Below, piece after piece: positions 1 to 64,000 of a stretch of 64,000 bases of DNA. Location: NCBI RefSeq assembly GCF_964204645.1, contig NC_134036.1:4866600-4930599 (forward strand), in the 5' to 3' direction. The position numbers were made by a program, and so were the translations under genes. The stretch is from Tubulanus polymorphus (lineage: Eukaryota; Animalia; Nemertea). How positions within the stretch are numbered: the first letter of the stretch is position 1; each line of letters begins with the position of its first letter. The notes beneath the pieces are model-generated. The model made no database searches, was not told the origin of the DNA, and saw only the letters and a program-made list of their open reading frames with translations.

Positions 1-3000
1 TACCAGGACTTGTGTTTTATAGTTTAAGACATGAGAACCTCAGGTTTGAGGTGAAATATTACATACCGACATTTCAAATACAATACACATTAGAACAGTC
101 GATACGGGTAAAACAGTTTAAAAATGTCTGTAAATCAGGATTTTTAGATTCGGGAATTTCATGCGTAAAATACATCAGAGATGAACGTCTGAATTGGGAG
201 AATGCTGAATTGTACTGTAGACAGAAGTACGCGGGACATCTACTCAGTATCAACTCACAACAGGAAATGATTTCTATTAAAAGATTATTCGCTACAAAGC
301 TTCTTCTAAAGGCATATTCACAGATAGCGCTCATAATGATGATTGGATTAAAACGGCAAGTAAGTCATGAAATAAGTCATTAGAAAGTTTGTATATAAGA
401 ATTTGATGTTATGTTTAATCACGTGTTTGCAACTTAATTTTTCAGCCCGTTTCTGGTTATTACACTTGGACTGATGGAAAACCATTGAGCTACACAGAGT
501 GGTATAAACCTACAAACAACGACACGATACCAGACGTTATTCAAGGATTGATATCTCCTCTTAGAAAACAACCGATAAATGACGTCAATATGCCGTGTAC
601 GGCGATGATACTGAATAATCCACGAGGATCAGCGAACTGGGTTCGATTCCCCTGCGAAATCGAAGAGGTTCATACGAGTTTCATTTGCGAAACTGAAAGA
701 ATTTTTATCGAAAATAGAACAGCAACAAAGTGGAATGTAACCAAAAACGACACATTTCTGATACGGGAAAATGCATTTCAAGATATTAAATTCAATGAAT
801 CGAGCTGTACGATTGGTTTAATAAGCATAGACAGACAATGCTATCTCTTACTAACGGACTGGAACACACATCGAGGTCTTGATATAAAAACTGCGACAGA
901 GATGTGTAATGGCGTCCGGGCCGAAGTAGGTAGTATTAAAATTAATATTCAAAAAGATATCTTAAATTTGATAACAGCATTTCAATATGAACATCAATAT
1001 AGCTCTATACTAACGATAAGGTCTAATGACAGACTGCAAGTTATAAACCCAATAATCACCAGAGATGAAATTACTTATATTCAATCAGTTAAATGGATGA
1101 TGAAACATTTTGATAATGCGACAGATACAGCGCATTCTGTTTTGTGTTCATACAATGTAACTGATGAAGAGTTAACTTCTATAAGCGGTTGTAAATCGTG
1201 GCAGTTTAAATGTAACGATCAAAGATGTATCAGCGACCATCGCGTATGTGATACCAGACACGACTGCCAACACGGTGGAGATGAACTCAATTGTACGGAT
1301 ATAAATTTCCACAGTCAGTTTCAATGCTATGATGGTCAAGTGATATCAATAAGTGGTTTCTGTGATTTCATACAAGATTGTGCGGATGGTTCTGATGAGG
1401 AATCTTGTATTCATCCCCCGTGTTTGTCAGAACAATTTCGCTGCACAAGTGGTCAATGTTTCAGTAGGTCAAACAGATGTGATGGAGTCACTGATTGTAA
1501 AGACGGATCAGATGAAATGGGATGCACTACTGAAATGTGTCAGGGGTTCCTGTGTAACAGTGGAGACTGTATTAGTTCTCAGTTATATCAGGATGGTGTC
1601 GTGGATTGTAGTGGAAGCCTCGAAGAAGATGAATTAGTAACAACTACTAATGTTACAGTGAATCCTACTGTTCAGTGCAATGATGAAAACTACTGCACGA
1701 CTAACTTCACCAATCTCTGTACGGAATCAGATGAACAAAGGTGTTCTTTCAATTCTCCTCACTGTTATTCAAGACGTCACAGATGTATTCTAGAAAGAAT
1801 GACAAATGGTTCCCCAGTTTGTAGAAATCTCGAGCACGTATTGAGATGTGAAGAATTTGATTGTCCAGCTGGTACTGTAAAATGTCCAGCATCGTACTGT
1901 ATACCGATCAGACAGGTGTGCGATGGTCAATCAGATTGTCCTTATTCAGAAGATGAACAAAACTGCGAGACATTTTCATGTCCAGGAATGTTTAAATGTG
2001 GTCAGGAAAATCGGTGTATTCCACAATCTGAAGTTTGCGACGGGGTCGTCAATTGTAAACATACAACTGATGACGAGGCTTTATGTAACGTCACGTGTCC
2101 GATGGGCTGTAGATGTCAAGGTAATTTGATTGATTGTGCGAATGCTCGTTTAAAAGATGTGACTGGTCTTTTCTCGACATCAAGTCGAGTTTTAATTCTG
2201 TCGAATAACAGAATCATTCTGAGCGAGTCGACGTTTTCTTTAGTCGTTTATCTTCGAATGCTTAACATCTCTTTCAATGAATTGTCTTATATTTTACCGA
2301 ACTCGTTCACAAACCTGCATAATTTACATACATTAGACCTTACATACAACAACATCACATCATTATCCACAAACACATTCATCGGGTTGTATAATTTAAA
2401 AGAGTTATTGATAACTGAAAATCCACTACGCCATTTAGAGGACAATACCTTCCAAGATTTAATGTCATTACAATTTCTGGACCTTCAAGGGCTTTCAATT
2501 TTGCTGCTTGGTAGAGATTTATTTAGAGGTTTATCTGCATTACAGTCGTTGGATATTAGCAGTAACAGAATCCATCATATTTCACGTAATGCTTTTTCAG
2601 GATTAAATGAACTTAGAATTCTCGATATCACCAATAACTCTAAATTTATTTTGACTGAGACAGGCGTTTTCGATAATCTAACATCATTAGTCTCGTTAAC
2701 GTCTGATGCTTACAAATTTTGTTGCATGGCTCCGAATGTTGACCAGTGTCTTCCTGAAGCTGATGAATTTTCCTCCTGTTCTGATCTGATGGGTAACACA
2801 ATCCTCAGAGCTATCATCTGGATCATCGCTTCATTTAGTTTCTTCGCGAACAGTATCGTCATTTTATTTCGTCTTCGATCAATTAGACTTTCATCCTCCG
2901 AAAAGCGCAACACATCCTCTGACATCCTCATTATCAATATCGCAGCTTGTGATTTTCTGATGTCGATTTATTTGTTTTCGATTGCGGGTGCAGATTATAT

Positions 3001-3697
3001 TTATAAAGGAGATTATTTCCTAAACTCTGAAACTTGGACGGATAGTTCATTGTGTAGTTTCGCCGGAGTCACGGTGACTATTTCTTGTGAAGGCTCGTTG
3101 ACGTTTCTATTCATTCTTACACGGCAAAGATTCTCGAATATCGTTAACCCATTTTCTGGAAGCCCGATTAGATCACCGAGATATGTGTCGATTATTTGTG
3201 GCATGTGTTGGGTTATTATAAGCACAATCTCTATAATACCGCTGTCACAATTATCTTATTTCGGTATTAAATTCTACGGTACTACTGGAGTTTGTTTACC
3301 TATGAATTTAATATCGATCGATGTCAACGCCTGGCAATATTCATTCGCTATTTTTGCGGTATTCAACTCGTTCATACTCGCTACGATAATGGCGACTTAT
3401 GCACAAATGTACAGACTCGTATCTGGAAGCAGGACAGGTTCGGGTAGAATCGATCCTACGGAACTGGTTTTAGCACGAAGAAGTTTGGTGATAAATCTTT
3501 GTAATTTATTTTGCTGGCTGCCGTTAATTATCGTTCAGTTTTGCGCGGTATTACGGGTAGAAATACCGAATCAGGTGGCGGCTTGGCTGGCTGTTCTTTT
3601 CTTACCGATCAACTCGTCCCTCAATCCCCTTCTTTACACAATACTGACTATCGATATGAAATCAATACGAGCCAAAACTAAACGCTTTCGGCAATAA
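1..3697 (+). CDS. Copy 1 (5' truncated by the window): CUB/C-type lectin/LDLa/LRR GPCR, GRL101-like
   Basis: Exons <1-359 and 446-3697; intron 360-445 (GTAAGT...TTTTTCAG, 86 bp, phase 0). Shows LDLa motifs (CDGxxDCxDGSDE), LRRNT CPMGCRC, LxxLDLxxNxI repeats, hinge FCC...FSSCSDLM, and a 7TM with CWLP and NPLLY. Confidence 0.92.
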
Positions 3698-3698
3698 A
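3693..3698 (+). terminator. Candidate AATAAA polyadenylation signal overlapping the stop codon (copy 1; also copies 2-4 and 6-8)
   Basis: CAA TAA A forms AATAAA. It is retained as TAATAAA in copies 6 and 8 and absent in copy 5. The AT-rich context makes chance occurrence possible. Confidence 0.3.
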
Positions 3699-5352
3699 TG
3701 TTTCAAACAGTCTTAACGCATTGATCTGGCAAATATTATCGGGTTGTCCTATCTAAGCTCAAGAATTGTTATTTTTAATTGTACGTTCGAGTATTAAAGT
3801 TCACACATTTCACCCGAAATCATGCCCTCTCTGCAAGATGCGTCCGAAAACTATAGACAATATTGGAATTTTAAACATGATATTAAACCTGAGCGAACGA
3901 AGTTATCAGAATATTTCTGAAATATAATCGGGCGTGGGTATTAACGACACGTGGATACGATGGAACCGAAAATTCATTTAGAATTGGATAAGAAATGTGG
4001 TGCGAATATCAAATTGCCCAAAATTACCGCGAGATGTTGAACCTGTAATTTTTTATTTTACCTGCTAATTCGGGTTCCTGAAAATAAAAGATGAATTGAC
4101 CTCGTAAATACTCGGCGCATCATTAGAGTTGGTAAAATTCTAAGCCGTCATGTTTGAAACATTTAACCAAATCTTTACTTTATATCTAATATAAGATAGC
4201 GAATATTTCGTTTCCTCTTGATCTCAATCGAATGCGAAATTTCGTTTTAAGAAAAAAAATAATTCTTTTCACAATGCGCGGGGGAGTATAGAATAGATTT
4301 TTATATCGCAAACACTTTCGTTTTGGATTCCTCACTTTGACCGTACGTACCAGTAACGTTAAGATAATAAATAGGTCAAGAGATTTTAGGGCGTTTTTCA
4401 ACCAGTGTTGTTTATAAGTAACGGTAAATTTCATTTTTATAGGAAATTGATTTTTGCCCAGACTCGAGCTACCCACTCGCCAGTCGTTAACCGGTGGATC
4501 TGTCTTTCAATTACGAATAAATTTTAATACAGCCTACAAAGTATTTTACAGAACTGAATTGGATTGGAGAATGTTTAAGCAGAAAGTTACCAATTATGTT
4601 TTTGGTCTAAAGAAAAACCCAGACGAATTTGACACAACATCCAACTATGACATATCCTATCGATTTCCAATGACAAACACGAACCCGCTGTTTTATTGAT
4701 TTCTTGGTTTTATAACTCATTAATCTAATTAACATTAAACTAACCGATCGAACGAGTAAGAAGGGCAATACATATTTCAAGATCGAAAACTTAAAAACGC
4801 GGTTTGCGAATTCGCGAAAACGGCGTCTTAGTAACGCGTAAAGTAACGCGCTACGACTGGATTGAACTCACGCCAGTCGCCGATTTTCAAAACGGTTAGA
4901 ATCCTGAAACCGAGCGATGCGTATAAACTGCGATTCCAATAATATTCATAAAGTCGAATTTTGTCGGACGGTCGAGCGAAAATATATATTCGACTAGCTA
5001 ATGAAATATTAATTTAAAAATAAAATAGGCAAACGAACGACACGGAATAATTGGGATATTTTTATATATAATTGGACATGGATATTTACCGCGCCTAAAG
5101 GAAATGTGAAACGTGAAAATTGCTGCACAGATTGATGGTAATTACTGGAGAACTCGTTCGAAAGTAATGTCAACGTTTGAAAATATATTTGTACCCTGAA
5201 TTTGCTGATTGCAGCAAACGAATACTAAGAAATCTCAAATGCTCCATCATTAATGGAGAGAACTTGAAGATAGAAAGTAATGTGAAAAGGCGATCAGTGA
5301 TTGAAATAACAACTTTAGAATCTGGAATGAATTTCAACGTTGTGTCGTGTTG

Positions 5353-8300
5353 ATGTTGTTCGGTATGGAGCAGCGACTGAGAGCGCTGTTTATAGCGTCG
5401 CTGATCGTCTGTCAAGTTCGCATCGCGCGCGCTGATCGCGCAGACTCTATCGAGGAATCGTCTGTGACGGTAAGTTCGTCTTGTAACAACACGTGGTACC
5501 CGCTAGATTCTACGTCCGGTTACATCGTTTCACCGAATTACCCTTCGTTAACGCGCGGCGTTGAATGTCGTTGGTTCATCAACAGTTCTTTTACGGGGAC
5601 TTTTCACGTCCAAGTTTACTACGATATTGGGCTTTCAATATTCTGTAGTGATAACTACCTTCTCGTTTACGAGTCTGAAAATAGATTGTGCGGTGTTGGA
5701 AAACATGAAATCCGCCGTAACGATTCGATCTCGTTGATGTTTAGGTGTAACGTCGATGGTGCGCGAGGTAGTCGGGTTTATGTCATATATAGTTATGAAC
5801 CAAGCCGATTGAAAATCAGTCACGACTGTTTAAGACACAATATAAGATTGGGGAGGCTAAAAGCTGAGCAGGGTTACAAATACACCGTAGGAAAAATAAT
5901 GAATTGCCAGTTATTTGTTGAATGGAGCGGCATGCCGCGAGGTTATGCGTTGAATCTAACATTTATTGATACAACTTTTAGATTCTATTATGGTTGGAAA
6001 TCATTGTCGGTAACCATGAAAATACACGACGGTTGGAACACCAGCAATGAACCTTTAGCGCATATACCACACCAATCTGGACATCCAGCATCATCATTTT
6101 ATACAAAAACAAACAAAGCTGTTTTGGTGTCACTGCTGACACATCTACAGTCACTGCTTTTAGTACAGACGTATAGAATATCTGATTGGAACGTCTCTAA
6201 TCCGTTGATTCAGGTTTCTAATAACGAGTCGGGAGTGATCGTTCCCGATGACAACAGTTTACACGTAATAACACGATCAAAACACTTACACTGCTGGTCT
6301 ATCACAGTGCAGGTGTTACAGTACGTCGTCTTCAACTGGACACGTGATCTCATCACATCCGGTGACGTCATCGGTGTATATAAACAAGAAGGGTTACGCG
6401 TTGTAGGAACTGCTATTTCACTCGGTAACAACTACCTGGAATCGCTGAGTGTCAAATCTGAAGGCTTTCTCGTCATACTGTGCATTTTGAGAGCAGGCGT
6501 CCGCAAAAATGCGAGATTTGAAATAAACTATAAGATTGAATCTATTTCGATAGATGATTTAAAGGTCATCGACCGTGAGGTGAGTATCACCTGTGAAATA
6601 ATTTTACCTCGTATTGAAATAAACTGAAATTATTAAGAATAAAAACTGTCTGATATACTCGAAATATTGGCTAAATCTAGGTACCGGTGAACCAGATGTT
6701 TTCTAAGACGCCGTTCGCGCTGTTTCCAAAACGAATGAAAATCGTTGTGAATTATCGCGTCAGCAGATATGATTTTAAATGGAAAGTTGATATCTATGAA
6801 GAAAATATGGAACTAACAGTTTTGTCAGAGAACTGCGAGCGAGCTGGATTTTACATATACGACGGTGGTAATTTCACGGCTAGACGATACGGTCCGTATT
6901 GTCCTCGTTTATACGCCCCGTACGACCGTAACGTCGTCAGTCTGATTACATCGGGTGGCTCGGTTACTGTAGTAGAATACGCTTATAACTGGGATGATCA
7001 GTTAACAGTCGGTAAAATATCATATCTCAGATTTCGTCCTACCGACTGTGACGGGTATGTTTTAAAGGAAGGAGAACGTAAGATCAATATGACGTCACAC
7101 TGTCTCGTGATAACACCGGAAAATCGACCCCTACCTTTGAGAAATATTAATATATTATCAGAACACGAATATCAAATTGACCGATGTTTTCAGGATCATC
7201 GATCTTTTGGTTCTTGTAGCAGGTATCTGGCATTGAGTAGTCAGGTTCTTAATAACGGTCTCGTATTAAACACTGTGAAAATACGTGTGACGAATGTATT
7301 CTGGTTGTATTCATTATTAGTTAAACTACGGCGTAAATGTCAACGATCGAAGGTAGTTGCAGGGGGTATTGACCAGACACCACTGAATGATAATTGCGGA
7401 ATCATTCAGTCACCAAACTACCCGGGATCAGCAGGGCACACCAGAGAAGCATTAATATATAGTTTTCTACATAAGAATTTTCAGCGAATTCGATATTACA
7501 GATTTGTAATCAAATATACTGAAATAATACAATGTGAGAAAACAAAATCGTCAGACAAGAACCCGATTATGATAACGCAATCTATTACTGATACAACTAA
7601 CGGTCAAAGACACCAACACGAAAATAGAATATGTGACAATAACGCGATACCGGGACTTGTGTTTTATAGTTTAAGACATGAGAACCTCAAGTTTGAGGTG
7701 AAAAATTACATACCTACATTTCAAATACAATACACATTTGAACAGTCGTTACCGGTAAAACAGTTTGAAAATGTCTGTAAATCGGGATTTCTAGATTCGG
7801 GAATTTCATGCGTTAAATACATCAGAGATGAACGTCTGAATTGGAAGAATGCTGAATTGTACTGTAGACAGAAGTACGCGGGACATCTACTCAGTATCAA
7901 CTCACAACAGGAAATGATTTCTATTAAAAGATTATTCGCTACAAAGTTTCTTCTAAAGGCATATTCACAGAACGCGCTCATAATGATGATTGGATTAAAA
8001 CTGCAAGTAAGTCATAAAATAAGTCATATGAAACTTTGTATATAAGAATTTGGGGTTATCTTTAATCACGTGTTTGCAACTTAATTTTTCAGCAAGTTTC
8101 TGGTTATTACACGTGGACTGACGGGAAACCATTGAGCTACACAGAGTGGTATAAACCTACAAATAACGACACGATACCAGAAGTTATTCGAGGATTGATA
8201 TCTCCTCTTAGAAAACAACCGATAAATGACGTCAATATGCCGTGTACGGCGATGATACTGAATAATCCACGAGCATCAGCGAACTGGGTTCGATTCCCCT

Positions 8301-11300
8301 GCGAAATCGAAGAGGTTCATACGAGTTTCATTTGCGAAACTGAAAGAATTGATATCGAAAATAGAACAGCAACAATGTGGAATGTAACCAAAAACGACAC
8401 ATTTCTGATACGGGAAAATGCATTTCAAGATATTAAATTCAATGAATCGAGCTGTACGATTGGTTTAATAAGCATAGACAGACAATGCTATCTCTTACTA
8501 ACGGACTGGAACACACATCGAGGTCTTGATATAAAAACTGCGACGGAGATGTGTAATGGCGTCCGGGCCGAAGTAGGTAGTATAAGAATTAATATTCAAA
8601 AAGATATCTTAAATTTGATAACAGCATTTCAATATGAACATCAATATAGCTCTATACTAACGATAAGGTCTAATGACAGACTGCAAGTTATAAACCCAAT
8701 AATCACCAGAGATGAAATTACTTATATTCAATCAGTTAAATGGATGATGAAACATTTTGATAATGCGACAGATACAGCGCATTCTGTGTTGTGTTCATAC
8801 AATGTAACTGATGAAGAGTTAACTTCTATAAGCGGTTGTAAATCGTGGCAGTTTAAATGTAACGATCAAAGATGTATCAGCGACCATCGCGTATGTGATA
8901 CCAGACACGACTGCCAACACGGTGGAGATGAACTCAATTGTACGGATATAAATTTCCACAGTCAGTTTCAATGCTATGATGGTCAAGTGATATCAATAAG
9001 TGGTTTCTGTGATTTCATACAAGATTGTGCGGATGGTTCTGATGAGGAATCTTGTATTCATCCCCCGTGTTTGTCCGAACAATTTCGCTGCACAAGTGGT
9101 CAATGTTTCAGTAGGTCAAGCAGATGCAATGGAATCACTGATTGTAAAGACGGATCAGATGAAATGGGATGCACTACTGAAATGTGTCAGGGGTTCCTGT
9201 GCATCAGTGGAAACTGTATCAGTTCTCAGTTGTATCAGGATGGTGTCGTGGATTGTAGTGGAAGCCTCGAAGAAGATGAATTAGTAACAACTTCTAATGT
9301 TACAGTGAATCCTACTGTTCAGTGCAATGATGAAAACTACTGCACGACTAACTTCACCAATCTCTGTACGGAATCAGATGAACAAAGGTGTTCTTTCAAT
9401 TCTCCTCACTGTTATTCAAGACGTCACAGATGTATTCTAGAAAGAATGTCAAATGGTTTCCCAGTTTGTAGAAATCTTGAGCACGTACTGAGATGTGAAG
9501 AATTTGAATGTCCAGCTGGTACTGTAAAATGTCCAGCATCGTACTGTATACCGATCAGACAGGTGTGCGATGGTCAATCAGATTGTCCTAATTCAGAAGA
9601 TGAACAAAACTGCGAGACATTTTCTTGTCCTGGAATGTTTAAATGTGGTCAGGAAAATCGGTGTATTCCACAATCTGAAGTTTGTGACGGTTTCGTCAAC
9701 TGTAAACATACAAAAGATGACGAGGCTTTCTGTAATGTCACGTGTAAGAAGGGCTGTAGATGTCAAGGTCATTTGATTGATTGTGCGAATGCTCGTTTAA
9801 AAGATGTCACTGGTCTTTTCTCGACATCGAGTCGAGTTTTAATTCTGTCGAATAACAGAATTATTCTGAGCGAGTCGACGTTTTCTTTATTCGTTTATCT
9901 TCGAATGCTTAACATCTCTTCCAATGAATTGTCTCATATTTTACCGAACTCGTTCACAAACCTGCATAATTTACATACAATAGATCTTACATACAACAAC
10001 ATAACATCATTATCCACAAACACATTCATCGGGTTGTATAATTTAAAAGAGTTATTGATAACTGAAAATCCTATACGCCATTTAGACGACAATACCTTTC
10101 AAGATTTAAAGTCATTACAATTTCTGGACCTTCAAGGGCTTTCAGTTTTGCTACTTGGTAGAGATGTATTTAGAGGTTTATCTGCATTACAGTCGTTGAA
10201 TATCAGCAGTAACAGAATCCATCATATTTCACGATATGCTTTTTCAGGATTGAATGAACTTAGAATTCTTGACATAACCAACAACTCTAAGTTCATTTCC
10301 ACAGCAAGAGGAGTTTTCATCAATCTGACATCATTAGTCTCGCTAACGTCTGACGCTTACAAATTTTGCTGCATGGCTCCGAATGTTGACCAGTGCCTTC
10401 CTAAAGCTGATCAGTTTTCCTCATGTTCTGATCTGATGGGTAACACAGTCCTCAGAGCTATCATCTGGGTCATCGCTGCGTTCAGTCTCTTCGCAAACAC
10501 GATTGTCATTTTATTTCGTCTTCGATCAATTCAACTTTCGTCCTCCGAAAAGCGTAACACATCCTCCGATATCCTTATTATCAATATCGCAGCTTGTGAT
10601 TTTTTGATGTCGATTTATTTGTTTTCGATCGCGGGTGCGGATTACGTTTTTAAAGGAGTTTATTTCTTGAATTCTGAAACTTGGACGGACAGTTCATTGT
10701 GTAGTTTCGCCGGAGTCACGGTGACTATTTCTTGTGAAGGCTCATTGACGTTTCTATTCATTCTAACACGGCATAGATTCTCGAATATCGTTAACCCATT
10801 TTCTGGAAGCCCGATTACATCACCGAGATATGTGTCCATTATTTGTGGCGTGTGTTGGGTTATTATAAGTACAATCTCTATAATACCGCTGTCACAATTA
10901 TCTTATTTCGGTATTAAATTCTACGGTACTACTGGAGTTTGTTTACCTATGAATTTAATATCAATTGATGTCCACGCCTGGCAATATTCATTCGCTATTT
11001 TTGCGGTATTCAACTCGTTCATACTCGCTACGATAATGACGACTTATGCGCAAATGTACAGACTCGTATCTGGAAGCAGGTCTGGTTCGGGTAGAATTGA
11101 CCCTACCGAACTGATTTTAGCACGTAGAGGTTTAGTGATAAATCTGTGTAATTTATTTTGCTGGCTACCGTTAATTATCGTTCAGTTTTGCGCGGTATTA
11201 CGGGTAGAAATACCGAATCAGGTGGCGGCTTGGCTGGCGGTTCTTTTCTTACCGATCAACTCGTCCCTCAATCCCCTTCTTTACACAATACTGACTATCG

Positions 11301-11344
11301 ATATGAAATCAATACGAGCAAAAACAAAACGCTTACGGCAATAA
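5353..11344 (+). CDS. Copy 2: CUB/C-type lectin/LDLa/LRR GPCR, GRL101-like, ~1934 aa
   Basis: Exons 5353-6579, 6681-8006, 8093-11344; introns 6580-6680 (GTGAGT..CTAG) and 8007-8092 (GTAAGT..TTCAG), both phase 0 and frame-restoring. Alternative ATG at 5365. Signal-peptide-like MEQRLRALFIASLIVCQVRIARA; CUB motif GYIVSPNYP...CRWFI; lectin motifs W..A..YC...GHLLSI..MIGL | WTDG..Y..W..C...W...C...FICE. Confidence 0.9.
6580..6680 (+). other. Intron 1 (copy 2, representative), phase 0
   Basis: GAG|GTGAGT donor and CTAG|GTA acceptor. A GTCTGATA branch-point-like motif about 30 nt upstream of the AG is kept in all 8 otherwise divergent intron-1 variants. Confidence 0.85.
8007..8092 (+). other. Intron 2 (copy 2, representative), phase 0, interrupting the C-type lectin domain
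   Basis: CAA|GTAAGT donor and TTTTTCAG acceptor. Removing it joins MIGLKLQ to QVSGYYTWTDG and rebuilds the canonical lectin WIGL...WxDG spacing. Confidence 0.92.
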
Positions 11345-13024
11345 ATATTTTATACAGTCTAAACGCATTGATCAGGCAAATATTAGCGGGTTGTCCTATC
11401 TAAGCTCAAGAATTGTTATTTTTAATTGTACGTTCGAGTATTAAAGTTCACACATTTCACCCGAAATCATGCCCTCTCTGCAAGATGCGTCTGAAAACGA
11501 TAGACAATATTGGAATTTTAAACATGATTTTAAACCTGAGCAAACGAAGTTATCAGAATATTTCTGAAATTTAATCGGGTGTGGGTATTCACGATACGTG
11601 GAAACGATGCAACCCAAAATTGCTTTTGAATTGGATAAGAAATGTGGAGCGAATATCAAATTGCCCAAAATTACCGTGAGATGTTGAACCTGTTATTTTT
11701 TTATTTTTCCTGCCAATTCAAGTTCGTAAAACTAAAAAAATGAATCGACCTCGCAAATACTCAGCGCATCATCAGAGTTGTTAAAATTCTAAGCCGTCAC
11801 GTTTGAAACATTCAGCCAAATCTTTGTTTTATTTTCCTGATATACGATAGCGAATATTTCGTTTCCTCTTGATCTCAACCGAATGCGAAATTTCGTTTTA
11901 AGAAAAAAAATAATTCTTTTCACAATGCGCGGGGGAGTATAGAATAGATTTTTATATCGCAAACACTTTCGTTTGGGATTCCTCCACTTTGACCGTACGT
12001 ACGAGTAACGTTAAGATAATAAATAGGTCAAGAGATTTTAGGGTGTTTTTCAACCAGTGTTGTTTATAAGTAACGGTAAATTTCATTTTTATAGGAAATC
12101 GATTTTTGCCGAGACTCGAGCTACCCACTCGCCAGTCGTCAACCGGTGGATCTGTCTTTCAATTACGAATAAATGTTAATACAGCCTACAAAGTATTTTA
12201 CAGAACTGAATTGGATTGGAGAATGTTTACGCTGAAAGTTACCATTATTATGTGCTTTGGTCTAATGAAAAAACCAAACGAATTTGACATAACATTCAAC
12301 TATGATATATCCTATAGATTTCCAATTACAAACACGAACCCGCTGTTTTATTCCCGGTATGTTAGATTTGTTGGTTTTATAACACAATAATCAAATTAGC
12401 CTAATATTAAACTAACCGATCGAACGAATAAGAAGGCAATACATATTTCAAGATCGAAAACTTCAAAACGCGGTTCGCGATTTCGTGAAAACGGCGCCTT
12501 AGTAACGCGTAAAGTAACGCGCTACGACAGGTTTCAACACACGCCAATCGCCAGATTTCAAAACTGTCAAAATCCTGAAACCGTGCGATGTGTATAAACT
12601 GTCATATATATAAGATATTGAAAATGTCGGATTTTGTCGGACGGTCGAACGAAAATATATATTCGACTAGCTAATGAGATATTAATTTAAATAGAAAATA
12701 TTTAAACGAACGACACGAAATAATTTGGGTATTTTTATGTATAATTGGACATGGATATTAACAGCGCCTAAAGGAAAAGTGTAACTGAAAATTGCTGCAC
12801 AGATTGGTGGTAATTACTGGAAAACTCGTTCGAAAGAAATGTCAACGTTTAAAAATATATTTGTACCCTGAATTTGCTGATTGCAGCAAATGAATAGTAG
12901 GAAATCTAAAATGCTCCATCATTTATGGATAGAACATGTAGATAGAAAGTAATGTGAAAAGGCGATCAGTGATTGAAATAACAACTTTTGAATCTGGAAT
13001 GAATTCAAACGTTGTGTCGTGTTG

Positions 13025-16000
13025 ATGTTGTTCGGTATGGAGCAGCGACTGAGAGCGCTGTTTATAGCGTCGCTGATCGTCTGTCGAGTTCGCATCGCGC
13101 GCGCTGATCGCGCAGACTCTATCGAGGAATCGTTTGTGACGGTAAGTTCGTCTTGTAACAACACGTGGTACCCGCTAGATTCTACGTCCGGTTACATCGT
13201 TTCGCCGAATTACCCTTCGTTAACGCGCGGTGTTGAATGTCGTTGGTTCATCAACAGTTCTTTACCGGGAACTTTTCACGTCCAAGTTTACCACGATATC
13301 GAGCCGTCAATATTCTGTATTTATAACTACCTTCTCGTCCACGAGTCTGATAACAGATTCTGCGGCGATGGAAAACATGATATTCACCGAAACAATTCGA
13401 TCTCGTTGATGTTTATGAGTAACGTCGATGGTGCGCGAGGTAGTCGGGTTTATATCATATATCGTTATAAACGAAATCATTTGTCAATTAGTCACGATTG
13501 CCCAAAATATCTCCGATTGAACCAAATACAAACATCAATAGGATACAAATATCAGATAAGCTACTTACTAACGTGCAAATTGTTTTTGCAATGGATCGGG
13601 ATGCCAGATGATTTTGGCATGAACCTGACCTTAAGAAAACTAAGTTTGAAAGTAAGCCCAGGTGCTGATCCAGCGACGACTCTTAAAGTCTACGACGGAT
13701 GGAACACCAGCAGTGAACCTATAGGTCTCATACGAGAACAAACCGGGCATCCACCGTCATCATTTTATACTAAAACAAGCAAAGCCGTCATATCACTGCT
13801 ATATCCTCGACTGTTTTTTGAAACACAGCTTCTAATTCAAATATACAAAATATCGAATTGGAACGTCTCTAATCCGTTGATTCAGATCTCTAATAACGAG
13901 TCGGGAGTGCTTATTCCCGATGAAAACAGTTTACACGTAATAACTCGATCGAAACACTTACACTGCTGGTCTATCACAGTGCAGGTGTTACAGTACGTCG
14001 TCTTCAACTGGACACGTGATCTCGTCACAACCGGTGACGTCATAAGTGTATATAAACTAGAAGGGTTACGCGTTGTAGGAACTGATATTTTACTCGGTTA
14101 CAACTACCTAAAATCACTGAGTGTTAAATCTGACGGATTTCTCGTCATACTGTGCGTTCTGAAAGCAACCGTTCACGACAATGCGAGATTTGAAATAAAC
14201 TATAAAATTGAATCTATTTCGATAGGTGATATTAAGGTCAACAACCGTCAGGTGAGTAACAACTGTGAAATTATGTTACTCTGTGTCAGAAATTTAAGTC
14301 AACTAAATCTGTCTGATATACTTAATTTTGGCTAACCCTAGGTCACTGTGAACCGAATGCGGTTAATGACAACATACTCGCTGTTGCCAAAACGAAATAA
14401 AGCCTCGGTAAATTATCGCATCACTAGATACGAGTTTAATGGGAAAGTTGATATTTATGAAGAGAATATGGAACTAACAGTTTTATCAGAGAACTGCGAG
14501 CGAGCTGGATTTTACATATTCGACGGTGATAATTTCACGGCTAGACGATACGGTCCGTATTGTCCGAAGAAATTAACATACAACCGTAACGTCGTCAGTC
14601 TGATTACATCAGGTGGATCGGTTACTGTAGTAGGATACGCTTATAACTGGGAGGGTCAGTTAGCAGTTGATAAGGAATCATTTCTCAGATTTCGTCCTAC
14701 CGACTGTGACGGGTATGTTTTAAAGGAACGAGAACGTCAGATCAATATGACATCACACTGTCTCATGATTACACCCGAAAACCGACGCCTTCCTTTGAGA
14801 AATATTCATATATTATCAGAACACGAATATCAAATTGACCGATGTTTTCAGGAACATCTAATATTCAGGTCTTGTAGCATGTACCTGAAATTGAATAGTC
14901 AGTTTCTAAATAACAGTCTCGTAATAAACACTGTGACAATACAATTCACGAATCCGTTCTGGTTTAATTCTTTATTAATTAAACTACGACGTAAATGCCA
15001 ACGATCGAAGAAAGTGGAAGGGGGTATCGACCAGTCACCACGTAATGATAATTGCGGAATCATTCAGTCACCAAACTACCCGGGATCAGCAGGGCAAACC
15101 AGACAAGCATTTATATATAGTTTTCAAAGAAGGAACATTCAGCGAATTGTGTATTACAGATTTGTAATCAAATATACTGAAATGATACGATGTGAAAAAT
15201 CAAAATCGTCAGACAAGGACCCGATTGTAATACAACAATACATTAGAGATACAACAAGCGATCAAACACATCAACACGAAAATAGAATATGTGACAATAA
15301 CGCGATATCGAGACTTGTGTTTTATAGTTTAAGACATGAGAACGTTTGGTTTGAGGTGAAAAATTACATACCGACTTTTCAAATCCAATACACATTAGAA
15401 CAGTCGTTACCGGTAAAACAGTTTGAAAATGTTTGTAAATCGGGATTTTTACATTCGGGAATTTCATGCGTAAAATACATCAGAGATGAACGTCTGAATT
15501 GGGAGAATGCTGAATTGTATTGTAGACAGAAGTACGCGGGACATCTACTCAGTATCAACTCACAACCGGAAATGATTTCTATTAAAAGATTATTCGCTAC
15601 AAAGCTTCTTCTAAAGGCATATTCACAGAGAGCGCTCATAATGATGATTGGATTAAAACTGCAAGTAAGTCATAAAATAAGTCATATGAAACTTTGTATA
15701 TAAGAATTTGGGGTTATCTTTAATCACGTGTTTGCAACTTAATTTTCAGCAAGTTTCTGGTTATTACACGTGGACTGACGGGAAACCATTGAGCTACACA
15801 GAGTGGTATCAACCTACAAATAACGACACGATACCAGAAGTTATTCGAGGATTGATATCTCCTCTTAGAAAACAACCGATAAATGACGTCAATATGCCGT
15901 GTACGGCGATGATACTGAATAATCCACGAGGATCAGCGAACTGGGTTCGATTCCCCTGCGAAATCGAAGAGGTCCACACGAGTTTCATTTGCGAAACTGA

Positions 16001-18986
16001 AAGATTTACCATCGAAAATAGAACAGCATCAATGTGGAATGTAACCAAAAACGACACATTTCTATTTCAAAATGCTGATTTCAACGATTCGAACTGTACG
16101 ATTGGTTGGGTAAACATAGGTAAACAATGCTATCAAATACTGACAGATTGGAACAGATATCGAGGTCTTGACTCAAAAACTGCTACAGAGATGTGTCATA
16201 GCATCGGATCTGATATGGGCAAAATAGTCCGTAACACAGAAAATGACATCTTAAATTTGATAAAATCATTTCAATATCAACATCAATATAGCTCTATTCT
16301 AACGATGACTTCCAATGACCGACTGCAAGTTATAAACCCAATAATCACCAGAGATGAAATTACTTATATTCAATCAGTTAAATGGACGACGAAACAGTTT
16401 GATAATGCAACAGATACAGCGAATTCTGTTTTGTGTTCTTACAATGTAACTGACGAAGAGTTAACTTCTATAAGCGGTTGTAAATCGTGGCAGTTTAAAT
16501 GTAACGATCTAAGATGTATCAGCGACCATCGCGTGTGTGATACCAGACACGACTGTCGACACGGCGAAGACGAACTAATTTGTTCGCATATCAATTTACA
16601 CAGTCAGTTTCAATGCGATGATGGTCAGGTGATATCAATAAGTGGATTCTGTGACTTCATACAGGATTGTCGGGATGGTTCGGATGAGGAATCTTGTATT
16701 CATCCCCCGTGTTTGTCAGAACAATTTCGCTGCACAAGTGGTCAATGTATCAGTAGGTCAAGTAGATGTGATGGAGTCACATATTGTAAAGACGGATCAG
16801 ATGAAATGGGATGCACGACTGAAATATGTCAGGGGTTCCTGTGTAACAGTGGAGACTGTATCAGTTCTCAGTTGTATCAGGATGGTGTCGTGGATTGTAG
16901 TGGAAGCCTCGAAGAAGATGAATTAGTAACAACTACTAATGTTACAGTGAATCCTACTGTTCAGTGCAATAATGAAAACTACTGCACAACTAACTTCACA
17001 AATCTCTGTACGGAATCAGATGAACAAAGATGTTCTTTCAATTCTCCTCATTGTTATTCAAGACGTCACGGATGTATTCTAGAAAGAATGACAAATGGCT
17101 TCCCAGTTTGTAGAAATCTTGAGCACGTATTGAGATGTGAAGAATTTGAATGTCCAGCTGGTACTGTAAAATGTCCAGCATCGTACTGTATACCGATCAG
17201 ACAGGTGTGCGATGGTCAATCAGATTGTCCTAATTCAGAAGATGAACAAAACTGCGAAACATTTTCGTGTCCAGGAATGTTTAAATGTGGTCAGGAAAAT
17301 CGATGTATTCCACAATCTGAAGTTTGTGACGGTTTCGTCAATTGTAAACATACAACTGATGACGAGGCTTTCTGTAATGTCACGTGTCCGATGGGCTGTA
17401 GATGTCAAGGTCATTTGATTGATTGTGCCAATGCTGGTTTAAAAGATGTCTCTGGTCTTTTCTCGACATCAAGTCGAGTTTTAATTCTGTCAAATAACAG
17501 AATCATTCTGAGCGAGTCGACGTTTGCTTCATTCGTTTATCTTCGAATGCTTAACATCTCTTCCAATGAATTGTCTTATATTTTACCGAACTCGTTTACA
17601 AACCTGCATAATCTACATACATTAGATCTTACATACAACAACTTAACATCATTATCTACAAACACATTCATCGGGTTGTATAATTTAAAAGAGTTATTGA
17701 TCACTGAAAATCCTATACGCCATTTAGACGACAATACCTTTCAAGATTTAATGTCATTACAATTTCTGGACCTTCGAAGGCTTTCGGTTTTGCTGCTTGG
17801 TAGAGATGTATTTAGAGGTTTATCTGCATTACAGTCGTTGAATATCAGCAGCAACAGAATCTATCATATTTCACGATATGCTTTTTCAGGATTAAATGAA
17901 CTTAGAATTCTCGATATTACCAACAACTCTAAATTTATTTTGACAGAAAGAGGCGTTTTCGATAATCTAACATCATTAGTCTCGTTAACGTCTGATGCTT
18001 ACAAATTTTGCTGCATGGCTCCGAATGTTGACCAGTGCCTTCCCGAAGCTGATGAATTTTCCTCCTGTTCTGATCTGATGGGTAACACAGTCCTCAGAGC
18101 TATCATCTGGGTCATCGCTTCATTCAGTTTCTTCGCGAACAGTATCGTCATTTTATTTCGTCTTCGATCAATTCGACTTTCATCCTCCGAAAAACGTAAC
18201 ACATCTTCCGACATCTTAATTATCAATATCGCAGCTTGTGATGTTCTCATGTCGATTTATTTGTTTTCGATTGCGGGTGCAGATTATATTTATAAAGGAG
18301 ATTATTTCCTAAATTCTGAAACTTGGACGGATAGTTCATTGTGTAGTTTCGCCGGAGTCACGGTGACTATTTCTTGTGAAGGCTCATTGACGTTTCTATT
18401 TATTCTAACACGGCATAGATTCTCGAATATCGTTAACCCATTTTCTGGAAGCCCGATTACATCACCGAGATATGTGTCGATTATTTGTGGCATGTGTTGG
18501 GTTATTATAAGTACAATCTCTATAATACCGCTGTCACAATTATCTTATTTCGGTATTAAATTCTACGGTACCACTGGAGTTTGTTTACCTATAAATTTAA
18601 TATCAATTGATGTCCACGCCTGGCAATATTCATTCGCTATTTTTGGGGTATTCAACTCGTTCATACTCGCTACGATAATAACGACTTATGCGCAAATGTA
18701 CAGACTCGTATCTGGAAGCAGGTCTGGTTCGGGTAGAATTGATCCTACCGAACTAGTTTTAGCACGTAGAAGTTTAGTGATAAATCTTTGTAATTTATTT
18801 TGCTGGCTGCCGTTAATTATCGTTCAGTTTTGCGCGGTATTTCGGGTAGAAATACCGAATCAGGTGGCGGCTTGGCTGGCGGTTCTTTTCTTACCGATCA
18901 ACTCGTCCCTAAATCCCCTTCTTTACACAATACTGACTATCGATATGAAATCCATACGAGCAAAAACAAAACGCTTTCGGCAATAA
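13025..18986 (+). CDS. Copy 3: CUB/C-type lectin/LDLa/LRR GPCR, GRL101-like, ~1928 aa
   Basis: Exons 13025-14251, 14342-15664, 15750-18986; GT-AG phase-0 introns 14252-14341 (90 bp) and 15665-15749 (85 bp); reading frame intact. Confidence 0.9.
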
Positions 18987-20044
18987 ATGTTTCAAACAGT
19001 CTTAACGCATTGATCCGGCAAATATTATCGGGTTGTCCTATCTAAGCTCAAGAGTTGTTATTTTTAATTGTACGTTCGAGTATCAAAGTTCACACATTTC
19101 ACCCGAAATCATGCCCTCTCTGCAAGATGCGTCCGAAAACTATAGACAATATTGAAATTTTAAACATGATATTAAACCTGAGCGAACGAAGTTATCAGAA
19201 TATTTCTGAAATATAATCGGGCGTGGGTATTAACGACACGTGGAAACGATGGAACCGAAAATTACTTTTGAATTGGATGAGAAATGTCGTGCGAATATAA
19301 AATTGTCCAAAATTACCGTGAAATGTTGAACCTGTTATTTTTTATTTTTCCTGCCAATTCAAGTTCGTAAAAAAAATGGACCTCGCAAATACTCAGCGCA
19401 TCATCAGAGTTGTTAAAATTCTAAGCCGTCACGTTTGAAACATTCAGCCAAATCTTTGTTTTATTTTCCTTATATAAGATAGCGAATATTACGTTTCCTC
19501 TTAATCTCAATCGAATGCGAAATTTCGTTTTAAGAAAGAAAAAAATTCTTTTCACAATGCGCGGGGACGTATAGAATAGATTTCTATATCGCAAACAATT
19601 TCGTCTTGGATTCATCACTTTGACCGTACGTACGAGTAACGTTAACATAATAAAGAGGTCAAGAGATTTTTGGGCCTTTTTCAATCGATTTTTGCCGAGA
19701 CTCGAGCTACCCACACGCCAGTCATCAACTGGTGGATCTGTCTTCCAAAAATGAATAAATGTAAATACAGCCTACAAAGTAGTCTACAGAACTGAATTGG
19801 ATTGGAGAATGTTTAAGTAGAAAGTTACCAATTATGTTTTTGGTCTAAAGAAAAACCCAGACGAATTTGACACAACATCCAACTATGATATATCCTATCG
19901 ATTTCCAATGACAAACACGAACCCGCTGTTTTATTCTCGGTATGTTTGATTTCTTGGTTTTATAACTCATTAATCTAATTAACATTAAACTAACCGATTG
20001 AACGAGTAAGAAGGGCAATACATATTTCAAGATCGAAAACTAAA

Positions 20045-20180
20045 AAACGCGGTTCGCGAATTCGCGAAAACGGCGCCTTACTAACGCGTAAAGTAACGCG
20101 CTGCGACTGGATTGAACACACGCCAGTCGCCGATTTTCAAAACGGTTAGAATCCTGAAACCGTGCGATGCGTATGAACTG
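20045..20180 (+). promoter_or_regulatory. CpG-rich candidate promoter block (TCGCGA palindromes, TAACGCG direct repeat) about 430-550 bp upstream of the ATG, present in every spacer
   Basis: Perfect palindrome TTCGCGAATTCGCGAA at 20053-20068 and 27667-27682; TAACGCGTAAAGTAACGCG conserved in all spacers; GTATAAACTG TATA-like motif downstream in most copies (for example 4922-4927). Confidence 0.35.
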
Positions 20181-20602
20181 CGATTCCAATAATATTCATA
20201 AAGTCGAATTTTGTCGGACGGTCGAGCGAAAATATATATTCGACTAGCTAATGAAATATTAATTTAAAAATAAAATAGGTAAACGAACGACACGAAATAA
20301 TTGGGATATTTTTATGTATAATTGGACATGAATATTTTCCGCGCCTAAAGGAAACGTGAAACGTGAAAATTGCTGCACAGATTGATGGTAATTACTGGAG
20401 AACTCGTTCGAAAGAAATGTCAACGTTTGAAAATATGTTTTTATCCTGTATTTGATGATTGCAACAAATGATAAGTTAGAAATCTAAAATGCTCCATCAT
20501 TTATGGAGAAAATTTGAAGATAGAAAGTAATGTGAAAAGGCGATCAGTGATTGAAATAACAACTTTTGAATCAGGAATGAATTCCAACGTTGTGTCGTGT
20601 TG

Positions 20603-23600
20603 ATGTTGTTCGGTATGGAGCAGCGACTGAGAGCGCTGTTTACGGCGTCGCTGATCGTCTGTCAAGTTCGCATCGCGCGCGCTGATCGCGCAGACTCTAT
20701 CGGGGAATCGTCTGTGACGGTAAGTTCGTCTTGTAACAACACGTGGTACCCGCTAGATTCTACGTCCGGTTACATCGTTTCACCGAATTACCCTTCGTTA
20801 ACGCGCGGCGTTGAATGTCGTTGGTTCATCAACAGTTCTTTTACGGGGACTTTTCACGTCCAAGTTTACTACGATATTGGGCTTTCAATATTCTGTAGTG
20901 ATAACTACCTTCTCGTTTACGAGTCTGAAAAGAGATTGTGCGGTGTTGGAAAACATGAAATCCGCCGTAACGATTCGATCTCGTTGATGTTTATGAGTAA
21001 CGTCGATGGTGCGCGAGGTAGTCGGGTTTATGTCATATATAGTTATGAACGAAGCCGATTGAAAATCAGTCACGACTGTTTAAGACACAATATAAGATTG
21101 GGGAGGCTAAAAGCTGAGCAGGGTTACAAATACACCGTAGGAAAAATAAAGAATTGCCAGTTATTTGTTGAATGGAGCGGCATGCCGCGAGGTTATGCGT
21201 TGAATCTAACATTTATTGATACAACTTTTAGATTCTATTATGGTAGGAAATCATTGTCGGTAACCATGAAAATACACGACGGTTGGAACACCAGCAATGA
21301 ACCTTTAGCGCATATACCACACCAATCCGGACATCAAGCATCATCATTTTATACAAAAACAAACAAAGCTGTTTTGGTGTCACTGCTGACACATCTACAG
21401 TCATTGCTTTTAGTACAGACGTATAGAATATCAGATTGGAACGTCTCTAATCCGTTGATTCAGATCTCTAATAACGAGTCGGGAGTGCTCATTCCCGATG
21501 ACAACAGTTTACACGTAATATTCCGATCAAAAAACTTACACTGTTGGTCTATCACAGTGCAGGTGTTACAATACGTCTTCTTCAACTGGACACGCGAACT
21601 CGTCATATCCGGTGACGTCATCGGTGTATATAAACTAGAAGGGTTACACGTTGTAGGAACTGATATTTTACTCGGTTATAACTACCTAGAATCACTGAGT
21701 GTTAAATCTGACGGTTTCCTCGTGATAATGTGCGTTTTGAAAGCAACAGTCCACGAAAATGTGAGATTTGAAATAAACTATAGAATGGAATCTCTTTCGA
21801 TATATGATATAAAGGTCATAAACCAGGTAAATATCACCTGTGAAATTTTGTTATCCCGTATCGATACGACTTGAAATCATTTAAGATAAAAACTGTCTGA
21901 TATGCTTGTAATATTTGCCAACTCTAGGTACCGGTGAACCGAATGTGGTTTATGACGCAAGACTCGCTGTTTCCAAAACGAAATAAAGTCTCGGTGAATT
22001 ATCGCGTCACTACATACGAGTTCAAATGGAAAGTTGATATCTATGAAGAGAATATGGAACTAACAGTTTTATCAGAGAACTGCGAGCGAGCTGGATTTTA
22101 CATATTCGACGGTGGTAATTTCACGGCTAGACGATACGGTCCGTATTGTCCTCGTTTATTCACCCCGTACGACCGTAACGTCGTCAGTCTGATTACATCA
22201 GGTGGATCGGTTACTGTAGTAGGATACGCTTATAACTGGGATGATCAGTTAACAGTCGGTAAGATATCATATCTCAGATTTCGTCCTACCGACTGCAACG
22301 GGTATGTTTTAAAGGATGGAGAACATCGGATCAATATGACGTCACACTGTCTCGTGATAACACCGGAAAATCGACGCCTTCCTTTGAGAAATATTTATAT
22401 ATTATCAGAACACGAATATCAAATTGACCGATGTTTTCAGGATCATCTATCATTCGGTTCTTGTAGCAGGTATCTGAGATTGAGTAGTCAGGTTCTTAAT
22501 AACGGTCTCGTATTAAACACTGTGAAAACACGTGTGGCGAATGTATTCTGGTTGTATTCATTATTAGTTAAACTACGGCGTAAATGTCAACGATCGAAGA
22601 TAGTGGCAGGCGTTATTGGCCAGACACCATTGAATGATAATTGCGGAATCATTCAATCACCAAACTACCCGGGATCAGCGGGGCAAACCAGAGAAGCATT
22701 ACTATATAGTTTTCCAAGTAGGAACATTCAGCGAATTCTGTACTACAGATTTGTAATCAAATATACTGATATGATACAATGTGAGAAAACGAATCCGTGG
22801 GACAAGGACCCGATTGTAATAAACCATTCCATTATTGATAGAACTAGCGGTCAAACACATCAACACGAAAATATAATATGCGACAATAACGCGATACCGG
22901 GACTTGTGTTTTATAGTTTAAGACATGAGAACCTGTGGTTTGAGGTGAAAAATCACATACCTTCTTTTCAAATACAATACATATTAGAACAGCCGTTACT
23001 GATAAAACAGTTTGAAAATGTCTGTAAATCGGGATTTCTAGATTCGGGAATTTCATGCGTAAAATACATCAGAGATGAACGTCTAAATTGGGAGAATGCT
23101 GAATTGTATTGTAGACAGAAGTACGCGGGACATCTACTCAGTATCAACTCACAACAGGAGATGATTTCTATCAAACGATTATTCGCAACAGAACTTCTTC
23201 TAAAGGCATATTCACAGAAAGCGCTCTTAATGATGATTGGATTAAAAATGAAGGTAAAATTCTTAATTTCTAAAACTATCTCGTTAAAAGAAATTTATAT
23301 ACCATCATGATGTTTTAATCATGAATTTGCCACTTAAACTTTTAGTCTACTTCTGGTTCTTACACATGGACTGATGGGAAACCATTGAGCTACACGGAGT
23401 GGTATCAACCTACAAATAACGACACGATACCAGAAGTTATTCGAGGATTGATATCACCTCTAAGAAAACAACCGATAAATGACGTCAATATGCCGTGTAC
23501 GGCGATGATACTGAATAATCCACGAGGATCAGCGAACTGGGTTCGATTCCCATGTGAAATCGAAGAGGTCCACACGAGTTTCATTTGCGAAACTGAAAGA

Positions 23601-26597
23601 ATTGATATCGAAAAAAGAACAGCATTAATGTTGAACATAACCAAAAACGACACATTTCTAATACGGGAAAATCCATTTCAAAATATTGATTTCAATGACT
23701 CGAGCTGTACGTTTGGTTTGGTAAGAATAGACAGACAATGCTATCAAATGTTGACAGACTGGAACACACATCGAGGTCTTGATATAAAAAGTGCGACAGA
23801 GATGTGTAATGGCGTCCGGGCCGAAGTAGGTAGTACAAACAGTAATACTGAAAAAGATATCTTAAATTTGATAACAACATTTCAATATCAACATCAATAT
23901 AGCTCTGTACTAACGATGACTTCTTATGACACACTGCAAGTTATAAACCCAATAATAACCAGAGATGAAATTACTTATATTCAATCACTAAAATGGACGA
24001 TGAAACAGTTTGATAACGCGACAGAAATAGCGCATTCTGTTTTGTGTTCATACAATGTAACTGATGAAGAGTTAGCTTCTATAAGCGGTTGTAAATCGTG
24101 GCAGTTTGAATGTAACGATCAAAGATGTATCAGCGACCATCGCGTATGTGATACCAGACACGACTGTCGACACGGCGAAGATGAACTGAGTTGTTCGCAT
24201 ATCAATTTACACAGTCAGTTTCAATGCGATGATGGTCAGGTTATATCAATAAGTGGTTTCTGTGATTTCATACAGGATTGTGTGGATGGTTCTGATGAGG
24301 AATCTTGTTTTCATCCCCCGTGTTTGTCTGAACAATTTCGCTGCAAAAGTGGTCAATGTTTCAGTAGGTCAAACAGATGTGATGGAGTCACTGATTGTAA
24401 AGACGGATCAGATGAAATGGGATGCACTACTAAAATATGTCAGGGGTTCCTGTGTAACAGTGGAGACTGTATTAGTTCTCAGTTGTATCAGGATGGAGTC
24501 GTGGATTGTAGTGGAAGCGTCGAAGAAGATGAATTAGTAACGGCGACTAATGTTACAGTGAATCCTACTGTTCAATGCAATAATGAAAACTACTGCACAA
24601 CTAACTTCACAAATCTCTGTACGGAATCAGATGAACAAAGGTGTTCTTTCAATTCTCCTCATTGTTATTCAAGACGTCACAGATGTATTCTAGAAAGAAT
24701 GACGAATGGCTTCCCAGTTTGTCGAAATCTTGAGCACGTTTTGAGATGTGAAGAATTTGAATGTCCAGCTGGTACTGTAAAATGTCCAGCATCGTACTGT
24801 ATACCGATCAGACAGGTTTGCGATGGTCAATCAGATTGTCCTAATTCAGAAGATGAAGAAAACTGCGAAACATTTTCGTGTCCAGGAATGTTTAAATGTG
24901 GTCAGGAAAATCGGTGTATTCCACAATCTGAAGTTTGTGACGGTTTCGTCAATTGCAAACATACAACTGATGACGAGGCTTTCTGTAATGTCAAGTGTCC
25001 GATGGGCTGTAGATGTCAAGGTCATTTGATTGATTGTGCCAATGCTGGTTTAAAAGATGTCACTGGTTTTTTCTCGACATCAAGTCGAGTTTTAATTCTG
25101 TCGAATAACAGAATTATTCTGAGCGAGTCGACGTTTTCATTATTCGTTTATCTTCGAATGCTCAACATCTCTTCCAATGAATTGTCTTATATTTTACCGA
25201 ACTCGTTCACAAACCTGCATAATTTACATACATTAGATCTTACGTACAACAACATAACATCATTATCCACAAACACATTCATCGGGTTGTATAATTTAAA
25301 AGAGTTATTGATAACTGAAAATCCTATACGCCATTTAGACGACAATACCTTCCAAGATTTAATGTCATTACAAATTCTAAACCTTCAAGGCCTTTCAGTT
25401 TTGCTGATTGGCAGAGATGTATTTAGAGGTTTATCTGCATTACAGTCGTTGGATATTAGCAGTAACAGAATCCATCATATTTCACGATATGCTTTTTCAG
25501 GATTAAATGAACTTAGAATTCTCGATTTCACCAACAACTCTAAATTTATTTTGACTGAGACAGGCGTTTTCGATAATCTAACATCATTAGTCTCGTTAAC
25601 GTCTGATGCTTACAAATTTTGTTGCATGGCTCCGAATGTTGACCAGTGTCTTCCTGAAGCTGATGAATTTTCCTCCTGTTCTGATCTGATGGGTAACACA
25701 ATCCTCAGAGCTATCATCTGGATCATCGCTTCATTTAGTTTCTTCGCGAACAGTATCGTCATTTTATTTCGTCTTCGATCAATTAGACTTTCATCCTCCG
25801 AAAAGCGCAACACATCCTCTGACATCCTCATTATCAATATCGCAGCTTGTGATTTTCTGATGTCGATTTATTTGTTTTCGATCGCGGGTGCAGATTATAT
25901 TTATAAAGGAAATTATTTCCTAAACTCTGAAACTTGGACGGATAGTTCATTGTGTAGTTTCGCCGGAGTCACAGTGACTATTTCTTGTGAAGGCTCATTG
26001 ACGTTTCTATTCATTCTAACACGTCATAGATTCTCGAATATCGTTAACCCATTTTCTGGAAGCCCGATTAGATCACCGAGATATGTGTCCATTATTTGTG
26101 GCGTGTGTTGGGTTACTATAAGTACAATCTCTATAATACCGCTGTCACAATTATCTTATTTCGGTATTAAATTCTACGGTACTACTGGAGTTTGTTTACC
26201 TATGAATTTAATATCAATTGATGTCAACGCCTGGCAATATTCATTCGCTATTTTTGCGGTATTCAACTCATTCATACTCGCTACGATAATGGCGACTTAT
26301 GCACAAATGTACAGACTCGTATCTGGAAGCAGGACAGGTTCGGGTAGAATCGATCCTACGGAACTGGTTTTAGCACGAAGAAGTTTGGTGATAAATCTTT
26401 GTAATTTATTTTGCTGGCTGCCGTTAATTATCGTTCAGTTTTGCGCGGTATTACGGGTAGAAATACCGAATCAGGTGGCGGCTTGGCTGGCGGTTCTTTT
26501 CTTACCGATCAACTCGTCCCTCAATCCCCTTCTTTACACAATACTGACTATCGATATGAAATCAATACGAGCAAAAACTAAACGCTTTCGGCAATAA
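20603..26597 (+). CDS. Copy 4: CUB/C-type lectin/LDLa/LRR GPCR, GRL101-like, ~1933 aa
   Basis: Exons 20603-21826, 21928-23253, 23346-26597; introns 21827-21927 (101 bp) and 23254-23345 (92 bp), GT-AG, phase 0. Confidence 0.9.
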
Positions 26598-28214
26598 ATG
26601 TTTCAAACAGTCTTAACGCATTGATCCGGCAAATATAATCGGGTTGTCCTATCTAAGCTCAAGAATTGTTATATTTTTAATTGTACGTTCGAGTATTAAA
26701 GTTCACACATTTCACCCGAAATCACGCCCTCTCTGCAAGATGCGTCTGAAAACTATAGACAATATTGGAATTTTAAACATGATATTAAACCTGAGCGAAC
26801 GAAGTTATCAGAATATTTCTGAAATATAATCGCGCGTGGGTATTAACGACACGTGGAAACGATGAAACCGAAAATTACTTTTGAATTGGATAAGAAATGT
26901 CGTGCGAATATGAAATTGTCCAAAATTACCGTGAAATGTTGAACCTGTTATTTCTTATTTTTCCTGCCAATTCAAGTTCGTAAAAAAAAATGGACCTCGC
27001 AAATACTCAGCGCATCATCAGAGTTGTTAAAATTCTAAGCCGTCACGTTTGAAACACTCAGCCAAATCTTTGTTTTATTTTCCTTATATAAGATAGCGAA
27101 TATTACGTTTCCTCTTAATCTCAATCGAATGCGAAATTTCGTTTTAAGAAAGAAAAAAATTCTTTTCACAATGCGCGGGGACGTATAGAATAGATTTCTA
27201 TATCGCAAACAATTTCGTCTTGGATTCATCACTTTGACCGTACGTACGCGTAACGTTAACATAATAAAGAGGTCAAGAGATTTTTGGGCCTTTTTCAATC
27301 GATTTTTGCCCAGACTCGAGCAATCCACACGCCAGTCATCAACTGGTGGATCTGTCTTCCAAAAATGAATAAATGTAAATACAGCCTACAAAGTAGTCTA
27401 CAGAACTGAATTGGATTGGAGAATGTTTAAGCAGAAAGTTACCAATTATGTTTTTGGTCGAAATAAAAACCCAGACGAATTTGACATAACATCCAACTAT
27501 GATATATCCTATCGATTTCCAATGACAAACACGAACCCGCTGTTTTATTCTCGGTATGTTTGATTTCTTGGTTTTATAACACATTAATCTAATTAACATT
27601 AAACTAACCGATCGAACGAATAAGAAGGGCAATACATATTTCAAGATCGAAAACTTAAAAACGCGGTTCGCGAATTCGCGAAAACGGCGCCTTACTAACG
27701 CGTAAAGTAACGCGCTGCGACTGGATTGAACACACGCCAGTCGCCGATTTTCCAAACGGTTAGAATCCTGAAACCGTGCGATGCGTATAAACTGCGATTC
27801 CAGTATTATTCATAAAGTCGAATTTTGTCGGACGGTCGAGCGAAAATATATATTCGACCAGCTAATGAAATATTAATTTAAAAATAAAATAGGTAAACGA
27901 ACGACACGAAATAATTGGGATATTTTTATGTATAATTGGACATGGATATTTTCCGCGCCTAAAGGAAATGTGAAACGTGAAAATTGCTGCACAGATTGAT
28001 GGTAATTACTGGAGAACTCGTTCGAAAGAAATGTCAACGTTTGAAAATATGTTTTTATCCTGTATTTGATGATTGCAACAAATGATAAGTTAGAAATCTA
28101 AAATGCTCGATCATTTATGGAGAAAATTTGAAGATAGAAAGTAATGCGAAAAGGCGATCACTGATTGAAAACAACTTTTGAATCAGGAATGAATTCCAAC
28201 GTTGTGTCGTGTTG

Positions 28215-31200
28215 ATGTTGTTCGGTATGGAGCAGCGACTGAGAGCGCTGTTTACGGCGTCGCTGATCGTCTGTCAAGTTCGCATCGCGCGCGCTGATCG
28301 CGCAGACTCTATCGGGGAATCGTCTGTGACGGTAAGTTCGTCTTGTAACAACACGTGGTACCCGCTAGATTCTACGTCCGGTTACATCGTTTCACCGAAT
28401 TACCCTTCGTTAACGCGCGGCGTTGAATGTCGTTGGTTCATCAACAGTTCTTTTACGGGGACTTTTCACGTCCAAGTTTACTACGATATTGGGCTTTCAA
28501 TATTCTGTAGTGATAACTACCTTCTCGTTTACGAGTCTGAAAAGAGATTGTGCGGTGTTGGAAAACATGAAATCCGCCGTAACGATTCGATCTCGTTGAT
28601 GTTTATGAGTAACGTCGATGGTGCGCGAGGTAGTCGGGTTTATGTCATATATAGTTATGAACGAAGCCGATTGAAAATCAGTCACGACTGTTTAAGACAC
28701 AATATAAGATTGGGGAGGCTAAAAGCTGAGCAGGGTTACAAATACACCGTAGGAAAAATAAAGAATTGCCAGTTATTTGTTGAATGGAGCGGCATGCCGC
28801 GAGGTTATGCGTTGAATCTAACATTTATTGATACAACTTTTAGATTCTATTATGGTAGGAAATCATTGTCGGTAACCATGAAAATACACGACGGTTGGAA
28901 CACCAGCAATGAACCTTTAGCGCATATACCACACCAATCCGGACATCAAGCATCATCATTTTATACAAAAACAAACAAAGCTGTTTTGGTGTCACTGCTG
29001 ACACATCTACAGTCATTGCTTTTAGTACAGACGTATAGAATATCAGATTGGAACGTCTCTAATCCGTTGATTCAGATCTCTAATAACGAGTCGGGAGTGC
29101 TCATTCCCGATGACAACAGTTTACACGTAATATTCCGATCAAAAAACTTACACTGCTGGTCTATCACAGTGCAGGTGTTACAATACGTCTTCTTCAACTG
29201 GACACGCGAACTCGTCATATCCGGTGACGTCATCGGTGTATATAAACTAGAAGGGTTACACGTTGTAGGAACTGATATTTTACTCGGTTATAACTACCTA
29301 GAATCACTGAGTGTTAAATCTGACGGTTTCCTCGTGATAATGTGCGTTTTGAAAGCAACAGTCCACGAAAATGTGAGATTTGAAATAAACTATAGAATGG
29401 AATCTCTTTCGATATATGATATAAAGGTCATAAACCAGGTAAATATCACCTGTGAAATTTTGTTATCCCGTATCGATACGACTTGAAATCATTTAAGATA
29501 AAAACTGTCTGATATGCTTGTAATATTGGCCAACTCTAGGTACCGGTGAACCGAATGTGGTTTATGACGCAAGACTCGCTGTTTCCAAAACGAAATAAAG
29601 TCTCGGTGATTTATCGCGTCACTACATACGAGTTCAAATGGAAAGTTGATATCTATGAAGAGAATATGGAACTAACAGTTTTATCAGAGAACTGCGAGCG
29701 AGCTGGATTTTACATATTCGACGGTGGTAATTTCACGGCTAGACGATACGGTCCGTATTGTCCTCGTTTATTCACCCCGTACGACCGTAACGTCGTCAGT
29801 CTGATTACATCAGGTGGATCGGTTACTGTAGTAGGATACGCTTATAACTGGGATGATCAGTTAACAGTTGGTAAGATATCATATCTCAGATTTCGTCCTA
29901 CCGACTGCGACGGGTATGTTTTAAAGGATGGAGAACATCGGATCAATATGACGTCACACTGTCTCGTGATAACACCGGAAAATCGACGCCTTCCTTTGAG
30001 AAATATTTATATATTATCAGAACACGAATATCAAATTGACCGATGTTTTCATGATCATCTATCATTCGGTTCTTGTAGCAGGTATCTGAGATTGAGTAGT
30101 CAGGTTCTTAATAACGGTCTCGTATTAAACACTGTGAAAACACGTGTGGCGAATGTATTCTGGTTGTATTCATTATTAGTTAAACTACGGCGTAAATGTC
30201 AACGATCGAAGATAGTGGCAGGCGTTATTGGCCAGACACCATTGAATGATAATTGCGGAATCATTCAATCACCAAACTACCCGGGATCAGCGGGGCAAAC
30301 CAGAGAAGCATTACTATATAGTTTTCCAAGTAGGAACATTCAGCGAATTCTGTACTACAGATTTGTAATCAAATATACTGATATGATACAATGTGAGAAA
30401 ACGAATCCGTGGGACAAGGACCCGATTGTAATAAACCATTCCATTATTGATAGAACTAGCGGTCAAACACATCAACACGAAAATATAATATGCGACAATA
30501 ACGCGATACCGGGACTTGTGTTTTATAGTTTAAGACATGAGAACCTGTGGTTTGAGGTGAAAAATCACATACCTTCTTTTCAAATACAATACATATTAGA
30601 ACAGCCGTTACTGATAAAACAGTTTGAAAATGTCTGTAAATCGGGATTTCTAGATTCGGGAATTTCATGCGTAAAATACATCAGAGATGAACGTCTAAAT
30701 TGGGAGAATGCTGAATTGTATTGTAGACAGAAGTACGCGGGACATCTACTCAGTATCAACTCACAACAGGAGATGATTTCTATCAAACGATTATTCGCAA
30801 CAGAACTTCTTCTAAAGGCATATTCACAGAAAGCGCTCTTAATGATGATTGGATTAAAAATGAAGGTAAAATTCTTAATTTCTAAAACTATCTCGTTAAA
30901 AGAAATTTATATACCATCATGATGTTTTAATCATGAATTTGCCACTTAAACTTTTAGTCTACTTCTGGTTCTTACACATGGACTGACGGGAAACCACTGA
31001 GCTACACGGAGTGGTATCAACCTACAAATAACGACACGATACCAGAAGTTATTCGAGGATTGATATCACCTCTAAGAAAACAACCGATAAATGACGTCAA
31101 TATGCCGTGTACGGCGATGATACTGAATAATCCACGAGGATCAGCGAACTGGGTTCGATTCCCATGTGAAATCGAAGAGGTCCACACGAGTTTCATTTGC

Positions 31201-34200
31201 GAAACTGAAAGAATTGATATCGAAAATAGAACAGCATTAATGTTGAACATAACCAAAAACGACACATTTCTAATACGGGAAAATCCATTTCAAAATATTG
31301 ATTTCAATGACTCGAGCTGTACGTTTGGTTTGGTAAGAATAGACAGACAATGCTATCAAATACTGACAGACTGGAACACACATCGAGGTCTTGATATAAA
31401 AAGTGCGACAGAGATGTGTAATGGCGTCCGGGCCGAAGTAGGTAGTACAAACAGTAATACTGAAAAAGATATCTTAAATTTGATAACAACATTTCAATAT
31501 CAACATCAATATAGCTCTGTACTAACGATGACTTCTTATGACACACTGCAAGTTATAAACCCAATAATAACCAGAGATGAAATTACTTATATTCAATCAC
31601 TAAAATGGACGATGAAACAGTTTGATAACGCGACAGAAATAGCGCATTCTGTTTTGTGTTCATACAATGTAACTGATGAAGAGTTAGCTTCTATAAGCGG
31701 TTGTAAATCGTGGCAGTTTGAATGTAACGATCAAAGATGTATCAGCGACCATCGCGTATGTGATACCAGACACGACTGTCGACACGGCGAAGATGAACTG
31801 AGTTGTTCGCATATCAATTTACACAGTCAGTTTCAATGCGATGATGGTCAGGTTATATCAATAAGTGGTTTCTGTGATTTCATACAGGATTGTGTGGATG
31901 GTTCTGATGAGGAATCTTGTTTTCATCCCCCGTGTTTGTCTGAACAATTTCGCTGCACAAGTGGTCAATGTTTCAGTAGGTCAAACAGATGTGATGGAGT
32001 CACTGATTGTAAAGACGGATCAGATGAAATGGGATGCACTACTAAAATGTGTCAGGGGTTCCTGTGTAACAGTGGAGACTGTATTAGTTCTCAGTTGTAT
32101 CAGGATGGAGTCGTGGATTGTAGTGGAAGCGTCGAAGAAGATGAATTAGTAACGGCGACTAATGTTACAGTGAATCCTACTGTTCAATGCAATAATGAAA
32201 ACTACTGCACAACTAACTTCACAAATCTCTGTACGGAATCAGATGAACAAAGGTGTTCTTTCAATTCTCCTCATTGTTATGCAAGACGTCACAGATGTAT
32301 TCTAGAAAGAATGACAAATGGCTTCCCAGTTTGTCGAAATCTTGAGCACGTTTTGAGATGTGAAGAATTTGAATGTCCAGCAGGTACTGTAAAATGTCCA
32401 GCATCGTACTGTATACCGATCAGACAGGTTTGCGATGGTCAATCAGATTGTCCTAATTCAGAAGATGAACAAAACTGCGAAACATTTTCGTGTCCAGGAA
32501 TGTTTAAATGTGGTCAGGAAAATCGGTGTATTCCACAATCTGAAGTTTGTGACGGTTTCGTCATTTGCAAACATACAACTGATGACGAGGCTTTCTGTAA
32601 TGTCAAGTGTCCGATGGGCTGTAGATGTCAAGGTCATTTGATTGATTGTGCCAATGCTGGTTTAAAAGATGTCACTAGTTTTTTCTCGACATCAAGTCGA
32701 GTTTTAATTCTGTCGAATAACAGAATTATTCTGAGCGAGTCGACGTTTTCATTATTCGTTTATCTTCGAATGCTCAACATCTCTTCCAATGAATTGTCTC
32801 ATATTTTACCGAACTCGTTCACAAACCTGCATAATTTACATACATTAGATCTTACGTACAACAACATAACATTATTATCCACAAACACATTCATCGGGTT
32901 GTATAATTTAAAAGAGTTATTGATAACTGAAAATCCTATACGCCATTTAGACGACAATACCTTTCAAGATTTAATGTCATTACAATTTCTGGACCTTCAA
33001 GGGCTTTCAGTTTTGCTGATTGGCAGAGATGTATTTAGAGGTTTATCTGCATTACAGTCGTTGGATATTAGCAGTAACAGAATCCATCATATTTCACGAT
33101 ATGCTTTTTCAGGATTAAATGAACTTAGAATTCTCGATTTATCCAACAACTCTAAATTTATTTTGACTGAGACAGGCGTTTTCGATAATCTAACATCATT
33201 AGTCTCGTTAACGTCTGATGCTTACAAATTTTGCTGCATGGCTCCGAATGTTGACCAGTGTCTACCTGAAGCTGATGAATTTTCCTCCTGTTCTGATCTG
33301 ATGGGTAACACAATCCTCAGAGCTATCATCTGGATCATCGCTTCATTTAGTTTCTTCGCGAACAGTATCGTCATTTTATTTCGTCTTCGATCAATTAGAC
33401 TTTCATCCTCCGAAAAGCGCAACACATCCTCTGACATCCTCATCATCAACATCGCAGCTTGTGATTTTCTGATGTCGATTTATTTGTTTTCGATTGCGGG
33501 TGCAGATTATATTTATAAAGGAGATTATTTCCTAAACTCTGAAACTTGGACGGATAGTTCATTGTGTAGTTTCGCCGGAGTTACGGTGACTATTTCTTGT
33601 GAAGGCTCATTGACGTTTCTATTCATTCTAACACGGCAAAGATTCTCGAATATCGTTAACCCATTTTCTGGAAGCCCGATTAGATCACCGAGATATGTGT
33701 CGATTATTTGTGGCATGTGTTGGGTTATTATAAGTACAATCTCTATAATACCGCTGTCACAATTATCTTATTTCGGTATTAAATTCTACGGTACTACTGG
33801 AGTTTGTTTACCTATGAATTTAATATCGATTGATGTCAACGCCTGGCAATATTCATTCGCTATTTTTGCGGTATTCAACTCGTTCATACTCGCTACGATA
33901 ATGACGACTTATGCGCAAATGTACAGACTCGTATCTGGAAGCAGGACAGGTTCGGGTAGAATCGATCCTACGGAACTGGTTTTAGCACGAAGAAGTTTAG
34001 TGATAAATCTTTGTAATTTATTTTGCTGGCTGCCGTTAATTATCGTTCAGTTTTGCGCGGTATTTCGGATAGAAATACCGAATCAGGTGGCGGCTTGGCT
34101 GGCGGTTCTTTTCTTACCGATCAACTCGTCCCTCAATCCCCTTCTTTACACAATACTGACTATCGATATGAAATCCATACGAGCAAAAACTAAACGCTTA

Positions 34201-34206
34201 CGTTAA
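28215..34206 (+). CDS. Copy 5: CUB/C-type lectin/LDLa/LRR GPCR, GRL101-like, ~1932 aa (near-identical to copy 4)
   Basis: Exons 28215-29438, 29540-30865, 30958-34206; introns 29439-29539 and 30866-30957, GT-AG, phase 0. Confidence 0.9.
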
Positions 34207-35138
34207 AAATTTTTTACAAATTCTAAACGCATTGATCCCGCTATTTAATCGGGTTGTCTTAACCTCAAGCATTGTTGGTTTAAATTACTCAAATTCTAAT
34301 AGAGACTGAAAAGATACACATTTCATCCAAAATCACCGCCCTCTCAAGACGTAGCTAAAAATTATAGAAAACATTGGAACTTTCAATTAAGTATTGATTT
34401 CTTAAAAACCTGAGCGAAAGAAGTTATCAGAACGTTTTTGAAATATTATTGGGCGTGGGTATTCACGACACGTAGAAATGATTGGACCGAAAATAATTTT
34501 TTATTTAAATTGTTCGAATAAGGCGTGAATATAATATTGTCCGAAATATTTGTGAAACGTTGGACCGGTTATTTTCGATTAGTCGTGCTATTTCAGGTTC
34601 ATAAAAATAAAAAATGAATTGACCTCGTAAAAACTCAGCGCATCATTAGAGTTGTTAAAATCCTAAGCCGTCACGTTGGACACATTTAACCAAATCTTTG
34701 CTTCATATCTAATATAAGATAGCGAATATTTCGTTTCCTCTTGATCTCAATCGAATGCGAAATTTCGTTTTAAGAAAATAAAATAATTCTTTTCACAATG
34801 CGCGGGGGAGTATAGAATAGATTTTTATATCGCAAACACTTTCGTTTTGGATTCATCACTTTGACCGTACGTACGAGTAACGTTAAGATAATAAATAGGT
34901 CAAGAGATTTTAGGGCGTTTTTCAACCAGTGTTGTTTATAAGTAACGGTAAATTTCATTTTTATAGGAAATCGATTTATGCCCAGAATCGAGCTACCCAC
35001 TCGCCAGTCGTCAACCGGTGGATCTGTCTTTCAATTACGAATAAATGTTAATACAGCCTACAAAGTATTTTACAGAACTGAATTGGATTGGAGAATGTTT
35101 ACGCTGAAAGTTACCAATATTATGTGCTTTGGTCTAAT

Positions 35139-35221
35139 GAAAAAACCAGACGAATTTGACATAACATCCAACTATGATAATATCATAGTTGGATGTTATG
35201 TCAAATTCGTCTGGTTTTTTC
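35139..35221. repeat. Perfect inverted repeat, 41-bp arms with a 1-nt spacer
   Basis: GAAAAAACCAGACGAATTTGACATAACATCCAACTATGATA (35139-35179), then A, then its exact reverse complement (35181-35221). The right arm is absent from the other spacers. Confidence 0.95.
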
Positions 35222-35950
35222 TGTATTATATTATATCCTATAGATTTCCAATTACAAACACGAACCCGCTGTTTTATTCCCGGTATGTTAGATTTGTTGG
35301 TTTTATAACACATTAATCAAATTAGCCTAATATTAAACTAACCGATCGAACGAATAAGAAGGCAATACATGTTTCAAGATCGAAAACTTCAAAACGCGGT
35401 TCGCGATTTCGCGAAAACGGCGCCTTAGTAACGCGTAAAGTAACGCGCTACGACAGGTTTCAACACACGCCAATCGCCAGATTTCAAAACTGTCAAAATC
35501 CTGAAACCGTGCGATGTGTATAAACTGTCATATATATAAGATATTGAAAATGTCGGATTTTGTCGGACGGTCGAACGAAAATATATATTCGACTAGCTAA
35601 TGAGATATTAATTTAAATAGAAAATATTTAAACGAACGACACGAAATAATTTGGGTATTTTTATGTATAATTGGACATGGATATTAACAGCGCCTAAAGG
35701 AAAAGTGTAACTGAAAATTGCTGCACAGATTGGTGGTAATTACTGGAAAACTCGTTCGAAAGAAATGTCAACGTTTAAAAATATATTTGTACCCTGAATT
35801 TGCTGATTGCAGCAAATGAATAGTAGGAAATCTAAAATGCTCCATCATTTATGGATAGAACATGAAGATAGAAAGTAATGTGAAAAGGCGATCAGTGATT
35901 GAAATAACAACTTTTGAATCTGGAATGAATTCAAACGTTGTGTCGTGTTG

Positions 35951-38900
35951 ATGTTGTTCGGTATGGAGCAGCGACTGAGAGCGCTGTTTATAGCGTCGCT
36001 GATCGTCTGTCGAGTTCGCATCGCGCGCGCTGATCGCGCAGACTCTATCGAGGAATCGTTTGTGACGGTAAGTTCGTCTTGTAACAACACGTGGTACCCG
36101 CTAGATTCTACGTCCGGTTACATCGTTTCGCCGAATTACCCTTCGTTAACGCGCGGTGTTGAATGCCGTTGGTTCATCAACAGTTCTTTACCGGGAACTG
36201 TTCGCATCCAAGTTTACTACGATATCGAGCCGTCAATATTCTGTAGTGATAACTACCTTCTCGTCTACGAGTCTGATAACAGATTCTGCGGCGATGGAAA
36301 ACATGAAATTCGCCAAAACAATTCGATCTCGTTGATGTTTATGAGTAACGTCGATGGTGCGCGAGGTAGTCGGGTTTATATCATATATCGTTATAAACGA
36401 AATCATTTGTCAATTAGTCACGATTGCCCAAAATATCTCCGATTGAACCAAATACAAACATCAATAGGATACAAATATCAGATAGGCTACTTACTATCGT
36501 GCAAATTGTTTTTGGAATGGATCGGGATGCCAGATGATTTTGGCATGAACCTGACCTTAAGAAAGCTAAGTTTGAAAGTAAGCCCAGGTGCTGATCCAGC
36601 GACGACTCTTAAAGTCTACGACGGATGGAACACCAGCAGTGAACCTATAGGTCTCATACGAGAACAAACCGGGCATCCACCGTCATCATTTTATACTAAA
36701 ACAAGCAAAGCCGTCATATCACTGCTATATCCTCGACTGTTTTTTGAAACACAGCTTCTAATTCAAATATACCAAATATCGGATTGGAACGTCTCTAATC
36801 CGTTGATTCAGATCTCTAATAACGAGTCGGGAGTGATCGTTCCCGATGAAAACAGTTTACACGTAATAACTCGATCAAAACACTTACACTGCTGGTCTAT
36901 CACAGTGCAGGTGTTACAGTACGTCGTCTTCAACTGGACGAGCGATTTCGTCACAACCGATGACGTCATAAGTGTATATAAACAAGAAGGGTTACGCGTT
37001 GTAGAAACTGATATTATACTCGGTTACAACTACCTGCAATCACTGAGTGTTAAATCTGATGGATTTCTCGTCATACTGTGCGTTCTGAAAGCAACCGTTC
37101 ACGACAATGCGAGATTTGAAATAAACTATAAAATTGAATCTATTTCGATAGATGATATAAAGGTCAACAACCCTCAGGTGAGTAACAACTGTGTAATTAT
37201 GTTACTTTGTCAGAAATTTAAGTCAACTTGATCTGTCTGATATGCTTAATATTGGAAACCCTAGGTCACTGTGAACCGAATGTGGTCAATGAAAACAAAC
37301 TCGCTGTTTCCAAAACGAAATAAAGCCTCGGTGAATTATCGCGTCACTAGATACGAGTTTAAATGGAAAATTGATATTTATGACGAGAATATGGAACTAA
37401 CAGTTTTATCAGAGAACTGCGAGCGAGCTGGATTTTACATATTCGACGGTGGTAATTTCACGGCTAGACGATACGGTCCGTATTGTCCTCGTTTATACGC
37501 CCCGTACGACCGTAACGTGGTCAGTCTGATTACATCAGGTGGATCGGTTACTGTTGTAGGATACGCTTATAATTGGGACGGTCAGTTGACAGTCGATAAG
37601 GGATCATATCTCAGATTTCATCCTACCGACTGTGACGGGTATGTTTTAAAGGAGGGAGAACGTCGGATCAATATGACGTCACACTGTCTCGTGATTACAC
37701 CCAAAAACCGACGCCTTCCTCTAAGAAATATTCACATTTTATCAGAACACGAATATCAAATTGACCGATGTTTTCAGGATTCTCTCTTATTCGGTTCTTG
37801 TAGCAGGTATCTGACATTGAGCAGTCAGTATCTCAATAACAGTCTAGTAATAAACACCGTTAAAACACAATTCATGGTTCCATTCTGGTATAATCCTTTA
37901 TTGGTGAAACTACGTCGTAAATGTCAACGATCGAAGGTAGTTGCAGGGGGTATTGACCAGACACCACTGAATGATAATTGCAGAATCATTCAGTCACCAA
38001 ACTACCCTGGATCAGCAGAGCAAACCAGAGAATCATTAATATATAGTTTTCAATGGAGCATCACTCGACGAATTCAGTACTACAGATTTGTGATAAAACA
38101 TATTGAAATGATACGATGTGAGAAATCACACCCGCGAGCCAAGGACCTGATTCTAATACAACAATCCATTAGTGATACAACTAGCGGCCAAACACATCAA
38201 CACGAAAATAGAATCTGTGACAATAACGCGTTACCAGGACTTGTGTTTTATAGTTTAAGACATGAGAACCTCAAGTTTGAGGTGAAAAATTACATACCGA
38301 CATTTCAAATACAATACATATTAGAACAGTCGATACCGGTAAAACAGTTTAAAAATGTCTGTAAATCAGGATTTTTAGATTCGGGAATTTCATGCGTAAA
38401 ATACATCAGAGATGAACGTCTGAATTGGGAGAATGCTGAATTGTACTGTAGGCAGAAGTACGCGGGACATCTACTCAGTATCAACTCACAACAGGAAATG
38501 ATTTCTATTAAAAGATTATTCGCTACAAAGCTTCTTCCAAAGGCATATTCACAGAGAGCGCTCACAATGATGATTGGATTAAAACTGCAAGTAAGTCATA
38601 AAATAAGTCATTAGAAAGTTTGTATATAAGAATTTGATGTTATGTTTAATCACGTGTTTGCAACTTAATTTTTCAGCCCGTTTCTGGTTATTACACGTGG
38701 ACTGACGGGAAACCATTGAGCTACACAGAGTGGTGTAAACCTACAAATAACGACACGATACCAGAAGTTATTCAAGGATTGATATCTCCCCTTAGAAAAC
38801 AACCGATAAATGACGTCAATATGCCGTGTACGGCGATGATACTGAATAATCCACGAGGATCAGCGAACTGGGTTCGATTCCCCTGCGAAATCGAAGAGGT

Positions 38901-41900
38901 TCATACGAATTTCATTTGCGAAACTGAAAGATGTACCATCGAAAATAGAACAGCAACAATGCGGAATGAAACCAAAAACGACACATTTCTATTTCAAAAT
39001 ACTGATTTCAACGATTCGAACTGTACGAATGGTTGGGTAAACATAGATAAACAATGCTATCAAATACTGACAGATTGGAACAGATATCGAGGTCTTGATT
39101 CAAAAACTGCTACAGAGATGTGTCATAGCGTCGGATCTGATATGGGAAAAATATTCCGTAACACAGAAAATGACATCTTAAATTTGATGAAATTATTTCA
39201 ATATCAACATCAATATGGCTCTATACTAACGATGACTTCCAATGACAGACTGCAAGTTATACAGCCAATAATCACCAGAGATGAAATTACTTATATTCAT
39301 TCAGTAAAATGGCCGATGAAACATTTTGATAATGCGACAGATACAGCGCATTCTGTTCTGTGTTCGTACAATGTAACTGTCGAAGAGTTAGCTGCTATAA
39401 GCGGTTGTAAATCGTGGCAGTTTAAATGTAACAATCAAAGATGTATCAGCGACCATCGCGTATGTGACACTAAACACGACTGTCAACACGGTGGAGATGA
39501 ACTTAATTGTACGGATATAAATTTACACAGTCAGTTTCAATGCGATGATGGTCAGGTTATATCAATAAGTGGTTTCTGTGATTTCATACAGGATTGTGTG
39601 GATGGTTCGGATGAGGAATCTTGTATTCATCCACCGTGTTTGTCCGAACAATTTCGCTGCACAAGTGGTCAATGTTTCAGTAGGTCAAGCAGATGTGATG
39701 GAATCACTGATTGTAAAGACGGATCAGATGAAATGGGATGCACTACTGAAATGTGTCAGGGGTTCCTGTGTAACAGTGGAGACTGTATTAGTTCTAAATT
39801 TTATCAGGATGGTGTCGTGGATTGTAGTGGAAGCCTCGAAGAAGATGAATTAGTAACAACTACTAATGTTATAGTGAATCCTACTGTTCAGTGCAATAAA
39901 GAAAACTACTGCACAACTAACTTCACAAATCTCTGTACGAAATCAGATGAACAAAGATGTTCTTTTAATTCTCCTCACTGTTATTCTAGACGTCACAGGT
40001 GTATTCTAGAAAGAATGAAAAATGGTTTCCCAGTTTGTAGGAATCTTGAGCACGTATTGAGATGTGAAGAATTTGAATGTCCAACTGGTACTGTAAAATG
40101 TCCTGCATCGTACTGTATACCGATCAGACAGGTGTGCGATGGTCAATCAGATTGTCCTAATTCAGAAGATGAGCAAAACTGCGAGACATTTTCTTGTCCA
40201 GGAATGTTTAAATGTGGTCAGGAAAATCGGTGTATTCCACAATCTGAAGTTTGTGACGGTTTCGTCAACTGTAAACATACAAAAGATGACGAGGCTTTCT
40301 GTAATGTCACGTGTAAGAAGGGCTGTAGATGTCAAGGTCATTTGATTGATTGTGCGAATGCTCGTTTAAAAGATGTAACTGGTCTTTTCTCGACATCAAG
40401 TCGAGTTTTAATTCTGTCGAATAACAGAATTATTCTGAGCGAGTTGACGTTTTCTTCATTCGTTTATCTTCGAATGCTCAACATCTCTTTCAATGAATTG
40501 TCTCATATTTTACCGAACTCGTTCAGAAACCTGCATAATTTACACATATTAGATCTTACATACAACAACATAACATCATTATCCACAAACACATTCATCG
40601 GGTTGTATAATTTAAAAGAGTTATTGATAACTGAAAATCCTATACGCCATTTAGACGACAATACCTTCCAAGATTTAATGTCATTACAATTTCTGGACCT
40701 TCGAGGGCTTTCAGTTTTGCTGCTTGGCAGAGATGTATTTAGAGGTTTATCTGCATTACAGTCGTTGGATATTAGCAGTAACAGAATCCATCATATTTCA
40801 CGTTATGCTTTTTCAGGATTAAATGAACTTAGAATTCTCGATATCACCAACAACTCTAAATTTATTTTGACTGAGACAGGCGTTTTCGATAATCTAACAT
40901 CATTAGTCTCGTTAACGTCTGATGCTTACAAATTTTGTTGCATGGCTCCGAATGTTGACCAGTGTCTTCCTGAAGCTGATGAATTTTCCTCTTGTTCTGA
41001 TCTGATGGGTAACACAGTCCTCAGAGCTATCATCTGGGTCATCGCTTCATTTAGTTTCTTCGGGAACAGTATCGTCATTTTATTTCGTCTTCGATCAATT
41101 CGACTTTCATCCTCCGAGAAACGTAACACATCTTCTGATATTTTAATCATCAATATCGCAGCTTGTGATTTTCTCATGTCGATTTATTTGTTTTCGATTG
41201 CGGGTGCAGATTACATTTATAAAGGAATTTATTTCCTAAATTCTGAAACTTGGACTGGCAGTTCATTGTGTAGTTTCGCCGGAGTCACGGTGACTATTTC
41301 TTGTGAAGGCTCATTGACGTTTCTATTTATTCTAACACGGCAGAGATTCTCGAATATCGTTAATCCATTTTCTGGAAGCCCGATTACATCGTCGAGATAT
41401 GTGTCCATTATTTGTGGCGTGTGTTGGGTTATTATAAGTACAATCTCTATAATACCGCTGTCACAATTATCTTATTTCGGTATTAAATTCTACGGTACTA
41501 CTGGAGTTTGTTTACCTATGAATTTAATATCAATTAATGTCCACGCCTGGCAATATTCATTCGCTATTTTTGCGGTATTCAACTCGTTCATACTCGCTAC
41601 GATAATGGCGACTTATGCGCAAATGTACAGACTCGTATCTGGAAGCAGGACAGGTTCGGGTAGAATCGATCCTACCGAACTGGTTTTAGCACGAAGAAGT
41701 TTGGTGATAAATCTTTGTAATTTATTTTGCTGGCTGCCGTTAATTGTCGTTCAGTTTTGCACGGTATTACGGGTAGAAATACCGAATCAGGTGGCGGCTT
41801 GGCTGGCGGTTCTTTTCTTACCGATCAACTCGTCCCTCAATCCCCTTCTTTACACAATACTGACTATCGATATGAAATCAATACGAGCAAAAACAAAACG

Positions 41901-41910
41901 CTTACGTTAA
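35951..41910 (+). CDS. Copy 6: CUB/C-type lectin/LDLa/LRR GPCR, GRL101-like, ~1928 aa
   Basis: Exons 35951-37177, 37265-38590, 38677-41910; introns 37178-37264 (87 bp) and 38591-38676 (86 bp). Confidence 0.9.
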
Positions 41911-43589
41911 TAAATGTTTTAAACAGTCTAAACGCTTTTATCCGTCAAATATTATCGGGTTGTCCTATTTAAGCTCAAGAGTAGTTTTCATTTTGATTAT
42001 TCGTTCATAAAGTTCACACATTTCACCCCAAATCATCCCCTCTCTGCAAGACGCGTTGGGAACTATAGAAAATATTGGAATTTTAAACATGATATTGATT
42101 TCTCAAAAACATGGGCGAACGAAGTTATCAGAATATTTCTGAAATATAATCGGGCGTGGGTATTCACGACACGTGGAAACGATGGAACCGAAAATTTATT
42201 TAGAATTGGATAAGAAATGTGGTGCGAATATCAAATTGCCCAAATTAAAGCGAGATGTTGAACCTGTTATTTTTCATTTTACCTGCTAATTCAGCTTCAT
42301 AGAAATAAAAGATGAATTGACCTCGTAAATACTCAGCGCATCATTAGAGTTGTTAAAATTCTAAGGCGTCACGTTTGAAACATATAGCTTAATCTTTTCT
42401 TTCATTTCTTAATATAAGATAGCGAATATTTCGTTTTCTCTTTAAGATATCAATCGAATGCGGAATTTTAGTTAAAAAATAATGATTGTTTTAACAAAGC
42501 GCGAGGGAGTAGAGAATAGATTTCTATATCGCAAACACTTTCTTTTCGGATTCATCACTTTGACCGTACGTACGAGTAACGTTAAGATAATAAATAGGTC
42601 AAGAGATTTTAGGGCGTTTTTCAACCAGTGTTGTTTATAAGTAACGGTAAATTTCATTTTTATAGGAAATCGATTTTTGCCCAGACTCGAGCTACCCACT
42701 CGCCAGTCATCAACTGGTGGATCTGTCTTTCAATTACGAATAAATGTAAATACAGCCTACGAAGCATTTTACAGAACTGAATTGGATTGGAGAATGTGTA
42801 CGCTGAAAGTTACCAATTACGTGTTTGGTCTAATGAAAACCCAGACGATATTGACATAACATCCAACTATGTTATATCCTATCGATTTTCAATTACAAAC
42901 ACGAACCCGCTGTTTTATTCCCGGTATGTTCGATCTCTTTGTTTTATAACACATTAATCTAATTATCCTAACATTAAACTAACCGATCGAACGAATAAGA
43001 AGGGCAATACATATTTCAGGATCGAAAACTTCAAAACGCGGTTCGTGAATTCGCGAAAACAGCGTCTTAGTAACGCGTAAAGTAACGCGCTACGACTGGT
43101 TTGAACTCACGCCAGTCGCCAATTTTCAAAACGGTCAAAATCCCGAAACCGAGTAATACGTATAAACTGCGATTCCAATAATAATCATAAAGTCGAATTT
43201 GTCGGAAGGTCGAGCGAAAATATATATTCGACTAGCTAATGAAATATTAATCTAAAAATAAAATACGTAAACGAACGGAACGAAATAATTGGGATATTTT
43301 TATGTATAATTGGACATGAATATTTACCGCGCCTGAAGGAAACGTGAAACTGAAAATTGCTGAACAGATTGATGGTAATTACTGGAGAACTCGCTCGAAA
43401 GAAATGTCAACGTTTGAAAATATGTTTGTATCCTGAATTTGCTGATTGCAGCAAATGAATAGTAAGAAATCTCAAATGCTCCATCATTTATGGATAGAAC
43501 ATGAAGATAGAAAGTAATGTGAAAAGGCGATCAGTGATTGAAATAACAACTTTTGAATCTGGAATGATTTCCAACGTTGTGTTGTGTTG

Positions 43590-46500
43590 ATGTTGTTCGG
43601 TATGGAGCAGCGACTGAGAGCGCTGTTTATAGCGTCGCTGATCGTCTGTAGAGTTCGCATCGCGCGCGCTGATCGCGCAGACTCTATCGACGAATCGTCT
43701 GTGACGGTAAGTTCGTCTTGTAACAACACGTGGTACCCGCTAGATTCTACGTCCGGTTACATCGTTTCACCGAATTACCCTTCGTTAACAAGCGGAGTTG
43801 AATGTCGTTGGTTCATCAACAGCTCTTTACCGGGAACTGTTCGCGTCCAAGTTTACCACAACATCGAGCCGTCAATATTCTGTAGTGATAACTACCTTCT
43901 CGTCTACGAGTCTGATAACAGATTCTGCGGCGATGGAAAAAGTGAAATTCGTCGTAACGATTCGATCTCGTTGATGTTTAGGAGTAACATCGATGGTGCG
44001 CGAGGTAGTCGGGTTTATATCATATATCGTTATCAACGAAATCATTTGTTAATTAGTCACGATTGCCCCAAATATCTCCGATTGAACGAAATACAAACAT
44101 CAAAAGGATACAGATATCAGATAAGCTACTTACTAACGTGCAAATTGTTTTTGGACTGGATCGGGATGCCGGATGATTTTGGCATGAACCTGACCTTAAG
44201 AAAGCTAAGTTTGAAAGTAAGCCCAGCTGCTGATCCAGCGACGACTCTTAAAGTCTACGACGGATGGAACACCAGCAGTGAACCTATAGGTCTTATACGA
44301 GAACAAACCGGGCATCCACCGTCATCATTTTATACTAAAACAAGCAAAGCCGTCATATCACTGCTATATCCTCGACTGTTTTTCGAAACACAGCTTCTAA
44401 TTCAAATATACAAAATATCAGATTGGAACGTCTCTAATCCGTTGATTCAGATCTCTAATAACGAGTCGGGAGTGCTCATACCCGATGACAACAGTTTACA
44501 CGTAATAACTCGATCGAAACACTTACACTGCTGGTCTATCACAGTGCAGGTGTTACAGTACGTCGTCTTCAACTGGACACGCGATATCGTCACAACCGCT
44601 GACGTCATTGGTGTATATAAACTAGAAGGGTTACGCGTTGTGGGAACTGATATTTTACTCGGTTACAACTACCTGCAATCACTGAGTGTTAAATCTGATG
44701 GATTTCTCGTCATACTGTGTGTTTTGAAAGCAATGGTTCACGGGTATGTGAGATTTGTAATAAACTATAAAATTGAATCTATTTCGATGAATGATATGAA
44801 GGTCAACAACCGTGAGGTGAGTATTACCTGTGAATTTATGTTATCCCGTATCGAAATGACACATTTCACCACGAATTCGTCTGATATACTAGAAATATTG
44901 GCTAACTCTAGGTACCGGTGAACCGAATGCGGTCTCTGACGCAAGACTCGCTGTTTACAAAACGAAATAAAGGTTCGGTGAATTATCGCGTCACTAGATA
45001 CGAGTTCAAATGGAAAGTCGATATTTATGAAGTGAATATGGAACTAACAGTTTTATCAGAGAACTGCGAGCGAGCTGGATTTTACATATTCGACGGTGGT
45101 AATTTCACGGCTAGACGATACGGTCCGTATTGTCCTCGTTTATGGATATACGACCGTAACGTCGTCAGTCTGATTACATCAGGTGGATCGGTTACTGTAG
45201 TAGGATACGCTTATAACTGGGATGATCAGTTAACAGTCGATAAGATATCATATCTCAGATTTCGTCCTACCGACTGTGACGGGTACGTTTTAAAGGAGGG
45301 AAAATGTCAGATCAATATGACGTCACACTGTCTCGTGATTACACCCGAAAACCGACGCCTTCCTTTGAGAAATATTAATATATTATCAGAACACGAATAT
45401 CAAATTGACCGATGTTTTCAGGATCATCTATCTTTTGGTTCTTGTACCAGGTATCTGACATTGAGTAGTCAGTTTCCTATTAACGGAATCGTATTGAACA
45501 GTGTGAAAACGCGTGTGACGAATGTATTCTGGTTTTATCCCTTATTAATTGAACTACGACGTGAATGTCAACGATTGAAGAAAGAATTTGTAGATGGGGT
45601 TATCGACCAGGCACCACTGAATGATAATTGCGGAATCATTCAGTCACCGAACTACCCTGGATCAGCAGGGCAAACCAGGGAATCATTAATATATAGTTTT
45701 CAATTGAGCATCACTCGACGAATTCAGCACTACAGATTTGTGATAAAACATATTGAAATGATACGATGTGAGAAATCACACCCGTCAGACAAGGACCTGA
45801 TTCTAATAAAACAATCCATTACTGATACAACTAGCGGCCAAACACATCAACGCGAAAATAGAATATGTGACAATAACGCGTTACCAGGACTTGTGTTTTA
45901 TAGTTTAAGACATGAGAACCTCAGGTTTGAGGTGAAATATAACATACCGACATTTCAAATACAATACACATTAGAACAGTCGATACCGGTAAAACAGTTT
46001 AAAAATGTCTGTAAATCAGGATTTTTAGATTCGGGAATTTCATGCGTAAAATACATCAGAGATGAACGTCTGAATTGGGAGAATGCTGAATTGTACTGTA
46101 GACAGAAGTACGCGGGACATCTACTCAGTATCAACTCACAACAGGAAATGATTTCTATTAAAAGATTATTCGCTACAAAGCTTCTTCTAAAGGCATATTC
46201 ACAGATAGCGCTCATAATGATGATTGGATTAAAACTGCAAGTAAGTCATAAAATAAGTCATTAGAAAGTTTGTATATAAGAATTTGATGTTATGTTTAAT
46301 CACGTGTTTGCAACTTAATTTTTCAGCCCGTTTCTGGTTATTACACGTGGACTGACGGGAAACCATTGAGCTACACAGAGTGGTATAAACCTACAAATAA
46401 CGACACGATACCAGAAGTTATTCGAGGATTGATATCTTCTCTCAGAAAACAACCGATAAATGACGTCAATATGCCGTGTACAGCGATGATACTGAATAAT

Positions 46501-49500
46501 CCACGAGGATCAGCGAACTGGGTTCGATTCCCCTGCGAAATTGAAGAGGTTCATACGAATTTCATTTGCGAAACTGAAAGATTTACCATCGAAAATAGAA
46601 CAGCAACCATGTGGAATGTAACCAAAAACGACACATTTCTATTTCAAAATACTGATTTCAACGATTCGAACTGTACGATTGGTTGGGTAAACATAGGTAA
46701 ACAATGCTATCAAATACTGACAGATTGGAACAGATATCGAGGTCTTGATTCAAAAACTGCTACAGAGATGTGTCATAGCGTCGGATCTGATATGGGAAAA
46801 ATATTCCGTAACACAGAAAATGACATCTTAAATTTGATGAAATTATTTCAATATCAACATCAATATAGCTCTATACTAACGATGACTTCCAATGACAGAC
46901 TGCAAGTTATAAACCCAATAATCACTAGAGATGAAATTACTTATATTCAATCAGTTAAATGGATGACGAAACAGTTTGATAATGTGACGGATACAGCGCA
47001 TTCTGTTTTGTGTTCATACAATGTAACTGATGAAGAGTTATCATCTATAAGCGGTTGTAAATCGTGGCAGTTTAAATGTAACGATCAAAGATGTATAAGC
47101 GACCATCGCGTATGTGATACCAGACACGACTGTCAACACGGCGAGGATGAACTCATTTGTACGGATATAAATTTACACAGTCAGTTTCAATGCGATGATG
47201 GTCAGTTGATATCAATAAGTGGATTCTGTGACTTCATAGAGGATTGTGTGGATGGTTCGGATGAGGAACCTTGTATTCATCCCCCGTGTTTGTCTGAACA
47301 ATTTCGCTGCACAAGTGGTCAATGTTTCAGTAGGTCAAGTAGATGTGATGGAGTCACTGATTGTAAAGACGGATCAGATGAAATGGGATGCACTACTGAA
47401 ATGTGTCAGGGGTTCCTGTGTAACAGTGGAAACTGTATCAGTTCTCAGTTGTATCAGGATGGTGTCGTGGATTGTAGTGGAAGCCTCGAAGAAGATGAAT
47501 TAGTAACAACTTCTAATGTTACAGTGAATCCTACTGTTCAGTGCAATGATGGAAACTACTGCACAACTAACTTTACCAATCTCTGTACGGAATCAGATGA
47601 ACAAAGGTGTTCTTTCAATTCTCCTCACTGTTATTCAAGACGTCACAGATGTATTCTAGAAAGAATGTCAAATGGTTTCCCAGTTTGTAGAAATCTTGAG
47701 CATGTATTGAGATGTGAAGAATTTGAATGTCCAGCTGGTACTGTAAAATGTCCAGCATCGTACTGTATACCGATCAGACAGGTGTGCGATGGTCAATCAG
47801 ATTGTCCTAATTTAGAAGATGAACAAAACTGCGAGACATTTTCTTGTCCTGGGATGTTTAAATGTGGTCAGGAAAATCGGTGTATTCCCCAATCTGAAGT
47901 TTGTGACGGTTTCGTCAACTGTAAACATACAAATGATGACGAGGCTTTCTGTAATGTCACGTGTGAGAAGGGCTGTAGATGTCAAGGTCATTTGATTGAT
48001 TGTGCGAATGCTCGTTTAAAAGATGTAACTGGTCTTTTCTCGACATCAAGTCGAGTTTTAATTCTGTCGAATAACAGAATCATTCTGAGCGAGTCGACGT
48101 TTTCTTTATTCGTTTATCTTCGAATGCTCAACATCTCCTTCAATGAATTGTCTCATATTTTACCGAACTCGTTCACAAACCTGAATAATTTACATACATT
48201 AGATCTTAGGTACAACAACATAACATCATTATCCACAAACACATTCATCGGGTTGTATAATTTAAAAGAGTTATTGATAACTGAAAATCCAATACGCCAT
48301 TTAGACGACAATACCTTCCAAGATTTAATGTCATTACAAATTCTTAACCTTCAAGGCCTTTCAGTTTTGCTGCTTGGTAGAAATGTATTTAGAGGTTTAT
48401 CTGCATTACAGTCGTTGAATATCAGCAGTAACAGAATCCATCATATTTCACGATATGCTTTTTCAGGATTAAATGAACTTAAAATTCTCGATTTCACCAA
48501 CAACTCTAAATTTATTTTGACTGAGACAAGCGTTTTCGATAATCTAACATCATTAGTCTCGTTAACGTCTGATGCTTACAAATTTTGCTGCATGGCTCCG
48601 AATGTTGACCAGTGTCTTCCCGAAGCTGATGAATTTTCCTCCTGTTCTGATCTGATGGGTAACACAATCCTCAGAGCTATCATCTGGATCATCGCTTCAT
48701 TTAGTTTCTTCGCGAACAGTATCGTCATTTTATTTCGTCTTCGATCAATTCGACTTTCATCCTCCGAAAAGCGCAACACATCCTCTGACATCCTCATTAT
48801 CAATATCGCAGCTTGTGATTTTCTGATGTCGATTTATTTGTTTTCGATTGCGGGTGCAGATTATATTTATAAAGGAGATTATTTCCTAAACTCTGAAACT
48901 TGGACGGATAGTTCATTGTGTAGTTTCGCCGGAGTTACGGTGACTATTTCTTGTGAAGGCTCATTGACGTTTCTATTCATTCTAACACGGCAAAGATTCT
49001 CGAATATCGTTAACCCATTTTCTGGAAGCCCGATTAGATCACCGAGATATGTGTCCATTATTTGTGGCGTGTGTTGGGTTACTATAAGTACAATCTCTAT
49101 AATACCGCTGTCACAATTATCTTATTTCGGTATTAAATTCTACGGTACTACTGGAGTTTGTTTACCTATGAATTTAATATCAATTGATGTCAACGCCTGG
49201 CAATATTCATTCGCTATTTTTGCGGTATTCAACTCATTCATACTCGCTACGATAATGGCGACTTATGCACAAATGTACAGACTCGTATCTGGAAGCAGGA
49301 CAGGTTCGGGTAGAATCGATCCTACGGAACTGGTTTTAGCACGAAGAAGTTTGGTGATAAATCTTTGTAATTTATTTTGCTGGCTGCCGTTAATTATCGT
49401 TCAGTTTTGCGCGGTATTACGGGTAGAAATACCGAATCAGGTGGCGGCTTGGCTGGCGGTTCTTTTCTTACCGATCAACTCGTCCCTCAATCCCCTTCTT

Positions 49501-49563
49501 TACACAATACTGACTATCGATATGAAATCAATACGAGCCAAAACTAAACGCTTTCGGCAATAA
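43590..49563 (+). CDS. Copy 7: CUB/C-type lectin/LDLa/LRR GPCR, GRL101-like, ~1930 aa
   Basis: Exons 43590-44816, 44912-46240, 46327-49563; introns 44817-44911 (95 bp) and 46241-46326 (86 bp). Confidence 0.9.
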
Positions 49564-49959
49564 ATGTTTCAAACAGTCTTAACGCATTGATCCGGCAAAT
49601 ATTATCGGGTTGTCCTATCTAAGCTCAAGAATTGTTATTTTTAATTGTACGTTCGAGTATTAAAGTTCACACATTTCACCCGAAATCATGCCCTCTCTGC
49701 AAGATGCGTCCGAAAACTATAGACAATATTGGAATTTTAAACATGATATTAAACCTGAGCGAACGAAGTTATCAGAATATTTCTGAAATATAATCGGGCG
49801 TGGGTATTAACGACACGTGGATACGATAGAACCGAAAATTTATTTAGAATTGGATAAGAAATGTGGTGCGAATATCAAATTGCCCAAAATTACCGCGAGA
49901 TGTTGAACCTGTAATTTTTTATTTTACCTGCTAATTCGGGTTCATGAAAATAAAAGATG

Positions 49960-49983
49960 AATTGACCTCGTAATTGACCTCGT
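49960..49983 (+). repeat. 12-bp tandem duplication AATTGACCTCGT x2, specific to the spacer between copies 7 and 8
   Basis: Read directly; single copy at the equivalent position in the other spacers. Confidence 0.85.
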
Positions 49984-51245
49984 AATTACTCGGCGCATCA
50001 TTAGAGTTGGTAAAATTCTAAGCCGTCATGTTTGAAACATTTAACCAAATCTTTACTTTATATCTAATATAAGATAGCGAATATTTCGTTTCCTCTTGAT
50101 CTCAATCGAATGCGAAAATTCGTTTTAAGAAAAAAAATAATTCTTTTCACAATGCGCGGGGGAGTATAGAATAGATTGTTATATCGCAAACACTTTCGTT
50201 TTGGATTCATCACTTTGACCGTACGTACGAGTAACGTTAAGATAATAAATAGGTCAAGAGATTTTAGGGCGTTTTTTAACCAGTGTTGTTTATAAGTAAC
50301 GGTAAATTTCATTTTTATAGGAAATCGATTTTTGCCCAGACTCCAGCTACCCACTCGCCAGTCATCAACTGGTGGATCTGTCTTTCAATTACGAATAAAT
50401 GTTAATACAGCCTACAAAGTATTTTACAGAACTGAATTGGATTGGAGAATGTTTACGCTGAAAGAAACCAATATTATGTGCTTTGGTCTAATGAAAAACC
50501 CAGACGATTTTGACATAACATCCAACTATGATATATCCTATCGAATTCCAATGACAAACACGAACCCGCTGTTTTATTCCCGGTATGTTCGATTTCTTGG
50601 TTTTATAACTCATTAATCTAATTAACATTAAACTAACCGATCGAACGAGTAAGAAGGGCAATACATATTTCAAGATCGAAAACTTAAAAACGCGGTTTGC
50701 GAATTCGCGAAAACGGCGCCTTACTAACGCGTAAAGTAACGCGCTGCGACTGGTTTGAACACACGCCAGTCGCCGATTTTCAAAACGGTTAGAATCCTGA
50801 AACCATGCGATGCGTATAAACTGCGATTCCAGTAATATTCATAGGGTCGAATTTTGTCGGACGGTCGAGCGAAAATATATATACGACTAGCTAATGAAAT
50901 ATTAATTTAAAAATAAAATAGGCAAACGAACGACACGGAATAATTGGGATATTTTTATATATGATTGGACATGGATATTTACCGCGCCTAAAGGAAACGT
51001 GAAACGTGAAAATTGCTGCACAGATTGATGGTAATTACTGGAGAACTCGTTCGAAAGTAATGTCAACGTTTGAAAATATATTTGTACCCTGAATTTGCTG
51101 ATTGCAGCAAACGAATACTAAGAAATCTCAAATGCTCCATCATTAATGGAGAGAACTTGAAGATAGAAAGTAATGTGAAAAGGCGATCAGTGATTGAAAT
51201 AACAACTTTAGAATCTGGAATGAATTTCAACGTTGTGTCGTGTTG

Positions 51246-54200
51246 ATGTTGTTCGGCATGGAACAGCGACTGAGAGCGCTGTTTATAGCGTCGCTGATCG
51301 TCTGTCAAGTTCGCATCGCGCGCGCTGATCGCGCAGACTCTATCGAGGAATCGTCTGTGACGGTAAGTTCGTCTTGTAACAACACGTGGTACCCGCTAGA
51401 TTCTACGTCCGGTTACATCGTTTCACCGAATTACCCGTCGTTAACGCGCGGTGTTGAATGCCGTTGGTTCATCAACAGTTCTTTACAGGGGACTTTTCAC
51501 GTCCAAGTTTACCACGATATCGAGCTGTCAATATTCTGTAGTGATAACTACCTTCTCGTCCACGAGTCTGATAACCGATTGTGCGGCGATGGAAAATATG
51601 AAATCCGCCGTAACGATTCGATCTCGTTGATGTTTAGGAGTAACGTCGATGGTGCGCGAGGTAGTCGGGTTTATATCATATATCATTATGAACGAAGTCA
51701 AATTAATATTCTTCACGACTGTTCAAGGTACGATTTAATATTAAAGAGGCTAAAAGCTGAGCGGGGTTATGAATTCGCGATTCATAAATTACGTAATTGC
51801 AAGTTGTTTGTTGAATTGAGCGGGATGCCGCGAGGCTATGCGATGAATCTTACATTAATTGATATAGATTTCAAATCCTATCATGTTGGGGAGTCGTTAA
51901 CGGTGGCCATAAGACTCCACGACGGATGGAACACCAGTAGTGATCCTTTCGCTTTTATACCACAACAATCTGGACATCCACCTTCATCATTTTATACTAA
52001 AACTAACAAAGCTGTATTCTTTTTACGGAAGATACATGTCCAGTTAAAGCTTTTAGTTCAGACGTATAGAATATCGGATTGGAACGTATCTAATCCGTTG
52101 ATTCAGATCTCTAATAACGAATCGGGAGTGCTCATTCCCGATGACAACAGTTTACACGTAATAACTCGATCGAAACACTTACACTGCTGGTCTATCACAG
52201 TGCAGGTGTTACAGTACGTCGTCTTCAACTGGACACGTGATCTCGTCACATCAGGTGACATCATCGGTGTATATAAACTAGAAGGGCTACCCATTTTAGG
52301 AACTGATGTTTTACTCGGTCACAACTACCTGCAATCACTGAGTGTTAAATCTGAAGGCTTTCTCGTCATACTGTGCGTTTTAAAAACAACAGTTCACGAT
52401 GATGTAAGATTTGAAATAAGCTATAAATTGGAATCTATTTCGATAGACGATATCAAGGTCAACAACATTCGGGTGAGTATTACCTCTGTAATTATGTTAC
52501 CCCTTATCGAAATAACATATATTATCAAAAATCTGTCTGATAAACTTATTATTGGCGAACTTTAGGTACCCGTGAACCGAATGCGGTTTTTGATGCCATT
52601 CTGGCTGTTTCCGAAACAAAAAAAAGTATCGGTAAATTATCGCATCACTAGATACGAGTTTAAATGGAAAGTAGATATTTATGAAGAGAAAATGGGACTA
52701 ACGGTTTTATCAGAGAACTGCGAGCGAGCTGGATTTTACATATTCGACGGTGGTAATTTCACGGCTAGACGATACGGTCCGTATTGTCCTCGTTTATACA
52801 CCCCGTACGACCGTAACGTCGTCAGTCTGATTACATCCGGCGGGTCGGTTACTGTAGCAGGATACGCGTATAACTGGAATGATCAGTTGACCGTTGAAAA
52901 AGAATCATTTCTGAGATTTCGCCCTACCGACTGTGACGGGTACATCCTCCGGGAGGGAGAACAGCGGGTCGATATGACTTCACACTGTCTCGTGATTACA
53001 CCCGAAAACCGACGCCTTCCTTTGAGAAACATCTACATATTATCAGAACACGAATATCAAATTGACCGATGTTTTCAGGGTGCTATACCATTCGGTTCAT
53101 GTGGATCGTACGTTAGCTTGAGTAGTCAGTTGCTCAATAACAGTCTCGTATTAAACACTGTGAAAATGCGAACCCCGAGTTTATTCTGGAATTATTATTT
53201 GATGGTTGAACTTCGGAGTAAATGCCAAAAATTGAAATCTGCCGTTATAGAAATACTGGGTGGGAGGGTATTTGAAGATGAATGCGGGTTGTTGCAATCA
53301 CCAAATTATCCGGGATTATCTGAGTATCAACATGAACCACTTTATTATAACTATCCTCAAGTGGTCAGACGGGGCAAATTTTCCTACCACCGGTTTCTAA
53401 TCAAATACATAGACAGGGTACTGTGCACGAAATCGGGTGTGAGTGACAAAGATCCGATTATCTACAAACAATCGATACATGAATCGCACAGTAGAAAAAT
53501 CACACATGAGCATAGAATATGTGACAATAACGCGATACCGGGACTTGTGTTTTATAGTTTAAGAGATGACAGGGTGTGGTTTGAGGTGAAACGTTATATC
53601 CCGACATTTCAAATACAATACACATTAGAACAGTCGTTACCGGTAAAACAGTTTGAAAATGTCTGTAAATCAGGATTTATAGATTCGGGAATTTCATGCG
53701 TAAAATACATCAGAGATGAACGTCTGAATTGGGAGAATGCTGCATTGTACTGTAGACAGAAGTACGCGGGACATCTACTCAGTATCAACTCAGAACAGGA
53801 AATGATTTCTATCAAACGATTATTCGCAACAGAACTTCTTCTAAATGCCTATTCACAGAAAGCGCTCATAATGATGATTGGATTAAAAATGAAGGTAAAA
53901 TTCTTAATTTCTAAATCTATCTCGTTAAAAGAAATTTATATACAATTATGATGTTTTAATCATGAATTTGCCACTTAAACTTTTAGTCTACTTCTGGTTC
54001 TTACACGTGGACTGATGGGAAACCATTGAGCTACACGGAGTGGTATCAACCTACAAATAACGACACGATACCAGAAGTTATTCAAGGATTGATATCACCT
54101 CTAAGAAAACAACCGATAAATGACGTCAATATGCAGTGTACGGCGATGATACTGAATAATCCACGAGGATCAGCGAACTGGGTTCGATTCCCATGTGAAA

Positions 54201-57200
54201 TCGAAGAGGTCCACACGAGTTTCATTTGCGAAACTGAAAGAATTGATATCGAAAATAGAACAGCATTAATGTTGAACATAACCAAAAACGACACATTTCT
54301 AATACGGGAAAATCCATTTCAAAATATTGATTTCAATGAATCGAGCTGTACATTTGGTTTGGTAAGAATAGACAGACAATGCTATCAAATACTGACAGAC
54401 TGGAACACACATCGAGGTCTTGATATAAAAAGTGCGACAGAGATGTGTAATGGCGTCCGGGCCGAAGTAGGTAGTACAAACAGTAATACTGAAAAAGATA
54501 TCTTAAATTTGATAACAACATTTCAATATCAACATCAATATAGCTCTCTACTAACGATGACTTCTTATGACACACTGCAAGTTATAAACCCAATAATCAG
54601 CAGAGATGAAATTACTTATATTCAATCACTAAAATGGATGATGAAACAGTTTGATAATGCGACAGATACAGCGCATTCTGTTTTGTGTTCATACAATGTA
54701 ACTGATGAAGAGTTAGCTTCCATAAGTGGATGTAAATCGTGGCAGTTTGAATGTAACGATCAAAGATGTATCAGCGACCATCGCGTATGTGATACCAGAC
54801 ACGACTGTCGACACGGCGAAGATGAACTGAGTTGTTCGCATATCAATTTACACAGTCAGTTTCAATGCGATGATGGTCAGGTTATATCAATAAGTGGTTT
54901 CTGTGATTTCATACAGGATTGTGTGGATGGTTCTGATGAGAAATCTTGTTTTCATCCCCCGTGTTTGTCTGAACAATTTCGCTGCAAAAGTGGTCAATGT
55001 TTCAGTAGGTCAAACAGATGTGATGGAGTCACTGATTGTAAAGACGGATCAGATGAAATGGGATGCACTACTAAAATATGTCAGGGGTTCCTGTGTAACA
55101 GTGGAGACTGTATTAGTTCTCAGTTATATCAGGATGGTGTCGTGGATTGTAGTGGAAGCCTTGAAGAAGATGAATTAGTAACAACTACTAATGTTACAGT
55201 GAATCCTACTGTTCAGTGCAATAATGAAAACTACTGCAAAACTAACTTTACAAATCTCTGTACGGAATCAGATGAACAAAGATGTTCTTTCAATTCTCCT
55301 CACTGTTATTCAAGACGTCACAGATGTATTCTAGAAAGAATGTCAAATGGTTTCCCAGTTTGTAGAAATCTTGAGCACGTACTGAGATGTGAAGAATTAG
55401 ATTGTCCAGCTGGTACTGTAAAATGTCCAGCATCGTACTGTATACCGATCAGACAGGTGTGCGATGGTCAATCGGATTGTCCTAATTCAGAAGATGAACA
55501 AAACTGCGAGACATTTTCTTGTCCAGGAATGTTTAAATGTGGTCAGGAAAATCGGTGTATTCCCCAATCTGAAGTTTGTGACGGTTTCGTCAACTGTAAA
55601 CATACAAATGATGACGAGGCTTTCTGTAATGTCACGTGTAAGAAGGGCTGTAGATGTCAAGGTCATTTGATTGATTGTGCGTATGCTCGTTTAAAAGATG
55701 TAACTGATCTTTTCTCGACATCAAGTCGAGTTTTGATTCTATCGAATAACAGAATCATTCTGAGCGAGTCGACGTTTTCTTCATTCGTTTATCTTCGAAT
55801 GCTCAACATCTCTTTCAATGAATTGTCTTATATTTTACCGAACTCGTTCACAAACCTGCATAATTTACACATATTAGATCTTACATACAACAACATAACA
55901 TCATTATCCACAAACACATTCATCGGGTTGTATAATTTAAAAGAGTTATTGATAACTGAAAATCCTTTACGCCATTTAGACGACAATACCTTCCAAGATT
56001 TAATGTCATTACAATTTCTGGACCTTCGAGGGCTTTCAGTTTTGCTGCTTGGCAGAGATGTATTTAGAGGTTTATCTGCATTACAGTCGTTGGATATTAG
56101 CAGTAACAGAATCCATCATATTTCACGTTATGCTTTTTCAGGATTAAATGAACTTAGAATTCTCGATATCACCAACAACTCTAAATTTATTTTGACTGAG
56201 ACAGGCGTTTTCGATAATCTAACATCATTAGTCTCGTTAACGTCTGATGCTTACAAATTTTGTTGCATGGCTCCGCATGTTGACCAGTGTCTTCCTGAAG
56301 CTGATGAATTTTCTTCTTGTTCTGATCTGATGGGTAACACAGTCCTCAGAGCTATCATCTGGGTCATCGCTTCATTTAGTTTCTTCGGGAACAGTATCGT
56401 CATTTTATTTCGTCTTCGATCAATTCGACTTTCATCCTCCGAGAAACGTAACACATCTTCTGATATCTTAATCATCAATATCGCAGCTTGTGATTTTCTC
56501 ATGTCGATTTATTTGTTTTCGATTGCGGGTGCAGATTACATTTATAAAGGAATTTATTTCCTAAATTCTGAAACTTGGACTGGCAGTTCATTGTGAAGTT
56601 TCGCCGGAGTCACGGTGACTATTTCTTGTGAAGGCTCATTGACGTTTCTATTTATTCTAACACGGCAGAGATTCTCGAATATCGTTAATCCATTTTCTGG
56701 AAGCCCGATTACATCGTCGAGATATGTGTCCATTATTTGTGGCGTGTGTTGGGTTATTATAAGTACAATCTCTATAATACCGCTGTCACAATTATCTTAT
56801 TTCGGTATTAAATTCTACGGTACTACTGGAGTTTGTTTACCTATGAATTTAATATCAATTAATGTCCACGCCTGGCAATATTCATTCGCTATTTTTGCGG
56901 TATTCAACTCGTTCATACTCGCTACGATAATGGCGACTTATGCGCAAATGTACAGACTCGTATCTGGAAGCAGGACAGGTTCGGGTAGAATCGATCCTAC
57001 CGAACTGGTTTTAGCACGAAGAAGTTTGGTGATAAATCTTTGTAATTTATTTTGCTGGCTGCCGTTAATTGTCGTTCAGTTTTGCACGGTATTACGGGTA
57101 GAAATACCGAATCAGGTGGCGGCTTGGCTGGCGGTTCTTTTCTTACCGATCAACTCGTCCCTCAATCCCCTTCTTTACACAATACTGACTATCGATATGA

Positions 57201-57235
57201 AATCAATACGAGCAAAAACAAAACGCTTACGTTAA
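51246..57235 (+). pseudogene. Copy 8: GRL101-like receptor with a premature stop after TM2 (pseudogene or truncated ~1721-aa 2-TM form)
   Basis: Exons 51246-52472, 52566-53894, 53987-57235. In-frame TGA at 56594-56596 where copies 1-7 have TGT (the Cys of SSLC). The frame continues intact to the normal stop at 57235. Confidence 0.8.
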
Positions 57236-58909
57236 TAAATGTTTTAAACAGTCTAAACGCTTTTATCCGTCAAATATTATCGGGTTGTCCTATTTAAGCT
57301 CAAGAGTAGTTTTCATTTTGATTATTCGTTCATAAAGTTCACACATTTCACCCCAAATCATCCCCTCTCTGCAAGACGCGTTGGGAACTATAGAAAATAT
57401 TGGAATTTTAAACATGATATTGATTTCTCAAAAACCCTGGCGAACGAAGTTATCAGAATATTTCTGAAATATAATTGGGCGTGGGTATTAACGACACGTG
57501 GAAACGATGGAACCGAAAATTTATTTAGAATTGGATAAGAAATGTGGTGCGAATATCAAATTGCCCAAATTACCGCGAGATGTTGAACCTGTTATTTTTC
57601 ATTTTACCTGCTAATTCAGCTTCATAGAAATAAAAGATGAATTGACCTCGTAAATACTCAGCGCATCATTAGAGTTGTTAAAATTCTAAGGCGTCACGTT
57701 TGAAACATATAGCTTAATCTTTTCTTTCATTTCTTAATATAAGATAGCGAATATTTCGTTTTCTCTTTAAGATATCAATCGAATGCGGAATTTTAGTTAA
57801 AAAATAATGATTGTTTTAACAAAGCGCGAGGGAGTAGAGAATAGATTTCTATATCGCAAACACTTTCTTTTCGGATTCATCACTTTGACCGTACGTACGA
57901 GTGACGTTAAGATAATAAATAGGTCAAGAGATTTTAGGGCGTTTTTCAACCAGTGTTGTTTATAAGTAACGGTAAATTTCATTTTTATAGGAAATCGATT
58001 TTTGCCCAGACTCGAGCTACCCACTCGCCAGTCATCAACTGGTGGATCTGTCTTTCAATTACGAATAAATGTAAATACAGCCTACGAAGCATTTTACAGA
58101 ACTGAATTGGATTGGAGAATGTGTACGCTGAAAGTTACCAATTACGTGTTTGGTATAATGAAAAACCCAGACGAATTAACATCCAACTATGATATATCCT
58201 ATAGATTTTCAATTACAAACACGAACCCGCTGTTTTATTCCCGGTATGTTCGATCTCTTTATTTTATAACACATTAATCTAATTATCCTAACATTAAACT
58301 AACCGATCAAACGAGTAAGAAGGGCAATACATATTTCAGGATCGAAAACTTCAAAACGCGGTTCGTGAATTCGCGAAAACAGCGTCTTAGTAACGCGTAA
58401 AGTAACGCGCTACGACTTGTTTGAACTCACGCCAGTCGCCAATTTTCAAAACGGTCAAAATCCCGAAACCGAGTGATACGTATAAACTGCGATTCCAATA
58501 ATAATCATAAAGTCGAATTTGTCGGAAGGTCGAGCGAAAATATATATTCGACTAGCTAATGAAATATTAATCTAAAAATAAAATACGTAAACGAACGGAA
58601 CGAAATAATTGGGATATTTTTATGTATAATTGGACATGAATATTTACCGCGCCTGAAGGAAACGTGAAACTGAAAATTGCTGAACAGATTGATGGTAATT
58701 ACTGGAGAACTCGCTCGAAAGAAATGTCAACGTTTGAAAATATATTTGTACCCTGAATTTGCTGATTGCAGCAAATGAATAGTAAGAAATCTAAAATGCT
58801 CCATCATTTATGGATAGAACATGAAGATAGAAAGTAACGTGAAAAGGCGATCAGTGATTGAAATAATAACTTTTGAATCTGGAATGAATTCCATCGTTGT
58901 GTTGTGTTG

Positions 58910-61900
58910 ATGTTGTTCGGTATGGAACAGCGACTGAGAGCGCTGTTTATAGCGTCGCTGATCGTCTGTAGAGTTCGCATCGCGAGCGCTGATCGCGCAG
59001 ACTCTATCGAGGAATCGTCTGTGACGGTAAGTTCGTCTTGTAACAACACGTGGTACCCGCTAGATTCTACGTCCGGTTACATCGTTTCACCGAATTACCC
59101 TTCGTTAACGCGCGGTGTTGAATGTCGTTGGTTCATCAACAGTTCCCTTCCGGGAACTGTTCATCTCCAAGTTTACTACTACATCGATCCGTCAATATTC
59201 TGTAGTGATAACTACCTTCTCGTCTACGAGTCTGAAAACAGATTCTGCGGTTATGGAAAACGTGAAATCCGCCGTAACGATTCGATCTCGTTAATGTTTA
59301 TGAGTAACGTCGATGGTAGGCGAGGTAGTCGGGTTTATATAACATATCGCTATGAGCGAAGTCCGTTGAAAATCAGCCACGTCTGTCTACGGTACAATAT
59401 AAGATTGGCGCGGCTAAAAGCTGACCGGGGTTTCAAGTTCGTTATTGAAAGACTTCAGAATTGCCAGTTGATTCTAGAATGGATCGAAATGCCGCGAGGT
59501 TATGCAATGAATATCACATTAATTGATGTAGTTCTAATATCAAATCAAATTTGGTCAGTATCAATTGAATTGTACGACGGTTTGAACACCAGCAGTGAAC
59601 CTATAGGTATTATACGAGAACAAACCGGACATCCGCCTTCGTCATTTTATACTAAAACAAATAAAGCAACCATATCTTCGATTCATCGGTATCCAGCAAG
59701 TCAATTCAAGCTTTTAGTCCGGTCGTATAAAATATCAGATTGGGACGTATCCAATCCGTTGATTCAAATCTCGAATAACGAGTCGGGAGTGCTCATTCCC
59801 GATGACAACAGTTTACACGTAATAACTCGATCGAAACACTTACACTGCTGGTCTATCACAGTGCAGGTGTTACAGTACGTCGTCTTTAACTGGACACGTG
59901 ATCTCATCACATCCGGAAAAGTCATTGGCGTATACAAACAAGAAGGGTTACGCGTTGTTGAAACTGATATTTTACTCGGTTACAACTACCTGCAAACACT
60001 GAGTGTCAAATCTGAAGGCTTTCTCGACGTTTTGTGCGTTTTAAAAACAACGGTCGACGTGAATGTGAGATTTGAAATAAACTATAGGATGGAATCTCTT
60101 TCGATATATGATATAAAGGTCATAAACCAGGTAAATATCACCTGTGAAATTTTGTTATCCCGTATCGATACGACTTGAAATCATTTAAGATAAAAACTGT
60201 CTGATATGCTTGTAATATTGGCCAACTCTAGGTACCAGTGTACCGAATGTGGTTTATGACGCAAGACTCGCTGTTTCCAAAACGAAATAAAGCCTCGGTG
60301 AATTATCGCGTCACTAGATACGAGTTCAAATGGAAAGTTGATATCTATGAAGAGAATATGGAACTAACAGTTTTATCTGAGAACTGCGAGCGAGCTGGAT
60401 TTTACATATTCGACGGTGGTAATTTCACGGCTAGACGATACGGTCCGTATTGTCCTCGTTTATGGACATACGGCCGTAACGTCGTCAGTCTGATTACATC
60501 AGGTGGATCGGTTACTGTAGTAGGATACGCTTATAACTGGGATGATCAGTTAACAGTCGGTAAGATATCATATCTCAGATTTCGTCCTACCGACTGCGAC
60601 GGGTATGTTTTAAAGGATGGAGAACATCGGATCAATATGACGTCACACTGTCTCGTGATAACACCGGAAAATCGACGCCTTCCTTTGAGAAATATAAATT
60701 TATTATCTAAACACGAATATCAAATTGACCGATGTTTTCAGGATCATCTATCTTTTGGTTCTTGTACAAGATATCTGCGATTGAGTAGTCAGGTTCTTAA
60801 TAACAGTCTCGTATTGAACGCTGTGAAAACACGTGTGACGTATGTATTCTGGCTCCATCCCTTATTAATTGAACTACGACGTAAATGTCAACGATCGAAG
60901 AAAGTTGCAGTATTTGGGGCTATCGACCAGTCACCACTGAATGATAATTGCGGAGTCATACAGTCACCAAACTACCCGGGATCAGCAGGGCACACCAGAG
61001 AAGCATTAATATATAGTTTCCAGAGTAGGAACATTCAGCGAATTGAGTATTACAGATTTGTAATCAAATATACTGAAAAGATACGCTGTGAGAAGGCATG
61101 GTCAGGCGACAAGGACCCGGTTATGATAACGCAATCTGTTACTGATACAACTAGCGGTCAAACACATCAACACGAAAATAGAATATGTGACAATAACGCG
61201 ATACCGGGACTTGTGTTTTATAGTTTAAGAGATGAGAACCTGTGGTTTGAGGTGAAAAATTACATACCGACATTTCAAATACAATACATACTAGAACAGC
61301 CGATACCGGTAAAACAGTTTAAAAATGTCTGTAAATCGGGATTTTTAGATTCGGGAATTTCATGCGTAAAATACATCAGAGATGAACGTCTGAATTGGGA
61401 GAATGCTGAATTGTACTGTAGACAGAAGTACGCGGGACACCTACTCAGTATCAACTCACAACAGGAAATGATTTCTATTAAAAGATTATTCGCTACAAAG
61501 CTTCTTCCAAAGGCATATTCACACAGAGCGCTCATAATGATGATTGGATTAAAACTGCAAGTAAGTCATGAGATAAGTCCTAAGGAAGTTTGTATATAAG
61601 AATTTGATGTTATGTTTAATCACGTGTTGGCAACTTAATTTTTCAGCCCGTTTCTGGTTATTACACGTGGACTGACGGGAAACCATTGAGCTACACAGAG
61701 TGGTATAAACCTACAAATAACGACACGATACCAGAAGTTATTCGAGGATTGATATCTCCTCTCAGAAAACAACCGATAAATGACGTCAATATGCCTTGTA
61801 CATCGATGATACTGAATAATCCACGAGGATCAGCGAACTGGGTTCGATTCCCCTGCGAAATTGAAGAGGTTCATACGAGTTTCATTTGCGAAACTGAAAG

Positions 61901-64000
61901 ATTTGTCAACGAAAATAGAACAGCAACCATGTGGAATGTAACCAAAAACGACACATTTCTATTTCAAAATACTGATTTCAACGATTCGAACTGTACGATT
62001 GGTTGGGTAAACATAGGTAAACAATGCTATCAAATACTGACAGATTGGAACAGACATCGAGGTCTTGATTCAAAAACTGCTACAGAGATGTGTCATAGCA
62101 TCGGATCTGATATGGGCAAAATATTCCGTAACACAGAAAATGACATCTTAAATTTGATAAAATCATTTCAATATCAACATCAATATAGCTCTATACTAAC
62201 GATGACTTCTTATGACACACTGCAAGTTATAAATCCAATAATCACCAGAGATGAAATTACTTATATTCAATCAATAAAATGGACAATGAAACAGTTTGAT
62301 AACGCGACAGATACGGTGCATTCTGTTTTGTGTTCCTACAATGTAACTGATGAAGAGTTGGCTCTTATAAGCGGTTGTAAATCGTGGCAGTTTGAATGTA
62401 GCGATCAAAGATGTATCAGCGACCATCGCGTATGTGATACCAGACACGACTGTCAACACGGTGAAGATGAAATGAGTTGTTCGCATATCAATTTACACAG
62501 TCAGTTTCAATGCGATGATGGTCAGGTTATATCAATAAGTGGATTTTGTGATTTCATACAGGATTGTGTGGATGGTTCGGATGAGGAATCTTGTATTCAT
62601 CCACCGTGTTTCTCTGAACAATTTCGCTGTGAAAGTGGTCAATGTATCAGTAGATCAAGTAGATGTGATGGAGTCACTGATTGTAAAGACGGATCAGATG
62701 AAATGGGATGCACTACTGAAATGTGTCAGGGGTTCCTGTGTAACAGTGGAGACTGTATTAGTTCTCAGTTATATCGGGATGGTGTCGTGGATTGTAGTGG
62801 AAGCCTCGAAGAAGATGAATTAGTAACAACTACTAATGTTATAGTGAATCCTACTGTTCAGTGCAATAATGAAAACTACTGCACAACTAATTTCACAAAT
62901 CTCTGTACGGAATCAGATGAACAAAGATGTTCTTTCAATTCTCCTCACTGTTATTCAAGACGTCGCAGATGTATTCTAGAAAGAATGACAAATAGTTTCC
63001 TAGTTTGTAGAGATCTTGAGCACGTATTGAGATGTGAAGAATTTGAATGTCCAGCTGGTACTGTAAAATGTCCAGCATCGTACTGTATACCGATCAGACA
63101 GGTGTGCGATGGTCAATCAGATTGTTCTAATTCAGAAGATGAACAAAACTGCGAGACATTTTCTTGTCCAGGAATGTTTAAATGCGGTCAGGAAAATCGG
63201 TGTATTCCCCAATCTGAAGTTTGTGACGGTTTCGTCAACTGTAAACATACAAATGATGATGAGGCTTTCTGTAATGTCACGTGTCCTACTGGCTGTAGAT
63301 GTCAAGGTCATTTGATTGATTGTGCGAATGCTCGTTTAAAAGATGTAACTGATCTTTTCTCGACATCAAGTCGAGTTTTAATTCTATCGAATAACAGAAT
63401 CATTCTGAGCGAGTCGACGTTTTCTTCATTCGTTTATCTTCGAATGCTCAACATCTCCTTCAATGAATTGTCTCATATTTTACCGAACTCGTTCACAAAC
63501 CTGCATAATCTACATACATTAGATCTTATATACAACAACATAACATCATTATCCACAAACACATTCATCGGGTTGCATAATTTAAAAGAGTTATTGATAA
63601 CTGAAAATCCTATACGCCATTTAGACGACAATACCTTCCAAGATTTAATGTCATTACAAATTCTGAACCTTCAAGGGCTTTCAGTTTTGCTGCTTGTTAG
63701 AGATGTATTTAGAGGTTTATCTGCATTACAGTCGTTGGATATTAGCAGAAACAGAATCCATCATATTTCACGATATGCTTTTTCAGGATTGAATGAACTT
63801 AGAATTCTCGATATCACCAACAACTCTAAATTTATTTCGACAGAAAGAGGCGTTTTCGATAATCTAACATCATTAGTCTCGTTAACGTCTGATGCTTACA
63901 AATTTTGTTGCATGGCTCCGAATGTTGACCAGTGTCTTCCTGAAGTCGATGAATTTTCCTCCTGTTCTGATCTGATGGGTAACACAGTCCTCAGAGCTAT
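58910..64000 (+). CDS. Copy 9 (3' truncated by the window at the start of TM1): CUB/C-type lectin/LDLa/LRR GPCR, GRL101-like
   Basis: Exons 58910-60130, 60232-61560, 61647->64000; introns 60131-60231 (101 bp) and 61561-61646 (86 bp). Exon 3 appears open to the window end (...FSSCSDLMGNTVLRA). Confidence 0.88.

Follow-up and report, generated by a model that had tools for sequence, protein, structure and literature searches.

A tandem array of GRL101-like receptor genes in the nemertean Tubulanus polymorphus, probably built from old ectodomain cassettes in a homogenised unit

The 64-kb window (the whole stretch of DNA that was analysed) covers the middle of an array of 17 direct tandem gene copies in the genome of Tubulanus polymorphus. 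The array is best explained, with a probability of about 60%, as a repertoire of orphan G-protein-coupled receptors (GPCRs) in which old, reshuffled ectodomain cassettes are carried in a homogenised array unit. This unit measures 7.65 kb (7.6-7.7 kb) and is present in the window as nine direct repeats, seven complete and two cut by the window ends, in agreement with the at least nine tandem copies counted in a first-pass annotation. The array extends beyond the window and spans approximately 4,818,400-4,946,780 of contig C12 (17 genes in 128 kb) in a genome of 268 Mb. It is flanked by normal unique genes, namely a tubulin pair, Tctex-1 and a small GPCR. Each unit consists of a three-exon gene (409+442+1083 aa) and a spacer, arranged in the window as follows:

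1-3697, + strand: 3' part of copy G07 (U0), from unit alignment and splice-site mapping
1-359, 360-445 and 446-3697, + strand: end of exon 2, intron 2 and exon 3 of G07, from splice-site mapping
3698-5352, no strand: intergenic spacer of about 1.65 kb, repeated between all copies (compared by p-distance)
5353-11344, + strand: copy G08 (U1), reference gene model with a product of 1934 aa (ATG, splice sites, no internal stops)
13025-18986, + strand: copy G09 (U2), intact, cassette type d
20603-26597, + strand: copy G10 (U3), intact, cassette type b
28215-34206, + strand: copy G11 (U4), intact, cassette type b
35951-41910, + strand: copy G12 (U5), intact, cassette type d
43590-49563, + strand: copy G13 (U6), intact, cassette type d
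51246-57238, + strand: copy G14 (U7), cassette type a
58910-64000, + strand: copy G15 (U8), cut by the window end, cassette type e

In every copy of the window the introns follow the GT..AG rule in phase 0, and the exons are open except for a premature TGA in G14 (56594-56596, codon 870 of exon 3, near TM3). Thus, G14 is likely a pseudogene or null allele. G07 harbors a stop codon in exon 2, upstream of the window, and an exon 3 that is open over 1083 codons; G10 is near-identical to G11 and G06. Across the array the reading frame of 1,934 codons (5.8 kb) is intact in 14 copies, and a stop or frameshift was located in the other three; five of 20 paralogs outside the array are also disabled. 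Such losses would be expected of a decaying pseudogene array, and RNA evidence was not found in the runs examined. Contigs from the sequencing runs that hold array sequence cross intron 1 unspliced, which indicates that these runs behave as DNA, and a probable RNA run labelled as the same species holds no array transcripts. However, both a dead repeat and an artefact of mis-assembled haplotypes are highly improbable, as the copies show 5-25% divergence in ordered blocks, the array lies between unique genes, most frames are open over their full length and the constant part of the gene shows a pN/pS of only 0.24. In addition, contigs of three read sets, which may stem from the same specimen as the assembly, reproduce the type-specific cassettes with 2-7 mismatches in 358-440 nt.

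Read from the N-terminus, the product comprises a signal peptide, a CUB, a CUB-like region, a C-type-lectin-like domain, about six LDLa modules, leucine-rich repeats (LRR) and a rhodopsin-type seven-transmembrane (7TM) domain. In the reference copy G08 these features are located at:

5353-6579, 6681-8006 and 8093-11344, + strand: exons 1, 2 and 3
6580-6680 and 8007-8092, + strand: introns 1 and 2 (GTGAGT..AG and GTAAGT..AG, both phase 0)
5353-5433, + strand: putative signal peptide, exon 1 aa 1 to about 27 (hydrophobic, near-invariant N-terminus)
5482-5772, + strand: CUB1, exon 1 aa ~44-140, conserved (Pfam CUB)
5773-6186, + strand: hypervariable exon 1 cassette, predicted CUB-like beta-sandwich, aa 141-278 (AlphaFold2 and structural match)
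6681-6770, + strand: variable start of exon 2, aa 1-30 (pN 0.16)
7176-7700, + strand: variable block of exon 2, aa 166-340 (omega 0.51)
7776-8338, + strand: C-type-lectin-like domain, exon 2 aa 366-442 and exon 3 aa 1-82 (Pfam, PDB, motifs)
8339-8836, + strand: ectodomain segment of ~165 aa, exon 3 aa 83-248, variable at aa 83-195
8837-9733, + strand: LDLa region with about six modules, exon 3 aa 249-547 (Pfam Ldl_recept_a, cysteine pattern)
9743-10327, + strand: LRR N-terminal cap and leucine-rich repeats, exon 3 aa 551-745 (Pfam LRR_8, LRR_4)
up to 10447, + strand: Cys-rich hinge after the LRRs
10448-11290, + strand: rhodopsin-type 7TM domain, exon 3 aa 786-1066 (Pfam 7tm_1, 76 bits; hydrophobic segments)

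The hydrophobic N-terminal stretch, modelled as a helix at aa 2-19, presumably acts as the signal peptide. The sole CUB domain recognised by Pfam lies at exon 1 aa 51-133 (27 bits in U2 and U8, 17-21 bits in U1 and U7, cut-off 21.4), and the exon 1 profile matches multi-CUB proteins through positions 40-145 only. The adjacent cassette yielded an AlphaFold2 model of a beta-sandwich (pLDDT 76-88) with CUB domains as best structural matches (Z 7.1-7.7), and a language-model lead also pointed to CUB. As modelled, the exon 1 cassette is a second CUB-like beta-sandwich. The following ~450 aa, with a second CUB-type motif (SPNYP, exon 2 aa 243-248), are probably further CUB-like sequence. About 800 aa of the ectodomain gave no confident fold (exon 1 aa 279-409, exon 2 aa 1-365, exon 3 aa 83-248), and the exon 3 part of these had no sequence match in Pfam or PDB.

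The lectin-like domain is interrupted by intron 2. Its first half scored 18.6 bits with Pfam Lectin_C, which is under the cut-off, and as a half-domain query matched PDB snaclec chains at E=0.004; in its translated second half, W.W.DG and terminal Cys motifs are visible. EPN/QPD and WND, the canonical motifs of sugar sites, are absent from the domain. Pfam supports the LDLa region in five stretches (116.9 bits) and the LRRs with 98 bits for LRR_8, plus LRR_4. The 7TM domain contains CWLP in TM6, NPLLY in TM7 and, in G08, LTRHRF in TM3 (10763-10780). Alignment with other GRL101-like proteins shows H or Q at the acidic position of the TM3 E/DRY motif in this receptor family; thus, signalling may be atypical. 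GRL101-like relatives share 31-37% identity over exon 3, and a Haliotis 'GRL101-like' protein matched at 37% identity (E=1.7e-146). The Pfam domains and this match bear out the first-pass identification of a tandem expansion of LDLa-LRR-7TM GPCRs with CUB and lectin-like modules. The encoded receptors belong to the type-C LGRs (GRL101-like).

Divergence is strongly non-uniform along the gene and is concentrated in the ectodomain, as had been proposed from the sequence at first. In 200-nt windows along the unit, mean identity is 73-81% at approximately 5780-6170, 6571-6770 and 7171-7560, whereas most of exon 3 reaches 94-97%. The variable blocks comprise exon 1 aa 141-280, exon 2 aa 1-30 and 166-340 and, more mildly, exon 3 aa 83-195. 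They show a pN of 0.15-0.30 (0.01-0.06 elsewhere), a pS of 0.27-0.54 (0.08-0.25 elsewhere) and a pN/pS of 0.45-0.8 (0.05-0.4 elsewhere). Hypervariability of these blocks recurs in 20 paralogs from other arrays, with 22-45% identity compared to 85-95% in conserved islands; for exon 2 aa 1-30, identity drops from 0.67 within the array to 0.39 among paralogs outside it. The N-terminal CUB region had been described as strongly different between copies, which holds for the cassette but not for the signal peptide and CUB1, which at 96-99% amino acid identity in the array are among its most conserved parts. Nor are the blocks barely alignable as was claimed: across the array they align almost without gaps, and 20-residue windows average 52-63% identity. 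The ectodomain behind the lectin core, regarded as near-constant, is so over most of exon 3, except for the third variable block that follows the lectin-like domain.

Variation confined to the ectodomain, in the same blocks throughout the family and with raised pN/pS, would be expected of an immune, allorecognition or gamete recognition system whose binding surfaces were driven apart by positive selection in an arms race. A related Biomphalaria cluster does lie in a parasite-resistance region (PMC12297450). Selection was assessed by a home-made M1a/M2a site test with fixed relative branch lengths, which ignores recombination within blocks. M2a was favored over M1a in the exon 2 block (2dlnL 17.4, p=1.7e-4; 2.8% of sites at omega 4.3, including codons 269 and 297) and in the exon 3 block (2dlnL 9.1, p=0.011; three candidate codons). 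However, M2a tests are inflated by recombination and here concern 2-3 codons per block, and no more than about 3% of codons in these two blocks exceed an omega of 1. The exon 1 cassette, which is the most divergent block, has no site class with omega >1 (M1a vs M2a, p=0.59), and 67% of its sites have an omega of 0.21. The first-pass annotation had anticipated a dN/dS not well below 1 in the variable blocks, which for the most part disagrees with block-wide values of 0.39 (exon 1 cassette), 0.51 (exon 2 block) and 0.77 (exon 3 block). Furthermore, the loops of the modelled cassette are no more variable than its strands, and there is thus no sign of a tuned binding site. As synonymous divergence is also raised 2-4 fold, age explains most of the difference, and the blocks are mainly older rather than faster evolving. 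Positive selection is seen in a handful of codons at most, and an arms race is an unlikely explanation of the array.

The age of the blocks is also apparent from their phylogeny. A single array clade was rejected for the exon 1 cassette (AU p=2e-7) and for the exon 2 block (p=1.6e-8), and the variable blocks group with paralogs from other arrays. In contrast, the LDLa-LRR-7TM part (exon 3 aa 240-1083) of 16 of the 17 copies falls into one clade (SH-aLRT 95). Four discrete types of exon 1 cassette occur in the window and five in the array, with type e restricted to G15. Types b and d differ by a pS of 0.63 and a pN of 0.32, whereas pS is 0.14 in the constant part (exon 3 aa 196-1083). The cassette is passed on whole, without internal recombination, and block types recombine among array copies, which results in a mosaic. 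Spacers and introns differ by 0.12-0.20 among copies (spacer mean p-distance 0.12-0.16), and the first 1 kb of the spacer shares 88-91% identity with the 3' flank of paralogs on chromosome C8. The similarity of the LDLa-LRR-7TM part within the array is about that predicted from introns and spacers. Together with its array-specific clade, this indicates homogenisation and not only design in the constant signalling module proposed initially.

Part of this pattern is also consistent with a neutral by-product, in which weakly constrained stalk parts drifted apart in the ancestral family and stayed apart because diverged DNA converts poorly, with no functional meaning. The raised omega of the blocks, the equal variability of strands and loops, the undivided transmission of the cassette and the lack of detectable homology outside the Tubulanus polymorphus genome for exon 1 aa 145-409 and exon 2 all fit such an origin. 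On the other hand, two thirds of the cassette codons are constrained, pN/pS within cassette types is 0.4-0.6, long frames have been kept open, block boundaries match a folded domain and conserved islands persist between the blocks family-wide. These features are more in keeping with constrained, distinct domains than with free drift, and a neutral by-product is rather improbable.

The synonymous divergence and omega of the blocks, and their grouping across arrays as opposed to the single clade of the constant part, thus favor old cassettes in a homogenised unit. As this comparison indicates, unequal crossing-over and gene conversion maintain the similarity of most of the 7.65-kb unit, including its spacers, within the array, and discrete ectodomain blocks have escaped this process. 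The blocks represent a few old cassette lineages, common to other arrays and reshuffled among copies, each under purifying to relaxed selection, in a receptor family that appears to grow and decay by birth-and-death evolution, as the three disabled array copies suggest. Differing CUB-like cassettes may then equip a shared LDLa-LRR-7TM transducer with differing surfaces for extracellular binding.

This array is part of a larger family. Among the 495 candidates from a 7TM query were 126 scored matches with 78% identity or more; an exon 1 query gave 102 scored matches out of 374, and a CUB1 motif pattern hit 307 places compared to one in the control. Judged by these searches, the genome carries at least 300 genes of this kind, a lineage-specific family in many tandem arrays.

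Lymnaea stagnalis GRL101 and the type-C LGRs of lophotrochozoans and crustaceans (compared here: Haliotis cracherodii P0002, Macrobrachium P0005) share the order of LDLa, LRR, Cys-rich hinge and rhodopsin-type 7TM, and the Haliotis GRL101-like protein also has CUB domains. The Tubulanus polymorphus receptors differ in the ~850 aa in front, where the first CUB alone can be recognised by sequence, in the lectin-like domain, in copies numbering in the hundreds and in TM3, with HRF or QRY in place of ERF. Type-C LGRs are not known to have an assigned ligand, cell type or G-protein coupling, and all compared relatives are orphan receptors.

Expanded GRL101-like families, mentioned for invertebrates in the first-pass annotation, are already known in snails, and the array is a very large nemertean case. 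In apple snails (Ampullariidae), 29-132 tandem GRL101 genes are expressed in tentacles and labial palps (PMC6573481). As in Tubulanus polymorphus, this is a lineage-specific burst of GRL101-type genes by tandem duplication, and it was read as environmental sensing; however, the nemertean family belongs to another phylum and is larger (~300 or more genes), and a cassette mosaic was not described for the snail genes (PMC6573481). SudRes2 of Biomphalaria sudanica comprises 12 CTL-LDL-LRR GRL101-like GPCRs in a schistosome-resistance GWAS region (PMC12297450). Like the array it forms a dense cluster of proposed recognition receptors, with truncated members and a lectin-like domain ahead of LDLa, LRR and 7TM. 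In contrast, SudRes2 proteins carry a single LDL domain and lack a CUB region, their density is 12 genes in 440 kb versus 17 in 128 kb, and the association with resistance concerns the snail region. By analogy with the snail expansions, the receptor family most likely senses external or non-self ligands in a chemosensory or immune role, and reading the array as a recognition repertoire is plausible.

In clustered protocadherins, MHC/KIR and plant NLR clusters, gene conversion homogenises most of the gene and spares the specificity-determining ectodomain. The array shares with them a concerted constant part and old, reshuffled variable segments, but differs in fold and signalling and in carrying a complete constant region in each unit instead of shared constant exons. 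The retention of old cassettes may require no selection for diversity, as diverged blocks resist gene conversion on their own.

On the plus strand of the window, 24 open reading frames of at least 250 aa recur as a triplet of 425, 450 and 1070 aa. A conserved 80-mer that closes the large frame returns at intervals of 7.61-7.70 kb. Tandem Repeats Finder did not report the 7.65-kb period, because the longest period it covers is 500. Alignment of the units and mapping of ATG, GT and AG sites indicated one gene per unit, composed of three exons and two short phase-0 introns. This predicted model, for which open frames, splice-site consensus and sequence conservation provide the evidence, is listed for the reference unit U1 together with the only defect found within the window. 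Protein searches and selection tests were all run per exon.

Predicted gene of unit U1 and the defect in unit U7 (window coordinates)
5353-6579, plus strand: U1 exon 1, 409 codons
101 nt, plus strand: U1 intron 1, phase 0
6681-8006, plus strand: U1 exon 2, 442 codons
86 nt, plus strand: U1 intron 2, phase 0
8093-11344, plus strand: U1 exon 3, 1083 codons
56594-56596, plus strand: in-frame TGA in U7 (array copy G14), exon 3 codon 870, near TM3

The first-pass annotation had counted at least nine tandem copies, and this number was borne out: the window holds seven complete copies and two that are cut by its ends. Including the flanks of the window (G000:C12:4866600-4930599), the array comprises 17 direct copies, 14 of which have frames open throughout. 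Of the three disabled copies, one carries a frameshift and one an exon 2 stop, both beyond the window, and the third is U7 with its TGA. The rest of the U7 gene is open, and the copy is either a null allele or a recently formed pseudogene, unless the TGA is a sequencing error. Upstream, the array is bordered by a 333-aa intronless rhodopsin-type GPCR (L001:7360-8358, plus strand) and a Tctex-1 reading frame (L001:1456-2064, minus strand), downstream by an inverted pair of tubulin reading frames (L005:4050-5054, plus strand, and L005:7421-8425, minus strand). About 23 kb further upstream, in head-to-head orientation, is another array of this family (G000:C12, approximately 4,758,000-4,795,000, minus strand).

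The C-terminal part of the predicted protein matches Pfam 7tm_1 with 76.2 bits (cut-off 30.5, E=3.7e-21) and shows seven hydrophobic segments with CWLP and NPLLY motifs. Leucine-rich repeats directly precede it at exon 3 aa 551-745 (LRR_8, 98.1 bits in three stretches; LRR_4, 30.5 bits), with an LRR cap before the repeats and a Cys-rich hinge after them. N-terminal to these, Ldl_recept_a was matched in five stretches with 116.9 bits, and the cysteine pattern points to about six LDLa modules. Exon 3 shares 31-37% identity with GRL101-like proteins of Haliotis, Macrobrachium and Palaemon (E 1e-125 to 1e-146). Beyond the source genome the closest GRL101-like match is from Haliotis (37% identity, E=1.7e-146), and prawn proteins were also found. 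With a 7TM domain, LRRs, multiple LDLa modules and sequence kinship, judged against the Haliotis and prawn proteins, the predicted receptor belongs to the type-C LGRs (GRL101-like receptors).

Exon 1 begins with a signal-peptide-like segment followed by one CUB domain. CUB (PF00431) exceeded the Pfam cut-off of 21.4 only for exon 1 aa 51-133, with 27.1 and 27.4 bits in U2 and U8, and the same segment scored 16.9-20.6 bits in U1 and U7, just below the cut-off. A search with the exon 1 profile against 1.84 billion representative proteins retrieved multi-CUB proteins only, exclusively through positions 40-145, and matched no protein outside these positions. A C-type-lectin-like domain at window positions 7776-8338 is divided by intron 2, and its halves, searched separately, each stayed below the threshold. 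The first half reached 18.6 bits (cut-off 22.6) and matched snaclec chains and structures at E=0.004, and the second half contains the W.W.DG motif and the closing cysteines. A C-type-lectin-like fold is likely. As read from the sequence, the sugar-site positions carry KPT in place of EPN/QPD and WVR in place of WND, so that Ca2+-dependent sugar binding is doubtful.

About 800 residues had no Pfam match (exon 1 aa 135-409, exon 2 aa 1-365 and exon 3 aa 83-248). A language-model search gave leads toward CUB for the two unassigned parts, with values of 0.94 and, for exon 2, 0.88, which express lead strength only. The exon 2 profile found no match among proteins of 0.55-1.75 times its length, and an AlphaFold2 model of exon 2 built from just eight window copies was unusable (pLDDT 30). 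Profile-profile comparison of exons 1 and 2 revealed a shared 19-residue SPNYP motif as the sole similarity; this motif and the language-model lead are the only pointers to CUB in exon 2. BLASTP detected no similarity of exons 1 and 2 to P0004, a CUB-lectin-LDLa-LRR-7TM protein from another source. Exon 3 aa 83-248 (window 8339-8836), a stretch of about 165 aa that links the lectin-like domain to the LDLa modules, had no Pfam or PDB sequence match. Omega is highest here (0.77), in a block of moderate variability.

The differences between copies are concentrated in three places, in which nonsynonymous diversity amounts to 0.15-0.30 compared to 0.01-0.06 elsewhere.

Variable blocks of the predicted protein
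exon 1 aa 141-280: high nonsynonymous diversity
exon 2 aa 1-30 and 166-340: high nonsynonymous diversity
exon 3 aa 83-195: milder variability

The first-pass description of a variable ectodomain on a constant transducer is thus right as a pattern. Its placement of the variability in a CUB N-terminus did not hold, since the variable parts are internal and the signal peptide and first CUB domain are 96-99% identical among copies; nor are the blocks barely alignable, as had been stated, since even their most divergent 20-residue stretches retain 52-63% identity within the array. In exon 1 the block is a cassette with five distinct types in the array, four of which occur in the window. A type is passed on whole, whereas the flanking segments group the copies differently. 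These blocks are likewise hypervariable in 20 sampled paralogs from outside the array, where identity drops to 22-45% and reaches 85-95% in the islands in between. This indicates that the position of the variability is a property of the family.

An AlphaFold2 model computed with 27 family sequences yielded an all-beta sandwich for exon 1 aa 141-278 (pLDDT 76-88), a segment that coincides exactly with the hypervariable cassette. Its top structural matches were CUB domains of enteropeptidase, cubilin, TMPRSS6, neuropilin, TSG-6 and C1s (Z 7.1-7.7, rmsd 3.0-3.4 over 90-103 aa), followed by cupins (Z 6-6.8), and Foldseek returned PCPE-1, C1r/C1s and cubilin with E values of about 2e-4 to 1e-3. A CUB-like fold of the cassette is likely but short of certain, because these Z values are of medium height and those of the cupins are not far below. 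Variability within the cassette did not differ between loops and strands of the model (p=0.98).

Synonymous diversity is also elevated in the blocks (0.27-0.54, compared to 0.08-0.25 elsewhere). Between cassette types b and d pS reaches 0.63, whereas it is 0.03-0.05 within a type and 0.14 in exon 3 aa 196-1083. Spacers and introns diverge by 0.12-0.20, close to the synonymous sites of the constant part; within the array, copies of the constant module thus resemble each other to about the degree expected of neutral sequence. We read this neutral-level similarity as the signature of recent homogenisation, and the variable blocks as islands of older sequence. Trees were built from the array copies together with the 20 paralogs sampled in other arrays. 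Those of the exon 1 cassette and of the exon 2 block distribute the array copies over several deep clades intermixed with outside genes, and monophyly of the array was rejected for both (AU p=2e-7 and 1.6e-8, respectively). The tree of exon 3 aa 240-1083, by contrast, unites 16 of the 17 copies in a single clade with short branches (SH-aLRT 95). Copies switch partners between these trees: G14 groups with G01 and genes on C8 in exons 1-2 and with G12 in exon 3. L013, the nearest gene of the head-to-head neighbor array, has a cassette from the clade that includes types c and d. As a source of the variability, targeted hypermutation of the blocks was weighed and set aside, given that the types are distinct from one another and group with paralogs of other arrays.

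Selection on the blocks was assessed with our own implementation of the site models M0, M1a and M2a on IQ-TREE codon trees whose relative branch lengths were kept constant.

Site-model results for the variable blocks
exon 1 cassette: omega (M0) 0.39; M2a versus M1a p=0.59; no sites with omega >1, 67% of sites at omega 0.21
exon 2 block: omega (M0) 0.51; 2dlnL=17.4, p=1.7e-4; 2.8% of sites at omega 4.3 (codons 269 and 297)
exon 3 block: omega (M0) 0.77; 2dlnL=9.1, p=0.011; three codons with omega >1

These site models, of the kind proposed in the first-pass annotation, gave no sign of pervasive positive selection: omega is 0.39-0.77, the cassette lacks a positive class, and in the other two blocks about 3% of codons are affected. 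These few codons in exons 2 and 3 are candidates only, because recombination inflates tests of the M2a type. Overall, the blocks appear constrained but relaxed, unlike targets of an arms race. Within the array, the pattern results mainly from concerted evolution, with old cassettes that were retained and are subject to purifying to relaxed selection.

The family extends far beyond the array. Searches of the 268-Mb genome with the 7TM segment yielded 495 candidates, with 126 scored matches at or above 78% identity, those with exon 1 yielded 374 candidates, with 102 scored matches at or above 66% identity, and a degenerate pattern of the first CUB motif occurred at 307 places compared to one for the reversed control. 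These counts point to at least 300 loci, which are arranged in many tandem arrays on C12, C6, C9, C5, C8, C10 and C11. The sample of 20 genes outside the array shows the three-exon plan without exception. Five of them are broken: L013, L015, L019 and L028 contain frameshifts or stops, and L017 (G000:C12:3740100-3747750) has a deletion of exon 3 aa ~364-803 by which the LDLa, LRR and TM1 parts are lost. In three read sets the summed contig word depth is about 1e4 for conserved segments versus 2e2-8e2 for the variable blocks, a 20-100-fold contrast that fits hundreds of paralogs with conserved parts in common. In the three runs that contain the locus, contigs cross intron 1 unspliced, so that these runs behave as DNA. 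A single probable RNA run with the same species label (n=1) had no match to the locus, which is no proof of silence.

Four dispersed single copies were observed on C8, 0.4-1.1 Mb apart: L010 (G000:C8:2351100-2358700), L011 (G000:C8:1210250-1217850) and two others at about 3.17 and 3.57 Mb. L010 and L011 are 96.8% identical over 6.3 kb. They are sister to the array in exon 3 and have cassette type a in common with G01 and G14. An origin of the dispersed C8 genes as retrocopies was rejected, since both introns are kept.

Type-C LGRs are recurrently the most expanded GPCRs of some invertebrates, and to our knowledge no ligand has been known for them since 1994. As the first-pass annotation had noted, expanded GRL101-like families have precedents in invertebrates. 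In apple snails GRL101-type genes expanded by tandem duplication to 29-132 genes that are expressed in tentacles (PMC6573481), and in Biomphalaria sudanica 12 CTL-LDL-LRR GRL101-like GPCRs are clustered in a schistosome-resistance region (PMC12297450). The snail families have thus been linked to chemosensation (PMC6573481) and parasite resistance (PMC12297450). The CUB-LDLa-LRR-7TM combination of the Tubulanus family is itself already represented in databases by P0004 and by P0002, a Haliotis GRL101-like protein, with or without a lectin domain. New aspects are the phylum (Nemertea), the scale of some 300 genes or more, the cassette mosaic documented here, and a long N-terminal extension without detectable sequence relatives.

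The receptor family is real and very large. Judged from the sequence pattern, its function is most likely that of a recognition repertoire, either chemosensory or immune. Features of chemosensory-type birth and death are present, namely hundreds of tandem paralogs and disabled copies both in the array (3 of 17) and outside (5 of 20). Expression in sensory cells may be expected by analogy with apple snails (PMC6573481). We assign a probability of roughly one in four to the reading that this is possibly the largest known LGR family, with at least 300 giant receptors, in which domain-sized CUB-like cassettes persist as old, discrete specificity types that gene conversion reshuffles among copies, in contrast to a homogenised LDLa-LRR-7TM transducer, amounting to a GPCR-based combinatorial recognition repertoire under selection against homogenisation. 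Such a repertoire, if true, would be analogous to clustered protocadherins and NLR clusters, but with signaling via a GPCR instead. At least 300 very long copies that differ in few domain-sized cassettes constitute a natural experiment within one nemertean genome: cassette types on an otherwise identical receptor could reveal the ligand-binding part, and tissue expression could decide between smell and immunity for such families. The locus also is a clear case of concerted evolution beside retained ancient variation inside one gene.

A further difference from the relatives, which may bear on signaling, concerns the third transmembrane segment. The four relatives compared (Haliotis and prawn proteins and P0004) contain (I)T(L/V)ER(F/L/V) in TM3 and keep the glutamate, whereas the Tubulanus family has His or Gln at this acidic position, with the motif LTRHRF at window 10763-10780 and an equivalent site in every copy. 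Basal activity of the receptors may be altered by the loss of the acidic residue from E/DRY. The arginine of this motif is retained, as are CWLP and NPLLY.
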